Source of the DNA: a virus
Taxonomy: Duplodnaviria > Caudoviricetes
Length of the DNA stretch: 64,000 nt
Strand: one strand, 5' to 3'
Virus record (IMG/VR): IMGVR_UViG_3300025030_000042
In this document: positions 1-64,000 of the stretch, piece by piece
How positions within the stretch are numbered: the stretch's first letter is position 1
Layout: each line of letters begins with the position of its first letter
Notes under the pieces: generated by a model
Told to the model about the DNA's origin: nothing
The model's database searches: none
The model's input: only the letters and a program-made list of their open reading frames with translations
Made by a program: the position numbers and the translations under genes

Positions 1-155
1 ATCTCTATTTCATCCACTACATTTTTAATCCAAAAAACCCTATAAAACCAATCCGGATAATTTATCAATTTTTAATATAACTCCAGGATTCTTTTTTTAT
101 CCGAATACCAATAAACCAAATCACCGATCTTAAACTTTGTTTTTTCTATTTTCAT
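1..155 (-). pseudogene. Frameshifted member of the small KVGDL paralogue family (3' end runs off the window)
   Basis: Hand translation from ATG 155 gives MKIEKTKFKIGDLVYWYSDKK, then a stop. The family middle motif NPGVILK is in another frame between an A7 and an A5 run. YPDWFYRVFWIK resumes in the original frame. Confidence 0.6.
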
Positions 156-169
156 CAATACTTATCTTT

Positions 170-388
170 ATGAACACCGAACAAAAACTTCAATATAATA
201 AAGAATCATCAAAAAAATATGGTTGGACTCCAGAGTGGTTGAGTGAATATGGTTTTACCGTTTCTCTTATCAAGAGCATCGAAGACTTTCAGCAAGAACA
301 AAGTCTACCTATTGACGGTCTTGTCGGTCCCAACACATATAGACGATTATACACACATAAACAGTTTTGTCAAGCGCCAAGTTTTTAA
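170..388 (+). CDS. Stand-alone peptidoglycan-binding domain; truncated paralogue of the endolysin N-terminus
   Basis: MNTEQKLQYNKESSKKYGWTPEW...DGLVGPNTY is nearly colinear with residues 1-62 of the 1007 ORF. DG.VGP.T is a PG-binding motif. ATG at 170. Confidence 0.7.
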   Translation: MNTEQKLQYNKESSKKYGWTPEWLSEYGFTVSLIKSIEDFQQEQSLPIDGLVGPNTYRRLYTHKQFCQAPSF

Positions 389-909
389 AGAATAAGTTTA
401 TTTCCTTTACAAATATTTTCTCTTGAATCCAATGGTCGTAAATTTTGTAATGACCAACATTTTTGAAACTCTTCTTCATCTAAAGATATAAAATTAAAAA
501 ATGATTGTGGAATAATATGATCTATGTTCCAAAATTTTTTATCATCAGAAGATTTTGAATTTCCGTAATTTTCCCAAGACATCCAATCTTCAAATTGTGA
601 TTCAAGATGTTCTTTTAGTTGCTCAATAGTGTAAGGAAGATATTTCATTATTGAAGAATTTTTTCCACTACATCTTTTTCTCAAATAATCTCTAATTGCA
701 CAAGAAATAACATTCCTTAAACGAAAATTTGGATCGTTTTTTCGTTTTTCATAAAATCTTTTTTTAACCAATTTTCTTTTTTCAGATCTATAATATTCAT
801 TACAACATTTTTTACAGTGTGTTCGCTTACCATCTTTTCTATGACTATCTTTTGTAAATTCCTCTAAAAACTTTCTTTCTTTACATTTAGAACATCGTTT
901 AGTTTCCAT
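385..909 (-). CDS. HNH endonuclease with N-terminal zinc ribbon (free-standing homing endonuclease type)
   Basis: CSKC...CKKC zinc ribbon and NIDHIIP...LQNLRPLDSRENICKGNK HNH motif. Start is ATG 909 (or 918), downstream of an AAGGGGGG RBS. Confidence 0.85.
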   Translation of the reverse strand: METKRCSKCKERKFLEEFTKDSHRKDGKRTHCKKCCNEYYRSEKRKLVKKRFYEKRKNDPNFRLRNVISCAIRDYLRKRCSGKNSSIMKYLPYTIEQLKEHLESQFEDWMSWENYGNSKSSDDKKFWNIDHIIPQSFFNFISLDEEEFQKCWSLQNLRPLDSRENICKGNKLIL

Positions 910-947
910 AAATAGCATCCCCCCTTGAAATAAATAGGATGCTATTT
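910..947 (-). promoter_or_regulatory. 11-bp perfect inverted repeat overlapping the HNH translation initiation region
   Basis: AAATAGCATCC (910-920) and GGATGCTATTT (937-947), 16-nt loop. A CTATTTA motif lies at the 5' arm/loop junction on the minus strand. Confidence 0.65.
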
Positions 948-974
948 TGTTTTATTATAATATAAAAATAAAAC

Positions 975-981
975 CTATTTA
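975..981 (+). promoter_or_regulatory. Candidate late promoter motif CTATTTA upstream of the endolysin
   Basis: The same motif, in gene-sense orientation, precedes several structural genes. Confidence 0.5.
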
Positions 982-1006
982 ATTATATACTAGGAGACTT
1001 ATATCA

Positions 1007-1882
1007 ATGACCATCGAACAAAAAATTCAATATAACAAAGAATCATCCAAAAAATATGGGTGGTCCCCAGAATGGTTAAACGAAATAGGATTTACTCTTT
1101 CGCTTATAAAATCAATAGAAAATTTTCAAAATCAAAATTTTCTTTCTGTTGATGGTTTAGTTGGACCAAACACATATAGAAAACTATATACCAACCACCA
1201 AACAACTGAATTAAAAATAAATCAAACAATTATTGTCAATAATAAAAATATTCCTATTACTTGGAATAAAGTAATCAATTTGCAAGATGTTGGTTCTTTA
1301 TTGTTGCCGAAATCTTGTTATAAGAAATCGTGGACAAAACGAAAAGTATCGCAATTTGTTATTCATTGGGACAGCACTTTCAGTTCTCATCATTGTTATA
1401 ACATTCTCAAGAAAAGAGGCTTATCGGTTCATTTTGAAATAGATAACGATGGAACAATATACCAGTTTGTTGATACCAATCATATTTGTTGGCACGCTCC
1501 GGATAGTAACTATGTTTCCGTTGGCGTTGAAATGTCAAATGCGGTTTATCCGTTAAAATATCAAGACTGGTATGACAAAAACGGATTTGGAAAGCGACCG
1601 ATATTGACTGGTGTTAAATGTCATAAAACTATTTATCCGCCCTTTCTTGGGTTCTATCCAATCCAGATTGAAGCATTGAAAGCACTACTAAAAACGGTTT
1701 GCTCTCATTATAGCATACCACTTCAAGTTCCATTGGATCCGAGCGGCAACCTAATAAATACAGTATATCCTCCAGCAGAACAACTTCAATGGTCCGGCAT
1801 TCTTGCTCATTATCACCTTTCTTATAAAAAATGGGATGTTGCGGGATTGGATTTAAAACAAGTCGTTTCGGAAATTAAATAA
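1007..1882 (+). CDS. Endolysin: PG-binding domain plus N-acetylmuramoyl-L-alanine amidase (Amidase_2)
   Basis: FVIHWD, SVHFEI, WHA, SVGVE and AHY..KWD zinc-amidase motifs. AGGAG RBS. Confidence 0.9.
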   Translation: MTIEQKIQYNKESSKKYGWSPEWLNEIGFTLSLIKSIENFQNQNFLSVDGLVGPNTYRKLYTNHQTTELKINQTIIVNNKNIPITWNKVINLQDVGSLLLPKSCYKKSWTKRKVSQFVIHWDSTFSSHHCYNILKKRGLSVHFEIDNDGTIYQFVDTNHICWHAPDSNYVSVGVEMSNAVYPLKYQDWYDKNGFGKRPILTGVKCHKTIYPPFLGFYPIQIEALKALLKTVCSHYSIPLQVPLDPSGNLINTVYPPAEQLQWSGILAHYHLSYKKWDVAGLDLKQVVSEIK

Positions 1883-1884
1883 AT

Positions 1885-2082
1885 TCATTTATTTAACTTT
1901 ATAGCGGCACATATATTAACTCTATACTTCTCCAATATCTTGCGAGAAAGACAGGTTTCTTTTGATGCTGGAACAACAACTCTGATCCAATAATCACCTT
2001 TGTTAGAAATTTTCACGACAATGCCGATATTGCCGGCATATGATTTGATGAGATCACCTATCTTAATATCATCTTTATTCAT
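1885..2082 (-). CDS. Small KVGDL-family protein
   Basis: IKIGDLIK...IGIVVKI motif. Confidence 0.7.
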   Translation of the reverse strand: MNKDDIKIGDLIKSYAGNIGIVVKISNKGDYWIRVVVPASKETCLSRKILEKYRVNICAAIKLNK

Positions 2083-2275
2083 TTAACTTAATGAGTCTTT
2101 TTTCAAAATCGAATGTTTTCTCAAAAACATTGTAACTGCTATCATTACCCTTAACAACAACAATATAATGATACTTTGTCATATCAAGTTCTGGAACGAT
2201 TTTTATTATTATTCCAATACTTCCGGCGATTGTATTTCTTATGAGATCGCCAACTTTAATAATGGATTTCGGCAT
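2075..2275 (-). CDS. Small KVGDL-family protein
   Basis: IKVGDLIR...IGIIIKI. Likely start is MPKS at 2275. Overlaps the next gene. Confidence 0.7.
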   Translation of the reverse strand: MPKSIIKVGDLIRNTIAGSIGIIIKIVPELDMTKYHYIVVVKGNDSSYNVFEKTFDFEKRLIKLNE

Positions 2276-2431
2276 TTTGATCATCCATCAAATATTCATC
2301 CCAATCGTAATAACAAGTTTTGCTTTCAAGTGGATGATTCGAAACATATTTTTTTAAAGAATCCAATGTCGAAAATGGTCCGATAATATATCGACCTTCG
2401 TGATGTTCTACCAAAACCAGAATCCATATTT

Positions 2432-2890
2432 TCATTGTTTACTCTTTTGTTCCAAATACTTCTTATACTCAGCGCATGTTCTGCGGTTATGACCTTTTTC
2501 GCAACAAAACTGGCAAATATAAGTTCTTCCACTCTTCTTTTTAATATTTTGTTTTTGTTTACTTTTGCCGCCGGTGCGAACCTTTCGTTCCGTTCGCAAA
2601 TGTTGATTAATTTTGGTCTTGACCGAATCGGATGTGGACGAATATTCAATCAACGGATAAGGAAAACTGTTCAACCACTTATCCCACTCTTCTTCGGACT
2701 TGAAAGTTTTGCTCCAGATAACAAAATAGTTTTCTGATTTTGTATGTTTACCATCACCAGAGTTTCTCCAACCTTCCATATATAATTTGAGTTTATTTCC
2801 ATTCTTTAAATCAATATTTTCGGTTTGAACACGATAAAGATATTCTTCAACATTACCCGTTCTTATTCTCCAAGCGCTGGCCTCAATCAT
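2432..2890 (-). CDS. Hypothetical protein with C-terminal CCHC zinc knuckle
   Basis: CQFCCEKGHNRRTC matches C-x2-C-x4-H-x4-C, preceded by a basic linker. Confidence 0.7.
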   Translation of the reverse strand: MIEASAWRIRTGNVEEYLYRVQTENIDLKNGNKLKLYMEGWRNSGDGKHTKSENYFVIWSKTFKSEEEWDKWLNSFPYPLIEYSSTSDSVKTKINQHLRTERKVRTGGKSKQKQNIKKKSGRTYICQFCCEKGHNRRTCAEYKKYLEQKSKQ

Positions 2891-3131
2891 TTGATTCTCC
2901 CATTTTAATTAAAATAATATTCAGAAGACTGTTGCTCGCAAAATAATCAAATATATTATAATGTTTTGTTTTTATTTTGGGAAAAACATAATAATGATTT
3001 ACTGGAATTGAATTCCCAACTCCTTTTTCTATTTTATATATAAACTTTATTCCATTTTCAAAATCTATATCTTTTATTTGAATCAAATCCCCTATTTTAA
3101 AATAATAACTATTCGATGATATTTTTTTCAT
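2883..3131 (-). CDS. Small KVGDL-family protein
   Basis: YFKIGDLIQI. Likely start is MKKISS at 3131. Confidence 0.6.
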   Translation of the reverse strand: MKKISSNSYYFKIGDLIQIKDIDFENGIKFIYKIEKGVGNSIPVNHYYVFPKIKTKHYNIFDYFASNSLLNIILIKMGESND

Positions 3132-3471
3132 ATTGTCTCGCCCAAGCAACCGCATCATTCCAAGTGTTAGGTCTGTTTGAACTTACACCCATTATTTCAT
3201 ATAAAACACCAAGACGATTGATGGACATTTGTTGCCAGTTGCTCAACATTATTTCGTCACCAAGCGATACTTTATCAACTTCTTCTTCGGATAGATTTTG
3301 ATACTTTTTTTGAATCCCGGATTCGATCGACCAAGAAACTTTCTCCAACATTGCTATTGACGCATAAAGAATGTTGTTGGTAACTTTTACAATACGATAG
3401 TATCCCAGAAATTTTTGAAGAATGGCGTAGACAAAAGCCCCGCCGGCAAACCATAGAAAAGAAGTGAGCAT
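3109..3471 (-). CDS. Hypothetical protein with N-terminal transmembrane helix
   Basis: Hydrophobic N-terminus, GGAG RBS, promoter immediately upstream. Confidence 0.7.
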   Translation of the reverse strand: MLTSFLWFAGGAFVYAILQKFLGYYRIVKVTNNILYASIAMLEKVSWSIESGIQKKYQNLSEEEVDKVSLGDEIMLSNWQQMSINRLGVLYEIMGVSSNRPNTWNDAVAWARQYEKNIIE

Positions 3472-3512
3472 AAATATCTCCTGTCAAGAAAAAGTTGCTT
3501 ACCTATGATCTG

Positions 3513-3540
3513 ATTGTAACACACGAAGAGCACGTGTCAA
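3513..3540 (-). promoter_or_regulatory. Sigma70-type promoter TTGACA-N16-TACAAT (extended TGn -10)
   Basis: Read directly on the minus strand, upstream of the 3471 gene. Confidence 0.6.
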
Positions 3541-3564
3541 GAAAATATTTTATAAAGATTTCAA

Positions 3565-4188
3565 CTACTTGTGGGCAACAGACTGTATAACTTCACGATA
3601 TATGGAAGAAGCATCGTTGTTTAATATATCGCGAAACTTTCTTCTAACATAGGAACGAAATGGAAACATAAAGTAATAATCAGTTCTACAAAACTTATCA
3701 ACATATTTCTCAATATCGATCAAATCTTCTTCTATTCCACCGACAAAATGAACAAAATATATTGACATCTTAAAAGCTCTATATTCTAAATATGCTCTAC
3801 CTAAACTTGGAATTGGCGCCAGACACAAAAGAAACAAAAGAAACCACAAATTCCATATTGCCAATATTGAAAATATAGCCAATATTTGTGGAAATAAATA
3901 AACAAACTGAAATATTATTGGATATCTTTTTTGATCAGATATGTGAATATATTCGTGTGCTATTAGGGTACAAGTTGTTAGATTGTTTGTTCCATTTAAA
4001 ATGGAATCATAAACAGAACTTGAAAAATATATCTTTTTACCAATCGTGGTTGTATAAGAGTTTAAAAATCCCCTGTTGAAAAACAAAAGAACCGAAAGTA
4101 ACTTCATCAGTTTGCTTTCGGTTCGATCGATTATTTGAAAATCTGGATGTTTTTGTTTAATAAACTGGATTAAAGAATCGGATAGCAA
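3565..4188 (-). CDS. Putative membrane zinc metalloprotease-like protein
   Basis: AHEYIH (HExxH) followed by a hydrophobic TM hairpin and a distal E (YLEYRA). Confidence 0.6.
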   Translation of the reverse strand: MLSDSLIQFIKQKHPDFQIIDRTESKLMKLLSVLLFFNRGFLNSYTTTIGKKIYFSSSVYDSILNGTNNLTTCTLIAHEYIHISDQKRYPIIFQFVYLFPQILAIFSILAIWNLWFLLFLLCLAPIPSLGRAYLEYRAFKMSIYFVHFVGGIEEDLIDIEKYVDKFCRTDYYFMFPFRSYVRRKFRDILNNDASSIYREVIQSVAHK

Positions 4189-4197
4189 ATTAAAGTT

Positions 4198-4953
4198 TTA
4201 CTTTTTAGATTGCTTTTTCTTTGATTCCGAAAGAAGTCGTTCGGCAACTCGCTTGGCAATCATATTGATCGCTTCGTTTACTTTTGTGGATTTCTTCCAC
4301 TTTTGGCTCGCTTTGCCTTTATATGGATTCTTGGCTGATTCGTCGATTTCTTCGCCTTCACCAAGTTCAACAACTTCTTCAACGTATTCCGGTTTATCTT
4401 CCTCTTCTTCCTCGCCGCCTTCCATACCCTCTTCACCGCCTTCTGCGGGCGGTAACGGGGGCATCTCGTCGCCATCTGGCTCACCTGACGGCGCCATTTC
4501 TGCGCCCATATCGCCTTCAGCGGCAGGCGCCACACCAGCACCAGAAACATTTACGGAAACGCCAGAAACTTGCTGAATCGCATCGGCAATAGCGGAAACG
4601 AGATCGGCAACCATTGCTTCTTTTTCTGGATCGGGCTCGGCGTCGGGCATTTCTTCTGGCATTTCATCGCCCATGGGAGGCATTTCATCATCCGATCCCA
4701 TATCCATTTCGGTCAGTTCTTCTTGTTCTTCAACTGCGGTCTCTTCTTCCATCTTTACTTCTTTGCCACCACCAAAGGTTTCATTCATCAACCCACCAAT
4801 AGGTTGAATATTGGCAAGCTTCATGAAACGACGAATCGTCGCTTCATTTAGAAGTTCTTCTTTCTTGGTGTTTAGAACAAGCTTTTTAACCACTTTTGTC
4901 TTCGTTCCAGATCCAACCTTTTGAGAGGTTTTCTTGCTATTGTTATTACCCAT
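4198..4953 (-). CDS. Acidic low-complexity protein; probable prohead core/internal protein
   Basis: E/D/P/M-rich, multiple LxE motifs, IRRFMKLANI resembling the scaffold C-terminus IDRLMKLAGI, CTATTTA upstream. Confidence 0.55.
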   Translation of the reverse strand: MGNNNSKKTSQKVGSGTKTKVVKKLVLNTKKEELLNEATIRRFMKLANIQPIGGLMNETFGGGKEVKMEEETAVEEQEELTEMDMGSDDEMPPMGDEMPEEMPDAEPDPEKEAMVADLVSAIADAIQQVSGVSVNVSGAGVAPAAEGDMGAEMAPSGEPDGDEMPPLPPAEGGEEGMEGGEEEEEDKPEYVEEVVELGEGEEIDESAKNPYKGKASQKWKKSTKVNEAINMIAKRVAERLLSESKKKQSKK

Positions 4954-4994
4954 ATTTAAGAGTCTCCTTGAATAAATATATCTATCTCCTTCTT

Positions 4995-5001
4995 TAAATA
5001 G
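4995..5001 (-). promoter_or_regulatory. Candidate late promoter motif CTATTTA
   Basis: TAAATAG on the + strand, upstream of the 4953 gene. Confidence 0.5.
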
Positions 5002-5012
5002 TTTGTTATTTT

Positions 5013-5666
5013 TTAAAAATCATCATCTTCTGGATTATTTTCAACAGATAATAGTTCTTCGTCTAATATATCAAAAATATTTTCTATTTCATCCGCAGAA
5101 AGCAAAGCAAACTTCTTTTTCATCATATTGCCTCGCTTTTTCATTCTTCTTTCAACATTTTGTTGTTGTTTTGAAAGCAATAACTTGGTAGAGTTTTGCG
5201 TTCTTTCGCATTCTACTTCTCTCAAAAAATTCATAACTCTTTCATCATTTTCCAAATACTTATCAACAAAATCTTTGAAAAAGTCTTTTATTTTTATTCC
5301 ATCGTGATTGAGTTTAATAAAAAGTTCCGCTCTTTTTTTGTCGGACTCTTTATAAAAATAACTTTTTTTTAATATATCCTTTACCGATCTAAAATCTTCT
5401 TGACCGTAATTGACTTCTCCTTCTTCTTTTAAAAGTTTATTTTCTAAAGAACGATTACTTTTTATTATTCTTCTTTCTTCTAAAACTGTTTTTTTTTCTT
5501 CTTCTGTAAGATTGTCCCAACCTTTTTCTATAAGTTCATCATAAACTGGATAATCTAATAAAATCTTTTCTTTCTTTTCCGGCGGGGCCTCAAACTTTTT
5601 TACCCACCACGGTTGATTTTTATAATCAATCGATCCGGAAATGGTGTTATTTTTCTTCTCTTCCAT
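5013..5666 (-). CDS. Hypothetical protein
   Basis: 217-aa ORF translationally coupled to the upstream gene. Confidence 0.75.
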   Translation of the reverse strand: MEEKKNNTISGSIDYKNQPWWVKKFEAPPEKKEKILLDYPVYDELIEKGWDNLTEEEKKTVLEERRIIKSNRSLENKLLKEEGEVNYGQEDFRSVKDILKKSYFYKESDKKRAELFIKLNHDGIKIKDFFKDFVDKYLENDERVMNFLREVECERTQNSTKLLLSKQQQNVERRMKKRGNMMKKKFALLSADEIENIFDILDEELLSVENNPEDDDF

Positions 5667-6694
5667 TATGCTTTTTCTAATATATGTGGACGACTTTCTT
5701 TTTGTCCCATTGCGGTTCGTTTCATAAAATCCGCCTTATGTTGAAGTTCTTTTATATTGAATGCCCCCGAATAAGATAATCCAGAACGAACACCACGACA
5801 AATATCTTCAATCACATCTTCAACACATCCTTTATAATCAACATAGGTTGAAATCCCCTCATCCGAAGAAAACTCACCTTTATATGATATTTGTGCGGTT
5901 TTAGATCCCATACCAGAATATACTTTACACAAACGATTATTGTGGGCTAGAATATCTCCGGGACATTGATCTGTGCCGGCGAGCATTGACCCAAGCATTA
6001 CAAAAGATCCGCCCGCTCCCAAAGCTTTGACGACATCTCCACTATTTTTACATCCACCATCAGCAATAATCGGAACGCCATATTGTTTTGAAATAGAACA
6101 GCAATCTACTATTGATTGAAATGTTGGTAAACCATGACCAGTTTGAACAGAAGTGCTACAGATTGAACCTGGAGATACTCCCACACGAATACTATTCGCA
6201 CCGGCTTGACACAAACCTTCAAAAGCATCCTCTGTAGCAACATTGCCGACCATCAAATGGAAGCGATCATTAAATCTATTTTTGATTTCAAATATTGCTT
6301 GTTCCATCAATATAGAATCGCCGTGGGCAACATCTAAACAAATAATATCAACATTATATTGTTCCAACACCTCTATTCTTTTTAGATAATCTCCAGTTAC
6401 TCCAACAGCAAAAGCAGTTAAAACATTGTGTTCATTCAGTTTTTTTATAATATCAACTTGTCTTTCTAATGTCATATAACGATGAACAATACCCAATCCA
6501 CCGACGCGAGACATTGCGAGTGCCATTTCAATTTCACAAATCGTGCTCATTGGACTGGCGATAATAGGAATAGAAAGATTGATGTTTCTTCCAAGATTTG
6601 AAGACAAATCAACATCTTTTCTACTTTTGACCATACTGTATTGTGGAACCAAAAGAACATCGTCATAACATAAGGCAGTTTTTATTTCATTCAT
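5666..6694 (-). CDS. IMP dehydrogenase / GMP reductase family enzyme (no CBS domains)
   Basis: YDDVLLVP, IIASPM, DVAHG, GNVAT, PGSICST (catalytic Cys), IADGG, VMLGSMLAG, YSGMGS. guaB versus guaC not resolved by eye. Confidence 0.9.
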   Translation of the reverse strand: MNEIKTALCYDDVLLVPQYSMVKSRKDVDLSSNLGRNINLSIPIIASPMSTICEIEMALAMSRVGGLGIVHRYMTLERQVDIIKKLNEHNVLTAFAVGVTGDYLKRIEVLEQYNVDIICLDVAHGDSILMEQAIFEIKNRFNDRFHLMVGNVATEDAFEGLCQAGANSIRVGVSPGSICSTSVQTGHGLPTFQSIVDCCSISKQYGVPIIADGGCKNSGDVVKALGAGGSFVMLGSMLAGTDQCPGDILAHNNRLCKVYSGMGSKTAQISYKGEFSSDEGISTYVDYKGCVEDVIEDICRGVRSGLSYSGAFNIKELQHKADFMKRTAMGQKESRPHILEKA

Positions 6695-6697
6695 ATT

Positions 6698-7189
6698 TTA
6701 TCTATCCAAAATTTCAAAATAAGGGGAATCATTGATACAAAGATTTCGACATCCGCTATCAAAAACAACCACCATTGAAGGAAATGGAGCAGAGTTTTTG
6801 CTATCGCCAAACTTCAATCGACCTTTGACAAAATATATTTTATATGCTTTCATACAATATTGATGAAAAGACTTCGTATCTGTTCTTGCCGGCAAAAGCA
6901 TTACTACTTTAGTATTCGGTTTAAGACTCTCCAAATATCCCTTCTCAACCCATCGCTTAAGATCTTTTCCGTAAGGCGGGTTATTATATATAACATTATT
7001 ACTCCAATCTTGTTTTAGCCCATCATCTTCAACGGTGTAAAACTTTGAACATTTGGCATTTTCTTTTGTTGACGCCGGATCCAAAGTAAATGGACCGAAC
7101 ATAGTATTTAGTTTGTTATAAAAACCTTGTGGTGTAGCCCATTCGTTATCTTTGGAGGAAAATAAAACTTCTTGTGTTTTTTTGTTCAT
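6698..7189 (-). CDS. Phage DNA N6-adenine methyltransferase (Dam-like)
   Basis: EWATPQ, FTLDPAS, NPPY, LLPARTDT, GRLKFG, APFPS. Confidence 0.9.
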   Translation of the reverse strand: MNKKTQEVLFSSKDNEWATPQGFYNKLNTMFGPFTLDPASTKENAKCSKFYTVEDDGLKQDWSNNVIYNNPPYGKDLKRWVEKGYLESLKPNTKVVMLLPARTDTKSFHQYCMKAYKIYFVKGRLKFGDSKNSAPFPSMVVVFDSGCRNLCINDSPYFEILDR

Positions 7190-7190
7190 T

Positions 7191-7748
7191 TTATTTTTCC
7201 AAATTTAATAAATCTATATCAGATTCTACTTCATTACCCCAAACATCCCAACCATCTGATTTATTACGAGCAAATAACTCAATGCGAGGTAAATCACCAC
7301 ACAAATCTATAATTCTTTTTTTAACTTCTTCTGGTTTTTTACTATGAGATTCTATAGGGGTATCAACAATAGAATGAACTCCACAATTTATCCTTTTTGG
7401 TTTTCCTTTCGTAGCGATCAAACAAAGTTCAGCGTTTGCTCTTGTCCATCTTCCCATACCCCAAAACCAACTTGGTGCTTTTTTATTTCTTTTTACCCAA
7501 GTAAATCCAACAGTTTTATATTCAAATCCCCATTGAGAAATAACTGACCAACATTCATTCAACTTTGGCATTGTTACCCATAAAAATAAAATACTATCAT
7601 CTGTTGAAATGTCTTTTACTGGAAGATTACAAATCCAGTTATTGGATTGTGTGTTATATTTACAACCAGCACCTCTATTTCCCGATAATGCTTTATCTTT
7701 ATATTCCCACGGAGGATCGGCATATATAATATTATATTTTTTATTCAT
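7191..7748 (-). CDS. MT-A70 family adenine methyltransferase
   Basis: IIYADPPW, LFLWVT, WGFEYKT, HSKKP, RIELFAR. Real start is ATG 7748, just after the dUTPase stop. Confidence 0.9.
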   Translation of the reverse strand: MNKKYNIIYADPPWEYKDKALSGNRGAGCKYNTQSNNWICNLPVKDISTDDSILFLWVTMPKLNECWSVISQWGFEYKTVGFTWVKRNKKAPSWFWGMGRWTRANAELCLIATKGKPKRINCGVHSIVDTPIESHSKKPEEVKKRIIDLCGDLPRIELFARNKSDGWDVWGNEVESDIDLLNLEK

Positions 7749-7749
7749 T

Positions 7750-8241
7750 TTAATCTCCCGTTGTCCCGAACCCGCCTCTCGTGGCTCTATTTGATTCTTG
7801 AAGTTCTTCCAACGGCATTTCGCAAATATCAGGTTGTAACAATGGTCGCAAAATAAGTTGGGCAATACGAGAATGTTTTTTTAATGTAATGGCATTCAAA
7901 TAATAAGAATCTTCTGATAATACATTTAGTAATGGAATCTTGATTTCGTCGGCGGGGCCGCAAAAATCAAAATCCAAAACGCCTACGCCATTTACCTGAA
8001 CAAGTCCGGGATTTTTTATTGGCGTGCTCGATCTCAAACACAACTCATACCAATATCCCATCGGCGGTTTTACGACAATGCCGGTTCTTGCCAATACTAC
8101 TTGCCTTGGTGGAATAAAAGTATCTTCCAACAAATATAGATCACAACCAGACGATTGCGGAGTCCCATAAGTCGGAATGATTGCGTCTGGATGGATTCTT
8201 GTAAAATATGATTTGGCACGACCTTTATTTGTGTTTGTCAT
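7750..8241 (-). CDS. dut: Trimeric dUTPase
   Basis: SGCDL, RSS, GVLDFDFCG, RIAQL, RGGFGTTG motifs. Likely start 8241. Confidence 0.9.
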   Translation of the reverse strand: MTNTNKGRAKSYFTRIHPDAIIPTYGTPQSSGCDLYLLEDTFIPPRQVVLARTGIVVKPPMGYWYELCLRSSTPIKNPGLVQVNGVGVLDFDFCGPADEIKIPLLNVLSEDSYYLNAITLKKHSRIAQLILRPLLQPDICEMPLEELQESNRATRGGFGTTGD

Positions 8242-8245
8242 TATA

Positions 8246-8563
8246 TCACCACCACTCTTCATTATCTTTTTCTTCAACCCATTCTGCTCCATCGTATTCA
8301 CGAATTTTATAGGGTCCCGAAACGCTTTCCACCTCTAAATTCCCCAATCCCAACAAACAAACATAATTTTTATTATATTTCTCTTGTATTTCCTTAACCA
8401 TTTGTAAAACAACTGAGTGATTTTCTGTTAAAATCTCTCCTTTTTCAACAAGTTCAATAATCGGTTCATATTCCGCCATAAACTTCCCAACGCCTTCATT
8501 ATTCCAAGACGACCATCCCGCGCCATATCCTCTTGATATTAATACTTTTTTCATTTCAACCAC
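8246..8563 (-). CDS. Hypothetical phage protein
   Basis: ORF in tight operon with GYGAGWSSW and EYDGAEWV motifs. Confidence 0.7.
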   Translation of the reverse strand: MVEMKKVLISRGYGAGWSSWNNEGVGKFMAEYEPIIELVEKGEILTENHSVVLQMVKEIQEKYNKNYVCLLGLGNLEVESVSGPYKIREYDGAEWVEEKDNEEWW

Positions 8564-8834
8564 CTGTTCCAGAAGGAAAAAATTTACAGTGTCTACATTC
8601 CGAACAAAAACAAGGATTTTCGGGTTTACATTGTTCCAACAAATCTAAATCTATAACCTCTTTTTCAAATGCCTTTTTATAATATTCAAAATCACTTTTG
8701 AGTTCTTCCAAAAATTCCCCACCAATACCCACAGAATCTTCTGTCCACGATTCTATCTTACCTTCTTCATCATAATAAACTTCTCGGATAGAATAAAAAC
8801 CATCTATTTTTGTTATTCTATAGTTCCAAGTCAT
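8556..8834 (-). CDS. Hypothetical phage protein
   Basis: MTWNYRI...IREVYYDE. AGGAG RBS before ATG 8834. C-terminal Cys cluster. Confidence 0.7.
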   Translation of the reverse strand: MTWNYRITKIDGFYSIREVYYDEEGKIESWTEDSVGIGGEFLEELKSDFEYYKKAFEKEVIDLDLLEQCKPENPCFCSECRHCKFFPSGTGG

Positions 8835-8847
8835 TTTGAATCTCCTG

Positions 8848-9045
8848 TTATGTATAGGGTTCGGATTCAAACCTATAGACACCACCATCATACTCAACAT
8901 AAACTAAATAACATTTATTTTCAGATTGATTAATAAACTCAAGAGCTTCTTCTTTTTCATAGAAATGTTGAGAATATAAATCGTTGTCATTTAACTCTAT
9001 AACGAAGTATTGATTTTTTAAAAATCCATCTCCAATAAAAGGCAT
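8848..9045 (-). CDS. Hypothetical protein
   Basis: 65-aa ORF in tight operon. Confidence 0.55.
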   Translation of the reverse strand: MPFIGDGFLKNQYFVIELNDNDLYSQHFYEKEEALEFINQSENKCYLVYVEYDGGVYRFESEPYT

Positions 9046-9046
9046 C

Positions 9047-9289
9047 TTATTCCCCTATCTTAATCTTACATTTTTCAGTATTGAAAAAGATTCTTCTTTT
9101 ATCTACACCACCGAAATCGCACAAACATCTCGTAACGCCCAAATATTCGTCTCTTCCGTGCCACCAAGCATTATTCGTTTTCTCAACAGCAGAGCACAAA
9201 TCATAGCAACATTCATCCATTTTGTCAAATGGATCTCCTCCACAAGACGCAAAAAAGATCGCCGATACAATAAAAAACAATCTTTTCAT
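9047..9289 (-). CDS. Putative Cys-rich lipoprotein
   Basis: MKR plus hydrophobic stretch plus FAS-C lipobox-like motif. Confidence 0.55.
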   Translation of the reverse strand: MKRLFFIVSAIFFASCGGDPFDKMDECCYDLCSAVEKTNNAWWHGRDEYLGVTRCLCDFGGVDKRRIFFNTEKCKIKIGE

Positions 9290-9574
9290 CTATTTTTCAT
9301 TCTCTTCGCATTTCATATAATACCCATTTAATATTGCGTCTTTGATTTTTCGATCGTTTTCCTTTCGTTCATATTTTTCAATAATACGATCCAAATACCA
9401 TTTCGCTTTTTTAAGATCTTTTAAAGGTTCTTCTTTGAAAGGATGTCTGGAAACATATTTTATAATGTTTCCGGTCGCAAAATCCATATTCCAGGACTCA
9501 ATGAAATCTATTACTTCTATTCCTTGATTATAATGGGAGGGATGATTTACTTGTTCTTTTTTGTTTTCATTCAC
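9290..9574 (-). CDS. DUF3310 / SaV-like protein
   Basis: VNHPSHYN.GIEVIDFI...GNIIKYVSR...DLKKAKWYL. Confidence 0.85.
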   Translation of the reverse strand: MNENKKEQVNHPSHYNQGIEVIDFIESWNMDFATGNIIKYVSRHPFKEEPLKDLKKAKWYLDRIIEKYERKENDRKIKDAILNGYYMKCEENEK

Positions 9575-9807
9575 ATTAGCACCTTTTCTACTTGATCTAA
9601 ATCGCTTTTCCAGATTTTCGGAAACCCTTTATATTGTGGCCAGTAACATACGATTTTTATTGTTCCGTTGACCGATTCATACATTTCATATACAACACCA
9701 ACTCCAAAAAATCCATGCCACATTTCCGCTTCTCTATCAATAAACTTTACAAGATTTCCTATCTTTATCTGCTCAACAATCTTGATCTTTTTTCTTTCCT
9801 GTGTCAT
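9571..9807 (-). CDS. Small KVGDL-family protein
   Basis: IKIGNLVKF...GVGVVYE...VCYW. Confidence 0.65.
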   Translation of the reverse strand: MTQERKKIKIVEQIKIGNLVKFIDREAEMWHGFFGVGVVYEMYESVNGTIKIVCYWPQYKGFPKIWKSDLDQVEKVLM

Positions 9808-10255
9808 TCAAACTCTTTTGCGTCTGCTGATATTTTACAACACTAACTCCTCTCTTAAATAGAATCTCAAGACCGGTTGTGTCTCTATATTCTATTTCAT
9901 AAATGACAGTTTTAATGGTTGTAGCATTTATGATGGCACGAGCACATATCTTACAAGGACTATGAGTTAAATACATTTTCTTTTCTCGGACATCATCATA
10001 CGGCATTTTAATCAAACTGTTTATTTCACTATGAATCGTTCCTTCTTCGCCAGGAAGTAAAGAATCTGGTTCATTTAGTTCACTGCCACTTTCTATTCCA
10101 TTATATCCAAGACTTAAAACACAATGATTGTCAGAAGTTACAATAACACTACCAACCTTCGTTCGTGGACTATGAGATCGCTGGGCAATAATAAAAGCAA
10201 GATTCATCCAGATTGAATCCCAAGTGGGGCGATTATCTATTTTGTTGTCGGACAT
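9773..10255 (-). CDS. dCMP deaminase
   Basis: KVGSVIV, LGYNG, HSE, THSPCKIC zinc deaminase motifs. Confidence 0.9.
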   Translation of the reverse strand: MSDNKIDNRPTWDSIWMNLAFIIAQRSHSPRTKVGSVIVTSDNHCVLSLGYNGIESGSELNEPDSLLPGEEGTIHSEINSLIKMPYDDVREKKMYLTHSPCKICARAIINATTIKTVIYEIEYRDTTGLEILFKRGVSVVKYQQTQKSLNDTGKKKDQDC

Positions 10256-10473
10256 TCAACCACCCATTTTACCAACTCAATGAAATCTTTTGGAAACCCA
10301 ACATTTTCAATATTATGAAGAAATATCATATTATTTTCTATTCTACTTATTTTTCCAAGATGTCCATCAATTCCTTTTAGTTCTTTTGGAAGTTGATAAT
10401 CTTTTGGTATTCTTACGAACGCCCAATCGTTTATCTTCGGTATTCTTGATATTTCTTTCGTCATTTCTGGCAA
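10237..10473 (-). CDS. Hypothetical protein (possible divergent KVGDL-family member)
   Basis: PKINDW...LGKISRI, in tight operon. Confidence 0.55.
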   Translation of the reverse strand: MPEMTKEISRIPKINDWAFVRIPKDYQLPKELKGIDGHLGKISRIENNMIFLHNIENVGFPKDFIELVKWVVECPTTK

Positions 10474-10661
10474 ACTTTTTTAATAAAATCCAAATTATCA
10501 ACAATCTTAAATGGTTCATAATGTATTTCGGAAATATCTGCCCAATATATTCTATATGATTTTCCCTTAGCAGATAAAATCACACCAAACGCCTCTTTTT
10601 GAACATTATGAATATCATACTTCATTCTTATCAAATCACCTTGTTTATATTTCGGCGGCAT
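10461..10661 (-). CDS. Small KVGDL-family protein
   Basis: YKQGDLIRM...FGVILS...YRIYW. Likely start 10661. Confidence 0.7.
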   Translation of the reverse strand: MPPKYKQGDLIRMKYDIHNVQKEAFGVILSAKGKSYRIYWADISEIHYEPFKIVDNLDFIKKVCQK

Positions 10662-11661
10662 TGTAAGACCATTTGATTTCTTTTGTTGTATTCGTATTTT
10701 TTTGAACGGCATCAATAAAAATATTCTTAAACTCTTCTTCATTGGAACATTCATAAAGTTCATTATTCATATTGAAAAGTTTCCATACTCCGACTTCTTT
10801 AAGAATGTCCATTTTATTGACGATTAAATGTGTTGCTCCGTTGATTTGAATGGCGCGAATGAGGGAAGGTAGATCCAAATAGTTACAGAATCTTTTTCTT
10901 CCTGTCGTTGCTCCGATTTCTTTTCCAACTACCTGTAATCGCTCAAGATTTGAATCATTCGTATTCTGGAATCCTATTTTGTTTCCCACATATGTATCAT
11001 ATGATTTACACACACCTACGATATTTCTAATCCATTGGTGCGGAATACCACTCAACAACGCTCCAGCGGCAGTGGTATGAGAACTTGTAACATAAGGATA
11101 CTCTCCGATCGAAATATCAAGAAATGTTCCCTGTGCTCCCTCCATAAGAATCGTTTTTGATTTTCCATCGTGTATTTCATCATAAAAATCAACAAGATAC
11201 GACTGAAGTTCTGGAACATCTTTTGCTTGTAATCCAATGCGAGCATATTTATCGCGATATGCCGGACCAATACCTTGTTTTGTTGTGCCGATCTTTGAAT
11301 CTCGTTCGTCTTCCAAAATATTATCAAATGTAACAATGTGTGTGTTTCTTGAGATTTTCACCAAATCGTGAATGTTTTTGATGCCGGCATCATATAAAGA
11401 AGACATTTCTTCAAAAAACTTTACTGGATTTAAAACACATTCGGGACCGATAATGGATTTAATACCAAAGAATATTCCTGCCGGTAAATGGTGAAGAATG
11501 ACTTTTTCGTCATTATGATACAGCGATCCACCTGAATTACCACCGCCACTAAAACGTATTGAATGTGTATAATCTCCGTTTTTCAATAGATTGTAGCAAA
11601 TTTTTTTCTTTCCGCAATCTCCCCATTTTAAATCTATAAGAATATCAACGACTTGCGTCAT
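10645..11661 (-). CDS. purA: Adenylosuccinate synthetase (short form)
   Basis: WGDCGK, RFSGGGNSG, HHLPAG, GTTKQGIGPAY, EGAQG, YPYVTSS, GATTGRKR, NKMD. Likely start 11661. Confidence 0.9.
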   Translation of the reverse strand: MTQVVDILIDLKWGDCGKKKICYNLLKNGDYTHSIRFSGGGNSGGSLYHNDEKVILHHLPAGIFFGIKSIIGPECVLNPVKFFEEMSSLYDAGIKNIHDLVKISRNTHIVTFDNILEDERDSKIGTTKQGIGPAYRDKYARIGLQAKDVPELQSYLVDFYDEIHDGKSKTILMEGAQGTFLDISIGEYPYVTSSHTTAAGALLSGIPHQWIRNIVGVCKSYDTYVGNKIGFQNTNDSNLERLQVVGKEIGATTGRKRFCNYLDLPSLIRAIQINGATHLIVNKMDILKEVGVWKLFNMNNELYECSNEEEFKNIFIDAVQKNTNTTKEIKWSYNAAEI

Positions 11662-12002
11662 CTTAACACCTTTAGTTGCCAAATCTCTTTTGATAGTTCT
11701 TCATAATCTTCAAATTGCCCGAATAGTTTATCATCAAACATAAAACAAAAAATATCATATACTTCTTTATAAAAATCATCAAATGATTTGAACCTTTCAA
11801 AAGCCTCCAAAATAAGTTCTGCTTCTGGAAAGTATTCATCAGGCGCGCCCAAAGAAAACAACGCCATTGGATCGTGATGAGCAATAATGTCTGCGATCAT
11901 TTTTGTTGTGATGATCATTTCATTTTCCCTTGGTTGTGGATAAAATGTGTTTTCCTTGGCACAAGGCCAAATATGAGTTGTATAAGGATTTTTATCATCC
12001 AT
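11658..12002 (-). CDS. Hypothetical protein (DUF1871-like)
   Basis: DPMALF.LGAPDEY..EA motif. Confidence 0.6.
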   Translation of the reverse strand: MDDKNPYTTHIWPCAKENTFYPQPRENEMIITTKMIADIIAHHDPMALFSLGAPDEYFPEAELILEAFERFKSFDDFYKEVYDIFCFMFDDKLFGQFEDYEELSKEIWQLKVLR

Positions 12003-12366
12003 TTTCGTTTTCTGTTTCTATTTTGGTCAACCTCGTATCTTCTTCTATCGATTCAATCCCTCGTTTGGTCCAAAAAACAATACTATATTTACCAAAAACG
12101 CCTTGATAATAAACTTATCTTTTTTAGAATGACACCATGCTCTTCCTTAGAAGTCCCCACGGAACTTTTTTAACTAAATCACCGACATTTAAATCTGGAA
12201 TAGAACCCGTATGGGTATATGTATATGGAAGATTAAATACTCCTGCGGTATTGTTGCCGGTTATAGTTATAGTTCTAAACTCACTATTGTCGCCGGTAAG
12301 AAAATCCGATTGTATGTCTTCCAAGGCTTTTTTTAAAGAACAGGGTGCAATATCTTTCTTTTTCAT
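11995..12366 (-). pseudogene. ORF whose C-terminal KVGDL domain is broken by two compensating frameshifts
   Basis: IPDLNVGDLVKKVPWG in frame A, HGVILKK in frame B, YYQGVFGKYSIVFWTKRG back in frame A, ending at TGA 11995-11997 overlapping the next ATG. Confidence 0.5.
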
Positions 12367-12372
12367 TTTATG

Positions 12373-13623
12373 TTATCCCAACAGTTTCCAAGTTCTTTTG
12401 ATGGCGCCTCTCGTCGAAAAACTCCATTGAGGGCTCCAATCCGGCTTTATCATATATGGACGATTAACATATATTGTATCCTTATTTATATCAATCCCCC
12501 AACATCTTATTGATGTCTGTTTGGAGTTGCTATCAATAAGATCGACAACATAATAATCTTTTCCTTTACCGGTTTTCTTTTGTATTACATTTCGTGGGAT
12601 TGCCCACACACAATCGCAAAGTTCCGGATCATACTCGCTTATCGGCGGTATACACATTTCTTCCAGTCTTCTCAACAACTTCTCTGACATTACCATATCG
12701 AACGGAAAAATGCCAGACAAAGTTGTGGCGTGCTCGATTTTTTGTTCCTCGGAGAAGTCCGGTTGACCACGATATTCCTCAATGTTTTCAAGGAGTTGTT
12801 TTTCGGTTTTAGGACGATTAAAAACAATAGAGCACCACATATGTTTTGTATGCTCAAAACGATTGTCCATAATGGACTTTAATGATTCGGACTTCACAAG
12901 AACATCAAGAGATTTTTTGTTTAGTTTTTGATAGGAGATATTTTCATTAAACAGAAGTTCTTCAATGGTGTTGAATGGGCGATTGTTGATGATTTGTTCC
13001 ATTGCTTTGTCACCCAAGCCTTTAAGTGATGTGAAAGGCTGGACGAGCGTTTTATCGTCATTCGGATCAATCTCCCAGTTTGCGGTGGATTTATTAATAT
13101 CGCAAGGAGAGATTGTAAAGTTTAAACTTTTCACAAGATTGATGGCTTTTTCTTTTTTATCTTCTGATTCCGCGTCTAAATATGCCGAACTCCATTCAGC
13201 AGGGTAATAGTTAAGAAGATAAGCACAAGTATATGAAATGATTGAATAAGAGATCGAATGCGAACGATTAAACGAATATTTTGAAAAGAAAATCATCTTT
13301 TGCCAAAGTTCTTCAGCATCAGAAAGTTTAATCTTTTTTTCCAAACACCCATCAATAAACTTCTGATATAATCTATTTTTAACCTCTTCTTCTTTTCCAG
13401 TACCCTTCTTTGTTAATACCTTACGAAGCAATTGTCCTTCGTCAAGCGAAATATCCTTGCCGAGTTTATGAGCAATTTCAGACAACTGTTCTTGAAAAAT
13501 ACAATTATGAACTAATATATTGTTGGCAAAAAAGTTATTATTTTTTTCTACCTCTATGTCATATACTTTTTTAGGAATTTCGTTCCTTGTAATAGATTTT
13601 ATCTTTATTCTTTTGATTTCCAT
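12373..13623 (-). CDS. dnaE: DNA polymerase III alpha C-terminal half, preceded by split-intein C-fragment
   Basis: 40-aa IntC ending LVHN, then CIFQEQ, KYSFNRSHS, YPAEW and HhH/OB-fold region. Own GGGAG RBS. Confidence 0.92.
   Translation of the reverse strand: MEIKRIKIKSITRNEIPKKVYDIEVEKNNNFFANNILVHNCIFQEQLSEIAHKLGKDISLDEGQLLRKVLTKKGTGKEEEVKNRLYQKFIDGCLEKKIKLSDAEELWQKMIFFSKYSFNRSHSISYSIISYTCAYLLNYYPAEWSSAYLDAESEDKKEKAINLVKSLNFTISPCDINKSTANWEIDPNDDKTLVQPFTSLKGLGDKAMEQIINNRPFNTIEELLFNENISYQKLNKKSLDVLVKSESLKSIMDNRFEHTKHMWCSIVFNRPKTEKQLLENIEEYRGQPDFSEEQKIEHATTLSGIFPFDMVMSEKLLRRLEEMCIPPISEYDPELCDCVWAIPRNVIQKKTGKGKDYYVVDLIDSNSKQTSIRCWGIDINKDTIYVNRPYMIKPDWSPQWSFSTRGAIKRTWKLLG
13504..13623 (-). 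mobile_element. Split intein C-fragment (IntC, 40 aa)
   Basis: Block F VYDIEV..NNNFFAN, block G VHN, Cys at +1. Confidence 0.92.
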
Positions 13624-14447
13624 TTTTCTATTTCTCCCTTTCTTAAATCTTCTAAAAATTCTGTTGATAAACTTCCATAAATTCTACAAATTTCATAATT
13701 ATTTTTAATCGCTTTTTGTGTATAAAATTCATCAACATATTTTTGTTTTTTCATTCTTTGTGTTAAAACAAATTTATCTTCATTTCCGTGCCAATAATCA
13801 CCATCATATTCTATAATAAGATGTTTGTTAATAATATAAAAATCATATATATGATTAACATTATCAATTTTATACCCCGATATTATATCATCCTCACAAA
13901 CATTTTTGAGTTTATCTTCAAAATCTATTTCTTCTTGAGATCTGTTAACATTTTTTTTCATATCGTGATAAATTAACATATGATGAGATAATCCAGATCT
14001 GTATTTAAAAATCTGATTACAAATTTTACAAATTATTTTTTTTTCTTTTCCGCAAGTTGCTTTGTGTGCTCGTAAAGAAGTGTTTGTAGAAAACTCTTTA
14101 TTACAATTCTCACAATTAAAAACTCCAAATTGAATAATTTTATCTCTAAATTTTGAAGCAGTTATTTTATCTTTCCACTCTTTAGATTGTTTTCTACCTT
14201 TATATCTTCTTTTTAATAGTTCATTTGAACATTTTTTACTACAAGCAATATAACTCCTTACTCTACTCTCGGGAACTCGTTCTTTTTTTCCACACCTACG
14301 ACAATAAACATCTACTCTGTTTTTTTCATATTTATTTTTTCTAAAAAGAGATAAACATTCCTTTGAACACGTTTTTGTTATTCTTTTTGATTGAACATTT
14401 TTAACAAATTCTTTCTCGCAAACCTCACAAACAAATTGTTTATTCAT
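13605..14447 (-). CDS. Free-standing Vsr/DUF559-like endonuclease with multiple zinc-binding modules (putative homing endonuclease)
   Basis: CxxC repeats, a NUMOD3-like basic segment, C2H2/C2HC-like fingers, and RSQEE...YDFY...IIEYDGDYWHG. GAGGAGG RBS. Confidence 0.85.
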   Translation of the reverse strand: MNKQFVCEVCEKEFVKNVQSKRITKTCSKECLSLFRKNKYEKNRVDVYCRRCGKKERVPESRVRSYIACSKKCSNELLKRRYKGRKQSKEWKDKITASKFRDKIIQFGVFNCENCNKEFSTNTSLRAHKATCGKEKKIICKICNQIFKYRSGLSHHMLIYHDMKKNVNRSQEEIDFEDKLKNVCEDDIISGYKIDNVNHIYDFYIINKHLIIEYDGDYWHGNEDKFVLTQRMKKQKYVDEFYTQKAIKNNYEICRIYGSLSTEFLEDLRKGEIEKWKSKE

Positions 14448-14488
14448 ATATCAAGATCCTCCTCTTGATATATAAGTAGTTCAATTGT

Positions 14489-14779
14489 TTAATTAATTAT
14501 TAAAATTTCATCTTCAATTGATAAATCTTTAACCATTTTTAACCCATTTGAAGTATAAATTAAATGCTCTCCAGTTAATTCTATACATCCTTCTTCGGTT
14601 GAAATAGTAAAGGTTTCTTTATATCCCATAAATTTTCCATTTATTATTTTATCTTCTTCGATATATTTTTTCGTTATATTATAAGAAGGTAATAAAACAT
14701 CAAAAAGATTATTTTCTACTATATTTTCAATATTTATTTCTCCATCTTCTGTTAAAATTTTCACATCCCCCGCTAGACA
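14489..14779 (-). mobile_element. Split intein N-fragment (IntN, 96 aa)
   Basis: Block A CLAGDVKILT and block B IELTGEHLIYT (TxxH), followed by a stop codon. Confidence 0.92.
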
Positions 14780-17107
14780 ATGACCAAAAGTGGATCCCAA
14801 TATTTTTTCCAAAATCGGATGAATATATTTTATTGTATCTGGATTTTCTTTTGAATTTAGATAAAGTTTATCAACGTTTGCCTGCAAAGTTCCAGGTCGC
14901 ATGATACTTGTCACATCACTCAACTCATTTATTGAATATGGTTTAACTATTTTACAAAAGTTTTGAGCATTTTTTTCTGTAAACTGAAATATAGCAATCC
15001 AGTTTCCATTGTGAAAAGCATTTTCCCAAACATTTCTATCATTTAGATTTAATTTATCTGGATGAAGATTTTCATTATAATACTTCCAAACATCTTGTAT
15101 TTGAGGATCTGTATTATTATGATTTCGCTTTAAAATTATACGAATACATTGCTCAATAATCCGCAATGTTTTTAAACCAAGTAAATCAAATTTTAAAATT
15201 CCTCGGCGTTCCAAATGGCGAACTGCCTGCCCTTCCGTCCACGGTGAGACGCACTTTCCTCCATTATTGATCAATGGCATCCATTTATTTAAATCTTCTC
15301 CAATACAAGTTCCTCCTGCGTGAACACCATGAGAACGAACCTGACCTTGAAGTGCTTCTACTCGTTTTTTAACTTCTGGATATTGTTCAAAAAACCCACG
15401 AAGCGTTTTACTGTATCTACAATATTCCTCAAAAGTTGGAACATAAACGCCAGCAGATTGATCGTGTTCTTTTTTCGCTAATGGTATTGCTTCGCTATCC
15501 ATTTTACTCGTTACATAGTTCACTTCGCCAAATGGAATATCATAATATTTACTAATATCTTTGATAAGCGATTTTAACTGAAGAGTATTAAAGTTTGAAA
15601 TAAGAACAACGGAGTTTTCTCCCCATTCTTTAATCAAGTGTTCTTTTAGTTTTACTGGCTCGGAAAAATCTACGTCCAGATCAGGGAAGTCCACAGCATC
15701 TCTACGTAAAAAGCGTGAAAACTGAAGATTGTATTTAATCGGATCGATTTGTGTTATATCTAATACATATGCCAATAAAGTTCCCGCCCCAGAACCTCTT
15801 GCTGGTCCAATCAAACAAATCTTTCTCGCCTCCTCCACAATCGCCTTCATTGTTACAAAGTATTTTGAAAACCCTCGATCCTTTATGACATATAACTCTT
15901 CCTTCAATCTCTCAACATATTCTTTTTTCTTGTTTAACCCCTTTTTCTTCAATCCCTCGATCGCCAACTTCGCCAAATAACCGTTTTCATCTTCTCCACT
16001 TAGAACGACAAAGTTCGGCAACCTCACCTTGTTATCCGGTTCAAACTCTTCAACGAGAACGAAAGCAATATCGTGTGTTCTCTCCAATGTCTCCCGAATG
16101 AAATCATCATCATAAGAATATCCACACATCTTGGAATATTTCTTATAATCTGACCATAATTGGTCGCCGTTTTTCGGATACAAAGTATATCCGATTTCCT
16201 CAAGATTTTCGGGTATTTCGTCGCTCAGCCAAGAGGGTTTTTCGCGATTTGATTTTCCAAGCCATCCGAGGCGCTTATAAAGTTCTCGATCCCGCCAGGC
16301 ATCTGGTCTTGGATAATGCGCATCAACACAAGAAATAACTTTAAAATCATATTCTTTTGATAACTCAATAACGAGCGTATTTAATCTGTGTTGTTCTGGA
16401 ATATTATTCCATTGTAACTCGCCGAAAAAATGTTCATTACCAAATATGGAAAGCATTTTTTCTATCGGAGTTCTCATAAGTTCATAGAGTTCCGAATGGG
16501 TTTTTTCTTTATTTTGCCAGATGACTTGTGCCAAAATTCCGCCAATACACCCACTTGTAGTTATTAAACCTTCACTGTAGGTTTTAAGATTTTCATAATC
16601 AATTCTGGGATATCTATAGAAGTTATCTCCTCTGTATGAAAGAGAAATAAGCTGGAATAGATTGTTTAGTCCCGTTTGATTTTTTACTAAAGTGGTTAAA
16701 TGTCCTCTTCTGTTTATTTTATTTTTATGGTATCGGCGTAAATCTTCTTCATCTTCAAGAGAGATGGCGGAATGTTCTTCGTCTTTGTCGTTTTTCTTTT
16801 CTTTCTTATCCGCTTTATATCTCTCGTATTCAACCTTCCATTCTTCAACGGAATCAATGAAATAAAGTTCACTTCCAAAAACTTGACGAAGATACTTTCC
16901 CTCTTTTTTCAGTTTTTCATATGCTTCAAGTTGATATGTAAAACCATTCATATTACCGTGATCGGTCAGACAAAAAGCATCCAGACCGTTTTCCCAACAA
17001 TAACGCATATGTTCTTCTGGATGACCCAAGGCATCGAACGGAGAGCCAATATCGCTGTGATGATGAAGATTTACGAACTTTATTGATGGTTTTTGTCGTT
17101 CGGACAT
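14489..17107 (-). CDS. dnaE: DNA polymerase III alpha N-terminal half (PHP + palm) ending in split-intein N-fragment
   Basis: HHHSD PHP, TDHGN, GPARGSGAG, PDLDVDF, HAGG, KFDLLGLKTL, RPG motifs. Confidence 0.95.
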   Translation of the reverse strand: MSERQKPSIKFVNLHHHSDIGSPFDALGHPEEHMRYCWENGLDAFCLTDHGNMNGFTYQLEAYEKLKKEGKYLRQVFGSELYFIDSVEEWKVEYERYKADKKEKKNDKDEEHSAISLEDEEDLRRYHKNKINRRGHLTTLVKNQTGLNNLFQLISLSYRGDNFYRYPRIDYENLKTYSEGLITTSGCIGGILAQVIWQNKEKTHSELYELMRTPIEKMLSIFGNEHFFGELQWNNIPEQHRLNTLVIELSKEYDFKVISCVDAHYPRPDAWRDRELYKRLGWLGKSNREKPSWLSDEIPENLEEIGYTLYPKNGDQLWSDYKKYSKMCGYSYDDDFIRETLERTHDIAFVLVEEFEPDNKVRLPNFVVLSGEDENGYLAKLAIEGLKKKGLNKKKEYVERLKEELYVIKDRGFSKYFVTMKAIVEEARKICLIGPARGSGAGTLLAYVLDITQIDPIKYNLQFSRFLRRDAVDFPDLDVDFSEPVKLKEHLIKEWGENSVVLISNFNTLQLKSLIKDISKYYDIPFGEVNYVTSKMDSEAIPLAKKEHDQSAGVYVPTFEEYCRYSKTLRGFFEQYPEVKKRVEALQGQVRSHGVHAGGTCIGEDLNKWMPLINNGGKCVSPWTEGQAVRHLERRGILKFDLLGLKTLRIIEQCIRIILKRNHNNTDPQIQDVWKYYNENLHPDKLNLNDRNVWENAFHNGNWIAIFQFTEKNAQNFCKIVKPYSINELSDVTSIMRPGTLQANVDKLYLNSKENPDTIKYIHPILEKILGSTFGHCLAGDVKILTEDGEINIENIVENNLFDVLLPSYNITKKYIEEDKIINGKFMGYKETFTISTEEGCIELTGEHLIYTSNGLKMVKDLSIEDEILIIN

Positions 17108-17298
17108 ATAACATACCTTTCTAATGCTGACACATAATATTTTGTGAAACCATTAGGATCTTTAAACCAATAAACACTATAAAGATCACTTAAATACTTC
17201 CGTTCTATTTTAATAATAACTCCAAGGCTTACTTCTCGTAGATAGTTGATATGTTTTACAAGATCGCCAACCACAAGTTTATTCTGATTTATCTTCAT
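17080..17298 (-). CDS. Small KVGDL-family protein
   Basis: LVVGDLVKH...LGVIIKI...YSVYW. Confidence 0.7.
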   Translation of the reverse strand: MKINQNKLVVGDLVKHINYLREVSLGVIIKIERKYLSDLYSVYWFKDPNGFTKYYVSALERYVICPNDKNHQ

Positions 17299-18292
17299 TC
17301 TTATTGATCCTGTAAATCGGATTCAATTTTCTTCTAATTGGATTATATTTCCATTTGGTTTTATCACGATGATGCCGTTTACTCTCTATCGGCAGCAAAA
17401 TAGGCTCACTTCTAATCATTTCTCTTTTCTCTTTTGATTCCATATACTTACAATAGGTTTCCCAACTGTCAATGGTATAATACCACGGAATCTCTATTCG
17501 CACAATGTTTTCTTCGTCTTCAAACTGGAAAACATCATCCAGAGTATAAACATCTTTAACCACATATTTATCTGCCGATCTATGAATGGTAAAAACTTCG
17601 TGGACAACAGAACGATTTTTAACTTCTATTATATTGTTTGAATATGTTTTCCGCGAAGCATTTAAAAGCTTTTTCTTTATTCTGACAACATCTTTGTATA
17701 GAATAATAAAACCCGTATAAAGTCCTTGTTCAACGGTTTGTCCCTTGTATGATAACAAAACCGTCTTATTATTTTTCATAACATTTCTACTGGAAAAATC
17801 AATCGTCTCTGAAGAATATACACCATAAGGAAATGAAACATAAAATCGTGTTGGAGATATCCACTTTGTTATATTACGACTAATGTTGTGGGCAACCGTT
17901 GCTCCATAAATAACACTCCAAGCAAAACTATTCATTGTTTTGTGTTGAAGAGTCTTTATTGGAATATAAAAGATCGGTATTTTTCTCTCATACTTTGCCG
18001 CCATTCTTATAGAAATGAACTTTCCCTTTTCTATTGACTCCGGATCTTTTAGCCATTCACCGATTCTGTATTTTAATAAAGGTTGAATGTCATCATTACA
18101 AATGATCCAAATCGTTTTACAACCAGCGCGAGCAAGTTCCATCAGACATTTTTCAATGGCAACCAAATCTCTGCCAATCGGCATCATACATTCGGGCCAC
18201 TCAAACCCAAAATCAAGCGCACCTCCAGCAACCGGAATGATCCCCGCCAAGTGATCGTGCGATGATCTTGCGCGTATTCTTTCTTCAGACAT
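17279..18292 (-). CDS. Divergent sugar-phosphate nucleotidyltransferase-like protein
   Basis: GIIPVAGG...PECMMPIG...AGCKTIWII resembles the NTP_transferase N-terminus. The canonical GxGTR motif is absent. Confidence 0.55.
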   Translation of the reverse strand: MSEERIRARSSHDHLAGIIPVAGGALDFGFEWPECMMPIGRDLVAIEKCLMELARAGCKTIWIICNDDIQPLLKYRIGEWLKDPESIEKGKFISIRMAAKYERKIPIFYIPIKTLQHKTMNSFAWSVIYGATVAHNISRNITKWISPTRFYVSFPYGVYSSETIDFSSRNVMKNNKTVLLSYKGQTVEQGLYTGFIILYKDVVRIKKKLLNASRKTYSNNIIEVKNRSVVHEVFTIHRSADKYVVKDVYTLDDVFQFEDEENIVRIEIPWYYTIDSWETYCKYMESKEKREMIRSEPILLPIESKRHHRDKTKWKYNPIRRKLNPIYRINKNEDKSE

Positions 18293-19269
18293 TATTCTGT
18301 ATATCCAAATCCAGATAAATAATCTTTGCTCATTTCTTCAGAAGAGATGTATTTACTCACTATTCTATTATACAAATAAGAATCCAACACTCTGACTTGT
18401 TCTTGATTTAATAAATCTTCTTCAGTTATATTCATTTGTGTTATATTTGAATCCTTGTTAAAAGCATATTGATTTTTATCGATCGGTTGAACAATACGAA
18501 ACTTGTGTTCAAGCTTTATTTTTCTTGCTATTTTTTTAATCTCTATAGCAGTATTCCTATTTATAAAATCCTGGGCATATAGTTTAATCGTGAAATGTGT
18601 ATAATCACCTTGCTCGTTTTCATATTCTTCTACAGTTGGCAAAGAAATACAAATGATTTGTTTTGTACCAAAAGTATTATCTGCTCTGACTCTACAATAG
18701 AAATATATTTTATTTAATGTCTTTTCCGGCTCATTGTCACAAAAATCAAATGAAGTTCTTATAATATTAAAACCTCGTTTTATATACTTTACTGTATCAA
18801 ACCAATCAATACATCTTAAACTATTGTATCTTTTCTCTGGAACGGGAAGGTTTATTATTTTGTCGTCATCAAAAAGAAATAGGTTATCGTAAGTAATACG
18901 AAATATTCTATGTTTATTAGTTGTGATTTTTAATGTATTATTATCTTCCAGTTCTATTTGATTGATATATTGCGGAACCATTTTTATCATTCCGCTTATT
19001 GAAAGTGTAAATATGATTCTTTCATAAACTTCAAGTTTACTAATCCCAAACTCTACTTCCTCGCCGTTCATATTTTTTAATATGTGTTTTTTATTACGAA
19101 TATTTACATTTTTAGTTAAAACGCTTTTATCAAAGAAATCAAATAGTTGTGGCGGATTATAGTTTGATAAGAGCAATGGAACATTATTCAAGTATGAATA
19201 AATAACCGCACTCAACGAAGAACCGATGACCAAATATTCATAATGATATTGATGTTTCATAAGGGACAT
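18292..19269 (-). CDS. Hypothetical protein with degenerate Rossmann/FAD-binding-like N-terminus
   Basis: YEYLVIGSSLSAVIYS resembles the beta1-GxGxxG-alpha1 fingerprint. Confidence 0.45.
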   Translation of the reverse strand: MSLMKHQYHYEYLVIGSSLSAVIYSYLNNVPLLLSNYNPPQLFDFFDKSVLTKNVNIRNKKHILKNMNGEEVEFGISKLEVYERIIFTLSISGMIKMVPQYINQIELEDNNTLKITTNKHRIFRITYDNLFLFDDDKIINLPVPEKRYNSLRCIDWFDTVKYIKRGFNIIRTSFDFCDNEPEKTLNKIYFYCRVRADNTFGTKQIICISLPTVEEYENEQGDYTHFTIKLYAQDFINRNTAIEIKKIARKIKLEHKFRIVQPIDKNQYAFNKDSNITQMNITEEDLLNQEQVRVLDSYLYNRIVSKYISSEEMSKDYLSGFGYTE

Positions 19270-19955
19270 TATTTACTACATTCAAGCATTTTTTCTAATG
19301 ACACTGGTGCTATTTCTTTTACCAGTGTTTTTAAAGCAACAGCATATTCTTTGATTTCCCACTGTGCGTGTTTATCGTCCCGTAAAACAATAAAGTTTTG
19401 AACAGCTTGTAGTGAAGCTGTCCAATAAAACTCCGTATAAAAAGAAATAGGAATGACTCCTCGCGCTATTTCCTTGGCAACTCCCAAAGAAATAAGTTTT
19501 CTATATGATTCATAAGATTTATTTAAGGATTTTTCATATACACTTTGTGCTTTTTCTGTATCATATATTTCTTCATTTAGAGACGCCTGTTTATTGTTTA
19601 AACTTTGTTTTCTCCAAAATGAAGGAACATAAAACTCATCTTCAAGAACAACATATCTTCCAGATATTTCATTCCAAGCGGTATCCTTAAAAGTATAATC
19701 AGATCCAACGATGTGTTTATACCATTGTCTCGCAACAAACTCGGGACATTTAATATGAAACTGAAATACAGTATGTCTAAATGGACTAAAATGTCTTTCT
19801 TTTGCGAGAAACTCTACAAGATTTTCATCTTTCTTGCTTAAAGTTTTTTTTCGTTTTCCAAACGAAACACGAGCAGAGTTAACAGTGGTTAAATCTCCTC
19901 CAAGTTTATCTACAAGTTCAACAAATCCTTTATCTAAAACATCTATTTTCATCAA
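19269..19955 (-). CDS. thyX: Flavin-dependent thymidylate synthase
   Basis: VNSARVS, HFSPF, ARQW.KH, NEISGRY, AR...P, LR...HAQWEI. Confidence 0.92.
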   Translation of the reverse strand: MMKIDVLDKGFVELVDKLGGDLTTVNSARVSFGKRKKTLSKKDENLVEFLAKERHFSPFRHTVFQFHIKCPEFVARQWYKHIVGSDYTFKDTAWNEISGRYVVLEDEFYVPSFWRKQSLNNKQASLNEEIYDTEKAQSVYEKSLNKSYESYRKLISLGVAKEIARGVIPISFYTEFYWTASLQAVQNFIVLRDDKHAQWEIKEYAVALKTLVKEIAPVSLEKMLECSK

Positions 19956-20374
19956 TATTCCTTTATAATAATGTTTGTTTTATGATCAATAAAGTTCTTA
20001 TTTAACCACTTAGCATCATCAATCAAAACACGGACGCATCCGTGAGATTCGTGTTTTCTAATAATCCTTTTTGTTCCGTGAATGCCAAGTCCTTGTGATG
20101 ATAACTTCATATAATAATACATTCGGGAACCACAAGATTTCTTGTTTTTACATTCCACTGGAAACAAATCCGATCTTCTATTATATCCATATTTTCTAAT
20201 CAGTTTATAAGATCCCGATTTTGTCTTACAGGATAAGCGACGATTTTCTTTACATTTATTTCTGCCGCCAACCGATATTCCTCTTTTGATAATCTGTCCG
20301 TTATTGATTGCCCGCCATTCAAAGTTCTTAAGATCAACTACGATCAGTTTGGCAAACAAAATCGTTGTTAGCAT
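19952..20374 (-). CDS. L,D-transpeptidase (YkuD) family protein
   Basis: GIHG...SHGCVR catalytic motif. Confidence 0.8.
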   Translation of the reverse strand: MLTTILFAKLIVVDLKNFEWRAINNGQIIKRGISVGGRNKCKENRRLSCKTKSGSYKLIRKYGYNRRSDLFPVECKNKKSCGSRMYYYMKLSSQGLGIHGTKRIIRKHESHGCVRVLIDDAKWLNKNFIDHKTNIIIKEY

Positions 20375-20376
20375 TT

Positions 20377-20643
20377 TTAACTTTCTTTATCAAAAAGATA
20401 AAATTTTGCATTTAAACGAGATCCCGTAAAATCATAGTGATTTATTTTTCCCACAGAAGGACTATCTTTCCTTGTTGAAGAAATCATATATACACTCCAA
20501 AGAGGATATTCGATAGATTTAGTAGTTTTTTTTACAACTAATCCAATCCATTCGCCATCATTTAATGAACTTATATGTGTATATGTCATTTTCCATTTAA
20601 ATAAATCCCCAACCTTCAAAGAAGAAGGTTCAATTTCTTTCAT
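20377..20643 (-). CDS. Small KVGDL-family protein
   Basis: LKVGDLFKW...IGLVVKK...WSVYM. Likely start 20643. Confidence 0.65.
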   Translation of the reverse strand: MKEIEPSSLKVGDLFKWKMTYTHISSLNDGEWIGLVVKKTTKSIEYPLWSVYMISSTRKDSPSVGKINHYDFTGSRLNAKFYLFDKES

Positions 20644-20936
20644 TCTACGACTCCGATTACATAATTTTCCGGAATTACACAAAAAAGATAATCTCCTACA
20701 ATAACTTCTTCAATACCGATCGTTTGAACAACAATCTTTTCTCCCTCTTTCAGATCCAAACCAGTGTTTAGAGAAACACCTCTTACAAAACAAAGAGTTG
20801 TTTTATCAATGGCGAGTTGAGGTTTTTCATTGGCATACTCAAAATCAAAACCCATAAGATCGCCACTTTTAATCTTTTTTGTTTCTTTCAAAATCTTTTC
20901 AATCAAAACATATCTATTGACTGGTCGGAAGTTCAT
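20640..20936 (-). CDS. GroES-like co-chaperonin
   Basis: MNFRPVNRYVLIE...SG...LKEGEKIVV...IPENYVIGVVE follows the GroES pattern. Confidence 0.6.
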   Translation of the reverse strand: MNFRPVNRYVLIEKILKETKKIKSGDLMGFDFEYANEKPQLAIDKTTLCFVRGVSLNTGLDLKEGEKIVVQTIGIEEVIVGDYLFCVIPENYVIGVVE

Positions 20937-20937
20937 C

Positions 20938-21207
20938 TTATTTAACCCTCTTTCCGCAACAACATTCGCCACAATTACAACCCACATCTTCTGTAGAAGA
21001 GATTACTTCGGAAAATGCTTTACGATACTTTCTTGATTCTTCCGCAAGTCCTTGAAGATCCTCGTCTTTTAGTTTTGGTGGTGGCGGTAGAGAACCAGAG
21101 ATTTCGGTTTGAACATCATCTTGTTTACTTCCAAACATTCTTTCCCAATTTTTTTGATAAAGTTTACTACCATAAAACTCTGTAAATGATTTATTCGAGT
21201 ATTTCAT
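20938..21207 (-). CDS. Hypothetical protein
   Basis: 89-aa ORF in operon, C-terminal Cys cluster. Confidence 0.6.
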   Translation of the reverse strand: MKYSNKSFTEFYGSKLYQKNWERMFGSKQDDVQTEISGSLPPPPKLKDEDLQGLAEESRKYRKAFSEVISSTEDVGCNCGECCCGKRVK

Positions 21208-21449
21208 TTATTATAACCCTCGATCGTCAATAGGTGTTCAAACTTCTTAAACTCATCCAAAAAAAAGATATTCCACAATCTCTTTTGACATCTGGCACAA
21301 TAAAAACCAACTGATACATTGTTTCCGATCGATGATTCAATACCGCCAGTCAACAAGAAAATATGATTTTGTTTGCCCGAATCAGATTCAGGACAATATT
21401 CCCGTTGTAAGTGTTTAGGCAATAAATGATTTAGTTTCGTTTGTTTCAT
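21204..21449 (-). CDS. Hypothetical zinc-binding protein
   Basis: CP...H and CARC motifs. Confidence 0.6.
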   Translation of the reverse strand: MKQTKLNHLLPKHLQREYCPESDSGKQNHIFLLTGGIESSIGNNVSVGFYCARCQKRLWNIFFLDEFKKFEHLLTIEGYNK

Positions 21450-21464
21450 ACAGATAACCCGTCT

Positions 21465-21758
21465 TTACGCAACCATATTCACTTTTTCTTTTACGAGTTC
21501 TTCGATCTCTTCGATCGTTTGTTCAGAAGCGTTTTCTTGATCTAGAGATAACTTCAATTTTACGAGACGAATAACCTTTCCGAGCAACTTATGATTAATA
21601 CGATCCGCAAACTCTTCTTTGAGTTGCTTTGTATCTTCCTTGAGAACATTTGCTTCGCGTTGGATTTCAAAAAATCGCTTTACAAACTCTTCTACTGCTT
21701 GTTGATCGTAAGGAATGTCCTTCTTGGGACGACCACGACCGCGTTTTTGTTCTTCCAT
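21465..21758 (-). CDS. Small DNA-binding protein (AT-hook plus GapR/DsbA-like helices)
   Basis: RGRGRPKK AT-hook and EIQREANVLKEDTKQLKEE coiled coil. Confidence 0.55.
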   Translation of the reverse strand: MEEQKRGRGRPKKDIPYDQQAVEEFVKRFFEIQREANVLKEDTKQLKEEFADRINHKLLGKVIRLVKLKLSLDQENASEQTIEEIEELVKEKVNMVA

Positions 21759-21759
21759 T

Positions 21760-22017
21760 TTATGCTCCTTGTTTTACGAATTTGTAAAATCTAAATTCAG
21801 CATTACCATTATATTCCGAATACATTTCTTTACACATTATTGGACCTTGATCATATAAAAAATGTAAATATCTGAAATCATCGATATCTTTTTCAATAAC
21901 GATTGACCACCAAAACCAATCATCGTGTTTTGAAGAAATCACATAGATCATATCGCCGATTTCCACATCATCGGCGGAAGACACGAGCAACCACTTGCCG
22001 GGTGGCAGTTTCACCAT
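21760..22017 (-). CDS. Small KVGDL-family-like protein
   Basis: VEIGDMIYV. Promoter directly upstream. Confidence 0.55.
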   Translation of the reverse strand: MVKLPPGKWLLVSSADDVEIGDMIYVISSKHDDWFWWSIVIEKDIDDFRYLHFLYDQGPIMCKEMYSEYNGNAEFRFYKFVKQGA

Positions 22018-22023
22018 ATTTAG

Positions 22024-22052
22024 AGAATAGCAGAGAGAGGTGGTGGTGTCAA
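22024..22052 (-). promoter_or_regulatory. Sigma70-type promoter TTGACA-N17-TATTCT (TGn extended)
   Basis: The -10 ends 6 nt before ATG 22017, consistent with a leaderless mRNA. Confidence 0.65.
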
Positions 22053-22070
22053 GAAGAAAAAACTAAAGGG

Positions 22071-25000
22071 TTATGAGCACTTACTATATCCACAATGTAT
22101 ACAAGAAACACACCCCTCTTTGTAGTTGAGAGCATCTTCTTGCTTACATTCTGGGCAAACTTTATCTCCCTCTGGTTTTTCTCCGTCTAAAATATATGTT
22201 TTTAACACTCTCGCAATACAGCGAGAAAACGAAAACATATCACTATCTTTGTCCTTTTGAAGTTGTTCTACAATATAGTTTATCTTAGCTCCGTGTCGTA
22301 AACCCAAAGAAATCATTCGAGTTAATGCGGAATGATTTGGATTATCAAAAATCTCAATAACATCTTTGATAACAATCTCGCTACCGTTCTCTCCAATTCT
22401 TAAATCATAAACATTTTTTTTAGTTTTATATTTTCGTTTTTCCAAAGATGCTTTTTTATAAGATTTGGGAACTTCAATATATTTCGATAACCCCCCAATA
22501 ACTTCATATGGTTTATCTTCCATAAGACCAACAGCAATCGTCCAGTTTTCTCCTTTAAACTTCATTTGATGAATATCGCATAAAAGTTTATCTGGTCTTT
22601 TGGGGGCGTTATATTGAGGAAATATTTCATTTACATTTTGTTTTTTTTCATTATTTGCAATAAGGACTCCAGAGCGTGAACCGTCTACATAAACAGTAAT
22701 ACCCTTTAAACCCTTTTTCCACGCTCTTTTATACAAACTTCCAACAACTTCAGAAGTTGTTCCTTTTGGAAGATTTATTGTTGAAGAAATACTATGATCA
22801 ATATTTTGCTGAATAACCGATTGTATATCAACTCTTTTTTCCCAATCTATTTGATCGCTTTCAATAAAATAATCTGGCATTTTATCTGTACCAAAGAGTG
22901 TTAAATATTCTTTAACATTATGATGATAAACTTTATATTCTTTCCACTTATCTCCAACATCATCTATAAAATCAGCCCTTTCGCTTTTTTCATTATGGTT
23001 TAGTTTCCTTCTACGAATATAATGATTTCTAAATACTGGCTCAATACCAGAACTTGTTTGGCTGATAACAGATACGGTGCCAGTAGGAGCATTAGTCAGT
23101 AAAGAAATATTTCTTCTACCTCTTTTTTGAATATCTTTTTGTATTTTTTCAGGAAGTCTTTTAATGAAAAAATTATTTTTTTCTTTTTCCCAATCGAACA
23201 ATGGAAAACTGCCCCTTTGTTCCGAAAGATTTACACTTTCTCCATAAGCATTATTTCTTAGTATTTCATATATTTTTCCAATAATATCTAATGATTCATT
23301 AGAATCATATTTCATTTCTAAACAGGCAATACAATCTGCTAATCCGTGAGTTCCGAGTCCTATTCGTCTTCCAGTCTTACAAGCGTTTAAAAGTTTATTC
23401 CATAACACTTTTTCGCTTTCTTCATCTACAATATTCAATATTTTTTCAAGTTTTTCTATTTCCAAATCAACTAAATCATCTGAGAGTCGAGTAGCGATTT
23501 TAACAACTTCAGAAAATTTATTAAAATCAAAAAAAGCATCTTTGGAGAACTTATTAGATACAAAATGTTTTAGATTTATTGAAATCAATCGACAGGAATC
23601 ATATTCTGACAGTGGAAGTTCAGAACAGTTTGAAACAAGTAGTCCACCAGTCCAATATGTATGTTCTTCATCGTCAACCGATATATCATAAACTTCTTGT
23701 TTCCCTAAAGATATTATTTCTTTTATTTCATAAGTTATTTTCTGCTTATTAATGTTAGATCTATATCCCAAACATATATCATCTAGTTTTTTTGATTTAT
23801 ATGGTTGTATAAACCCAATCATTTCTCTAAATTTTCTTCTATCAACAGTTATATTTAAATCATAACTTTGACGACACTCATAAACTCCATTTGAAAACTC
23901 TACGCATTTTGATTTATTTGTAGTATAATAAGAAGAAATGCCAATAGAAGAAAGCATTTGTTGAACTTCTCTAATAATCCTGAAACTTGATGCTTTTAAT
24001 GTAATGCGCGTAGAAACAACAGATCCATTTGCCGAATACAAACCTCTTAAAAATCCAACAACTTTATTATAATCACCTTTTAAAAATCTTTCAGGAATAT
24101 ATCTATCGTAAGTTTTTGGAAGTTCTGTAGCTATTATAGTAGTTTTAACTTCCCATCCATAATCAAAAGCCTCCCTTCTATCTTTTAAAATTAAAGAAGA
24201 TATTTCAGAAGTAAAATAATCTTGATCATCTTTTCCAATACATAAATATACCGATAAATCATTAGATGCTTTATGAACAGTTCCGTCTCCAACAATCATT
24301 CCATCCATTATGTCTTGTATATTAATATTACTAGAAGATATCAGTCCGCCTTTACAAATATCAATAGCATAAGCATTTTTAACTTCTATTTTCTCTCCTT
24401 CGCACATTACACGATGATTTTCTGTTCCAATAAAACTTCCAGCAGTCGTTGAATAATCAAAAACTTCTTTAACTCCTGTTTTCCATTTTTTCGTTATTTT
24501 GGTCCACCGCTTCCCCGACCAAACAAAATCACCCTCGCTAACTTCTCCGATCGTTGAAATACCATTTGAAGTTAAAACAGTTGCCCAAGAAGGCTGGCAG
24601 GGATTGACAGAGACGGATCTAAACGATTCATAACATTCCGCCGGAAGATTATTTCTTACATTGTCCCACATGATCAACCCGGGTTCTGCTGTATATGTAG
24701 CCGATTTTACAATCAAATCCCATAAAGTTTTTGCTTTTATTATTTTTGAAACTTTAGGATTATTTGAATCAATCGGAAACTTAAGTTCAAAATTCCCATC
24801 CTTCTCCACTGCTTTCATAAACTCGTCAGATATTTTAACAGAGACATTTGCTCCCGTAGTTTTTTTTAAATCTTGTTTCATTACAACAAATTTTTCAACA
24901 TCTGGATGTCTTACATCCATTGAAATCATTAAAGCTCCACGACGATTATTTTGTCCAACCATTCTACAAACATATGAATAAAAATCAGAAAAACTCCAAG

Positions 25001-25466
25001 CTCCAGTAGTAGTTCCAGCAGAGTTATTCACTCCACAACCATCTGGACGAAGAGTAGAAATATCTATTCCAACTCCACAACGACGCTTAAAAAGATTAGC
25101 AAGTTCCTTCCCTTTGTCAATAATAGAAGACATATTATCTTCTGGAGATGCGATTACAACACAGTTGCTTAATGATACATTTGCGTAATCATTTCCTATT
25201 CCATACATTGGACTACCTTGAGGAATAATATTTTTAAATCCCTTTAATAATTCATAAATTTCTTCTTCGCTCATAGAATTTGGATATTTTTTTTCTATTC
25301 TCGCAAATTCTTTTGCCAATCTTCTATGCATATCATCGGGAGTCTTTTCTAAAAGATTTCCTTCTTTATCTTTTAAAGCATATTTTTTAATCCACACATC
25401 TGTCGCAAGTTCATCGCCATTAAAATATTCAAGTGTAGATTTATACACCTCTTCTTTGCTATACAT
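22071..25466 (-). CDS. nrdJ: Class II (B12-dependent) ribonucleotide reductase containing an intein
   Basis: SNC, GVGID, RRGALM, NP|CSELPL reconstituted across the intein, APTGT, KGITVYVDGSR, C-terminal TSCPD-like domain and zinc ribbon. No nrdB in the window. Confidence 0.88.
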   Translation of the reverse strand: MYSKEEVYKSTLEYFNGDELATDVWIKKYALKDKEGNLLEKTPDDMHRRLAKEFARIEKKYPNSMSEEEIYELLKGFKNIIPQGSPMYGIGNDYANVSLSNCVVIASPEDNMSSIIDKGKELANLFKRRCGVGIDISTLRPDGCGVNNSAGTTTGAWSFSDFYSYVCRMVGQNNRRGALMISMDVRHPDVEKFVVMKQDLKKTTGANVSVKISDEFMKAVEKDGNFELKFPIDSNNPKVSKIIKAKTLWDLIVKSATYTAEPGLIMWDNVRNNLPAECYESFRSVSVNPCQPSWATVLTSNGISTIGEVSEGDFVWSGKRWTKITKKWKTGVKEVFDYSTTAGSFIGTENHRVMCEGEKIEVKNAYAIDICKGGLISSSNINIQDIMDGMIVGDGTVHKASNDLSVYLCIGKDDQDYFTSEISSLILKDRREAFDYGWEVKTTIIATELPKTYDRYIPERFLKGDYNKVVGFLRGLYSANGSVVSTRITLKASSFRIIREVQQMLSSIGISSYYTTNKSKCVEFSNGVYECRQSYDLNITVDRRKFREMIGFIQPYKSKKLDDICLGYRSNINKQKITYEIKEIISLGKQEVYDISVDDEEHTYWTGGLLVSNCSELPLSEYDSCRLISINLKHFVSNKFSKDAFFDFNKFSEVVKIATRLSDDLVDLEIEKLEKILNIVDEESEKVLWNKLLNACKTGRRIGLGTHGLADCIACLEMKYDSNESLDIIGKIYEILRNNAYGESVNLSEQRGSFPLFDWEKEKNNFFIKRLPEKIQKDIQKRGRRNISLLTNAPTGTVSVISQTSSGIEPVFRNHYIRRRKLNHNEKSERADFIDDVGDKWKEYKVYHHNVKEYLTLFGTDKMPDYFIESDQIDWEKRVDIQSVIQQNIDHSISSTINLPKGTTSEVVGSLYKRAWKKGLKGITVYVDGSRSGVLIANNEKKQNVNEIFPQYNAPKRPDKLLCDIHQMKFKGENWTIAVGLMEDKPYEVIGGLSKYIEVPKSYKKASLEKRKYKTKKNVYDLRIGENGSEIVIKDVIEIFDNPNHSALTRMISLGLRHGAKINYIVEQLQKDKDSDMFSFSRCIARVLKTYILDGEKPEGDKVCPECKQEDALNYKEGCVSCIHCGYSKCS
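23628..24599 (-). mobile_element. Cis intein (324 aa) with LAGLIDADG homing endonuclease, at the RNR thiyl-radical Cys
   Basis: Starts CQPSWATVLT, block B GTENH, LAGLIDADG-like DGMIVGDG and RGLYSANG, block F VYDISV, ends VSN|C. Confidence 0.92.
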
Positions 25467-26829
25467 TTTTCTTTTCCTTTATATTCCTTAAATGTTCTTT
25501 ATATTTTTCTTTAACATCCTTATCTTCTTTCGTTTCAATATTGTTTCCCAAAATCTTTATCGTTGATGTCGCCGTATCCATAAAAATAGGAAATACAATG
25601 CCATCCGGACCATTACGATTCTTTGCTATAAATAATCTTCCTGTATTTGAGTTTTTGTCTTCGGTAGATCTCGACAATGAAATGACGAAATCAGCAACAA
25701 ATGTTTTGGCAAAACTTTCAGCAATACCATCTAATCCAATCACTTCGGAGTTAAAATTGTTTCTATTAGCTTGACTCGCAGTTATTAGTGAGCAATCATA
25801 CTCTTGAGCAATAGCGCGCAGGTCTTCAAATATTGCTTCAAGATCTAATCTTTTTTCCTTATAAATAGATATTGATTTAAGTAAATCTCCATAATCAACA
25901 AGAATCATATCCGGATTTATATCATTTTGTCTTAGTTTTTCCAAATGATTCCGCAATGTTATAACCGAAGCAGATTTTGTTGGATATTCTTTTATTATAA
26001 GTTTTCCCGGAACATCTTTGACCATTTCAAAGACTTGATCTTTAAAGCGATGAAGTTCATTTATGGAAAATCCAGTTATACAAGAATCAAAACGAGAAGC
26101 TACTAAAGTATCGGCAAGTTCAAGCGTATAATAAACGACCGTTTTGCCCGCTTTGATCGCCTGCGCTCCAAGAAAAACCATCAGTTGACTTTTACCGGTT
26201 CCACTTGTAGCGATTATTATTGATAGTTCCCTTTTTCCCATACCACCCTTACAAATGCTATCTATTGCTTCCCATCCGGTAGAAATCGGTGCTCTGGATT
26301 TTATTTCAAATCTCTTTTCAAAATCCTCAATATAATCATATCCAAAATCGTTATTTTCGCCCTTTTTAAGAGCATTATTGATTGTTGTGCTTATTTCATC
26401 AAAAGAACATTTGTTTAATAAGTCTACCGATTCAAGTATCGCTTTTTTAAGAACTTGTTTGCGACAGAAATCAAGAGATTTATCTTTTATATATTCTTGA
26501 TCTCCGACATTATTGTAGTCTTCCGTAGAAAACGATTTCGCAAAAAAGGAACGAATCTGTTCTTGAACCAAATCATTTTCATCATTCAAATCGGTTCTTA
26601 TAACCGCTTTCATAATATTGATCGAAGGGTGTATCTTATATTCAGTTTTGTAATCAAATACCTTTCTCGTAAAAACTTGAAGGTATTTCTGTTCAAAATA
26701 CATTGGCTCAAGAACTTCTTGTATTTGATTACAAAAAGATCGATCCAATAAAATGAGTCTTGCTAAATTTTCTTGAAATGATTTACCGAAGATAGAAAGG
26801 TTGGCGGTTTCATTATTTTTATTTGACAT
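25459..26829 (-). CDS. dnaB: Replicative DnaB/gp41-like helicase
   Basis: ATSGTGKS Walker A, YTLEL, VDYGDLL, TASQANR, KNRNGPDG. Confidence 0.92.
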   Translation of the reverse strand: MSNKNNETANLSIFGKSFQENLARLILLDRSFCNQIQEVLEPMYFEQKYLQVFTRKVFDYKTEYKIHPSINIMKAVIRTDLNDENDLVQEQIRSFFAKSFSTEDYNNVGDQEYIKDKSLDFCRKQVLKKAILESVDLLNKCSFDEISTTINNALKKGENNDFGYDYIEDFEKRFEIKSRAPISTGWEAIDSICKGGMGKRELSIIIATSGTGKSQLMVFLGAQAIKAGKTVVYYTLELADTLVASRFDSCITGFSINELHRFKDQVFEMVKDVPGKLIIKEYPTKSASVITLRNHLEKLRQNDINPDMILVDYGDLLKSISIYKEKRLDLEAIFEDLRAIAQEYDCSLITASQANRNNFNSEVIGLDGIAESFAKTFVADFVISLSRSTEDKNSNTGRLFIAKNRNGPDGIVFPIFMDTATSTIKILGNNIETKEDKDVKEKYKEHLRNIKEKKNV

Positions 26830-27019
26830 TTTCCTCCTTGATTAAGAGTTTAATAATAGAAAATGAAGTTTCCAAAAAAAGTTTTCGTTCTTTCGTCCAA
26901 TAAACTGTATAAAAATATCCATTACCCATAATCTTTAAAACTATCCCGATACCAAAATGAGTGCTTAAAGACGGATTAAACTCTACCAAATCTCCGACCT
27001 TAAAATAATTTTTGTTCAT
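26819..27019 (-). CDS. Small KVGDL-family protein
   Basis: FKVGDLVEF...IGIVLKI...YTVYW. Confidence 0.7.
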   Translation of the reverse strand: MNKNYFKVGDLVEFNPSLSTHFGIGIVLKIMGNGYFYTVYWTKERKLFLETSFSIIKLLIKEENVK

Positions 27020-27221
27020 CGTGCCGAACAATCTTCCATTCTGGAATATAATATTTAAACATTTTATTTAGTTTAATCCAGAATATCTGATATTCTTCAA
27101 ACTTTTCTTCAAAATTATATCGTTTATTTATGATTACTCCATAATCGCCATATTGATTTAATGGAGGATATTTCCAAGTAATAAGTTCTCCGACTTTAAA
27201 TACTTCATCATTCCGGTTCAT
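27000..27221 (-). CDS. Small KVGDL-family protein
   Basis: FKVGELITW...YGVIINK...YQIFW. Confidence 0.7.
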   Translation of the reverse strand: MNRNDEVFKVGELITWKYPPLNQYGDYGVIINKRYNFEEKFEEYQIFWIKLNKMFKYYIPEWKIVRHDEQKLF

Positions 27222-27390
27222 AAAATTCATCATAACTTCTTACTTGATCCGGGCATACCATATTATCGGAGTTACTCCAAATCATATATTCTCCCCATTT
27301 TTCATCGTTATTGGTATATCCAAGAATAATATTAAATGTTTTGTTCTTTTTATCTATTATCAATGTTCCTATTTTAAGAAGATCTTTCAT
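27208..27390 (-). CDS. Small KVGDL-family protein
   Basis: LKIGTLII...IILG...YMIW. Confidence 0.6.
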   Translation of the reverse strand: MKDLLKIGTLIIDKKNKTFNIILGYTNNDEKWGEYMIWSNSDNMVCPDQVRSYDEFYEPE

Positions 27391-28345
27391 TTAATAAAAT
27401 CCGGTTAAACGAATAATAGAGTTCATCCCAGTTCCACTCTCCAAGTCCATCATAAGCCATCATAGAAAGAAGTTTGGTCTTATTAAAAATAAGTTCTTTA
27501 TTCTCCATCATATTCTGAATCATTTGCTTTGATTGAATACTGATTGACGGAGAGTATAACTGGGTTATCTTGTAGTTTTCAACTATTTTTTGTTGTTCCC
27601 GCACAAGATTTTCATATGCCTTGAGTTTTGATCCTTCATTTACTTTTTCTTGAGCAAAATCAACAAGTTCTGGAATAGTATATGATTTATTCTTCGACAA
27701 GAAAGAAAACCTATTTGCTACAGTAGAAAGACCGATGCCGGAAACCCCTTCAATATTGTCTCCCTTATCTCCAGCAATAGATCTTGCTAAAGCAAAGTTT
27801 GTCGGATGTATTTTATATTGTTCTACGATTCTTTTTGTATTTAAAATCTCATCTTTAATGGGGCGATATAAAAGAGTTTTATCACTGTGAAGTAGTTGAA
27901 TGAAATCTTTATCTGAAGAATAAACTATTTTTTGATGTAACTCCATAAAATGTGTTTGGCACAAAAAAGCAATAACATCATCCGCTTCAACTCCCTCAAT
28001 AATGACTTGATAAATCGGCATTAAATCATAATATTCACCAAGTCTCGTCATTTGCTGAATATTATTTTGTCTCTCTTCATTTTCGTTGAGTTGAAACTGA
28101 CGATTTAAGCGAAGAGGTTTGCGACCTTGTTTATATTGTTTATTGATCGTCCTTCTTTTTTGAGATCCGCCAGCACCATCATAAACAATAATGATCTTAT
28201 CCGGTTTAGTTAAACGAACGATCTTTTGAATAGATTTGAGGGTTCCAACGATACCGCCAGAAGGATATCCATCTTTATTCAAGGTTGGATTTACGACATA
28301 GTTTCGTATAAACAAGTTTGAGTTATCTATTATTAAGTATCGCAT
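27374..28345 (-). CDS. 5'-3' exonuclease / flap endonuclease (PolA N-terminal or T4 RNase H type)
   Basis: IDNSN, VYDG, YKQGR, EADDVI, SSDKDF, GDKGDNIEGVSGIG. Confidence 0.9.
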   Translation of the reverse strand: MRYLIIDNSNLFIRNYVVNPTLNKDGYPSGGIVGTLKSIQKIVRLTKPDKIIIVYDGAGGSQKRRTINKQYKQGRKPLRLNRQFQLNENEERQNNIQQMTRLGEYYDLMPIYQVIIEGVEADDVIAFLCQTHFMELHQKIVYSSDKDFIQLLHSDKTLLYRPIKDEILNTKRIVEQYKIHPTNFALARSIAGDKGDNIEGVSGIGLSTVANRFSFLSKNKSYTIPELVDFAQEKVNEGSKLKAYENLVREQQKIVENYKITQLYSPSISIQSKQMIQNMMENKELIFNKTKLLSMMAYDGLGEWNWDELYYSFNRILLNERSS

Positions 28346-28538
28346 ATGTCTCTTCGTTGTATTTTGCCAAGTTAAAATCCGACGTATAATAGAAATTTGG
28401 TCGATAATTTATCCAATAAACCAAATAAGAATGTCTTTTCGGGCGTTTTTTAAGTATTATTCCAATGTTTAGTTTTTTTAATAATATCAGTTCTACTTTA
28501 TGATAAACCAAATCTCCAACATTTAAATCTGGTATCAT
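28323..28538 (-). CDS. Small KVGDL-family protein
   Basis: LNVGDLVYH...IGIILKK...YLVYW. Confidence 0.7.
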   Translation of the reverse strand: MIPDLNVGDLVYHKVELILLKKLNIGIILKKRPKRHSYLVYWINYRPNFYYTSDFNLAKYNEETYAILNNR

Positions 28539-28540
28539 TA

Positions 28541-28705
28541 TTATTTAACGACTTCAATGTAAGGTGATGACTTTTCACAGAATGTCGCTCTTTTGATATC
28601 AATCCAATATACCCAATATTGTAAATAATCTTCTTTAAAAACTATTCCATAGCCATTTTTAATATCATCATCTCCCGACCAAAGTATCAAACTACCTATT
28701 TTCAT
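28541..28705 (-). CDS. Small KVGDL-family protein (54 aa, not in ORF track)
   Basis: Hand translation MKIGSLILWSGDDDIKNGYGIVFKEDYLQYWVYWIDIKR... Fills the gap between its neighbours exactly. Confidence 0.65.
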   Translation of the reverse strand: MKIGSLILWSGDDDIKNGYGIVFKEDYLQYWVYWIDIKRATFCEKSSPYIEVVK

Positions 28706-28883
28706 TTTCATTATTTAAAATAGTCCAATATTCTTTAATATCATTTTTTGATTGAATAGTAAAATAACCACTATATTTTTTTGTAATATTAAAAGTATAA
28801 ATTCTAAAGTATTGAGCAGTAGTTTGAATTATTATTCCAAAATAATCACTATTAAAATATCTTATCAAATCTCCGATTTTCAT
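28692..28883 (-). CDS. Small KVGDL-family protein
   Basis: MKIGDLIRY...FGIIIQ...FRIY. Confidence 0.7.
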   Translation of the reverse strand: MKIGDLIRYFNSDYFGIIIQTTAQYFRIYTFNITKKYSGYFTIQSKNDIKEYWTILNNENENR

Positions 28884-28885
28884 TT

Positions 28886-29302
28886 TTATAACTTCAAAAT
28901 GCCGATCTTGTTATCATCCATCGTGTATACAATCTTTTTAATACCGCAAAACTTCATAATGCCATAACACATTGAACAAGGTTTTGACAAACGAAATTCG
29001 CCCTTTGTATTGATTCTAACGACATAAAGGGTTGATCCATATGTCAACGATCGACTTATTCCCAATATCGTCTTTATTTCAGCGTGACGACTGGAAAATC
29101 TATTTTCTTTCTTTTCGCAAAACCTTTTTGAAAAGGCGCAAAACTCTTTATCATTATAAGAAGCGTTTATAATCGCACCACCGCGTACAAGAACGGCACC
29201 GTGGCGCCACTTGTCGTATGTGCTTTGATACGCCTGACGCCGAGCAAGTTCCAGATAACGACTTATTTTATGGGATATTGGAATCTCTATTGAAGCAGAC
29301 AT
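28886..29302 (-). CDS. Zinc-dependent deaminase (CMP/dCMP deaminase superfamily), second copy
   Basis: RHGAVLV, HAE, SKPCSMC. Confidence 0.8.
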   Translation of the reverse strand: MSASIEIPISHKISRYLELARRQAYQSTYDKWRHGAVLVRGGAIINASYNDKEFCAFSKRFCEKKENRFSSRHAEIKTILGISRSLTYGSTLYVVRINTKGEFRLSKPCSMCYGIMKFCGIKKIVYTMDDNKIGILKL

Positions 29303-29333
29303 CTTTTTTGCCTTTCTTGGATGTCACTTCTAT

Positions 29334-29362
29334 AGAATAGCACTACTCTCCTTCTTTGTCAA
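29334..29362 (-). promoter_or_regulatory. Sigma70-type promoter TTGACA-N17-TATTCT (TGn extended)
   Basis: The -35 lies within the last codons of recA. Drives the deaminase operon. Confidence 0.65.
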
Positions 29363-30503
29363 GAACAGAAAACACTGTGTTTTCGGGAGGTTCCAGCATA
29401 TCGTCATCGCGTTCGGGACGATCGGTTCCCTTCTCTATCAAAACTTCGTCCATAATCGCAAGAACTCGATCGTGAAAACGTTTTTCCTTCAACTTATCAA
29501 GAAATGTATTAGATTGAAACTTTTCTTCTGTTCCATCTCCCATATCCATCGTAAACCAAGCACCACTGTTCTTTACATAAGAAGTTGATTTAATCGCTTC
29601 CATCCAACTTTCTTGATCCATAATACCAAGTTTATCGCCAGCCCATAGAATCTTGAAACTACAAGTTCTTCCCTCTCTCCCGAACCTTGATTTTTTAATA
29701 GTCGCTTTTACCTCAGATCCGATTTGTTGTTCATTTTCATCTAAAATATAACTTGCTTTACCGCGACGCATTGTTAGATATATTCTCCAACTTGCCGCAA
29801 ATATTAAACTCTTTCCTCCGGGGGTTACATACGGATCAATATATTTTTCTGCGACGCTATTTGTAATATTTGTTTTTAGTTGATTTAATACCAGTAATAT
29901 TGAGCCGTGATTTGCCAATGGAATAACAAGTTTTGAAAATCCTTTGGATAATATCCTTGCCTTAACCCCTATAGATGAGTTAGGATTAAAATCTCCTTCA
30001 ATATCGTTTATTGAAGGAGTCATCGCCAATGAATCCCAGATAAATATATATGGCTTTGGGCTTTGCCCCATAAGTTCTTCTATTGTCTCTAAAACATATT
30101 CTACACTTGTTGCTTGAACATAAATAAAATCATCAAGATCTATTCCCATTCGTTGAATAAATCCACTGTCGATCGCAGACTCGGAATCAAAATATACGAC
30201 CGTATATCCTTTCTTCATAGCATTTCCGGCAATCTGGATTGCCATATAAGATTTGCCCGATCCAGAAAGCCCACTTAACTCTATAATTTTAGATTTTGGA
30301 ACTCCCCCCATTTGTCCCTTACAAATAATACTATCCAACCAACGCGAACCAGTAGATATCCATTCTTTGACATCGGTTGGATTTTCTTTGGTTAAATCGT
30401 AAGCAACGGTCATTCCTGCTTTTTTATTTATTCTATCGCGGAGTTCTTGAATGGAAGGTGCTTTATCGTTATTTTCGTCTTTTTCTTTCTTTGGTCTCGC
30501 CAT
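29343..30503 (-). CDS. recA: RecA/UvsX recombinase
   Basis: ISTGS, GLSGSGKS Walker A, DSE, WDSLA, LNQLK, TPGGK. Confidence 0.92.
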   Translation of the reverse strand: MARPKKEKDENNDKAPSIQELRDRINKKAGMTVAYDLTKENPTDVKEWISTGSRWLDSIICKGQMGGVPKSKIIELSGLSGSGKSYMAIQIAGNAMKKGYTVVYFDSESAIDSGFIQRMGIDLDDFIYVQATSVEYVLETIEELMGQSPKPYIFIWDSLAMTPSINDIEGDFNPNSSIGVKARILSKGFSKLVIPLANHGSILLVLNQLKTNITNSVAEKYIDPYVTPGGKSLIFAASWRIYLTMRRGKASYILDENEQQIGSEVKATIKKSRFGREGRTCSFKILWAGDKLGIMDQESWMEAIKSTSYVKNSGAWFTMDMGDGTEEKFQSNTFLDKLKEKRFHDRVLAIMDEVLIEKGTDRPERDDDMLEPPENTVFSVLDKEGE

Positions 30504-30538
30504 ATTCTCCTTTCTCCTATAATATCAATATGTTACTA

Positions 30539-30623
30539 CTGTGAGAGTAGGATTCGAACCTATGATGGGCTTTTCGCCAACAGATTAACAATCTGCTCTC
30601 TGCTTCCGCTCGAGTACCTCACA
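30539..30623 (-). tRNA. tRNA-Asn(GUU) with long variable arm, no encoded CCA
   Basis: Acceptor UGUGAGG/UCUCACA, D-loop GG, anticodon arm GCAGA-UUGUUAA-UCUGU, 16-nt variable region, T-loop UUCGAAU, G73. Confidence 0.85.
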
Positions 30624-30627
30624 TTAA

Positions 30628-30699
30628 ATCCGAAGGTGGAACTTGAATCCACATCTCTCCTCTACAATAAGGAGGCTTTACCAGTTAAGCTACTTCGGA
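30628..30699 (-). tRNA. tRNA-like gene with abnormal anticodon loop (undetermined isotype)
   Basis: Acceptor UCCGAAG/CUUCGGA, D-arm GCUU-AACUGGUA-AAGC, T-arm GUGGA-UUCAAGU-UCCAC. The anticodon arm folds with a 6- or 8-nt loop. Confidence 0.7.
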
Positions 30700-30717
30700 T
30701 TTTATTCTATTATTTAG

Positions 30718-30969
30718 TTAGTTAAGCCAACTCCAGTTTTCTCGTCGCACAATACGACCCACCTGCGAACGAGAAACATAAAATGCTTCAGCAAGTTCGG
30801 ATTGAGTCCAACCTTGTCGATAAAGAATCCGAATTCTCTTAACTTCTCCCGGAGTTAAAAACGCATGTGAACTTGGAAGCGCATTCGTTTGACGGACTAC
30901 CGCAAATCCAAGATTTCGCAGTGTCTTGGTGAGATCTGATACTGACGCTGTTGTGTTTGTTCGTGACAT
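30718..30969 (-). CDS. Small helix-turn-helix DNA-binding protein
   Basis: LTPGEVKRIR...WTQSELAEAFYVSRSQVGRIVRRENW. GGAGG RBS before ATG 30969. Confidence 0.8.
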   Translation of the reverse strand: MSRTNTTASVSDLTKTLRNLGFAVVRQTNALPSSHAFLTPGEVKRIRILYRQGWTQSELAEAFYVSRSQVGRIVRRENWSWLN

Positions 30970-30999
30970 ATTTTCCTCCATTGGTTATGTCTACTTTTT

Positions 31000-31028
31000 C
31001 TATCGCTCAACCATTACCTATCGCTCAA
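31000..31028. repeat. Tandem 11-bp direct repeat CTATCGCTCAA, candidate operator
   Basis: Copies at 31000-31010 and 31018-31028, in the intergenic region upstream of the HTH gene. Confidence 0.55.
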
Positions 31029-31044
31029 ATCAAATACTCAATTG

Positions 31045-31245
31045 TTAAACTTCTTTTACAGACGATAAGTTACTTACACTCATCCAGTTTGAAAATGTAG
31101 CGACCAACGATACATCTTCCTTTTCTTTTGTGCCGTTCAAAAATGTAAGATATCCTTCATTAACAGAATATCTCTCTGCTTTAACTTCAAAGCGCTTTCC
31201 TGGTTGTTCTGGAGTTGGAAGTAATTCCACTACAAAAGTTTTCAT
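31045..31245 (-). CDS. Hypothetical protein
   Basis: 66-aa ORF with AGGAG RBS. Confidence 0.65.
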   Translation of the reverse strand: MKTFVVELLPTPEQPGKRFEVKAERYSVNEGYLTFLNGTKEKEDVSLVATFSNWMSVSNLSSVKEV

Positions 31246-31246
31246 T

Positions 31247-32029
31247 TTATTCTCCTGTTAACTCTTGAAATGCTTTCTCGATCGAATCCATTTCATTACT
31301 ACCGGCTTCGTCGCCTTTTTTGCTTCCGCCGGCGGCATACTTCTTTACCTCTTTTCCAAGGACGTCTCCCTCTTCATCTTTTAACATAAATTCGTTTAAA
31401 GTTTGTTCAACCTCCTTACTTGATTTACGCTCATATAAAGTTGTCAAATCAGGCAGATTTTCAAGAAGCTGCTTTGTTTTTTCTTTTGAATCCGTCATCT
31501 TTGACGTATTTCGCTTTGCTTGAATGTTTGTCTTTGCCCAACTTTGACCAGGCGCCTTTTTATAGGAAACAACAATATCCGTTCCCTTATCTACATCTGT
31601 AATATCCCCGTATTCTGGATCGACAAGCAACTTATAAAGATCTTCCCAAACCGTTTTACCGAACGACCAAATCTTGGGTGTTTGTTCTTCTTCACCACGA
31701 ACAAGAATCGTCGCAAAGAATCTTTGCGACACAAACAGTTTCTTTGCCAGAGCCATATCCTCTTGATTATTTTTTTCTTTGCCGGCGGCATATAACTTGC
31801 TGGCAAATGAACAAACTACACAATCATCTCCAAAGTTTCGCTTTGGACACAATACACCACCACGCGCAATCTCGTAATGAATATGAAAATCCTTTACCGG
31901 ATCTCCATCGGGAGATGGTAGAATACGAACTACCGCTCCATCTTCTGGCTTCCAATAGTTTGAACTTCCACCACCTTTGTTTTGGATCTTCTCCATCCTC
32001 TCCTTGATCTTATCTAGATTAAGAGCCAT
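31247..32029 (-). CDS. Single-stranded DNA-binding protein (T4 gp32-like)
   Basis: YWKP..VRILP, HY..CP..CVVC zinc site, acidic C-terminal tail ending FQELTGE. Confidence 0.85.
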   Translation of the reverse strand: MALNLDKIKERMEKIQNKGGGSSNYWKPEDGAVVRILPSPDGDPVKDFHIHYEIARGGVLCPKRNFGDDCVVCSFASKLYAAGKEKNNQEDMALAKKLFVSQRFFATILVRGEEEQTPKIWSFGKTVWEDLYKLLVDPEYGDITDVDKGTDIVVSYKKAPGQSWAKTNIQAKRNTSKMTDSKEKTKQLLENLPDLTTLYERKSSKEVEQTLNEFMLKDEEGDVLGKEVKKYAAGGSKKGDEAGSNEMDSIEKAFQELTGE

Positions 32030-32248
32030 TTATTCCTCCTTTTGGCATTCTTCTTTAAAATACTTGATCAGATATTCTATCAATTTGGTCCTATCTCTCA
32101 AAGTAGAATATTCTTTTTTCTTTTTTAATACCCTCCTAAAGTCATTGTCGTCCAACATATAATCAACATATTTGTCACAATATAAAGAATCTTCCCAATG
32201 CTCGTCTCTCATTTCTATTAGTTGTTGAACAATATCTTTGTTTTTCAT
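32030..32248 (-). CDS. Hypothetical protein
   Basis: 72-aa ORF coupled to neighbours. Confidence 0.6.
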   Translation of the reverse strand: MKNKDIVQQLIEMRDEHWEDSLYCDKYVDYMLDDNDFRRVLKKKKEYSTLRDRTKLIEYLIKYFKEECQKEE

Positions 32249-33108
32249 CTTTGTATTTCCGAACTTCGAGATATTACAAACGCAAAACTTTCATTATAAT
32301 CAGATTCATATATTCCATATGATATTTTACAACCTTTTTGTTGTTCTTTTTTCCTCTTTAGTTGTTCCTTGATTTTCAAATGAAGTGTTTTATCGGTTTG
32401 AAACACTTCGTGAGGAACAACATAGTAATAACACTTCTCCCGAACTGTGTCAAGCGGAAAAAAAGTTTTTTCTTCTCCACCAACAATCTCCATTACTCCA
32501 AGCGTAGAAATCCTTGAAATCATTGAAGTTTCCGACCAATTATTGATATGCGACGACGAGCCGTTCAAAAAATTTATAAAATGAAAAGTCCGAACCACCA
32601 CTTCGTTGATTTTTTGATGATATTCAAACATCGAAACACCATCGACTATACTTTTCTCTATTTCTCGGTTACTTAATAAAATTATTTCTTCAAACACTCC
32701 TGATCTTGTATATTCCTGAAGAACATTATATACAACTTTTTCTTGAAGAGATTTTATTTCCGATAAGAACTCTACATCGGGCTTTATATAAAGAATGTGT
32801 ATTTTTGTTCTATCTTTTATCTTTTGAAGTATCGCCAGAGTTGCTCCGGAAATAATACTTGCTCCGCAAACGACCACATATGTTTTTTCTTTGATATTCC
32901 TAAAAAAAATATCCAGACTTAAATCTGATATATATTGTTCATAATCTTCTGGGGATTTATATTTCTTTACTTTATAATGTTTAACCTTCTTGTGTTTATT
33001 AGATTCATTATCGATTGTTAAACATTGATAGTCTGGATATTGAGATATCTCGTTTGCTATATTGACGCCGGATTTTCCTATTCCCAATATTGTTATTTTT
33101 GAAGACAT
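32245..33108 (-). CDS. Divergent tubulin/FtsZ-like protein
   Basis: ITILGIGKSGVNIA (T1 loop), IDNE, VVCGASIISGA at the T4-loop position, ILYIKP, LLSN, INEVV. Confidence 0.55.
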   Translation of the reverse strand: MSSKITILGIGKSGVNIANEISQYPDYQCLTIDNESNKHKKVKHYKVKKYKSPEDYEQYISDLSLDIFFRNIKEKTYVVVCGASIISGATLAILQKIKDRTKIHILYIKPDVEFLSEIKSLQEKVVYNVLQEYTRSGVFEEIILLSNREIEKSIVDGVSMFEYHQKINEVVVRTFHFINFLNGSSSHINNWSETSMISRISTLGVMEIVGGEEKTFFPLDTVREKCYYYVVPHEVFQTDKTLHLKIKEQLKRKKEQQKGCKISYGIYESDYNESFAFVISRSSEIQR

Positions 33109-33109
33109 T

Positions 33110-33304
33110 TTATTTATTTAACTTTTTCCAACCACCAAAACTTCTTTCTGACCACCAATAAAAACTTTTATTGTTAATAGAATACCAATACATTTTATAT
33201 GAATGAGGAAGTTTTTTGATATTTATTTCAACTATTATTCCCAGGTTGTTTCCTATCGCAAACAAATCACCCACTTTATACTTTAACTTTTCGCATTTGT
33301 CCAT
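33110..33304 (-). CDS. Small KVGDL-family protein
   Basis: YKVGDLFAI..LGIIVEI...YKMYW. Confidence 0.7.
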   Translation of the reverse strand: MDKCEKLKYKVGDLFAIGNNLGIIVEINIKKLPHSYKMYWYSINNKSFYWWSERSFGGWKKLNK

Positions 33305-34469
33305 AGTTTTTTCCCATTTTCATATTGACGACAAATCTTCCAAGCGGAGTATCTTTAAACTCTTCCAACAAAGACATTAACACACTTTCATCATCTCTGT
33401 GAAAATCCAGTATAACCGAATCAAATATCATAAATGATACATACGATTTTTTATTCTCAAGGATATTATTTAATCTGCTCGCCATTACATTTACAAGATC
33501 GGAAGTTACCGACTGGTTTAAATAACTCAAGGCGTGATTTCTATCACATTGTATTTTTCGATCAAAGATAGTATTTATTTCATTTTTATTCCAATACATA
33601 TCGATCATTTTCTGGCGGTTATATAATGTTTCAAGTTTTGATTTGGCGTCCATATTATATAACCAAGAAAATGTCTCTTTTTTTATTTGCTCCCGCGTCA
33701 TATCTGACTGTTTAAAAATATTGTTGCAGTTCCACTCGTGAATATCATTTTGCGGTTGTTTCTCTCCCAGCATAGCAAGCATCACGCGGAGGTCGCAAGC
33801 ATTATAATCAAACTCCACGAAGAAATCGTTATTTGGCAACAAAACCCGCCGTAGCTCGCGCCGTAGATTTAAAATAGGGAAACTGCCATTTTTTGTTGTG
33901 AGGCGCCCTGTGACCGACCCAAAAAGATTATATTCAACGTTGCTTGCCCCATTTTTCACTTTATTGTGTAAAGCAGAAATACCGGCGACATCAAAATTCT
34001 GAATCATAAAACTTTTATCAAAGTTTAAGTTTCTATATTTAATATCCGCAATAAGTTTAGTTATATCCAACAATAGATCGTAGTTGTTTGGTCTTGAATA
34101 TGTTTCAAAAACATATTTAGTTATATCCATTTTAACTTTACAATATTGTGTCAATATTTCAACAGGAACAAGATCAAAAAAACATACATTATTGAGATTT
34201 ACTTTCGCTTCAACAAAAGATCGATAATATGCTTTAAGTTTTTCTTTTATATTATCCCAATCGTTTTTCAAATATTCTGGGCATATTTCATCAATAGGTT
34301 GACCACAATATAAAAAAGCATACTCTATATTTTCTTTATGTTTTAACCATTGTGAATAGTTCCAAGTATGCGAAAGTTCGTTCGGTATCTTATCAAAATA
34401 AAGCATACCGCTTTCGTCATAAAAGCCAATACAGTTTTGTTTGTCGTCAAATGATTGAAAGAAAGTCAA
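33276..34469 (-). CDS. Compact family A DNA polymerase (polymerase domain only)
   Basis: VTGRLT, motif A EFDYNACDLR, motif B R..IKK..F.WLY, motif C IFDS. Confidence 0.8.
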   Translation of the reverse strand: MTFFQSFDDKQNCIGFYDESGMLYFDKIPNELSHTWNYSQWLKHKENIEYAFLYCGQPIDEICPEYLKNDWDNIKEKLKAYYRSFVEAKVNLNNVCFFDLVPVEILTQYCKVKMDITKYVFETYSRPNNYDLLLDITKLIADIKYRNLNFDKSFMIQNFDVAGISALHNKVKNGASNVEYNLFGSVTGRLTTKNGSFPILNLRRELRRVLLPNNDFFVEFDYNACDLRVMLAMLGEKQPQNDIHEWNCNNIFKQSDMTREQIKKETFSWLYNMDAKSKLETLYNRQKMIDMYWNKNEINTIFDRKIQCDRNHALSYLNQSVTSDLVNVMASRLNNILENKKSYVSFMIFDSVILDFHRDDESVLMSLLEEFKDTPLGRFVVNMKMGKNYGQMRKVKV

Positions 34470-34481
34470 ATCGACACGCTT

Positions 34482-36338
34482 TTATTGTGGAGACATTGAC
34501 CAGCCACGACATTTGGCTTGTGTTCCTATTGAACCACCACCTGGAACTCTTCGATAATATATTCTTATATTGCTCGTTATCGGAAATTTTCCAATAGATT
34601 CAGAGGCGGTTCCAGAAGCATTACCGGTTGAAAGAATAGTTTGGGTGGTGCTAGCACCACCGGTTTCAAAACCATCAACCCACCAATAAACATCTCCCCA
34701 TCCCACCCCGCCGCTTGCTTGTCCCCAAAGCCACATATCGGCGGATGTTGCAATTGCAGGAACGTATGTAGATAAACTAACTGCTACAGCAGCACCATCC
34801 GACCCGTTGCCGGTAGATGCTAAAACCTCAAACATTGAACCATATTTGAAATCCCCTGGAGATACATTATAAAACTGTATTATATCTCCCGATCCATCGT
34901 TCCGAACTGCCCCAAAACATTTAAATGCCGTAGCATAACTTGGCGGCCCGCCGGAATCCGGATCGTTCGTGTGCCCCACAAGACCTATATTGTTTCCATC
35001 TTGAACACCATAAATATAATACCAAGTCGAATTAGCTTCAGATATTGTATCTAATCCTCCAAGACCACTTACGCTTAGTTTAAACGTTCCGGATGAAAAC
35101 TGTTTTCGAGAACCATTGCTCAAATAAAAATATTCGGTTCTGCCAGACCAAGTTGATATCGTTATCGTATCGGCGTCGGTCCATACAAGTTTTGGTAACA
35201 CAATATCGTCCTCCACTTCGATGAAAGTTTGAGCAGACACACTTTGTTCTATATGTCTGCCAGTGCTCGCAACTACATTCCACAGATTTGAATCTTGCGA
35301 TATATCCGTTTTTACTTGCGAGCGAAGTTGTTGTTCAACATATGATAATGACCTCGCGGTGTCAAGAGAATTTTCAAGTTCTTTCGTTGTTTTTATTTTC
35401 TCTTGTATTTCCGCAAAATTCCAGTTTTTGCCCTCTTCCGAAGATCTTATATTTATATACACTTCTGTCCAATCAATATTTTCTACATCAGATACAGTTA
35501 GATTTTTTCTTTTTGTGATGACCGATTTAGTTTCAAACATACCAGATTCTATTTTTTTTTGGTTTGGATGCGATTTTATATAACTCACATAAAACTGTGA
35601 TAAATATTTTTTTAAAATCTGAATATCAAACTCTTGAGTTTTATAATAATAGATTTCAAATAAATCACTTGCCGTTCCTGGTTCATATTTTATACCATAT
35701 TTCTCGGCATACTTTAACATAGACTTCGAACCAACATTGGCAATAATCTGCCAAGGAATGTGTTTATTGATATAAAACCCAAACTTTTCGGCAGCATTTA
35801 AATAAAATCCATAATTTGAATCATTTATATATTTTTGTAATGTTTTTTCTTTTGTTGTATATGTTTCTTTAGCAATATCAATTACAAGTCCACTTACAAA
35901 TACTGGGCATTTATTTGATTTTACGAATGCCGTTTTCGTTATTGGATGTCTTAAAAAGTCTTTTGAAAATAAAATAAACTCATTGATAAAATCTCTAAAG
36001 TTTAATATTTTTGAAGATCTATTATTAGTATTGATATATGAAACAACGAATGCTTCATATATTTTTGACATATTTTGATGATAGATTTCGTTTAAGTTTT
36101 GCCAGGCGCGATATGGTTTTATTTTATCATATACAGAATCTTTATTTATTCTTCCTTGAACTTTTGCTCTTTCAAAATATTGCTGTAAATCATGAAAAGC
36201 ATCTACAACAAAATCAGCCGCCATAAATGTTCCTTCATCATCAATGGGAGATAGATTTGATTCAGAAAGAAATACATAGTTTCCCTTTCGATCAACTTTT
36301 CCATAGTTTTGCTTATCATACCATAAATCGATCAACAT
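34482..36338 (-). CDS. Putative virion protein; C-terminal ~270 aa resembles a tail-fibre module
   Basis: Last gene of the baseplate operon. C-terminal part is G/S/T/W-rich beta-strand sequence (GLDTISEANSTWYYIYG...GAVRNDGSG). Confidence 0.55.
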   Translation of the reverse strand: MLIDLWYDKQNYGKVDRKGNYVFLSESNLSPIDDEGTFMAADFVVDAFHDLQQYFERAKVQGRINKDSVYDKIKPYRAWQNLNEIYHQNMSKIYEAFVVSYINTNNRSSKILNFRDFINEFILFSKDFLRHPITKTAFVKSNKCPVFVSGLVIDIAKETYTTKEKTLQKYINDSNYGFYLNAAEKFGFYINKHIPWQIIANVGSKSMLKYAEKYGIKYEPGTASDLFEIYYYKTQEFDIQILKKYLSQFYVSYIKSHPNQKKIESGMFETKSVITKRKNLTVSDVENIDWTEVYINIRSSEEGKNWNFAEIQEKIKTTKELENSLDTARSLSYVEQQLRSQVKTDISQDSNLWNVVASTGRHIEQSVSAQTFIEVEDDIVLPKLVWTDADTITISTWSGRTEYFYLSNGSRKQFSSGTFKLSVSGLGGLDTISEANSTWYYIYGVQDGNNIGLVGHTNDPDSGGPPSYATAFKCFGAVRNDGSGDIIQFYNVSPGDFKYGSMFEVLASTGNGSDGAAVAVSLSTYVPAIATSADMWLWGQASGGVGWGDVYWWVDGFETGGASTTQTILSTGNASGTASESIGKFPITSNIRIYYRRVPGGGSIGTQAKCRGWSMSPQ

Positions 36339-36343
36339 TTTTA

Positions 36344-38905
36344 TTAGGGCCTATTTGTAAACAATATTTTCCAGAATCTTCTTGAATGTTCTTTCTTTTC
36401 TTTTTCTTCTATTTTGCTTGAAGCCACAATCTTCTTATTTATTTTATTAAATCGTTCAATATTTTCTTTTGTTCTCTCAACCGGCTTTTTCATTTGTTTT
36501 CCACTTTCTTCGGCATATTGCCAAATCGCGGTAATCGTAGTTTCATAATCGTTAGAACTAAAAGAATGCTCTATTCCAATAACATTATAATAACCGCCCA
36601 AACCAAGTTCTCTCGCCAAAGACCCTTTCGCCAACGGATTATCCAACCCCATCCGCGATGTATCAATATATATTTGTGCGCCTGGATAAAATATATTGTT
36701 TCCGATCATCGTTATTTTGGCATTATAAAGACCTTGTATTCTTTTTGACTCACTTGAAGTTTGTGTTGCTCTCATTGTGTCGACATGTGGTTGTGAAACT
36801 CTTTCAAACTCTATTTTTTTAACGAGGCCGCCATTCGCGCCGGTATACAAATGATAAATGCCTCTTTCAATATCTTCTTTTTCATTTCCTTTCAATCCGT
36901 GATTAGGAGACGAAGAAACATAGATATATAGATAATGAAATAACTGTGGCGTAGGTTTGTGTGTGCTATATGAAAATGGCTCGTTATTTGCCGATGTTCC
37001 TCTTCTATTGATTAAATCATTTATTGTTATTCTTTCTTTTGCGCCGGAAGGAATGGGTTCTATTTCGCCATCTTTTCCCATTCCCGGAACTGTAAAAAAG
37101 TTCATACTTATATCATTTATTTGTTGCCCCAATCCTAAAAAACACAGTTCTCCCAATGCCGGCGTTACAAGAGAAGATAAGATATCTTTTAAAAATGGCG
37201 CCAAATGATATGATGGTCTTTGTGGGGCCACGACCTTTTTTAACCACCAAGTCAAAAATAGATTTAATGAGATTGGAATATCGGCAATATTTAATGTCTT
37301 TGGAGTAGTATCGTTTGGATTTGTTGGATCAATAAATGTAATAGGTCCCAATATTACTCTCAACGACTTCTTATTTAAAACAGATAAAGCAATATCTAAA
37401 AGATCTCCCAAATAAAAAAAATTGATTCTCTTACACTCTTTACATTCTTTGGGTTTATCTGATAAAACAAACTCTTCAAACTCTCCGACCACTTTCTCTA
37501 CTTCTTCTTTGGTTTTTTTTCTTAAAATTGTAGAAGTTTTTTTAAGTTCCAACTCCGAAACATTTATTTTAGCAGTCGCCTCTTGAAACCTTTTAAAAAC
37601 ATTTGTCGGCAATGTTCTCTTGGGATTTATTTTTTGTGTTCTCAAATTTTCTTTTATAAATTTTTCATAAAATATAATATCTTCGTCAGTTAAAGTCCCT
37701 TTTTCTTTTAATTTGTCCAAAACTTCTTTTTGACCTTTATCAAATGCTTTAATTGACGATTCATCAACATCAATAAACCACATTTTTGACGATCCTTGAA
37801 TGGCTTTAATCAATCTGGAATATCTTATTTGTTTATCTAATGATTCCGCAAATAAAGATTCTCGTGAAAGTTGCTGTGCTTTCGTTGGTTTAATACCGAC
37901 GGCAACTTCTGTTTTATTTTCCGGATTTCCACTTGTTAAAACATTATCTATAATCCATTTTTTCGCTTTTAATCTATCTGTTGTTGGTGCTTTTTGTTGT
38001 TTCTCTTCTTTAGATGCTTTTTTTGCCAAATCCTTTGAAACTTGTAAAAATGCTGTTGGAGATAATAGATCCGCTCTCTCATCTGCCATCAATGCTTCTC
38101 CGCGAGCATTATAATCTATACTCACCTCTAATGAACCGTTTTGATCAAAGCGAAGATTTTCGCTATGTAGTGTCATCAATAAAACGGTGCTGGAGCGATC
38201 GATTGCCTTTCTTAAAGACTTATTTATTAAAATCTCATTTGGATCGGAAGGACTTGCCCAGCCAGCGATTATTTTAATCTCAAAATGCTTTGGATTCCAG
38301 ACTCTTGCCCCTTTTATGGTTTTTCCTGTTTTCGGATCCGTCCTATTTGTATCAATATAATCTGCTTCAGGAACCAAAAGATTGTATAATCTTCCGGTAT
38401 TCTCATCTTCCGCTGGCGCCAATATACTTGAAGCATTTTGTAAATAAAATGTTAGATTACATTGAGAATACCCAGCTTGCGTTATATTTTCGCCCCTTAG
38501 CGCATAACTGAAACTTTTTAATCCAACATCATCGCCTCGTCCAAATCTTGTTTTTGTTATATTATCAATCGTTTTTAAGTTCGTATGATCTCGGAATACA
38601 ATCTCTTGATCAATGGGTTTAGATTTTTTATCTGGATTTGAATATTTGACTTTAAATATTTGTATTTTGGGAACAAGCAAAGCAAGTTGTGCTGGAGTTA
38701 TATGAAATAAATCTTCTATTCCTTTCTTTCCAACCAACTCGTGAACAACCAAGGGAGGATTTCCATTCAACATTATAAAATTTTGATATGATTGTTGTTT
38801 TGTTACACTCTCATTGATATTTGAAAGTTTGCGCCAGTTTTCGATCAAAAAACATTGTTCTTGAAAGCGTTCACCTTCTTTTATATCTTTTTCGTTATCT
38901 GCCAT
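36344..38905 (-). CDS. Baseplate hub-like protein (gp27/VgrG/late control D type C-terminus)
   Basis: C-terminal ITMIGN..FYPGAQIYID...GGYYNVIGIEHSF...YETTITA. Located after the LysM gene. Confidence 0.6.
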   Translation of the reverse strand: MADNEKDIKEGERFQEQCFLIENWRKLSNINESVTKQQSYQNFIMLNGNPPLVVHELVGKKGIEDLFHITPAQLALLVPKIQIFKVKYSNPDKKSKPIDQEIVFRDHTNLKTIDNITKTRFGRGDDVGLKSFSYALRGENITQAGYSQCNLTFYLQNASSILAPAEDENTGRLYNLLVPEADYIDTNRTDPKTGKTIKGARVWNPKHFEIKIIAGWASPSDPNEILINKSLRKAIDRSSTVLLMTLHSENLRFDQNGSLEVSIDYNARGEALMADERADLLSPTAFLQVSKDLAKKASKEEKQQKAPTTDRLKAKKWIIDNVLTSGNPENKTEVAVGIKPTKAQQLSRESLFAESLDKQIRYSRLIKAIQGSSKMWFIDVDESSIKAFDKGQKEVLDKLKEKGTLTDEDIIFYEKFIKENLRTQKINPKRTLPTNVFKRFQEATAKINVSELELKKTSTILRKKTKEEVEKVVGEFEEFVLSDKPKECKECKRINFFYLGDLLDIALSVLNKKSLRVILGPITFIDPTNPNDTTPKTLNIADIPISLNLFLTWWLKKVVAPQRPSYHLAPFLKDILSSLVTPALGELCFLGLGQQINDISMNFFTVPGMGKDGEIEPIPSGAKERITINDLINRRGTSANNEPFSYSTHKPTPQLFHYLYIYVSSSPNHGLKGNEKEDIERGIYHLYTGANGGLVKKIEFERVSQPHVDTMRATQTSSESKRIQGLYNAKITMIGNNIFYPGAQIYIDTSRMGLDNPLAKGSLARELGLGGYYNVIGIEHSFSSNDYETTITAIWQYAEESGKQMKKPVERTKENIERFNKINKKIVASSKIEEKEKKEHSRRFWKILFTNRP

Positions 38906-38916
38906 TTTATTTTTGT

Positions 38917-39255
38917 TTAATATCCGAGTATTTGAAGAACTTTATTGAGAGGAAAGGGAATATAAATGACATCTCCAACATTTATATGTGCTTCTGTTGG
39001 TTTTTGATTATAATGAGCAATAACATACCATAAATCAACATCGCCATAATGTTCGTGCGCCAACTTATAAAAACGATCTCCAGTCTTCCATATATGCCCA
39101 ATGATATCAAGATCGGCGATTTCTTCAGTGGTCGGATGTTTTAATACTTGTGTCCGAAACATCCGAATGAAGTTGACACCTCTATCGCGAAAGATCTTCT
39201 TATAGTTTTCGTTATCATTTATAGAAACTACTTGATTATCATATCGTCCTGCCAT
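38917..39255 (-). CDS. LysM-domain baseplate wedge protein (gp53/tail X-like)
   Basis: HIWKTGDRFYKLAHEHYGD..LWYVIA..N...GDVIYIP. Confidence 0.85.
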   Translation of the reverse strand: MAGRYDNQVVSINDNENYKKIFRDRGVNFIRMFRTQVLKHPTTEEIADLDIIGHIWKTGDRFYKLAHEHYGDVDLWYVIAHYNQKPTEAHINVGDVIYIPFPLNKVLQILGY

Positions 39256-39257
39256 TT

Positions 39258-40055
39258 TTATTTAACACCCAATACTTTGTTTGCTTGAGCACTTCTTTGT
39301 GCGTCTGTTCCACCGGTTTTTGAACTATTGTTAACTTCCTTTAACTTTAAATCATCAAAGTCTCGTTCGCCATACGGAAAAAGCGGAGTTCTTTTGTTTT
39401 TTTCTCTATTCCACCCCAAAGGAGTTGTGTGTAATACCGTAAACTCACAAGATAGATTGACCGTTTTTGGATGTAATATTGCCGGTTCTGGATCAAACAT
39501 TCCTGCGTTTAAATCTGGTTCATATGTGAATCCCGCCACTTTTCCAACCAATCCGCTATCCGCTATAGTTCCACCTGCTTTTGCTTCTGATTTTCCTGGA
39601 GAAGAAGGACTTTCTTTGTTTCCTTCACCATAACTTCGTATCAAGTTGGCAAAAGACAACTTCATCAGCGGAGATGCCACGATTGAAGAAGCATTAAACT
39701 TTCCAGAACTTTTATCATAAACCGGATAAAGCATTGATAAAAGAAGAGAAGATCTTTGAAGATTTTCTTTTGCTTCTTGTTCTGATGCCGCAACAACGCT
39801 CCAACCAAGCGAAATCACTCTTCTTGTGTTTATAAAGTTTGAAATCGGATCCGATCTTCCGTACACATCTTCATCTTTCCAGTTGGAAGTATATTGATCG
39901 GAATATCTTGTAATCATTGCTTTAAACTGAACAGAACGACCGGTGGGAATATGAAAAAACTCAATAAAATACTTCTTATTTACATAAGACCATTCCGCAT
40001 CAAAATAACTCGATCCTTCTTCTTTTTTTCCGGGACCTATTTTAAAGTTTGGCAT
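39258..40055 (-). CDS. Baseplate tail-tube initiator-like protein (gp48/gp54-like)
   Basis: WKDEDVYGRSDPI.NF.NTRRVISL, and position between tape measure and LysM genes. Confidence 0.7.
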   Translation of the reverse strand: MPNFKIGPGKKEEGSSYFDAEWSYVNKKYFIEFFHIPTGRSVQFKAMITRYSDQYTSNWKDEDVYGRSDPISNFINTRRVISLGWSVVAASEQEAKENLQRSSLLLSMLYPVYDKSSGKFNASSIVASPLMKLSFANLIRSYGEGNKESPSSPGKSEAKAGGTIADSGLVGKVAGFTYEPDLNAGMFDPEPAILHPKTVNLSCEFTVLHTTPLGWNREKNKRTPLFPYGERDFDDLKLKEVNNSSKTGGTDAQRSAQANKVLGVK

Positions 40056-40058
40056 TCA

Positions 40059-40793
40059 TTAGTAAATAGAAATATCTCCTAAAATACTATCAACCTCTTC
40101 TCTGGTTTCATATTTTAACAGCCTTTTCTTTGCGTCTTGAAACTTTTTCATATTATTCTTATAGTTTGCCATATTTAAAGGGACTTCTATAAATGAATCG
40201 GTCAAATCAAACCTTTTATTTATTACACTTTTGCTGATCTCAAAACAATAGTGTTCTTTACCGTCTGTAAATGATATTCCCGAAGGAGATGAACGAAATA
40301 CATTGATATTTTCTATATCAATATAGTTCATTTTAGACACAATGATTTGAAATCTTGTTGGTCTACGAACAAGCATTATATAATACAATAAATCTGGATT
40401 TAGATCGTATTCTTTTATAGAGAAATCTAATCTTTCATTTCTCAATAAAGAAACAGAACAGGCGACCTCCTTATATTGTTCACCATACAATAACTCTTTA
40501 TATTTATCTCGATCTCTGTTGTGTTCCGAGATTTTTTCATATTCTGATTTACAGTTTTCCTTTTCCATAATCGTTTTCGCGCCGATGCCAATATCATTTT
40601 TTACAAGATCTATGGCAACATCTTTTCCGGAAATATTCAAAGAACAACCAAAACTTTCATAAACAAAGTTTTCCCAATCCTTTGAAGATACATATAGATT
40701 TCCATCTCTACTATTTCCCTTATTTGAAACATTTGCCAATAAACTTAAATCATCTTTGATTTTAAGCAGTTCGACGCCCTCAAAAAATATCAT
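40059..40793 (-). CDS. Putative type II restriction endonuclease-like PD-(D/E)xK nuclease
   Basis: WENF...IDLVKNDIGIGAKT (E...D..G.K), EKISEHN, RNERLDF, SFTDG..Y.F..SKS. Confidence 0.5.
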   Translation of the reverse strand: MIFFEGVELLKIKDDLSLLANVSNKGNSRDGNLYVSSKDWENFVYESFGCSLNISGKDVAIDLVKNDIGIGAKTIMEKENCKSEYEKISEHNRDRDKYKELLYGEQYKEVACSVSLLRNERLDFSIKEYDLNPDLLYYIMLVRRPTRFQIIVSKMNYIDIENINVFRSSPSGISFTDGKEHYCFEISKSVINKRFDLTDSFIEVPLNMANYKNNMKKFQDAKKRLLKYETREEVDSILGDISIY

Positions 40794-40832
40794 TTTCCAC
40801 TCCTATGTTTAGCACTTCAGCACATATATAAA

Positions 40833-40862
40833 GTTATACTTAAGTTATTTGCGGAGTGTCAA
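40833..40862 (-). promoter_or_regulatory. Sigma70-type promoter TTGACA-N18-TATAAC
   Basis: In the gap between the tape measure stop and the nuclease gene. Confidence 0.55.
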
Positions 40863-40864
40863 GA

Positions 40865-43579
40865 TTAAATGGCACGACGAGGAGACATTTTTTTGTTCAT
40901 CACATCAACAATCCGCTTGTCGATTTCTTTGCCGTCCAATTGAAGGATTACGGTAAATCCTCCAGTTCCAGAGGTACCGCCGGCGCCAGAAGATGCCGTA
41001 TTTGTAAGGAAGTTTGTAAAACTATTGGTTACATTGTTGACTTTGGTTTCTTCAACGATTTCTTTATATCTTTGTGCTTGATCAACAAGTTTTCTTGTGT
41101 TTTCAACCGAAACTGGTTCCAAGTCGTTTGATGCTTCGACGACGGACGATAAACTTTGTATTGTTGAGTTAAATGATATTACTTTTTTATCTGGAATACT
41201 GCCCATTGCTTTTGCTATTTTCGTAATCATTTCGGCGACGCCGGAAAGAGCAGAAACCGTTCTTTCACTAAACTTCGAAAGACTCATAAACATTATGGTC
41301 AAGAACATAAGATCTTTTGTTTTTATAAGTGCCAAAGATAACGCCAGCGCTCCCATTCCAACAGCCAAAGCAGTTAACCCTATGGACGCCATAATCGCCC
41401 CAGGAAGCATTAATATCATTGCCAGCGATAAAGCGGTCAGATTTAAAGCAAACGCCCCCAAAGTCTCCTGATGTTGTAATAATAGAGCAAAAAACCCTGT
41501 CAATGATTTAATAACCAATGCTATGCCGGTCATTATAAGAAATATTCCAGCGCCAATCAACCCCACAGCAATACCAAGAGGTATCATTCCTGCCGAGGCG
41601 GCTAATGATGCCGTAGCGAGGAAATAAAGACCAACGCCGATCATCGTCAAAATAGTAACCAACAGAACCCCTTCTCCTAATGATATTCCTTTTAATGATT
41701 TTGCCAATAATGCGATACCTGCCGTTGCCAAAGCAACTCCAGCACCAATCATCATTATTGCCAAACCCAAAGCAAGCATTGGTCCAACCGATGCTTTTGT
41801 TGTGGCGGTTTGTTCTTTTTGAACCTTATTTAATGCTTTATCGGTTGCCATTTCCACATTTCGTGCGGTTATTTTTGCCCATATTTTACTTATAAATCCG
41901 GTCAATATTCCCGCTCCGTTTTTAACGACGCGATTTAAAACAAATAATACACCAGTAACAGATACTACTATTGGAATAAGTTTTCCGCCCCAAGCCTCAT
42001 TCCATTGTAAGATTTTATCAATAAAACCACGAACAACATCAATAACCGGACGCATACTTACGGCAAACATCATCATTGTTTGTCTCAACTTATCTGTTAT
42101 TGATTGTGTTATTTTTGTCATATCCGCCATTTGTTTTTGTGTCAGCGCTTCTTTTTGTGATGCCGCAATATTTTTATCTATATCTCCGGTCAATAACTTT
42201 CGGACTTCTCCTTCGTCTTTTAAAGATGGAATGACATCACGAACCGATTGTAGAAAATAATATCGCTGTGCTTCGGTCATTGTGTCCAATGATTTTCCAG
42301 ACTTTTTAAATGCTTCTCCAAGCATTCTTATTCTGTCGGCTGGATCAACATTTTTAATCATTGTCATTGAATCAAGAAAACCACCACTCAATATTTGATT
42401 TAACTTTCCTACTGCTTCACCAGCGCTCGCAAAGGTATCAAACTGTTTGGTGATTCCTATTAAAGAAGAAACCTGAATACCTGTACTTTTTGCTACTGCC
42501 GAAAGTTCTTTAAACTTTTGTATTGCCGTATCTCCAAAAGCAGTCAATGAAGGTAGAGCATTGCGAAAATCCTCTGCCATTTGTTTCGGAGATAACCCCA
42601 AAGCAACACCGGTGGCAACGATTTCTTTTTGTGCCGTCATCGCTTGATTTACATTGAGTCCAAGCGATTTCGTCATTCCTTGAATATTTTCGGCAGTTGT
42701 TTCACTATCAACTCCAAGTTTTTCCATTGTTGCTGAAAATAATGAAAGTTCTCTTTGAGTTTGCCTGTTCAACAGAGTAAAATCTGTAAAAACGCGTCTT
42801 AAAGATTCAATAGATTTTGCCGCATCTTCCGTGCTGATACCCAAGGTTAAATGATCTTTTCCAAGATCGACAATCATATTGTCATATTCACCAATGGCAC
42901 CAGTAGCACGATTAAATGACGCTAAAGCAAAATCTTGTTCTTTAATCAACATTCCGGTTGCTTCTTCAACTTTTAATAAAGAAGATTTAAATATATTTGT
43001 TAAAGATATAGCTTTTGCTATACCTTTCCCAATACTAGCAATAGCTTTTCCAATATCTTCTGCGGATAAAAGTTGAGATATTAAAGAAGATTTATCCGAA
43101 CTTATCCCCGTCAATATTGTTATAATGCGTTCGGTGGTATTTTCAATATTTTGATATGTTTCTTCTTGTTCTTTTATTGTCTTATTTGTTTCTTCATATG
43201 CTTTCTTTTCTTTATCTAAAATATCTTTCTTTTCTTTCCAATGCTTTTTTGCTTCTTCGTATTGATCTCGTTGTATTTTTTCTTGTTCTTTGAGATTATT
43301 TAAATGTTCTTCAGATACATCATTTAGTTTTTTAGCATCTTCTAATAACTTTTCAGCATTTTTCAGTTTATGCTGTTGATCAATAAGTTCTTCATCAGAA
43401 AGAGTTACTTCTTTTTTAGATATTTCAAGACGCTTTTGTGCCTTTTCTTCAATATCGGTTAAAAGATCGAGTTTTTCTTTTTCAAGTTCAATCTCTTTCT
43501 TTAACTTTTCAATATTTTGTTGTCTTTTGTTAACGATATTCGTTATCGTTTTAAGGAGTTCTTCTTCGGGAGTTGCCAT
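40865..43579 (-). CDS. Tail tape measure protein
   Basis: 904 aa, N-terminal coiled coil, A/G/L-rich hydrophobic repeats, located between tail chaperone and baseplate genes. Confidence 0.85.
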   Translation of the reverse strand: MATPEEELLKTITNIVNKRQQNIEKLKKEIELEKEKLDLLTDIEEKAQKRLEISKKEVTLSDEELIDQQHKLKNAEKLLEDAKKLNDVSEEHLNNLKEQEKIQRDQYEEAKKHWKEKKDILDKEKKAYEETNKTIKEQEETYQNIENTTERIITILTGISSDKSSLISQLLSAEDIGKAIASIGKGIAKAISLTNIFKSSLLKVEEATGMLIKEQDFALASFNRATGAIGEYDNMIVDLGKDHLTLGISTEDAAKSIESLRRVFTDFTLLNRQTQRELSLFSATMEKLGVDSETTAENIQGMTKSLGLNVNQAMTAQKEIVATGVALGLSPKQMAEDFRNALPSLTAFGDTAIQKFKELSAVAKSTGIQVSSLIGITKQFDTFASAGEAVGKLNQILSGGFLDSMTMIKNVDPADRIRMLGEAFKKSGKSLDTMTEAQRYYFLQSVRDVIPSLKDEGEVRKLLTGDIDKNIAASQKEALTQKQMADMTKITQSITDKLRQTMMMFAVSMRPVIDVVRGFIDKILQWNEAWGGKLIPIVVSVTGVLFVLNRVVKNGAGILTGFISKIWAKITARNVEMATDKALNKVQKEQTATTKASVGPMLALGLAIMMIGAGVALATAGIALLAKSLKGISLGEGVLLVTILTMIGVGLYFLATASLAASAGMIPLGIAVGLIGAGIFLIMTGIALVIKSLTGFFALLLQHQETLGAFALNLTALSLAMILMLPGAIMASIGLTALAVGMGALALSLALIKTKDLMFLTIMFMSLSKFSERTVSALSGVAEMITKIAKAMGSIPDKKVISFNSTIQSLSSVVEASNDLEPVSVENTRKLVDQAQRYKEIVEETKVNNVTNSFTNFLTNTASSGAGGTSGTGGFTVILQLDGKEIDKRIVDVMNKKMSPRRAI

Positions 43580-43584
43580 TTAGA

Positions 43585-44079
43585 TTATTTAAAAGGCCAA
43601 ATCAAGTTCGTTGTTCTCTCGAACTTTTTGACCGCTCCATCAAGCATATGCTTTGAACGATATGTCTCTGGATCTTCTAACCCGTATTTCTTATATGCTT
43701 CAATATATCTTTTTTCTTTTTGAAGTGTTCCATAAAAACTTTCAACTTCTCTTTTTGTTCCACGAACGGAAACTGGAATAGTATTCATTCCAAACATTCG
43801 CTCCAATATTGTTTTAACCCAAGCGCCCCACATCGCAAGAAAACTTTCATTTAGTTGACCACGATTTGCTATTCCAAGATCGACCACAATCGGCTGTTGA
43901 TTCATTATTTCCTCGCTTTCTCCAATGGGAGGTGCGCTTTCGGAACGCTCCGGATTTGGATGCTCTGTGTATGGAGGAACATTTGGGTGTCCTCCCTTTG
44001 AGATAAGTTCAACTTTTTTCTTTTTATGACCGGAAATCATTTTCTGTTGAAATGGTTCCGTTTCGTTGAGATTTTTCAT
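43585..44079 (-). CDS. Hypothetical virion-associated protein
   Basis: Likely start MKNLNE at 44079, with GAGGG RBS and CTATTTA (44096-44102). LNE motifs. Confidence 0.65.
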   Translation of the reverse strand: MKNLNETEPFQQKMISGHKKKKVELISKGGHPNVPPYTEHPNPERSESAPPIGESEEIMNQQPIVVDLGIANRGQLNESFLAMWGAWVKTILERMFGMNTIPVSVRGTKREVESFYGTLQKEKRYIEAYKKYGLEDPETYRSKHMLDGAVKKFERTTNLIWPFK

Positions 44080-44195
44080 ATAGAAACCCTCAACATAAAT
44101 AGATATATGATTTGTTTTTAGATAACACTTTGAAATATTTAAACATTTTTTATTTGATTTTAAAATGTATTTACCATAAGGAGATAAAACATAAT

Positions 44196-44825
44196 ATGGG
44201 GTTTTCAAAAGCAAGATATAAAACACACGAAGAGTTTAAAGATATTTGTGTGGGATATCCAGTCGGTTCCAACACTCCGAATATTCGTCCTTGTTCGGAG
44301 ATTAGAAAATTGTGTATTCAAGAAATGAGTGTTTTTTCTCCGTTTAATGTATTAGATGTTGGTGGTAGAAACGGCGTTCATCATAGCGAGCTATTAAATG
44401 AAAATCTCACTTCTAATATCAATAAATATTATGTTCTTGAAACAGACGCATTTGTATCATCTTATCGAACAATATCTAATCCAAATATAAAACTTATTTC
44501 ATCTCTCAATGATTGTGACAATAAAGATAAAATCGATCTTATTTATACAAACGGTGGATTTCAATATATGAAGTGTCCTTTAACCGATTTTGTTGATCGG
44601 TTTAATCCAAAAATGTTCTTATTTGAAAGAACATCGGTTTCAAATGAAGAATCCTTTTATACTGTTCAAGATTTTGGTGGAAACCTGGCGTATCGCGTTT
44701 ATGGCAAAGAAGAGTTGGAAACTTCTTTAAAAGATTATGATTTAATAAAAGAAGATGATTTTGATATGAGATTTGAAAAAGGTTACGGATTTATTCCAAA
44801 ATCAATGCTTTGGAAAAGAAAATAA
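44196..44825 (+). CDS. Class I SAM-dependent methyltransferase (moron on the opposite strand)
   Basis: VLDVGGRNG motif I, YVLET motif II, IYTNGGFQYM motif IV. AAGGAG RBS before ATG 44196. Confidence 0.75.
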   Translation: MGFSKARYKTHEEFKDICVGYPVGSNTPNIRPCSEIRKLCIQEMSVFSPFNVLDVGGRNGVHHSELLNENLTSNINKYYVLETDAFVSSYRTISNPNIKLISSLNDCDNKDKIDLIYTNGGFQYMKCPLTDFVDRFNPKMFLFERTSVSNEESFYTVQDFGGNLAYRVYGKEELETSLKDYDLIKEDDFDMRFEKGYGFIPKSMLWKRK

Positions 44826-44827
44826 TA

Positions 44828-45055
44828 TTATTTGGATTTGCTTCTTGCTTTTTGATTTGCTTTTTCGACCGCTTCTTGTTCTTTCTCAAGTTGCTTGGTC
44901 AAAAGATCAACATAATAGTTACGAAGTTCTATTGGCAAGTTATATGCTTCAATAAATGACCAACCGCCATAATATTTCATCAAATGAAACTGTTCATACA
45001 CCTTTCGTATATAAGAACTACTTAAACCAAAAAAAGCTTGCCCCAAACGGGACAT
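44828..45055 (-). CDS. Tail assembly chaperone C-terminal extension ORF
   Basis: Overlaps the chaperone stop in the +1 frame. FFGL...GGWSFIEAYNLPIELR. Confidence 0.7.
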   Translation of the reverse strand: MSRLGQAFFGLSSSYIRKVYEQFHLMKYYGGWSFIEAYNLPIELRNYYVDLLTKQLEKEQEAVEKANQKARSKSK

Positions 45056-45899
45056 TCACCTCCTGATTTGCTCCGCATTCATCACAAGTAACGAGCTGTT
45101 TAAACTCAATATTTGGAACAAGTTCGGCATATGTATTTCGTAAATATTTGCTATCGCTTGCCGGCATTACTTTTAAAAACTGATCAATAAGATCCTTTTT
45201 CATTACCCCGTTCAAAGATACAACATATTGTTTCATTTGATCCAATAGAGGAGTTTCTTGAAGTTTCTTTTGTTTTCGCAAAGCGGATGTTTCGGACAGA
45301 TATGTTTCATCTTGACCGGTCAGCAATCGGCATTCAACCGAAACATTTGTTTTCGGCAATACGAAAGAAAAAGTTTTTGTTTCTTCGTTTAAAAATGCTT
45401 TGTATTGTTCTTTCTTCTCTTCTGAAAGAATACCTTCGTTCTGGGTAACATTTTTAAGATCGAATGTATGCTCTTTTACATCCGCACACGCAGAACAAGG
45501 AATGGAAACCTTATATTCTTCTCCATACCCCGTTATTCTTGTTGCCACGATTATTGCGTTGCGATCTCCAGAAGTTAAAAACTCCGGTCGTATTTTTCGA
45601 TCGACCAATATACTTTCGATCAACTTTTCAATAGCAACGCCCTTTTTAAGATACGATTGATTTGCCAAGATATCTTCTTGCGGAGTGGACATATATCTGA
45701 TTTCCACATCCTTTTTCATAAAAAGTGGATGTTCTGAAATATAAAATCTTCCTTGTGACGGCAATGTTACAAACTCTGTAGGGTTTGTCCATTTTAATAA
45801 TGAATCTTGATTGGGTATCGGAGGATCTGAAGATATTGCTTTTACACCACCTTCTCCAGAAATGCGTTCGGCATTACGAGAACTTGGATTGTCTGACAT
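45018..45899 (-). CDS. Tail assembly / baseplate hub chaperone (T4 gp26-like)
   Basis: LPSQGRFY, RYMSTPQEDIL, GDRNAIIVATRITGYG, CSAC and CDEC, directly after the tail tube gene. Confidence 0.8.
   Translation of the reverse strand: MSDNPSSRNAERISGEGGVKAISSDPPIPNQDSLLKWTNPTEFVTLPSQGRFYISEHPLFMKKDVEIRYMSTPQEDILANQSYLKKGVAIEKLIESILVDRKIRPEFLTSGDRNAIIVATRITGYGEEYKVSIPCSACADVKEHTFDLKNVTQNEGILSEEKKEQYKAFLNEETKTFSFVLPKTNVSVECRLLTGQDETYLSETSALRKQKKLQETPLLDQMKQYVVSLNGVMKKDLIDQFLKVMPASDSKYLRNTYAELVPNIEFKQLVTCDECGANQEVNVPFGASFFWFK
45029..45035 (-). other. U7 candidate +1 ribosomal slippery site
   Basis: AGC UUU UUU UGG. A +1 shift re-pairs both tRNA-Phe perfectly and enters the downstream ORF at FFGL. 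Confidence 0.6.
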
Positions 45900-45927
45900 T
45901 TTTCACCTTTATTTGTTTTGATTGTTT

Positions 45928-46446
45928 TTACGCAGGAACACTTTCACCAGCGCCGGTCATTGTAGCATAGTCATAACGAATCGTTAGTTTAATCTCTGTA
46001 AGATCGCTATTTTCATATGCCAACTCGCCAAACTCTGCCTTTTGAACCCAAGCGTTAACGAGATTCCATTCCTCAATAACATTGTCACCTTCGGCGCCGA
46101 TTTGTTGAATCATTACTTGTCCCAAAGCACCGACCGCGCGGGCTTTAGAAATCGTCGATGTGTTATTGGGATTTAAGGGAAATACGTATCCCGAGTTTAT
46201 TAAAATATCTTGTATCGTTTTTGAAGCGTCTGGTGATGCTGGGTCTATAAGAACGATATCAATGGGTTCCCACTCAACTCTTCCTGGGTAATAGAAGGAA
46301 TGGTTAAGGTAGGCGTGCTTGCTTTCATCGATCGACCATTTTGGTTTACCAGTAGATTTTACAAACCAAGTTGGACGACCACCAAGGTATAGAAGCCAGC
46401 GAAAGTTTCGTTTTGGTTCTGTGTTAATATCGCTAAAAAATGCCAT
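45928..46446 (-). CDS. Tail tube protein (T4 gp19-like)
   Basis: PKRNFRW, KPKW, YYPGRVEW..I.I...D, EEWNLVNAW, L.Y..S...I.LTIRYDYA. Confidence 0.9.
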   Translation of the reverse strand: MAFFSDINTEPKRNFRWLLYLGGRPTWFVKSTGKPKWSIDESKHAYLNHSFYYPGRVEWEPIDIVLIDPASPDASKTIQDILINSGYVFPLNPNNTSTISKARAVGALGQVMIQQIGAEGDNVIEEWNLVNAWVQKAEFGELAYENSDLTEIKLTIRYDYATMTGAGESVPA

Positions 46447-46495
46447 CGATTTGATTGTTCTCCTTTGAAATCCTATTATATATAGTTTTTAAAAC

Positions 46496-47404
46496 TTAAA
46501 TATTCACCCAAGTTTTATAATGAATAATAGAATGTAATGTTGAAACATTAATATCATATTCTTTAGAAAGTTGAGAATAACTATATGTTCCGGTCGAATA
46601 TTTTCTTCGTATCTCTATAACCTTTTCACAAGTAAGTTTTGTGGTTGGATGATTTTCTCCGCATTTTTTAATATAAATATAATCTTCATTTTTCCAGTTT
46701 TTATTGTTTATAATACTTTGAATAGATGATATTTTTGTATTATATTCATCCGCCAAATCACCATATGTATACAATCCGGATTGATATTTTTCTCTAATCT
46801 CATTTGCCTTTTCTATAGAAAATAAAAAGTTTTTCCCTTTTCTGATTTTAAGTGGTTTATAATCTTCATCTTTCCAAATTTTATTTTTTAATATTCTTTC
46901 GGCGTGTCCCTTTTTAAGATTATATTTTTTATTTATATCACAAATAAACATATTTGTTTTAGCATAATCTTCTCTTATATGATTTACTATTTCCCAAGTT
47001 AAAATAGACCGTGAATGATTTTCTCCACTATTTTTTTCTTTTGCTTCTTTAGACCAAAATCTTGTATTAAAATAAAATTTTATATCATAATGACAGTTAT
47101 ATCCCTTTAAATCACTACAAGAATCTAATGCTTTTATTCACATTTTTTCTTTATTTACAATATCTTCTGGATTTTCATTTTTTTCTAGAATAATGAACTT
47201 AAAGTTTTCTTCTCCATATTTATTAAATGAGTTTTGTAAATGTTTATTGAAATGTTTTTGTTTTTTAAGTTTTCTATAATGAGTTTTAAGTCTAACTTTA
47301 AAATCAAGAGTTGCTCCAACATATTTTTTATCATTGATAATATTTTTAATACAATATATTCCCGATATTTCTTTTACACTTAAATAGTCAAAATCATTTA
47401 ACAT
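46496..47404 (-). pseudogene. GIY-YIG homing endonuclease with 3 HTH repeats, interrupted by an in-frame TGA (47138-47140)
   Basis: GIYCI...YVG...R...H. The frame continues after TGA (IKALDSCSDLKGYN) into the 46496-46951 ORF, 303 codons in total. Confidence 0.85.
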
Positions 47405-47441
47405 TTCTTATTCTTACACAAAAGATCTTTTTTGTCAAGAT

Positions 47442-50378
47442 TTAATCTGCGAACGAAGCCCCACTATTCGTAATATTAAAGTCGATCGCAATAAACTCGA
47501 TTGATTTCGCTGGTTTTAAATACAGAATAGCATAGAGCAAATTTTGATCAATAGCGCTAGCATCAGTTGTGCTTTCATCTAACTTGAACAACCATTCCGT
47601 TACACCCAACCGCACCTGAACGCTTCGCATAAATGGCTCAACTTTTGATCTAAATCTTGCCCATGTTTCTTTTGTATTTTGAGAAAAAAGAATCGTCGCC
47701 GCCATTCTACTAACTTCTTTCTTCAAATAAATAAGCAACCGGCGAACATTAATACGATCAAGAGCACTCGGCGTAACTTGAAGTGTTTTATTCCCAAAGA
47801 TTACAATACCTTCGTTCGGGAACTTGGCAATCGGATTAATATTGGCAGCATAAAGTTTATCCCTTTGTTTAACTGTTAGTTGCTCCCGCACTCCAAGAAC
47901 CGGAACGCCCGCCGAACCTTCCGTCAACCCACCTCTCGTAAATCCTGCTGGGGCAAACCAGATTTCACTCTTTGTTTCGCTACTTCCCATCGTTCCCAGA
48001 GCGACGATTGATGGAGGCGCCCAGAGAACTGCATCATTGACGGTATCTCGAATTTGAACCCAAGGATAATAAGCACAACCGTAAGAACTATTAATACCTC
48101 TTTGCTGAAGATTGCTAATGGTTGTATCAACATCCCCTCGGTTTCCAGCGGCATTATCACCATTTGTATTTTCTGTTGACGGTATAAAACCACCCTTTAG
48201 ATCGATAATCGCAAGACTATCTGCCCTTTCTTCACAAACATTGAGCATATGTAAAGTTAGAGATTCATTTGTAATGCCCGGCATTGCCATAACATTACTT
48301 TCTACAACTTCTGGGTCTCTAACTGAATCTACCGCGCGCTTAACACTATTATACGCATAGTTCGTTAGTTCAGTTCCACCTTCGAGATCGGTGTTATTGA
48401 AAGGTTCTTTTTCTGTGATATCCAACCCATCAAAACCACCGAATAGTGGAGCAGTAAAACGATCAAATCCAGAAGTCAATACCTTCTTATAATTCGTCGC
48501 GTCGGCAGCCGTGATCGAAGTTCCTGCCGCTCTACTACCAGATACATAAACGGCATGTAGACTCGAAAGACTACTACCCGATAGATCGTCCAATGAGAAA
48601 ATGAAAGAATGCTCCGTTTCTCCGGCAGTTGCGGCAAAAGTATCAAATCCAACCGGTAGTGGACGAATCAAATCGCCATATCCTACATCAAATCGAGTCG
48701 TTGAGTTATTTAGCGCCGTACTAATCCCGAAATAAGCATCTTGTGGATTTGATAGATTTCCATCGGAACTTGATACACGAAGTGGAAGTGACGGAAATAA
48801 GAATGAACCCGTATATGTATGATATCCAAGGCTGCTCGAGCCTGCATTGACAACATCCGATCCGGTAACTCCGGAGCGACAAATATCACCAGTAGCACCT
48901 TTTACAAATGCTGCCGAGAAATCGTTACCATCCGCACTTACACCATAGTTTTGGAAAGCATCCGCACCACCGATAATCGCAAATCCAAGCGGGCGAATCG
49001 GACCAAAAACACCAAATGGAAGAACTTCCACATTTACACCGCCAGCTTGAACATCCGTATTCATTTCCACACGAACAAACTTGGAGCGGTTGTCGTAGTT
49101 GCCATATTCACGGAACCTACGATCGGTGTCATCCCAAGTTACATATCGATCGCCGATTTTACGAGCAATATAGTTGATTGAGTTTGGATTTAGATTACAT
49201 CCACTATAACGCTCGATCGCTTGAATAGAATTATCGCTATCTTGTGCTCGTCTCAAGATAACCGTAAATGTTCCATATGGATCTGCTGGATTTGTGGACG
49301 CCTTAATATCTTGAATGGAAATCTTTATATTTTGTTGTGTCCACTCGCCAGTATCAAGACAATGAAACTTGAAAAGTTTGGTCATACTCTGGGGTTGATA
49401 AGAGTTTGATCCGCCCGAAACAACCGAAAGGTCTTGCGAAAAGAACCAACCAGATTGGGCTGCTTGAGCACCAAATCTAAAATCACCACCTTCTTTTGTT
49501 CCGGAGTCACCTTTGAGACCTAAAATAATACCATAGTTTTCTCCGGTTCCGCCGGTAACATATGTATCAAGATGTCTTTCGTATGTTTGACCAAGCCAAT
49601 AAGAAGCAGTATTGGCACCCAAAGATATATCTGGATTTGTAAGGGTCGGATTTGTATTGAAAACCTTGCGAATATACTTTGGAGAGTTGATATTAAAGTT
49701 AAATGTAGTTGTGTTGACCACATTTCCTTGAGCATTACGAATAATCGCCTTAAACTCTTTATTGCTACCAAGAGATTTAATAAGAATCGCAGAACCAGAA
49801 GCGGTAGCAGTAGAAGTATTTGAACGAGACGAACCGGTTAGAGTAATGGAACCCTCGTTAAAATACCAAACGGCAGCCAAAGCGCCGGTTGTTGGCGCAG
49901 GATCTCTCGTCGAACCCAAAGAATCGCCAGATCCGGAATCAATGATAAAAAGACCATAAGCGCCACCGCCAGCATCGACATTATCGAGTCCGTTTGAAAC
50001 TCCAGCCGCATCTTTCGTTTCAAAACCAGCTTCGCCGGCAGTTGTAGCATTTGTATGTTGAGTTCCCAAGAGGCGAACATAAGTTAGAGGAGAGTTATTT
50101 CTCAAATAGGCTTGAGCCGCATAGGCACCATACATTGGAGCGGTTTTGTTACCCTCGCGCCATACGTCGCCACCCTGTCCTCCGGCGACCGGATCACCAA
50201 ATATTTGGACCCATTCAGAAAATGATTCAACTTTAACCGGTCGCATACCAGGACCGCGTTGGGCGCGACCAATGACGATAGGACCGATTTTATCGGATTT
50301 TTTCGGGGTCTGGGAGTTGTCTATTTCTTGGATCGCCACGCCCGGAGATATTAGCTTGTATTTCTCATAACCTGCCAT
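47442..50378 (-). CDS. Tail sheath protein (T4 gp18-like)
   Basis: ISPGV.IQEID, GGFDG, SYGCAYYPW, WFAPAG.RG, INPI..FP..GIVIFGNKTL, RINVRRL, IEFIAIDF. Confidence 0.95.
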   Translation of the reverse strand: MAGYEKYKLISPGVAIQEIDNSQTPKKSDKIGPIVIGRAQRGPGMRPVKVESFSEWVQIFGDPVAGGQGGDVWREGNKTAPMYGAYAAQAYLRNNSPLTYVRLLGTQHTNATTAGEAGFETKDAAGVSNGLDNVDAGGGAYGLFIIDSGSGDSLGSTRDPAPTTGALAAVWYFNEGSITLTGSSRSNTSTATASGSAILIKSLGSNKEFKAIIRNAQGNVVNTTTFNFNINSPKYIRKVFNTNPTLTNPDISLGANTASYWLGQTYERHLDTYVTGGTGENYGIILGLKGDSGTKEGGDFRFGAQAAQSGWFFSQDLSVVSGGSNSYQPQSMTKLFKFHCLDTGEWTQQNIKISIQDIKASTNPADPYGTFTVILRRAQDSDNSIQAIERYSGCNLNPNSINYIARKIGDRYVTWDDTDRRFREYGNYDNRSKFVRVEMNTDVQAGGVNVEVLPFGVFGPIRPLGFAIIGGADAFQNYGVSADGNDFSAAFVKGATGDICRSGVTGSDVVNAGSSSLGYHTYTGSFLFPSLPLRVSSSDGNLSNPQDAYFGISTALNNSTTRFDVGYGDLIRPLPVGFDTFAATAGETEHSFIFSLDDLSGSSLSSLHAVYVSGSRAAGTSITAADATNYKKVLTSGFDRFTAPLFGGFDGLDITEKEPFNNTDLEGGTELTNYAYNSVKRAVDSVRDPEVVESNVMAMPGITNESLTLHMLNVCEERADSLAIIDLKGGFIPSTENTNGDNAAGNRGDVDTTISNLQQRGINSSYGCAYYPWVQIRDTVNDAVLWAPPSIVALGTMGSSETKSEIWFAPAGFTRGGLTEGSAGVPVLGVREQLTVKQRDKLYAANINPIAKFPNEGIVIFGNKTLQVTPSALDRINVRRLLIYLKKEVSRMAATILFSQNTKETWARFRSKVEPFMRSVQVRLGVTEWLFKLDESTTDASAIDQNLLYAILYLKPAKSIEFIAIDFNITNSGASFAD

Positions 50379-50419
50379 TTTTATATTATTCTCCTCTGAA
50401 TAAGAAAATCTTTCAATAG

Positions 50420-50426
50420 TAAATAG
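50420..50426 (-). promoter_or_regulatory. Candidate late promoter motif CTATTTA
   Basis: Upstream of the sheath gene. Confidence 0.55.
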
Positions 50427-50469
50427 TTGGTAGGATTTGTAAAAGTAGACGGGATACTAAAAAGGAAGA

Positions 50470-51348
50470 CTATTCATTATTTATTTTCATCGTCCCCACA
50501 AACCCTTGATTCTTTGGATCCTTTGATTGCTCATTAACATCTCCAACGATCGATCTCTCTCTATTAAATCTAATAGCAACGGCATTCTCTCTCACCACAA
50601 TATTCGGTTGTTCTTGATTTTTATCCATTCCAATCAAATGTCCCAAAACCTTTATTGGAATGGTCGTTTCATATTTTTTTTCGTTTTCTCCAGTATTCGC
50701 AAGATTATTAGAAAGTTTAAAATCTTGATCAATAAAACCTTCATATCGATGTCCTTCGTATTTACATATAAAATAGTTGATACCACCGGTTTGTGTTAAA
50801 AATGGTTGTAATATTTCATTCATTTGTTGTTGATATAAAGTTCTAACGATAACATTATATGTAACTTCCACATATACTGGCATAGGTATTGAATATGTGT
50901 TATATACTATTTTTTTATTTTGACGCGGAAAGTTTATTTGACCAGTTTTTCTTTTTGAATCCGCGTTCGCAAAGTTAGAAGTTTTATCTTGATTGATTTC
51001 TCTCGCTATTGTTATTGACCCACCTTTTTCATCACCAACCGCCGGAACATTTCCCCAAGCGGAGCCTTTTTTTGTTGGATCTTTTACAACCGAAACTCTT
51101 TCGATCGATATCAAAGGAAGATTGACCATTCCTTCAAGATCGGTCGCTTCTTTTGATCGTTTTGTTAGAAAGGCTCGTTCGGCGGTTAGCCAAATAATAT
51201 CAACCTTTTCCCAGCCTTCGACGGTGGAACAAAAAATATTTAATGTATTGTCCAACCAATTGTTAAACGCTCGATCGATTGTTTCGATTGAACTTTCTTG
51301 AAATGGTATTTTTTTTATTTTTGCCAGCTCTTGTTTTGGTTGCGACAT
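50470..51348 (-). CDS. Tail completion / terminator protein (gp15-like)
   Basis: LPLISIER, PMPVYVEVTY.VIV, position upstream of sheath. Confidence 0.7.
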   Translation of the reverse strand: MSQPKQELAKIKKIPFQESSIETIDRAFNNWLDNTLNIFCSTVEGWEKVDIIWLTAERAFLTKRSKEATDLEGMVNLPLISIERVSVVKDPTKKGSAWGNVPAVGDEKGGSITIAREINQDKTSNFANADSKRKTGQINFPRQNKKIVYNTYSIPMPVYVEVTYNVIVRTLYQQQMNEILQPFLTQTGGINYFICKYEGHRYEGFIDQDFKLSNNLANTGENEKKYETTIPIKVLGHLIGMDKNQEQPNIVVRENAVAIRFNRERSIVGDVNEQSKDPKNQGFVGTMKINNE

Positions 51349-51839
51349 TACAGATTAAAAGTCCCCTTTCGCGCTCTTATACAGGTTGCCGATATTTCAA
51401 TCTTATGTTCGACATATCCAAATAACTGTCGCGGTTCGTTTAATGTAACAAGTTCGTATAAAAAATTCCCATAAAGCAAATGATCACCAATCTTCACTTC
51501 AAGGTTTTGATCTTCCGTCAACCTTCTTTTATGAAAATGAACGACAATGCTGCTCTTTTTATCAACACCGATATTTGATGTATCCGTTGTTTGACCTTCC
51601 CATTCAATCAAAGCATATACTCTTATTGGATCGAGAAAGTTTTTTTCTATACACTCGCCATATAACGAATGATAGTTTGAATGTTCAAGAGATATGGGAT
51701 AATATACAATCTCTTGACCGATTATTCGTTCAAGGATTTCATCATTTATTTGTTTTACATAATCCCGTTCCTTATCGCCAAAGAATAACTTTGGTGGCGG
51801 GTTTGTCGGTCTTGTAAACTTGTTATTTTGATCGGACAT
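51348..51839 (-). CDS. Head closure / neck protein (gp14-like)
   Basis: IIGQEIVYY, HSLYGE..EK.F..P, GDHL.Y...YE. Confidence 0.75.
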   Translation of the reverse strand: MSDQNNKFTRPTNPPPKLFFGDKERDYVKQINDEILERIIGQEIVYYPISLEHSNYHSLYGECIEKNFLDPIRVYALIEWEGQTTDTSNIGVDKKSSIVVHFHKRRLTEDQNLEVKIGDHLLYGNFLYELVTLNEPRQLFGYVEHKIEISATCIRARKGTFNL

Positions 51840-53423
51840 TTATTTTAGTTCTTTTGAATAAGCTTTAACCAATATTTCTTCTGATAGATCTTTATTATTG
51901 TCGACAAAATAAATAAACTTTTTTATAGCTTCTAAATGTTTTGATTCTGTATTTCTTGAAAGATTGCCTATTTTAAAAAGAATATTTGCGTTTCCATATT
52001 TTTCGTCGTATGTTCTTATCGACATACTTAAATATTCTTTAAAAAAGTTTACCACCCTACTTTCATTTAATGGTAGTTTAAGTTGTTGATCATTTTCTCT
52101 TGTTTTCATAAAAATATCTGTTACAAATATAAATGTTGAATCTCTCAAAACATCAATATTAATATCTGGAATCCTTACATCAAGCTCCACATTAATGCTA
52201 TTATCTTTCTCATCAACCCAAAAATGATTAAAATCTTCGTTCTTTATTTCATTTATAAACTTTGTATATTCAGAAACTTCCACATATCCCGCTTGCTCCA
52301 AATATCGATATATTTCTTCTTTGGCTTGAGAAAAGTTTTCATCCATATCTTTTACTCGTTCGGCAAAACTTTCAAATCCATCTTCATCATTATTTTCTTC
52401 GCTACTAAATAAAATATCTATTTTATTTGACTCAAGTTCAACTTCTCCATATATATCATTTTTATGGAAGATATCTTCTATTTTATCTCGCAAATCTCTA
52501 TCTTTCCAAGAAAAATCTTGTTTCAAATCGTCAAACTCAATACCACCCCACCCCGAAAAATACAAATAATTCCCTTCTCCATCATCTTCAATAGAATAAT
52601 CCACCGAACAATATTCCATTTGATTATTATAACTATCTCTTATTTGTTGAAGTCTTTCTTCATCAAACTGAAGTTCTGGGAGATTATCTTTTGCGTGTTC
52701 TTCCATTTTGGATTTCAGTTGTCTATATATTTGTTCTCCTTTCTCGTCATCAACTTTTACATTTCTTATTATTTGAATAGTCGCACTTCTTTCTGATATT
52801 CTGCTATCTTGCGTATCATATATTTCTTCCAAACCACCTCTTCCAAAAACAAACACCAAACGCCTGCCGGCATCATCTTCCGGAAGATTTTCGTTTCTTA
52901 AAAAATAGAATACTTTTCCTTGACTCGTATAACTTTTAAAATAGTTTTTTGATTTTGTCGCCGCAATACACCAATGTGTATTTCGTCCGTAATAACAAGA
53001 TGCTTCTTCTGTATTGGGTCTTACAACAAAAAAGTTTTCATCTTCATAAATGATTTCAGAACCTTCTATGGCAACTTCTTTTTTCTTTTTTCTTTTTTCT
53101 TGTCCCGATTGACCAAGATTTTCAACAGTATTCTTCAAATCTTCTAAAGATTGATATTTATTGATATCTTTTTCTTTTATTCGTTGTAGATTTTGATGGA
53201 AAATTTTAACAACATTAACAACATTTTGTAAACTACCTGTGTTTACATATTGATTCATCATCCAATCAAGATATTTATTATTTCCAGATGGGTCATTTTT
53301 GGACAAAACATCCACTACGCTTTGATGATCTGGATACTTTTTCTTAACATCCTCCAATCGCCCTTCAAAAAGTTCGTCTTCGGATATAAACTTCCGAAAA
53401 TTTTCAAAAAGTCTTTGAATCAT
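51840..53423 (-). CDS. PcfJ-like domain protein; probable internal head protein
   Basis: DPSGNNKYLDW and RP.T.EASCYYG.NT.WC motifs. N-terminal LFE propeptide-like motifs. Likely start 53423. Confidence 0.55.
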   Translation of the reverse strand: MIQRLFENFRKFISEDELFEGRLEDVKKKYPDHQSVVDVLSKNDPSGNNKYLDWMMNQYVNTGSLQNVVNVVKIFHQNLQRIKEKDINKYQSLEDLKNTVENLGQSGQEKRKKKKEVAIEGSEIIYEDENFFVVRPNTEEASCYYGRNTHWCIAATKSKNYFKSYTSQGKVFYFLRNENLPEDDAGRRLVFVFGRGGLEEIYDTQDSRISERSATIQIIRNVKVDDEKGEQIYRQLKSKMEEHAKDNLPELQFDEERLQQIRDSYNNQMEYCSVDYSIEDDGEGNYLYFSGWGGIEFDDLKQDFSWKDRDLRDKIEDIFHKNDIYGEVELESNKIDILFSSEENNDEDGFESFAERVKDMDENFSQAKEEIYRYLEQAGYVEVSEYTKFINEIKNEDFNHFWVDEKDNSINVELDVRIPDINIDVLRDSTFIFVTDIFMKTRENDQQLKLPLNESRVVNFFKEYLSMSIRTYDEKYGNANILFKIGNLSRNTESKHLEAIKKFIYFVDNNKDLSEEILVKAYSKELK

Positions 53424-53425
53424 TT

Positions 53426-54202
53426 TTACTGTTGTCCCTTGGATATTCTTATTGCCGATTGTATTTTTGTTGAAAACGGACCAATAACCTTTTGCCAATA
53501 TGCGGACACCTTGCTTCCAAGTTTCGCAAAATCATCAAAAAGTTCCGGTTCCGTATTTGATAACACTTGAACCTTTTTCAAAGCGAGATTCATAAGATCC
53601 GAACCTTCACCCGTCAACTTCGTTATATCCGTAACATTTTTTGCTTTATTTAAATCATCAATCCAAGCGATTGTCTTGGCGATTGTATCCGACATATCTC
53701 CTCTTGTATGTTTGTCGTATTCCACAAGAAATCCTTTCAATCCATTTATTGTTTTTTGATCAACGATTTCTTTACCTTGACTTACTGCCGCTTCAGCATT
53801 GCTGGCAAATAAAGACATTGCTCCAAAAACAACCACCGATGTCAAAGTTGCGACGGCAAGTTGACAAGCGGTTTTATGATTTTGACAAAATATCCCAATC
53901 TTTTTTGCCATAGCACTCAATACTTTCAATCCGCTAAATAGTGTTTTTGATCCTCTGGAAATATATTCTATTGCTTCCACGGATTTTTTCAAAATGAAGT
54001 CGGAAACCTTTTTCCATAGGTTTTTTATTTTTGTTGCCGTCCAATCTTTTGCTTTGGCGAGAACACTCCAAATGTCTTCGTTTAAGGTTTGTTCGATTTC
54101 GTTTAATGAGTGTTGTTCCCATAAAAGAACCTTTCTTTCAAATAAATATATTTGAACTTCTTCTTTTATAAGTTCTTGAAGATATTGATGATTTATTTTC
54201 AT
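53426..54202 (-). CDS. Hypothetical protein; probable internal head protein
   Basis: N-terminal run of L/I-x-E motifs, then amphipathic and TM-like helices. Confidence 0.55.
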   Translation of the reverse strand: MKINHQYLQELIKEEVQIYLFERKVLLWEQHSLNEIEQTLNEDIWSVLAKAKDWTATKIKNLWKKVSDFILKKSVEAIEYISRGSKTLFSGLKVLSAMAKKIGIFCQNHKTACQLAVATLTSVVVFGAMSLFASNAEAAVSQGKEIVDQKTINGLKGFLVEYDKHTRGDMSDTIAKTIAWIDDLNKAKNVTDITKLTGEGSDLMNLALKKVQVLSNTEPELFDDFAKLGSKVSAYWQKVIGPFSTKIQSAIRISKGQQ

Positions 54203-54207
54203 TGTCG

Positions 54208-55494
54208 TTAACCCATAAAAATAAGCATTGGTATTTGATCGGCGATTTTTTCGCTACTTTCGGCGATCTTGGCATCTTTTTCTGCCAACTTCTCATATGT
54301 TAGTTCGTCAAGAAGTTCTTTCAGTTCTTTTCGCAGTTCTTCTTTTTCTTCCTTTGCTTGCGAAAGAAGTTCGGGACCATTTAAGGTTACTTCACCATTC
54401 GGAATGGGAACCGAAGCGATCTTTGAACGAATATTTCCCAATATTTCTTTTGTTAGAGCAAGAGCATATCGTTTTATCCACATTTTACCAATACCATTGA
54501 TATTTTCAAACGGTAGTTGAGAAAATGGAAGACTGTTCACATTGTTTATTCCATCAATGCCAATCGTTCGGTTTGTATCTTCTTCCCATCCGTTTCCGGC
54601 AACAGAAAACTTTATCCACATTTTACTGGGAGATCCAGAAGAAGGAGGTGGAAATAAACGAAGCTTATTATTTTTAAGTTCATATGAATAGTGACTGTTT
54701 CTTACCCAAATCGCATCTTCATAGTTCATTGCTTGAAGTCTATTCTGCCACACCGGAATGACTTCAAAAGTTGAATCATCGGAATATTGACCGTAGTTGG
54801 TTAGGTTTCCAACAACATTGAGACCACCGTAAAACCCATAAAATCTCCACATTGCTTGTGGTGTTTTATAGTATACTTTTGTTACCAATATTTTTTTGTT
54901 GCCCACCTTTCCGTAATATTCTGCACCCGAAACATCCGATGCCGATACGATCGTCTGAAGATCATAATCTTGAAGACCACGAGTTACGGTAAACGAAGCA
55001 GAATATTCGGTTATGCTACCGCCAACTCCGGAATCCGCACCGACACCATCAAATACTCGTTTAGCGTATCCAAAGGAAAACTTTGGATATTTTAGATTTA
55101 TATGAGTTCCAGAAAGATCGGTTTTGAGTTGACTTGTCTTTAGAACACCATCTTGATCAAATGTTCCGGTGGCTTGACCAAGAAGACTGCTCAAGGTATT
55201 CTTTGCTTGGTGTTGATTTAAAATATAGGAATATTCAAGAGTTGACTCTTCGTAGGCGCCATAAACATTCGCCGGCACGATTTCAAGATCGAGAACATCG
55301 CCACCAAGGCGATAATATGTAAATGCGACTTGATCGACCGCGCCGGAAATGAAATCGGTTGAATAAAAGTCCGAAGTTGGATCAGAATATATCTGAAACG
55401 GACAACCGGCATTTACTAATGTTGCCGATCCGGTTGATGTCAAAACGGAAACCGATGTATTTGAAGTAGGGGTTAATGTAGGATAAGCCGACAA
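54208..55494 (-). CDS. Head-tail adaptor / neck protein (gp13-like)
   Basis: LGGDVLDLEI, WIKRYALALTKEILG.IRSK...IP.G.VTLNG..L..A..E...L..EL. Confidence 0.8.
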   Translation of the reverse strand: MSAYPTLTPTSNTSVSVLTSTGSATLVNAGCPFQIYSDPTSDFYSTDFISGAVDQVAFTYYRLGGDVLDLEIVPANVYGAYEESTLEYSYILNQHQAKNTLSSLLGQATGTFDQDGVLKTSQLKTDLSGTHINLKYPKFSFGYAKRVFDGVGADSGVGGSITEYSASFTVTRGLQDYDLQTIVSASDVSGAEYYGKVGNKKILVTKVYYKTPQAMWRFYGFYGGLNVVGNLTNYGQYSDDSTFEVIPVWQNRLQAMNYEDAIWVRNSHYSYELKNNKLRLFPPPSSGSPSKMWIKFSVAGNGWEEDTNRTIGIDGINNVNSLPFSQLPFENINGIGKMWIKRYALALTKEILGNIRSKIASVPIPNGEVTLNGPELLSQAKEEKEELRKELKELLDELTYEKLAEKDAKIAESSEKIADQIPMLIFMG

Positions 55495-55525
55495 ATCATA
55501 TAAATCTCCATTGGTTTGCTATAGA

Positions 55526-55532
55526 TAAATAG
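55526..55532 (-). promoter_or_regulatory. Candidate late promoter motif CTATTTA
   Basis: Upstream of the neck gene. Confidence 0.55.
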
Positions 55533-55557
55533 TTGGTGGGCATCATAAAAGAAAATG

Positions 55558-55737
55558 TTAGACAGAAACTACAAGTTTAACAGATGTTGTATGAATGCTT
55601 ATACAACGGTCAAATATATATCTTTCAATGCGCTTTTGTTTTAAACAATATATAGTCATAACTGTTGATGTTACTTTTATGACCATACAATACCCAGACC
55701 AATCGAGAAGATCGCCGACTTTTGGAAAATATAGCAT
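55558..55737 (-). CDS. Small KVGDL-family protein (59 aa, not in ORF track)
   Basis: Hand translation MLYFPKVGDLLDWSGYCMVIKVTSTVMTIYCLK... Starts right after the stop of the 55738 ORF. Confidence 0.6.
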   Translation of the reverse strand: MLYFPKVGDLLDWSGYCMVIKVTSTVMTIYCLKQKRIERYIFDRCISIHTTSVKLVVSV

Positions 55738-55935
55738 TTATTTTAACTTTTTAAGTCTGGGATTCAAGATTCGTTCTGGAAGAACATATTTATAATCTAT
55801 CCAAAATATATTCACATAATCATATCCGCCAAGATAGAATTTATTTATAACTATTCCTATAGGATGCCTTCGTTTGGCCAGCGAGTCTTTTTCCCACTCC
55901 CAACAAACAAGATCTCCGACTTTGAAGTCATTCAT
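55738..55935 (-). CDS. Small KVGDL-family protein
   Basis: FKVGDLVCW...IGIVINK...VNIFW. Confidence 0.7.
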   Translation of the reverse strand: MNDFKVGDLVCWEWEKDSLAKRRHPIGIVINKFYLGGYDYVNIFWIDYKYVLPERILNPRLKKLK

Positions 55936-56191
55936 TTTTATTTTTACTGCTGGCAAGGAGTTTATCGGTTTTGTAGATTTCAAAGCCGCTTAAAATCTCA
56001 TAAGTATCTCCGTAGTTTGTCGCAAAAACTTTATAAGTCGTATATTTTTCACAATCACATAAATAACGTTTTTCACGTATTGATTTATCTAATATCAAAT
56101 ATATATAAGTTCCTTCTTTTGAAGTGTTTGATAGGAGATCGCCCGGTTTTAGGTTCAAGCGGAGTTTTTGGCAGAGGCGGCAGAGGGGCAT
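55928..56191 (-). CDS. Small KVGDL-family-like protein
   Basis: LKPGDLL...YLILDK...YKVF. Confidence 0.55.
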   Translation of the reverse strand: MPLCRLCQKLRLNLKPGDLLSNTSKEGTYIYLILDKSIREKRYLCDCEKYTTYKVFATNYGDTYEILSGFEIYKTDKLLASSKNKNE

Positions 56192-56197
56192 TTATAT

Positions 56198-57402
56198 TTA
56201 TTCTTTCCAAGTTTTATTTTGAACAATCTTACATATTGCCTGTTTTCCTACTCCATATTCCTTTGCTAATGTAGAATACGAACCTTCACTGTTTTCATAT
56301 CTCTTTCTTATTTCTCTTGCTATATCTAATGTCAATACACCAATATTTTTATCTGGGATTTTATATGTTTCGTCTATCCAGATTTTATTTCTTATTATTC
56401 TAGCAATTGTATCTTCTTCTACTTTATATTCCAACGCTAAATCATCATATGAAAGTTTTTCGTTTATATATCTTTGTCTTATTTCACAAGCCGTTTCTTT
56501 ATTCAACTTTTTGCTTTGCTTATATGTTGGAATAATATATTCTGAATCTTTAAATGTTTTGTTTTTAACAATATCGTTTATTGTCATTACGTGAACATCA
56601 TAAATATCTGTTAACTCTTGTTGAGTTTTCCCTTCCAAAACAAGTTTGCGAATTTCTTTCGCAATATCACAAGAAAGTTTCAAGTTTATCCTTGTTGAAG
56701 AGTATAAATAGTTTGAATCTTTCCAAATATCTCCAACTACAACTTTATCTATTGTACTCTTTGAAACATTATATTCTTTTGCCAGTTCTTTTCTTTTCGT
56801 CCCCATTTCTGTTTTTTTTCGTATTTCTTTAACATCTTCATAAGTAAGTTTTGCTACAGCACTATTCTCACCACTTGAATCAATATGATTTTCTCGCATT
56901 TTTTCTTTTGTTTCTTCGGAATGTTTTTGACCATAAAAAGGATTCTTTTCTCCAAGCATTTTTCCAACAAGAGCAAGACTTATTTTTCTTTTTCTTTCTT
57001 CAGTAAAAACAACTCCGAAAGTATTACCGGCAGTAGGACTTTTATTGTATCCTTTCTCTTGTTTATATGATTCAAAAAAATCTAACCAATATTGTTCTCT
57101 TTGAATGATCAAAAACGGATTATATACCTTTTCTAAAACAAAAATTCAAAATTTTCTTCTTTATATTTATTCCAAGCATTTTGAAGATGATTATTTTTAT
57201 GTTTATTGTTGTTTAATGTGGAAAAATGAACACTTTGACGATGTTTTAAATACAAAGAACTTCCAACATATCTTTTTCCATTTACTTTGTTGTAGAATGA
57301 ATAAATCGCGCCATCTTTTAAAAAAAGAATATTGTTATTAAATAAATATTTTAATATTTGAGACATAAAAGTATCAAGTTCTGTTATCTTTTTCTTTTTC
57401 AC
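56198..57402 (-). pseudogene. GIY-YIG homing endonuclease with NUMOD3 and 4 HTH repeats, broken by a 1-nt frameshift near 57140
   Basis: GAIY...YVGSS...R..H in one frame. VLEKVYNPFLIIQREQYW...GYN continues in another frame after a T5 run. Confidence 0.85.
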
Positions 57403-57434
57403 TGTTAAATCCTTTTGCTGTTTATTACTACATC

Positions 57435-57463
57435 AGTATATCTTATGATCTTTAGTAAGTCAA
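57435..57463 (-). promoter_or_regulatory. Sigma70-type promoter TTGACT-N17-TATACT
   Basis: Between the capsid-gene terminator and the GIY-YIG gene. Confidence 0.7.
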
Positions 57464-57465
57464 GC

Positions 57466-57499
57466 AAAAAAGGAAGGAGCCCCCGATTTTTCGGGGGCT
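57466..57499 (-). terminator. Intrinsic terminator after the major capsid gene
   Basis: 9-bp stem AGCCCCCGA/UCGGGGGCU, 4-nt loop, then CCUUCC and U6. Confidence 0.75.
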
Positions 57500-57548
57500 T
57501 TGTTGGACTTTAATTGGTTATATTACGTAGGAGATGTAGGATATTTGA

Positions 57549-59333
57549 TTACCCGAGAAGATCCACAACTATGACCAAGCCGTAATAATCACTTCTCGTC
57601 ATTTGTTTGGCATAACGAGTCATTACACCTCGGCGTGGAGTGAACGTCTCTGTATCAAAGATTGTGGGCGTTACCTGCAACGGAACGTACGGGCAGTACG
57701 CAAATCCCGATTCCAGAAAAGACGAACCTTTACGACCCACTAGAATCACATTTCGTGGGAAATAAGGATCAACCCACAGGTCCCATTTCTTCGTCACACT
57801 ACCGCTCTTGACGACACTTACATCACCCTTGTTATCATCCGCAGTAACATTCGCTCGGAAACCATTCGTCATTTCGAGAATGTTCGCAACTTCTGGACTT
57901 GTCACCAGGAAGTTCGCACCACCTCGAAGCGTCTTACGATGGATTTGAGCACTTACATCGTTGATGGTTTCAACAAGAGTCTCATACCATTGACTTACGT
58001 TACCCGTGAAGTCTGGCAGATTCGCTCCATTGCTCGTAATATCAAGACCGGTCGTCTTATTCACAAACTTACCCGGACGACGAGACCAATGATATACACC
58101 AGCGGTCGCACCCTTAACGAGATCACCAAGAATCTCACGATCGATTTCAAGCGCAATCTGCTCGGACAGAATAGAGGTTAGTTCCACTTCTGCATCGAGG
58201 TTATGATACGCGCTTAGATCCTGACCGAGTTCTGGCGTCCACTTCGCCTTGAGTTTACGACTCTTGGCGGTTACCGCAATACTGTCAACTTTGATATCGA
58301 TCTCTCGAATATCATCGTTTAGACCAGTTGAGGTATTGACGGTATCAAACTCTAGACCCCAAGGAGTGGTTCCCACAACCGAACCAAGACCGGTACCGGT
58401 TGTAAACGAATCTTGAACTGCATAAGTAAACGCAGAACCAGACCAATTCGGAGTAGCTGCAAGATTAGCCGCCGAACTATCTTCACTACCACTGTTATGT
58501 GTAGCAAAAACCAGAAGCAGACGATTGCTTCCCGAAAGCGGATCTTGACGAGTTAGACGACGAACAAGAGCGAAACCCGCCATACTACCGGTACTTGTGG
58601 TATGAATTGAAACCAAGTTGTCAACATTTAGATTTGTAAAACTTGACTTCGCAACGTTGTATACCGCAACAATGCTACCAGAAAGATCCGCATCGTGACG
58701 AATAAGTTCATCACCACGATTTACATAATTGGCATCACCTTTTACTAACGGACCTTCGCTCTTTGCCCATACGCCAGAACCAGAACGCATTGCTACGAAA
58801 GTACCAGCAACCGTAACAGAACCGGTCGGAGTTGAATAAGCGTTATTTAGAGAATAAGCGCTTTTTTCTAGCGACCATAGATCGTTACCAACCGATAGTG
58901 CTTCGAGATTAACGCCACCAGTTAGTTGCCCACCGACCTTATCACCACCGTAAATACTTTCACCAGCAACAGCACCACCACCTGCTTTTCCATCAGTATA
59001 GGTAAAATCTAAGAAGAAGATTAGACCACTGGGAAGACTCATTGGTTGAACCGATACGAGATCGTTCGCAACAAGACCACCGAATACACGACGAACTAGA
59101 GGAAATGCTACAGCAGCAAAACCTTCAACATCACCAGCCGCCATTGAGCTAGCTTCAGATAGAAGTTGCTTTGCTTGGTTTTCAAGCAATAGCGCCATCG
59201 TTTGTTTTGACCTTTCATCACCTAGACCAACAAGCAGATTGGTCTTTTCCCACTTTTCGAGAAGTGCGTGACTTTCTCGTTGAAGATCTCGTTTTACGAT
59301 ACCTTCAGTTAGTTTTTGAACTATAGAACCCAT
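57549..59333 (-). CDS. Major capsid protein (T4 gp23-like)
   Basis: VQPM..PSGLIFFL, VTAKSRKLKAKWT.E..QDL.AYH..DAE.EL..IL, YCPYVPL, FTPRRGVMTRYA. Confidence 0.97.
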   Translation of the reverse strand: MGSIVQKLTEGIVKRDLQRESHALLEKWEKTNLLVGLGDERSKQTMALLLENQAKQLLSEASSMAAGDVEGFAAVAFPLVRRVFGGLVANDLVSVQPMSLPSGLIFFLDFTYTDGKAGGGAVAGESIYGGDKVGGQLTGGVNLEALSVGNDLWSLEKSAYSLNNAYSTPTGSVTVAGTFVAMRSGSGVWAKSEGPLVKGDANYVNRGDELIRHDADLSGSIVAVYNVAKSSFTNLNVDNLVSIHTTSTGSMAGFALVRRLTRQDPLSGSNRLLLVFATHNSGSEDSSAANLAATPNWSGSAFTYAVQDSFTTGTGLGSVVGTTPWGLEFDTVNTSTGLNDDIREIDIKVDSIAVTAKSRKLKAKWTPELGQDLSAYHNLDAEVELTSILSEQIALEIDREILGDLVKGATAGVYHWSRRPGKFVNKTTGLDITSNGANLPDFTGNVSQWYETLVETINDVSAQIHRKTLRGGANFLVTSPEVANILEMTNGFRANVTADDNKGDVSVVKSGSVTKKWDLWVDPYFPRNVILVGRKGSSFLESGFAYCPYVPLQVTPTIFDTETFTPRRGVMTRYAKQMTRSDYYGLVIVVDLLG

Positions 59334-59357
59334 TTTGTTTTGTTAAACTCCTTTTGT

Positions 59358-60509
59358 TTAATTATTTTTTTTGATACCCGCCAACTTCATCAAACGATCA
59401 ATGGACGGATCGGTTGTTTTATTGTCTTCTGTATTTCGTCGCACAGAAGATAAAACAAACGAAGATGGTTTTGAGATTGCTTCATTTAATGCTTTCATAG
59501 AAAGTTCTTTTTCAAGATCCTTTCCGGAAACCACTTCTTGAAGCATTTCGTATGCCACCTTTGTTGACTCTACCGTCTGGGATTTAGAAATCGACTCGAC
59601 AAGCTTTTGCTTTTGTCGCTCATTCAAAGAGGCGTTCTCTAATACCCTGTTCGTATAGAAAAGTTGCGCATTCTTAAGATTAACTTCATTAAGTTTATCT
59701 TTAAACTTTGTTAAAAGTTCTTTATATTGTTTATTTTCTTTTATTGTCTTTTCAAGATATTTTTCTTTTGTTACCAGTTTTTTATTTAGATTACCGACGC
59801 TTTCTTGAAGATCCTTTACCGTCTTTTTAAGTTCTTCCATTTCTTCTTTGACTTTTGTATCTTGTGTCATCGCCAAAGCATTTTCAAGGTTCTCTTCTTT
59901 ATCTTTTTCTGTTCCACCGATAACTTTTCCATTTGGGGAACCAACATCAAGATCAACCGTAAGTTCTTCCAAAATAGCACTCAAATCTTCTTCGTTGATT
60001 TCATATTCTTCTTCTGCGCCATCCATTTCTTCTGGATTATCACTTGTCATTTCAACTTCTTCTTCAAGTGCGTTGAGTTGTTTATCTTCAAGATCATTCG
60101 CCAAATCTTCGTGGCTTTCTTCTTCGCCACCCATTCCCACACCCATTTCATCTCCAGATAGTTGTTTTTCAAGATCATCAAAATCTACTTCAATCTCTTC
60201 TTCATCATCTGGGCATCCACAAAGTTTTTCACCATTTGTTGCCGCCAATGGAAGATCTTTAGCAATATCACTTTCCCCGCCAACTTCTACATTTAATCCA
60301 CCGCCCATATCCAAACCTTCTTCACCACCACCGCCTTCCAACCCCATTTCATCGTCGACCATTTCTTCATCATCTTGTTCAAGCAATGATTCTACTGCTT
60401 CTTTAATCTGATGAGCATATTTTTCAACAATCGCCTGCTCGGCGTTTTTTATAGCAATCTCTTTAAGAGTATTTGCGTCAATAATAGATTCTTCTAACAA
60501 TGAAGACAT
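59358..60509 (-). CDS. Prohead scaffold / core protein (gp22-like)
   Basis: Very acidic N-terminal half, coiled coil, many LxE motifs, immediately upstream of the capsid gene. Confidence 0.8.
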   Translation of the reverse strand: MSSLLEESIIDANTLKEIAIKNAEQAIVEKYAHQIKEAVESLLEQDDEEMVDDEMGLEGGGGEEGLDMGGGLNVEVGGESDIAKDLPLAATNGEKLCGCPDDEEEIEVDFDDLEKQLSGDEMGVGMGGEEESHEDLANDLEDKQLNALEEEVEMTSDNPEEMDGAEEEYEINEEDLSAILEELTVDLDVGSPNGKVIGGTEKDKEENLENALAMTQDTKVKEEMEELKKTVKDLQESVGNLNKKLVTKEKYLEKTIKENKQYKELLTKFKDKLNEVNLKNAQLFYTNRVLENASLNERQKQKLVESISKSQTVESTKVAYEMLQEVVSGKDLEKELSMKALNEAISKPSSFVLSSVRRNTEDNKTTDPSIDRLMKLAGIKKNN

Positions 60510-60535
60510 AAATATATTTCTCCGTTATCTAACAA

Positions 60536-60542
60536 TAAATAG
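60536..60542 (-). promoter_or_regulatory. Candidate late promoter motif CTATTTA
   Basis: Upstream of the scaffold-capsid operon. Confidence 0.55.
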
Positions 60543-60563
60543 TGTCTAAAATATCAAAATAAC

Positions 60564-61088
60564 TTAAGTAAATATTGTTGATTCATCCACTTCATTATCA
60601 TTTAAAACATCATTATTTGTCGGCTCATAAACCGCCTTTGCCATTGCTTCCGGATCATCACCCAAAATAACATGCCCGCATCGATCGGTACCCCCGTCCT
60701 TATCATTCAAAATCTCATTTGCCAGATTTGAGAATCTGTTTCGCAGTTGTTTTGCCGTTACCGGTCCGAGCATTCGTTTTGGAAATGTGTTTGAATATCT
60801 TGCCAATAGGCGATAGAGTTTGGTTCCGATCGTGACATCAATATTTTGTTCTGGGAATACAAGATAAAGATCCCAGTTTTGATTTGTTGCTACGCTTAGT
60901 CTTGATGGTATGGAGATGTTTTCTTTTTGTATGTCCGCCAAAAGATCGAGGGAGTGTCCGTTGTGTTCGATGGTTATTTTTGTTAGGGTGCCGACCGCGT
61001 TTTGTTGAACCGATTGAACCCAAGAGAGGCTCGCCATTTGTTCGATGGCGCCGTTGGGAATGCCGATATAGAAGTATAAACGTGCCAT
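60564..61088 (-). CDS. Hypothetical protein
   Basis: 174-aa ORF coupled to the LamG gene, higher GC. Confidence 0.7.
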   Translation of the reverse strand: MARLYFYIGIPNGAIEQMASLSWVQSVQQNAVGTLTKITIEHNGHSLDLLADIQKENISIPSRLSVATNQNWDLYLVFPEQNIDVTIGTKLYRLLARYSNTFPKRMLGPVTAKQLRNRFSNLANEILNDKDGGTDRCGHVILGDDPEAMAKAVYEPTNNDVLNDNEVDESTIFT

Positions 61089-63071
61089 TTATGTTGGTTT
61101 CCCGTATGCCTTCAGGTTAGCAATCAATCCGGAGGTTTGTTGTGTGCTGGAGCGATTCGCTCCAACATCGATGCGATCGATATCATCCGGCGGATTTGGA
61201 ACGCTGGTATCTGTAATGGATGATGATCCAGATACAAACAACGCATAATCGTTCGTCTGCCAAGTTGTTTTTAGATTATATTTTATGTTGCTCCACAAAT
61301 CTGTGTTGCCTGAACCAGATACGTGAGTTCCGTCTGCCGTTGACGCGCCAATCAAAACGGGAACATCCGAACTATCCGTCTTCAAAATGATTGCGTCGCT
61401 TGCCGAACCACCATCGGATAATGAATAAATGTAGTTGTCCGCGCTAGCGTTGGCGTTCGGCAATAGAACATCACAAACGAGCGTTCCCTTTTGATTGCTT
61501 CCGACTCCACCAAGGTTGCCGTCATCACCCTTGTAGCGTAACGCATCGGCAGTTCGGGTTGCTGCTGCCGTTGTGGTTGGGATGTAGGACGATGGATAAT
61601 CAACGCTGGCTTCCACTTGAAACCCATATAGGGCAACGCTGGATTGATTCAGTCCGTCAAATGTGCGATCGTTGTTGGCTTCTCCGACATATATTCTTTT
61701 TATGGAGCCCGTCGTGGCTGTGGAAGTAAAAGACATCCAACAACGCTTCCAACCGTTTGTCCACGATTCAATACCTTTCTCAACAGCATTTGCGCTTGTT
61801 CCGACCGATCCGGTTCCGGATACATTGAAATATGCCGTTGCGTTCGGTTGAACATCGTTTTCCAGTTGAATCCACGAACGATTAGAACCGGACACCCAAC
61901 ACGAAACCACATATTTAAAAGCATTGGTCTGATTGATCGTTTGCGCGATGAAATGAGTTGACGCCGGCGTTGAGTCTTCGTTTAAATAACTACCGGTCAA
62001 CACTCCGTCTGGAGCGGTTACTTGACTTCCGCTGATTGTGCTATTGGTTTTTAACCAAATGGTATTGGTAAATCCGGTCGATTGAAGACAAAGATTCGTT
62101 GCCGCCGGTTCACTCAAATATCCCTTGACATTGACATCATTCGCATCATTTCGTGAACAACAACGAAGCCAATTTGCACCAACATAATATAATTTTCTTG
62201 TGCCGTCCGATTCTACTTTATCCAGATATGCGGCTGATGCTCGGGTTGCCGCCGTTGGAGTTGCCGTTCCCTTCGCGATTTGGGGATAGATGCCGATCAA
62301 CTTTTGAAAGCGTTCGGCTGCTACGGTTGCTTGTAAATGGGTGTCAAGCCAAGTTTGGCGTTTCCACATAGCGAAGTAAGCGAGATTAGATGTATATGCA
62401 TTGCCGCCTGTTGATAATGCCCCAATAGTAAGTGTTGTATCCTTGGCGAGCGTCGTAACAGCCGCAATAGACACCGCAGTCCCAGCAATACCGTTGATAT
62501 AACAGATAGCACTACCACTACGGTCCGCGAACACTAGCACGTGATACCAGACGCCATTGACCAGCGGCTCTATTAACAAAACTGTATTTGTGCCATCGCT
62601 GCCAAATATTTGAAGATTGGTACTGGTGTCTAAAAGCGCTGTCCACCCTGCGCCGGCGCCACGTTTGTCCAATAGTCTAATGTTCGCGCCAGTGCGCGCA
62701 CGGAATAGGAGTTCAAAGACAAAATCTTCGGTTGTGACATCGGCGAAGGTATTATTCCCCGCCTGAAAATACTTCCCGCTATTGAACAGAACACTATCAT
62801 CATCCGGACCGAGAAGGGGGGAGCCTTGATTTGGTGTTGGAGCAGTTCCAGCACCCGTAATGGAAAGCGTTTCGCCATATTTATGCGGCAGCCACAATCC
62901 GCTTCCATTTGCCATTCCACCGATATAACGAAGAGTTGGATCAACCGTTATACTGTTAATCGTCAGATTTGGATCGAGATTATGAACTCCAGAATCAAGA
63001 AACGATGACGCAAATGTTGCGCTCGTTGAAACACAACTTCGTCCATTTCTTTTATTATTACAACACTTCAT
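61089..63071 (-). CDS. LamG/concanavalin A-like domain virion spike or fibre protein
   Basis: LamG pattern (WYHVLV..DRS..AICYINGI...LTIG), TATRASAAY, E.AATNL and YPSSYIPTT.AAATRTAD head-spike/fibre motifs. Confidence 0.75.
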   Translation of the reverse strand: MKCCNNKRNGRSCVSTSATFASSFLDSGVHNLDPNLTINSITVDPTLRYIGGMANGSGLWLPHKYGETLSITGAGTAPTPNQGSPLLGPDDDSVLFNSGKYFQAGNNTFADVTTEDFVFELLFRARTGANIRLLDKRGAGAGWTALLDTSTNLQIFGSDGTNTVLLIEPLVNGVWYHVLVFADRSGSAICYINGIAGTAVSIAAVTTLAKDTTLTIGALSTGGNAYTSNLAYFAMWKRQTWLDTHLQATVAAERFQKLIGIYPQIAKGTATPTAATRASAAYLDKVESDGTRKLYYVGANWLRCCSRNDANDVNVKGYLSEPAATNLCLQSTGFTNTIWLKTNSTISGSQVTAPDGVLTGSYLNEDSTPASTHFIAQTINQTNAFKYVVSCWVSGSNRSWIQLENDVQPNATAYFNVSGTGSVGTSANAVEKGIESWTNGWKRCWMSFTSTATTGSIKRIYVGEANNDRTFDGLNQSSVALYGFQVEASVDYPSSYIPTTTAAATRTADALRYKGDDGNLGGVGSNQKGTLVCDVLLPNANASADNYIYSLSDGGSASDAIILKTDSSDVPVLIGASTADGTHVSGSGNTDLWSNIKYNLKTTWQTNDYALFVSGSSSITDTSVPNPPDDIDRIDVGANRSSTQQTSGLIANLKAYGKPT

Positions 63072-63081
63072 TATTTAATAT

Positions 63082-63726
63082 TCACGCTCCAAGTTTAACA
63101 TCTTTAAAAAGTTGATGGGATACATCTGCGTTCATATATTTAACATCCATATATCCACAAATAATATGAGAAACTTCGTGTCTCATAAGAGAAATGACCT
63201 TATTTTCATCATATTCATTATTTTTATCCAATGTTGTTATATATATTTCTTTATTATCAAAAAAAGTTACTCCGACCATACGATAATTTTCATTCTGTAA
63301 AAGATATAAAAACTTCATATCCTGGAAATATATTTTTGTATTCTTTAGGGTATCCGCGATTTTTTCTAATGACCACGAAGATACTTTTTCGTTCCAAAAA
63401 TCAATCAGTTTATAAATTGTATCGTTTGTTTTATTTATGCTGATATTTTTTGATTCCGGTGATAACCACAATGATATTTCATTGAATAAAGATATTGAAG
63501 ATTTTACTTTTTTATATGCCGGCAGTTTTATCAACAAAAGAACACAACTTTCAACAATGACGGAAACTAACGAACATACTCCGGAAATAACTCTTGCCGC
63601 CATTGTCTGACCGAAAAAATATCCACAAATACCCAAAACAAACAACAATAACAAAGGAATGATATGAAACAAATCTTGTTTTGAAAGAAAACTTACATAT
63701 GTTTGTTTATTGATCGGGGCATTCAT
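63082..63726 (-). CDS. Membrane-anchored protein with HExxH metallopeptidase-like motif
   Basis: Two N-terminal TM helices and RHEVSH. Confidence 0.55.
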   Translation of the reverse strand: MNAPINKQTYVSFLSKQDLFHIIPLLLLFVLGICGYFFGQTMAARVISGVCSLVSVIVESCVLLLIKLPAYKKVKSSISLFNEISLWLSPESKNISINKTNDTIYKLIDFWNEKVSSWSLEKIADTLKNTKIYFQDMKFLYLLQNENYRMVGVTFFDNKEIYITTLDKNNEYDENKVISLMRHEVSHIICGYMDVKYMNADVSHQLFKDVKLGA

Positions 63727-63732
63727 TCAATA

Positions 63733-64000
63733 TTACCCCTTACTATTCACTCCGGAACCGCTTTGGGGAATGATTTCATCCAAAGCCATCGGAGGATAGA
63801 AGAGATGAGCGATTGCTTCAAACGAACCGGTTCCAGAAGAACTTTCACAAGAAACATAGAATGCTTTTACGGAACCTAAAGAAACACAATCACCATCGTT
63901 TGGAAGTGTATACTTATGATTATATCCGACAACATCACTATTCACTCTTGAATCTAAAGTAACGACCAAAGAAACCGTAGAAGTGTTTGTTATTTTTACG
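63733..64000 (-). CDS. Partial hypothetical protein (5' end outside the window)
   Basis: The frame is open to the window edge. Confidence 0.55.
   Translation of the reverse strand, partial: VKITNTSTVSLVVTLDSRVNSDVVGYNHKYTLPNDGDCVSLGSVKAFYVSCESSSGTGSFEAIAHLFYPPMALDEIIPQSGSGVNSKG

Follow-up and report, generated by a model that had tools for sequence, protein, structure and literature searches.

Small beta-barrels and gene shuffling in phages

Among proteins of the SH3-like small beta-barrel fold, the KOW domains of transcription and ribosomal proteins (NusG/Spt5, uL24, eS4 and eL21) are five-stranded barrels with x-x-G-D-x-V in strand 1 and G-x-V in strand 2, and the KOW motif forms a tight Gly-Lys-Gly (Gly-x-x-Lys-Gly) hairpin between these two strands. 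Barrels of the same topology and size occur in the Tudor-like domains with which PcrA/UvrD (at the C terminus) and RapA dock on RNA polymerase, and in the eukaryotic Tudor and PWWP readers. The fold is also that of phage and prophage proteins that stand alone and have 50-85 residues, among them YorP from the B. subtilis prophage SPbeta (PDB 2heq), DUF2187, DUF4926 and Hva1-Tudor; to our knowledge none of these has a known function, and we know of no report of such small phage barrels as dozens of copies in one genome. The variable loops are the usual ligand face in the SH3-like fold. Small beta-barrels serve very many roles, so function does not follow from the fold alone. The target of a diversity-generating retroelement has a variable region that departs from its template at adenines only, with a reverse transcriptase close by. 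In the hyperplastic regions of T4-type phages, small non-core genes are swapped at a short repeat, the PeSL, which consists of an intergenic sigma-70-like promoter and a stem-loop terminator (PMC2839356, PMC4122927).

The genes described here belong to an uncultured T4-like groundwater phage with a 211-kb genome, in which dozens of diverged copies of one small family lie between core genes. The window analysed is a stretch of 64,000 nucleotides, and five further firm members lie within the 9.6 kb beyond it. The family resembles KOW domains in its five-stranded barrel and its strand 1 and strand 2 motifs, and these domains are its best structural and best profile-to-sequence matches. However, where KOW has its tight hairpin, the phage proteins have a loop that varies in sequence and length (about 6 to 17 residues) and lacks a conserved Lys-Gly, and they are stand-alone rather than parts of larger proteins. 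Likeness to the Tudor-like and PWWP domains is one of fold class only, without a sequence match. As in PeSL shuffling, close relatives differ by the insertion, deletion or replacement of small genes, and the breakpoints lie at a short repeat (three unit indels), but here the repeat is the coding start of the gene itself and the cassettes are all of one protein family. Because the family genes overlap or abut their neighbours, there is no room for an intergenic element of this type: the upstream gene is overlapped or abutted (0-2 nt) by 13 of the 18 copies considered below. Both the overlaps and the tandem pairs and triplets had been predicted. No conserved DNA was found upstream of the motif, and cassettes with a PeSL-type promoter and terminator were rejected on both grounds.

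Members of the family

The original prediction listed 18 open reading frames as paralogues, all of which are present where stated, on the minus strand. Membership was assessed with leave-one-out HMMs of the copies, with E scaled to the 1065 six-frame ORFs of the window. The copies and two relics are given below; L numbers denote contigs of relatives.

1..155, minus strand: frameshifted relic, 3' end beyond the window start; central strand in the -1 frame after an A7 run
1885..2082, minus strand: firm, 65 aa, in tandem with the 2075 copy; leave-one-out E 2.2e-7, external-profile E 8.6e-9
2075..2284, minus strand: firm, 69 aa; leave-one-out E 1.3e-6, external-profile E 8.9e-9
2883..3158, minus strand: firm but divergent, 91 aa; leave-one-out E 4e-3, external-profile E 1.7e-5
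9571..9807, minus strand: probable, 78 aa, KIGNL variant; leave-one-out E 0.23, passing only with the external-homologue profile (E 1.5e-3, full profile length)
10461..10661, minus strand: firm, 66 aa counted from an internal ATG; leave-one-out E 1.7e-5; a 66-aa gene call in L015; the longer ORF reading (to 10763) overlaps a PurZ-like gene
11995..12203, minus strand: frameshifted relic fused to the 3' end of ORF 12124-12366; central strand in the -1 frame after an A6 run
17080..17298, minus strand: firm, 72 aa, overlapping the start of the DNA polymerase gene; leave-one-out E 1.5e-10
20377..20643, minus strand: firm, 88 aa, long RT loop; leave-one-out E 3.3e-8
21760..22017, minus strand: possible, very divergent, 85 aa, EIGDM, acidic; E 0.27-0.38, hhalign probability 9%, right register
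26819..27019, minus strand: firm, 66 aa, the modelled copy (AF2 pLDDT 88.3, five strands); leave-one-out E 3e-11
27000..27233, minus strand: firm, 77 aa; leave-one-out E 8.5e-8
27208..27390, minus strand: possible, 60 aa, KIGTL, acidic; E 0.09-0.7, hhalign probability 13%
28323..28538, minus strand: firm, 71 aa, IPDLNVGDLV, overlapping the start of the 5'-3' exonuclease gene; leave-one-out E 2.3e-12; orthologue in L011 83% identical, dN/dS 0.33
28541..28711, minus strand: firm, 56 aa, MKMKIGSL; leave-one-out E 1.5e-5; orthologue in L011 with dN/dS 0.34 and a divergent n-Src loop
28692..28883, minus strand: firm, 63 aa, whole gene missing in L011; leave-one-out E 2e-4
33110..33304, minus strand: firm, 64 aa, single copy; leave-one-out E 4.8e-7
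55558..55737, minus strand: probable, 59 aa, last gene of a triplet; E 0.03-0.1, hhalign probability 56%; orthologues in L002 and L014, the latter scoring E 1.7e-3 within a tandem row of members
55738..55935, minus strand: firm, 65 aa from the ATG, mosaic RT loop; leave-one-out E 5e-8
55928..56191, minus strand: possible, 87 aa, KPGDL, Cys-rich, first gene of the triplet; E 0.012-0.78, hhalign probability 8%; conserved orthologue at the head of the five-gene row in L014; 21-nt in-frame indel in L012

Thirteen of the 18 are firm paralogues (leave-one-out E 2e-12 to 4e-3, against a best match of E 0.28 among shuffled ORFs), which bears out the proposal of a single expanded and diversified family for these copies. 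The assignment of all 18 to that family holds less far: by their profile scores the copies at 9571 and 55558 are probable members, and those at 27208, 21760 and 55928 (E 0.01-0.8, hhalign probability 8-13%, in the correct alignment register) only possible ones. The motif K[VI]GDL occurs ten times in the minus-strand frames of the window and not once in the plus-strand frames, with about 0.1 occurrences in shuffles.

Amino-acid identity between copies is 20-40%. The strand motifs are kept (K-V-G-D-L-V in strand 1, G-I-[IV] in strand 2 and Y-x-V-x-W in strand 3), and most of the differences between copies, of length as well as of sequence, are in the RT and n-Src loops. The family is basic: its median pI is 9.3, and that of the larger proteins of the window 7.25; two candidate copies (21760 and 27208) are acidic exceptions. 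The pair with IPDLNVGDLV does have 14 identical nucleotides in common, and no DNA repeat longer than the motif of about 30 nt was found to link copies. Recent tandem amplification (a 'genomic accordion') was rejected in view of the low amino-acid identity and the lack of near-identical DNA copies. Similarity of the 5' motif was not significantly higher between adjacent than between non-adjacent copies in the window (permutation p = 0.08), a point against the reading preferred below.

The broken copies suspected at 1-155 and at about 12000-12200 are real frameshifted relics: with the central strand read in the -1 frame, their profile scores increase to 42.1 bits (from 24.5) and 22.4 bits (from 6.4), respectively. 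L015 shows the tail of the first relic with an intact member directly after it. The second retains an ATGxTGA overlap with the next gene, and the truncated ORF 12124-12366 is identical in 36 contigs from four sources, so the break is not an assembly error. Some copies have decayed through frameshifts at A-runs.

Predicted fold and nearest relatives

A deep-alignment AlphaFold (AF2) model of the 26819 copy (pLDDT 88.3, pTM 0.73) is a five-stranded SH3-like barrel with strands at residues 11-14, 24-31, 36-41, 46-51 and 55-57. Its best VIA-align matches are Spt5 KOW6-7 (Z 8.4), archaeal Spt5 (8.0), PWWP (7.8) and YorP (7.5), a Z of 7-8 being in the range that VIA-align calls common for small domains, and the 196 PDB representatives at Z >= 5 are all of the SH3-like small beta-barrel class. 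Foldseek returned HERC2, YorP (TM 0.72), PWWP, KOW and Tudor domains at TM 0.6-0.74, with the Tudor domains of PHF1, TDRD3 and SGF29 among the PDB matches; neighbours in the ESM Atlas at TM of about 0.7 were PcrA_UvrD_tudor clusters, Tudor_RapA clusters and UvrD-helicase C-terminal regions, and a BFVD search gave many unnamed phage proteins of similar size. When the profile was compared with solved chains, the nearest were the T. maritima NusG KOW domain (E 0.011), eS4 (E 0.04) and eL21, and an ssDNA-bound PWWP domain and the ProQ C-terminal domain are further fold or sequence neighbours. The model thus places the family in the SH3-like small beta-barrel fold class, a structural class and not a sequence family, in agreement with the SH3/KOW/Tudor-like barrel first suggested from the motifs.

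The family is not one already annotated in Pfam. Ten members compared with KOW (PF00467) gave nothing at E <= 10, and among 129 members scanned none matches PF00467 at E <= 0.01 and one matches KOWx_SPT5 (PF23037, E 0.0027). The scanned members gave no Pfam match to PcrA_UvrD_tudor (PF21196) and its relatives, nor to the YorP family (PF09629), to which the likeness is by fold only, and no sequence match to the DUF2187, DUF4926 and Hva1-Tudor families. PHROGs gave weak matches only, to unannotated entries. No characterised family was matched significantly, consistent with the earlier view that no function is assignable from sequence.

Turnover of units and evolutionary rate

The gene content of close relatives differs by entire in-frame units, whose junctions all fall within the segment formed by the start codon and K-V-G-D-L-V. 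In the 17080 slot there is one gene here and two in tandem in L001 (96% identical), a 210-nt in-frame difference whose junction falls 0-6 nt before GDL, just 5' of VGDLV, and the single gene is chimeric relative to the two of L001. The slot at 28.3-28.9 kb holds three genes here and two in L011, with repeated MKIG starts as junctions; the 28692 unit is flanked by repeated gene starts (ATGAAAATnGG...TTTGATA). At 55.5-56.2 kb, three genes here correspond to five in L014, where the additional 375 nt are enclosed by a 43-nt repeat that starts 13 nt upstream of the ATG and takes in MNDFKVGDLV. Different alleles combine leaders, loops and tails in different ways. Between the 55738 copy and its counterpart in L002, nucleotide identity is 94% in the motif, 51% in the RT loop and 95% in the remainder, with substitutions of all types and a 9-nt indel in the variable loop (alignment read by eye). 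The whole-unit differences in three slots and the one mosaic RT loop bounded by conserved motifs are new here; this sample of three unit indels, each of which may be a gain or a loss, and one mosaic comes from short contigs of relatives.

The members are coding genes under purifying selection, and their rate of evolution is several times that of the core genes nearby: dN/dS is 0.18-0.67 in five orthologue pairs from close relatives, against 0.04-0.09 for core genes of the same contigs (UvsX, dCMP deaminase, gp13 and a gene of 337 aa). Synonymous positions of the KVGDL codons are freely variable, so it is the peptide, rather than a DNA site, that is under selection. The barrel fold and all three strand motifs are retained across about 116 external representative clusters. 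The expansion is lineage-specific, since three more distant relatives (exonuclease about 53% identical) have 0-1 members in the syntenic 21 kb. Most copies lie inside replication and nucleotide-metabolism operons and not in an obvious early take-over block. The window also carries homing endonuclease-type genes and inteins, located elsewhere than the family copies.

Interpretation

On balance, these observations favour, by a modest measure, a lineage-specific birth-and-death multigene family of stand-alone SH3-like (KOW/Tudor-type) proteins of 55-90 residues that serve as a panel of binding modules. Homology for the phage recombination machinery would come from the short conserved segment at the 5' end of the coding sequence and, less so, from the G-I-V motif, and recombination there would delete, add and re-assort units and loops. 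Since the variable loops lie at the usual ligand face of the fold, the copies would differ in their targets, each recognising different host or phage macromolecules. The basic charge and the closeness to KOW domains would favour targets linked to nucleic acids (DNA, RNA, RNA polymerase or the ribosome). A binding panel is the most likely reading, and the evidence for it is the fold, the loop variability and the charge.

Other explanations account for part of the same evidence. It is scarcely conceivable that these are chance open frames in AT-rich DNA sharing a short motif common by convergence: the weak profile match of three of the 18 listed ORFs would agree with this, but the leave-one-out statistics, the strand bias of the motif, the conserved orthologues with dN/dS below 1 and the confident common fold predicted all oppose it, and it is refuted for at least 13 copies. 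The self-spreading mini-genes that were also proposed gain some ground from the gain and loss of units at the conserved 5' motif. In the fully selfish form, the start and KVGDLV would persist by promoting their own duplication and transfer between phage genomes, and the proteins would be of little or no benefit to the phage; junctions within this segment, the re-assortment of alleles, relics that show copies to be dispensable, and the homing endonuclease-type genes and inteins as a sign that the genome tolerates selfish DNA would all suit it. However, the free synonymous variation in the motif, purifying selection on orthologues, the motifs and barrel kept across the external clusters, and the lack of any mobility enzyme, nuclease or recombinase seen consistently beside the copies speak against purely selfish DNA, and we consider it rather improbable.

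Host-binding or anti-defence effectors, an idea raised at the outset, would fit the loop-focused divergence. The narrower form of the binding panel, a battery in which each copy blocks a different host immune protein, shows the traits of an arms race (fast loop-centred divergence, copy-number turnover, lineage-specific expansion and small proteins), but the Pfam, PHROG and structure searches showed no similarity to described anti-defence proteins, and the operons that hold most copies are not those of an early take-over block; it seems about as improbable as selfish cassettes. Lower still do we rate basic architectural proteins or RNA chaperones acting on the phage's own nucleic acids (compare Sso7d, the ProQ C-terminal domain and Hfq), with the copies as dosage or timing variants. 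The high median pI and nearest neighbours among nucleic-acid-contacting KOW domains, ssDNA-bound PWWP and ProQ point that way, but dosage leaves the extreme loop diversification and the low identity between copies unexplained, and two candidate copies are acidic.

A further proposal, less likely than not, is that the segment of ribosome site, start and KVGDLV may have a dual role, encoding barrel strand 1 and serving as a portable recombination junction at which T4-like phages of groundwater and sea would swap, stack and reshuffle small binder genes, down to individual loops. If true, this would be a gene-cassette system that needs no integrase and gives the phage a private and rapidly changing set of binders directed at host factors.

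Membership of the family

The original prediction of about 20 dispersed small paralogues held for most copies. All 18 predicted ORFs translate as claimed, and the shared K[VI]GDL motif occurs in 10 minus-strand frames and in no plus-strand frame, against about 0.1 expected from shuffles. In a leave-one-out test, in which a profile built from the other 17 copies was scored on the held-out copy and E was adjusted to the 1065 ORFs present in six frames across the window, 13 copies were significant (E 2e-12 to 4e-3). When these 13 were used as a profile, the five remaining candidates were the top non-training ORFs (E 0.012-0.27), with one unrelated ORF among them and a best E of 0.28 in the shuffled-ORF control. 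A profile made only from 116 external homologues recovers all 13 firm copies and adds the copy at 9571 at E 1.5e-3. The hhalign probability is 56% for the copy at 55558 and 8-13% for those at 27208, 21760 and 55928, with the register right in every case. The orthologues of 55558 and 55928 form the two ends of a five-member row in one relative, with E values of 1.7e-3 and 0.025. Profile tests thus divide the predicted set into 13 firm, two probable and three possible copies, plus two relics.

The two broken copies, at 155-1 and about 12203-11995, are real relics of family members. In both, the N-terminal part carrying KVGDLV and the C-terminal part carrying Y-x-V-F-W share a frame, with the central G-V-I-L-K strand in the -1 frame; the first break lies in an A7 run in the former and in an A6 run in the latter. 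When the three pieces are joined and X is placed at each break, the profile score of the relic at 155-1 improves from 24.5 to 42.1 bits and that of the other from 6.4 to 22.4 bits. The second relic yields a truncated product fused to the ORF at 12124-12366, which is letter-identical on 36 contigs from four sources (NCBI, JGI, ENA and Logan), so this break is real and not an assembly error. At its end the same relic still overlaps the next gene as ATGxTGA.

Genomic setting

Matches of the window genes to PHROG and Pfam identify the phage as a T4-like myovirus. The matched proteins are a DnaE-type DNA polymerase that is split, a DnaB-like helicase, a class II ribonucleotide reductase carrying a LAGLIDADG insert, a 5'-3' exonuclease, UvsX, gp32, a tail sheath, a major head protein and a neck protein resembling gp13. 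The 64 kb are low in GC (31-41%), and essentially every gene lies on the minus strand. The same sequence is present in many assemblies, the longest contig measuring 211,467 nt, and a megablast comparison of 24 kb from the window with 50,697 GenBank phage records found no DNA-level relative.

Genes and repeats of the window outside the family
137-388 (plus): short ORF, joined by a 195-nt direct repeat (160-354 plus and 997-1191 plus, 74% identity) to the 5' part of the next feature
1007-1882 (plus): amidase/endolysin-like gene
5013-8301: dUTPase, MT-A70 and Dam methyltransferases, IMPDH-like dehydrogenase and second dCMP-deaminase-like protein, near the PurZ-like gene
10645-11682 (minus): adenylosuccinate-synthetase-like gene, matching phrog_1211 (annotated as PurZ-type) at E 1.5e-54
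12373-13623 (minus): C-terminal gene of the DnaE-type polymerase, 416 aa, phrog_405 positions 716-1038
13605-14447 (minus): 280-aa ORF between the two halves of the split polymerase (12373-17107)
14489-17107 (minus): N-terminal gene of the DnaE-type polymerase, 872 aa, phrog_405 positions 37-716
22071-25466 (minus): ribonucleotide reductase, 1131 aa, with a LAGLIDADG_3 match; tblastn to other phage reductases breaks into 2-3 pieces
29343-30503: UvsX homologue (PHROG/Pfam match)
46496-46951 (minus): 151-aa ORF with DNA segments 70-83% identical to the next feature
56198-57112 (minus): HNH/HTH homing-endonuclease-like gene, immediately upstream of the family triplet at 55.5-56.2 kb, between head and neck genes

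The repeat in ORF 137-388 is a partial duplicate of the amidase/endolysin-like gene, the sole clear plus-strand gene of the window, and the 1131-aa reductase probably contains an intein. The PurZ-like gene and its neighbours may constitute a DNA base-modification or 2-aminoadenine pathway. Given its 70-83% identical segments, the 151-aa ORF is a second, shorter copy of the HNH/HTH gene.

Fold and relation to known families

The family had been predicted to be an SH3/KOW/Tudor-like small barrel, and structure searches, Foldseek included, return only SH3-like small barrels. With 13 paralogues as the sole alignment AlphaFold reached a pLDDT of 73, and with 129 homologues the copy at 26819 was modelled with five strands at pLDDT 88.3 and pTM 0.73. 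The structural matches include Spt5 KOW6-7 (Z 8.4), the N-terminal domain of Hpy99I and archaeal Spt5 (Z 8.0), an ssDNA-bound PWWP domain (Z 7.8), the PHF19 and TDRD3 Tudor domains, NdhS and the prophage protein YorP (Z 7.5); Foldseek gives TM scores of 0.6-0.74 to the same fold classes. The conserved motifs fall on strands 1-3 and the variable parts are the RT loop, which spans about 6 to 17 residues, and the n-Src loop; according to a survey (10.1101/140376), these loops make up the usual ligand face of the SH3-like fold. The proteins are basic, with a median pI of 9.3 against 7.25 for the larger window proteins, and rich in aromatic residues (14% against 10.6%).

The possibility that this is a known, annotated Pfam family was not borne out, as Pfam assigned no family to single members or to any of 129 homologues. 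PHROGs returned for the same set only the unannotated phrog_9237, which matches two members. Family profiles found nothing under E 0.01 among PDB sequences, where the nearest solved chains are a NusG KOW domain (E 0.011), eS4 and eL21; neither these nor the structural matches establish membership in any named family. Searching 50,697 GenBank phage records with one member by tblastn gave no match. Large multi-domain profile matches (DUF11, SLH and TIR proteins) were rejected as members, being generic SH3-like repeats aligned mainly on the KVGD strand.

Distribution

A profile search of 1.84 billion representative proteins gave 141 matches at E <= 1e-3, most of 55-90 residues. Of these, 11 belong to the window itself and two to close strains, and a few proteins have two fused domains. 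Metagenomes contain about 116 external representative clusters, most of them of small proteins. Five metagenome proteins of 96-139 aa (P0025, P0034, P0036, P0106 and P0133) carry two family domains per chain, as if adjacent genes of a tandem row had fused. Of the 100 clusters nearest in the ESM Atlas, 96 hold unnamed Uroviricota proteins that are 60-75 residues long, and many unnamed phage proteins are among the structure matches in BFVD. Some 12 of the top 50 BFVD matches have adjoining UniProt accessions (A0A516M7xx, A0A516MAxx and A0A516MBxx), which hints that other phages, perhaps of one submitted genome or study, also hold many small-barrel copies.

Five further firm members were found in the 9.6 kb past the window start, and the family occupies several kb of the 211-kb genome. 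Just past that start (11331-15031 of the extending locus, L015), a 520-aa Cpn60/GroEL-like chaperonin and a small heat-shock protein of the HSP20 type are interleaved with more family members. The core gene order is preserved in three relatives with an exonuclease of about 53% identity, but their syntenic 21 kb contain only 0-1 members and other small ORFs occupy the slots, so the expansion is specific to the lineage of the window phage. The exonuclease query returned no related locus from the viral-contig and metagenome-contig collections. Phage genomes are compact, and multigene families running to dozens of copies within a single phage are generally rare.

Turnover of gene units between close relatives

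Close relatives differ by whole gene units with junctions at conserved gene starts, and this is the new observation made here. The relatives at 89-96% identity are represented by short contigs (runs SRR26726065 and SRR13727534; assembly GCA_030689965.1). Comparing slot occupancy between relatives gave 1 against 2, 3 against 2 and 3 against 5 members, as differences that are unpolarised. The slot at 17080, between a 337-aa gene and the polymerase gene, holds one gene in the window and two tandem members in a 96% identical relative (L001); the first eight codons of the window gene match the first gene of L001 and the rest matches the second, giving a 210-nt in-frame difference with its junction 0-6 nt before the G-D-L codons. 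Between the dCMP deaminase and the exonuclease (28.3-28.9 kb) the window has three members and a second relative, L011, has two, the unit absent from L011 (28692-28883) being flanked by the near-identical ATGAAAATnGG...TTTGATA starts of two adjoining genes. The slot at 55.5-56.2 kb, between the HNH-type gene and gp13, contains three members in the window and five in L014; the additional 375 nt of L014 are delimited by a 43-nt repeat that begins 13 nt before the ATG and extends to the end of MNDFKVGDLV.

Mosaicism is also seen within single genes. In the L002 orthologue of 55738, identity to the window is 94% over the KVGDLV codons, 51% with a 9-nt indel in the RT loop and 95% from P-I-G-I-V onward, and no alignment is possible upstream of the motif. 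Leaders, loops and tails are combined differently in four alleles of this gene. L012 and the window differ solely in the leader of 55928, by an in-frame indel of 21 nt. Loci L004-L007 and L013 are identical to the window, and their apparent gene differences were dismissed as gene-caller differences.

Sequence divergence and selection

Family orthologue pairs have in-frame indels in loops, and their dN/dS values lie above those of core genes, indicating that the family genes are real and constrained, although far less than core genes.

dN/dS from comparisons with close relatives (89-96% nucleotide identity)
UvsX: 0.05
dCMP deaminase: 0.05
gp13-like: 0.04
337-aa gene: 0.09
Five family orthologue pairs: 0.18-0.67

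Among the window copies, every synonymous alternative is in use at the K-V-G-D-L codons, the DNA upstream of the motif shows no conservation, and the only DNA repeat between copies is the motif itself (about 30 nt). The free choice of synonymous codons and the lack of any longer repeat indicate that conservation is at the protein level and that the duplications are old. A DNA-level recombination signal at the motif found no support among the window copies, since synonymous positions are not conserved and neighbouring copies show no significant excess of similarity there (p = 0.08).

Proposed mechanism and function

The observations fit a multigene family that evolves by birth and death, in which units are added, fused, deleted and decayed and loops re-assorted. 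The short conserved coding motifs would serve as homology for the phage's own recombination system; a UvsX homologue is encoded in the window. In T4-type hyperplastic regions genes are shuffled by PeSL elements (PMC2839356, PMC4122927), and turnover of the present family works in a similar manner; however, the defining intergenic promoter-terminator element is absent here, where the family genes overlap or abut, and intergenic cassettes of the PeSL type were rejected as intergenic space is lacking. Mutagenesis of the DGR type drew no support from the loop substitutions, which by reading of the alignment are not adenine-specific. Chance placement of the junctions would have to account for three of three breakpoints falling in a start segment of about 45 nt, for which a rough estimate is about 1% if breakpoints were even along a 200-nt unit.

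As to function, we infer, with confidence close to evenly balanced, that the family may be a panel of binders against changing targets. The conserved core, the diversified RT and n-Src loops, the fast evolution, the turnover and the lineage-specific expansion are the grounds for this reading, against which were weighed purely selfish cassettes, a dedicated anti-defence battery, architectural binders of nucleic acid, and chance. Within the binder-panel reading, the basic charge of the proteins and their nearness to KOW domains make nucleic-acid-associated machinery the favoured target.

The family has no database name despite about 116 external clusters and many unnamed viral neighbours in the ESM Atlas. 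It offers a concrete example of turnover of non-core phage genes by recombination at a conserved coding start and not at intergenic promoter-terminator cassettes. If the copies do bind host factors, they would amount to a natural collection of minimal barrel scaffolds whose loops have diversified, which could aid in finding targets of host take-over or counter-defence and may be of interest as scaffolds for protein engineering.

Follow-up and report, generated by a model that had tools for sequence, protein, structure and literature searches.

Fractured Genes and Related Elements

Fractured genes of phages were described in 2009 by Dassa, London, Stoddard, Schueler-Furman and Pietrokovski, with the loci DnaE-1, DnaE-2, and DnaE-3 among them (PMC2677866). 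Vsr-like endonucleases, hairpins over ribosome-binding sites (RBS), and overlaps between the endonuclease gene and the gene of the C-terminal intein half (IntC) were already part of that description, dnaE included (PMC2677866). A hairpin covering the RBS and AUG of the endonuclease was reported for 15 of 16 fractured loci, and an overlap of 6–69 bp between the endonuclease and IntC genes for 15 loci; the N-terminal intein halves (IntN) are 88–105 aa long and the IntC halves 33–54 aa (PMC2677866). The EDxHD family of homing endonucleases has I-Bth0305I as its prototype (PMC3239194; PDB 3R3P).

Here, we consider the dnaE gene of an uncultured groundwater phage, whose longest contig is about 211 kb, within a stretch of 64,000 nucleotides (the window). 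The locus is very probably a fractured dnaE, in which a class-1 split intein accompanies a free-standing homing endonuclease gene of the EDxHD/zinc-finger type, with the polymerase halves rejoined by trans-splicing. The initial annotation, made from the sequence alone, proposed a naturally split intein with a homing endonuclease gene between its halves and cited the earlier work on phage fractured genes with Vsr-like endonucleases (PMC2677866); the citation is correct, and all evidence available supports the proposal.

Organization of the Locus

The dnaE locus consists of three open reading frames (ORFs) on the minus strand, in the order N half, endonuclease, C half. The first (14489–17107, minus strand) encodes 872 aa, i.e., DnaE residues 1–776 followed by the 96-aa IntN; the second (13605–14447, minus strand) is a free-standing endonuclease ORF of 280 aa; the third (12373–13623, minus strand) encodes 416 aa, comprising IntC and the remaining part of DnaE. 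All three ORFs come with a separate start, stop, and RBS. At its 3′ end, the endonuclease gene shares 19 nt (13605–13623) with the IntC gene, and the Shine–Dalgarno sequence of the IntC-dnaE-C gene, AAGGGAG (13634–13640, minus strand), as read from the sequence, is situated within this end of the endonuclease gene, 10 nt 5′ of the ATG. Thus, the ORF positions, the separate C-half gene with an RBS, and the complete endonuclease ORF between the halves are all as initially annotated. No terminator-like sites were found between the three genes. The starts at 17107, 14447, and 13623 fall into three different frames, so that fusion of the ORFs by read-through or by a single frameshift is impossible.

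Errors of assembly or sequencing might have broken up a contiguous intein with a nested endonuclease domain, since contiguous inteins of about 380–420 aa do exist at this very site in distant full-length metagenomic DnaE genes (L089–L093). Against this stand the three frames, each ORF with its start, stop, and RBS, as well as the independent assemblies, which give an identical layout. The same three genes with identical proteins are found on at least 23 contigs, and the layout is present also in Logan contigs, about six groundwater and soil studies being represented; hence, the fractured dnaE is not an assembly artefact. Moreover, alleles of quite different DNA sequence share the fractured layout. 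For practical purposes, the artefact explanation is refuted, its probability being negligible.

The DnaE Exteins and the Insertion Site

The N-extein (14780–17107, minus strand), residues 1–776, ends with GSTFGH and matches the Pfam families PHP, DNA_pol3_alpha (palm/NTPase), and DNA_pol3_finger (positions 14–113). The C-extein (12373–13503, minus strand) of 376 aa plus the stop codon starts with CIFQEQ, its Cys+1 codon occupying 13501–13503, and matches DNA_pol3_finger (116–162) and HHH_6 (HhH). The Pfam finger domain, therefore, proceeds across the break from 14–113 to 116–162, and the phrog_405 match on the N protein ends at profile position 716, where that on the C protein begins. The DnaE profiles are continuous over the break, without gap or overlap.

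The insertion point lies in a conserved finger motif, T-x-G-x|x-x-(F/Y)-Q-E-Q, at about residue 684 of E. coli alpha; residue 2 of the C-extein corresponds, in alignment, to residues 685 of E. coli alpha, 742 of Taq, and 706 of M. tuberculosis DnaE1. The residue at −1 is His, and positions +1 to +3 are Cys-Ile-Phe. The spliced window sequence, all paired alleles, and the intein-less proteins agree in a motif length of 10 residues, counted from T to the second Q. The expectation that splicing to TFGH-CIFQEQ would restore this motif is borne out both by its length and by the 716|716 join of the profile. Counted on the translation, the position equivalent to the cyanobacterial insertion site, directly ahead of FNRSH, falls on residue 117 of the C protein, which is 76 residues past C+1; the initial estimate of about 76 residues between the two sites, with FNRSH intact, survived the recount. 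An assignment of the window intein as an allele of the Ssp/Npu DnaE intein was rejected because FNRSH, 76 residues downstream of C+1, is uninterrupted.

It might also be supposed that dnaE, struck by a selfish element, is a pseudogene, decaying or without function, and that another polymerase carries out replication. This is very improbable given that each half forms a long open frame, that the PHP, palm, finger, and HhH profiles are matched completely, that the proteins are identical over the 23 or more contigs from several studies, and that the layout is retained in relatives whose exteins are only about 50–57% identical.

The Split Intein

IntN (14489–14779, minus strand) comprises 96 aa, residues 777–872 of the N protein being encoded by 14492–14779 and the stop codon by 14489–14491. 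The end of the N gene reads GSTFGH|CLAGDVKILT...TGEH...LIIN-stop. IntC (13504–13623, minus strand), 40 aa, has a basic N-terminus and reads MEIKR...VYDIEV (block F)...ILVHN (block G); C+1 then opens the extein sequence CIFQEQ. As regards class 1 features, Cys1 in CLAGD and block B T69-G-E-H72 are present in IntN and kept in the L001 allele, whose IntN is 46% identical to that of the window; at the C-terminus, the block G His-Asn is followed by Cys+1 (ILVHN|C). These lengths and intact splicing motifs, as well as the complementary charges of the halves, had been noted in the initial annotation, and the translations confirm them: the net charge is −11 for IntN (19 D/E vs. 8 K/R) and +5 for residues 1–20 of IntC.

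An alignment of both halves to known inteins, which had been proposed as a check, yields matches to solved inteins. For IntC, the best E is 6.5e-5, other matches being weaker, and Pfam Intein_splicing is matched at positions 118–155 of 155 (E 3.5e-8) with 33.8 bits, under the gathering score of 35.8. IntN matches the Spl DnaX mini-intein (E 3.5e-4) and DnaB mini-inteins; against Pfam, no match was obtained for IntN. In structure prediction, IntN docks with IntC with an ipSAE of 0.82, compared with 0.00 for the best of three controls; the ipSAE mark is met by 51 of 78 solved complexes and by 2 of 108 mismatched pairs. The docking runs share at least 93% of contacts, with partner pLDDT of at least 74. 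This score may reflect the model's memory of solved split inteins. IntN and IntC are thus separate translation units predicted to associate, i.e., a naturally split intein as far as the modelling goes.

It could be argued that the intein halves splice no more and act as a non-covalent clamp on the polymerase fragments, a role suggested for intein-derived and other interaction domains in fragmented phage genes. A precedent is a phage ribonucleotide reductase fragmented by a homing endonuclease gene, which is reported to assemble non-covalently (PMC3045599). However, the intein is of full length (96 + 40 aa), and Cys1, T-x-x-H, His-Asn, and Cys+1 are all kept in alleles that are only 32–51% identical. 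Such conservation of splicing residues would not be expected under selection for binding alone, and the clamp is, accordingly, an unlikely explanation. Rejoining of the halves by trans-splicing is preferred here.

Intein-Less Alleles and Distribution

In sequencing run X17, a relative carries an uninterrupted dnaE, LDSTYGH-LLYQEQLSEIAH, across the exact junction (STYGH-LLYQEQ). Over the adjoining 346 nt it is about 88% identical to the window (43 differences), whereas at the junction only 14 of 30 nt are identical. In run X15, a 361-nt contig aligns over 13309–13495 and then skips to 14916; its 144 unaligned nucleotides equal exactly the 8 + 136 nt of extein predicted for a precise intein-less allele. 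The intein-less allele is seen at contig ends only, in a diverged relative and not in the same strain. Presence and absence of the intein among relatives is the pattern expected of a homing element. The intein-less relative, which comes from the same aquifer, fixes the exact insertion point and, together with the fractured allele, supplies a donor and a recipient from nature in which homing could be studied. Two small flanking proteins, looked up in search of an intein-less strain with the same neighbours, led to fractured contigs only, and the last 120 residues of the N-extein, used to scan IMG/VR for close relatives, yielded a single distant match.

Related split inteins and endonucleases are found at the dnaE finger motif in at least 22 protein clusters, which fall into three neighbouring registers: TYG|C-IIFQEQ, TYGx|C-IFQEQ, and TYGxx|C-FQEQ. 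A word-index search with IntN alone missed even IntN's own protein; an exhaustive profile search took its place. Since both split and contiguous inteins occur at this site elsewhere, the insertion site is not peculiar to the groundwater phage. A contig scan with intein-internal patterns revealed no named organism with a contiguous intein there. The window IntN is about equally like members of all three registers (32–51% identity), which suggests sliding of the insertion point. There is perhaps an even chance that a single intein/endonuclease lineage is involved, the insertion point of which slid by single residues during homing, with DnaE hit repeatedly and divided in some phages into 3–4 pieces by 2–3 different split inteins, and with the endonuclease being in effect a natural zinc-finger nuclease (C2H2 + EDxHD).

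Among isolated phages, megablast with the locus gave no match, and tblastn found exteins less than 33% identical only, and IntC in none; judging by these sequence searches, the cassette appears to be carried by no cultured relative. A search of sequencing runs found no RNA runs holding the dnaE locus.

The Endonuclease Gene and Its Hairpin

The 280-aa product of the homing endonuclease gene (13605–14447, minus strand) bears CxxC zinc ribbons as well as two C2H2 zinc fingers, and its C-terminal part is an EDxHD (Vsr-like) nuclease domain. In Pfam, it matches zf-C2H2 (1.3e-6), while the DUF559 match (E 0.052) is not significant; the PHROG match is phrog_559. The AlphaFold model (pLDDT 88) resembles the catalytic domain of I-Bth0305I (3R3P) in Foldseek, with a probability of 0.99–1.00 and TM(target) of 0.58–0.65. 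Residues Y201, D202, E213, D215, G216, D217, W219, H220, and R255 are invariant in the family alignment of 28 homologues, and several homologues have PF04480/PF03852. In all three other contexts examined, homologues 36–47% identical to the window enzyme lie between DnaE fragments. By its predicted fold and the conserved acidic and His residues, the protein belongs to the EDxHD/Vsr-like enzymes, with putative cleavage activity.

The start of the endonuclease gene is enclosed in a 13-bp RNA hairpin (14444–14475, minus strand), with the Shine–Dalgarno sequence GGAGGA in the loop, the AUG in the 3′ arm, and TACTTA at the 5′ edge. The fold of 14430–14500 (minus strand) has a free energy of −16.2 kcal/mol (z −4.8), and 0 of 200 shuffles were as good. 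The L106 allele has the same hairpin architecture with a different stem sequence. TACTTA is found directly 5′ of the endonuclease gene also in L105, L106, and L024. The word CTAYTTA was considered as a late-promoter word and rejected: it occurs 19 times in the window vs. 21 expected, and, not being enriched, provides by itself no promoter evidence.

Proposed Mechanism and Implications

Splicing, endonuclease cleavage, and regulation, which we infer from this anatomy, would proceed as follows. The three genes are apparently co-transcribed, and the polymerase halves would be translated separately. The acidic IntN and the basic IntC would then associate and fold into a HINT domain, and trans-splicing would join STFGH to CIFQEQ, yielding a polymerase of 1152 aa. 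Meanwhile, the hairpin, by burying the RBS and AUG, may keep the endonuclease gene translationally quiet. Once made, the endonuclease would cut the intein-less dnaE of co-infecting relatives, and the cassette would be copied into the cut allele by repair.

The window dnaE presents the fractured layout of 2009 in a new clean example and is not a new kind of element; the general understanding of fractured-gene elements is unchanged by it. With it, the few fractured dnaE genes found in nature gain a cassette that is complete, apparently intact, and assembled many times over. For protein engineering, it offers a further split-intein pair, as yet uncharacterised, whose junction is unusual in having His at −1 and Cys-Ile-Phe at +1 to +3. 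That IntN and IntC might serve as a new orthogonal pair, as the initial annotation suggested, is a hope; the pair is uncharacterised and, by sequence, appears distant from gp41-1, NrdJ-1, and Npu. The endonuclease family, in turn, provides natural C2H2 fingers fused to a small dimeric nuclease domain.

Comparison with Known Systems

As in the loci of Dassa and co-workers, the intein halves reside on two same-strand ORFs that flank a free-standing gene for a Vsr-like endonuclease. The complementary charges of the halves, the RBS hairpin, the 3′ overlap, the phage-like host, and the replication enzyme as a target are likewise shared. The comparison with the DnaE-1, DnaE-2, and DnaE-3 loci is made on their published description. 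The DNA-binding part of the window endonuclease is made of zinc ribbons and two C2H2 fingers, whereas PMC2677866 names NUMOD-3 motifs only; the window phage is from groundwater, while the fractured genes of Dassa and co-workers are from surface water.

With I-Bth0305I, the window endonuclease shares the fold of the nuclease domain, the conserved acidic and His residues, and the order of N-terminal DNA binding and C-terminal nuclease parts, at a sequence identity of about 15%. I-Bth0305I, however, resides in a group I intron and contacts DNA by means of NUMOD/HTH motifs, whereas the window enzyme is free-standing between intein halves and has C2H2 fingers.

Like the Ssp/Npu DnaE intein, the window intein is a naturally split class-1 intein of Pol III alpha; in both, IntN is acidic and IntC basic, and Cys occupies positions 1 and +1. 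The Ssp/Npu insertion lies 76 residues further downstream, before FNKSH, a motif that is intact in the window DnaE as FNRSH; in most cyanobacteria, the halves of the DnaE intein are encoded at distant loci without an endonuclease gene. In sequence, IntN has no match to the Npu/Ssp DnaE chains at E up to 10, and IntC matches them at E 0.1–0.3 only. A comparison with the gp41-1 and NrdJ-1 chains likewise gives no match for IntN at E up to 10 and weak matches for IntC (E 0.01–0.05). By sequence, IntC belongs to the same clade as these two inteins (VYDI.V..NHNFFAN..LVHN), with which it shares a fractured-gene origin, while the host protein and the extein context (H at −1, CIF at +1 to +3) set the window intein apart from them.

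Anatomy of the fractured dnaE

The dnaE gene lies on the minus strand of the window in three ORFs, each in a different frame. The first (14489–17107) encodes an 872-aa protein composed of DnaE-N and IntN, with Pfam matches to PHP, Pol III alpha NTPase, and finger positions 14–113. It is followed by a 280-aa endonuclease ORF (13605–14447) and by an ORF for a 416-aa protein (12373–13623) that joins IntC to DnaE-C, with Pfam matches to Intein_splicing C-terminal positions 118–155, finger positions 116–162, and HHH_6. The phage DnaE profile phrog_405 is matched by the 872-aa protein up to position 716 and by the 416-aa protein from 716 onward; therefore, the polymerase is interrupted without loss or duplication. 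The proposal of the initial annotation that dnaE is split by intein halves with an endonuclease gene between them is borne out, and the interpretation as a naturally split intein with a homing endonuclease gene between its halves is supported.

The IntC–DnaE protein was found on 23 or more contigs, up to 211 kb in length, all with the same three-gene layout, and look-ups of the flanking small proteins agree with this picture. Logan contigs of groundwater and soil runs from about six studies contain the dnaE stretch, one of them covering 12453–17500 with zero differences. The search of isolated phages revealed no close match: their exteins are less than 33% identical, and IntC is absent from all.

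The intein halves

The 872-aa protein terminates as GSTFGH|CLAGD...TGEH...LIIN, giving a 96-aa IntN that possesses Cys1 and the TxxH of block B, while the 40-aa IntC at the start of the 416-aa protein ends in ILVHN, followed by Cys+1 in CIFQEQ. The net charge of IntN is −11 and that of the first 20 residues of IntC is +5, as expected from the acidic and basic character initially ascribed to them. The Spl DnaX and DnaB mini-inteins are among the matches of IntN; those of IntC are various solved inteins, gp41-1 and NrdJ-1 included.

For a complex of the two halves, each carrying 10 extein residues, three prediction runs gave a median ipSAE of 0.82, against 0.00 for the best of three controls. 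In calibration, 51 of the 78 solved complexes attained this mark, as did 2 of the 108 mismatched pairs. At least 93% of contacts were common to the runs, with a partner pLDDT of at least 74. Since such complexes have already been solved, the prediction indicates a likeness of the modeled pair to split-intein complexes and is not proof of binding.

The endonuclease and its expression signals

The 280-aa protein bears two C2H2 zinc fingers (Pfam, E 1.3e-6) and a non-significant match to DUF559. A homologue search gave 33 matches, that is, 32 homologues and the protein itself; several of the homologues possess DUF559/Vsr domains or are named very-short-patch-repair endonucleases in their source. 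Residues Y201, D202, E213, D215, G216, D217, W219, H220, and R255 are invariant in 28 aligned homologues. The AlphaFold model (pLDDT 88) matches the catalytic domain of I-Bth0305I (3R3P) with a probability of 0.99–1.00, and for the central section of the model the matches are arrays of C2H2 fingers. Thus, the domain matches, invariant residues, and structural match identify the protein as a predicted EDxHD (Vsr-like) homing endonuclease, in agreement with the complete endonuclease ORF originally noticed between the intein halves. All three homologues placed in context (P0122, P0124, and P0128) are located between DnaE fragments. In contig L001 (931–1854), the nuclease-domain core of the endonuclease is replaced by about 100 apparently foreign residues, unlike the remaining protein; P0122 from contig L105 is the intact counterpart of this endonuclease. 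Either the gene is decaying or the assembly is chimeric.

The ribosome-binding site GGAGGA of the endonuclease gene forms the loop of a 13-bp hairpin, with the AUG within the 3′ arm. The fold has an energy of −16.2 kcal/mol (z −4.8), a stability reached by none of 200 shuffled sequences. The allele in contig L106 has the same hairpin design with another stem sequence, and hairpins also precede the endonuclease genes in L105 and in a fractured nrdJ. The endonuclease and IntC genes share 19 nt, and the Shine-Dalgarno sequence of the latter lies in this overlap region. No terminator-like sites were found between the three genes, and CTAYTTA, a looser word proposed as a promoter, shows no enrichment in the window. 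TACTTA is present shortly upstream of the endonuclease gene in each of the four dnaE alleles folded (window, L105, L106, and L024), all divergent; in the window, it sits at the hairpin's 5′ edge (14473–14479, minus strand) and may be a candidate start site opening the hairpin.

The insertion site and its other occupants

By alignment to solved structures, the insertion site is in the fingers and corresponds to residue 684 of E. coli alpha, 741 of Taq, and 705 of M. tuberculosis DnaE1. The cyanobacterial split site is 76 residues downstream, the offset initially estimated.

A search of 1.84 billion representatives with a profile built from two IntN sequences gave 591 matches at E ≤ 0.001, the best being mostly C-terminal ends of DnaE fragments. 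Among the matches listed, at least 22 have an intein in the conserved TxG..QEQ finger motif, spread over three registers: after TYG (12 clusters), after TYGx (2 clusters and the window), and after TYGxx (8 clusters). Counted from its T through its second Q, the motif is 10 residues long wherever both halves share a contig (window, L105, L106, L012, and L024), and likewise in intein-less proteins. The window IntN is 32–51% identical to the IntN sequences of all three registers, with no sorting by register. Contiguous inteins of about 380–420 aa occupy the CIFQE site in L089–L093, whose long DnaE ORFs are merely 22–33% identical to the window DnaE.

Several relatives carry dnaE genes fractured more than once (L012:3659-8939, L024:963-8647, and L106:1-6132). 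L012 has at least four pieces and three split inteins, and a count of at least three was recorded for each of L024 and L106. Their split sites are in the palm/finger region, the TxG..QEQ motif, and FNK|SH, and most of the gaps contain their own endonuclease gene. P0077 (L001:1811-3478) is an allele of the window split intein, 73% identical over IntC and the C-extein start together; its C-extein also has a contiguous mini-intein at GFNK|SH, which is three residues away from the site split in cyanobacteria, a position that is split in L012 and L024, with Ser1 and Ser+1. In another phage dnaE (L061:2817-7425), which shares about 49% identity with that of the window, a related intein splits the gene at FTER|CGAQ, about 64 residues upstream of the window site (query residue ~712).

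Same-clade IntC halves are also fused to dUTPase C-terminal fragments (HN|CGYRGE; L051, L055, L062–L064, L069, L073, L075, L077, and L078) and, as read from the extein sequence, to a clamp-loader-like fragment (L044 and L066). To our knowledge, neither is a listed split-intein host. In the window, the 1131-aa ribonucleotide reductase (22071–25466, minus strand) has LAGLIDADG_3 at residues 469–520 inside its barrel domain. This probably represents a contiguous intein that contains a nested endonuclease; the genome would thus have both contiguous and split inteins.

An intein-less relative

A 710-nt contig from sequencing run X17 matches 13150–13495 at about 88% identity (43 differences) before diverging; its next 30 letters in the gene direction encode in-frame L-D-S-T-Y-G-H-L-L-Y, followed by QEQLSEIAH. 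This is an uninterrupted dnaE over the exact junction, with Leu at the position of the Cys+1. A 361-nt contig from run X15 (depth ~42) covers 13309–13495 and restarts at 14916, and its 144 remaining letters equal, by arithmetic, the 8 + 136 extein bases expected of a precise intein-less allele. Run X15 also has a cassette-bearing 1637-nt contig (depth ~14, 13 differences). Judged by contig depths, a rough measure, the intein-less relative is about three times as deep over 13150–15150 as the strain carrying the cassette in this groundwater sample.

Contigs with one continuous ORF, which the initial annotation had named as grounds for refutation, do exist. Their source is a diverged relative, however, and they leave the finding intact; rather, they support mobility of the cassette. 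Across the 30 bases at the junction, the two alleles agree in only 14, yet most amino acids are the same, which in this small sample would fit a diverged endonuclease target.

Comparison with known fractured genes

Fractured genes were defined by Dassa et al. 2009 (PMC2677866), who described three dnaE loci that differ in insertion point, as well as a Vsr-like endonuclease family; I-Bth0305I was characterised, and the EDxHD family named, by Taylor et al. 2011 (PMC3239194). The literature search found no paper characterising a split intein at the window DnaE site, the 2009 dnaE loci being compared by description only. In the 2009 survey, hairpins at the ribosome-binding site were reported in 15 of 16 fractured loci and endonuclease/IntC overlaps of 6–69 bp in 15, a pattern shared by the window locus with its 13-bp hairpin and 19-nt overlap. 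The DNA-binding part of the endonuclease is different: both papers describe NUMOD/HTH motifs for the family, whereas the window protein has zinc ribbons and C2H2 fingers instead. The window cassette is a well-preserved additional example of this already described type of fractured gene.
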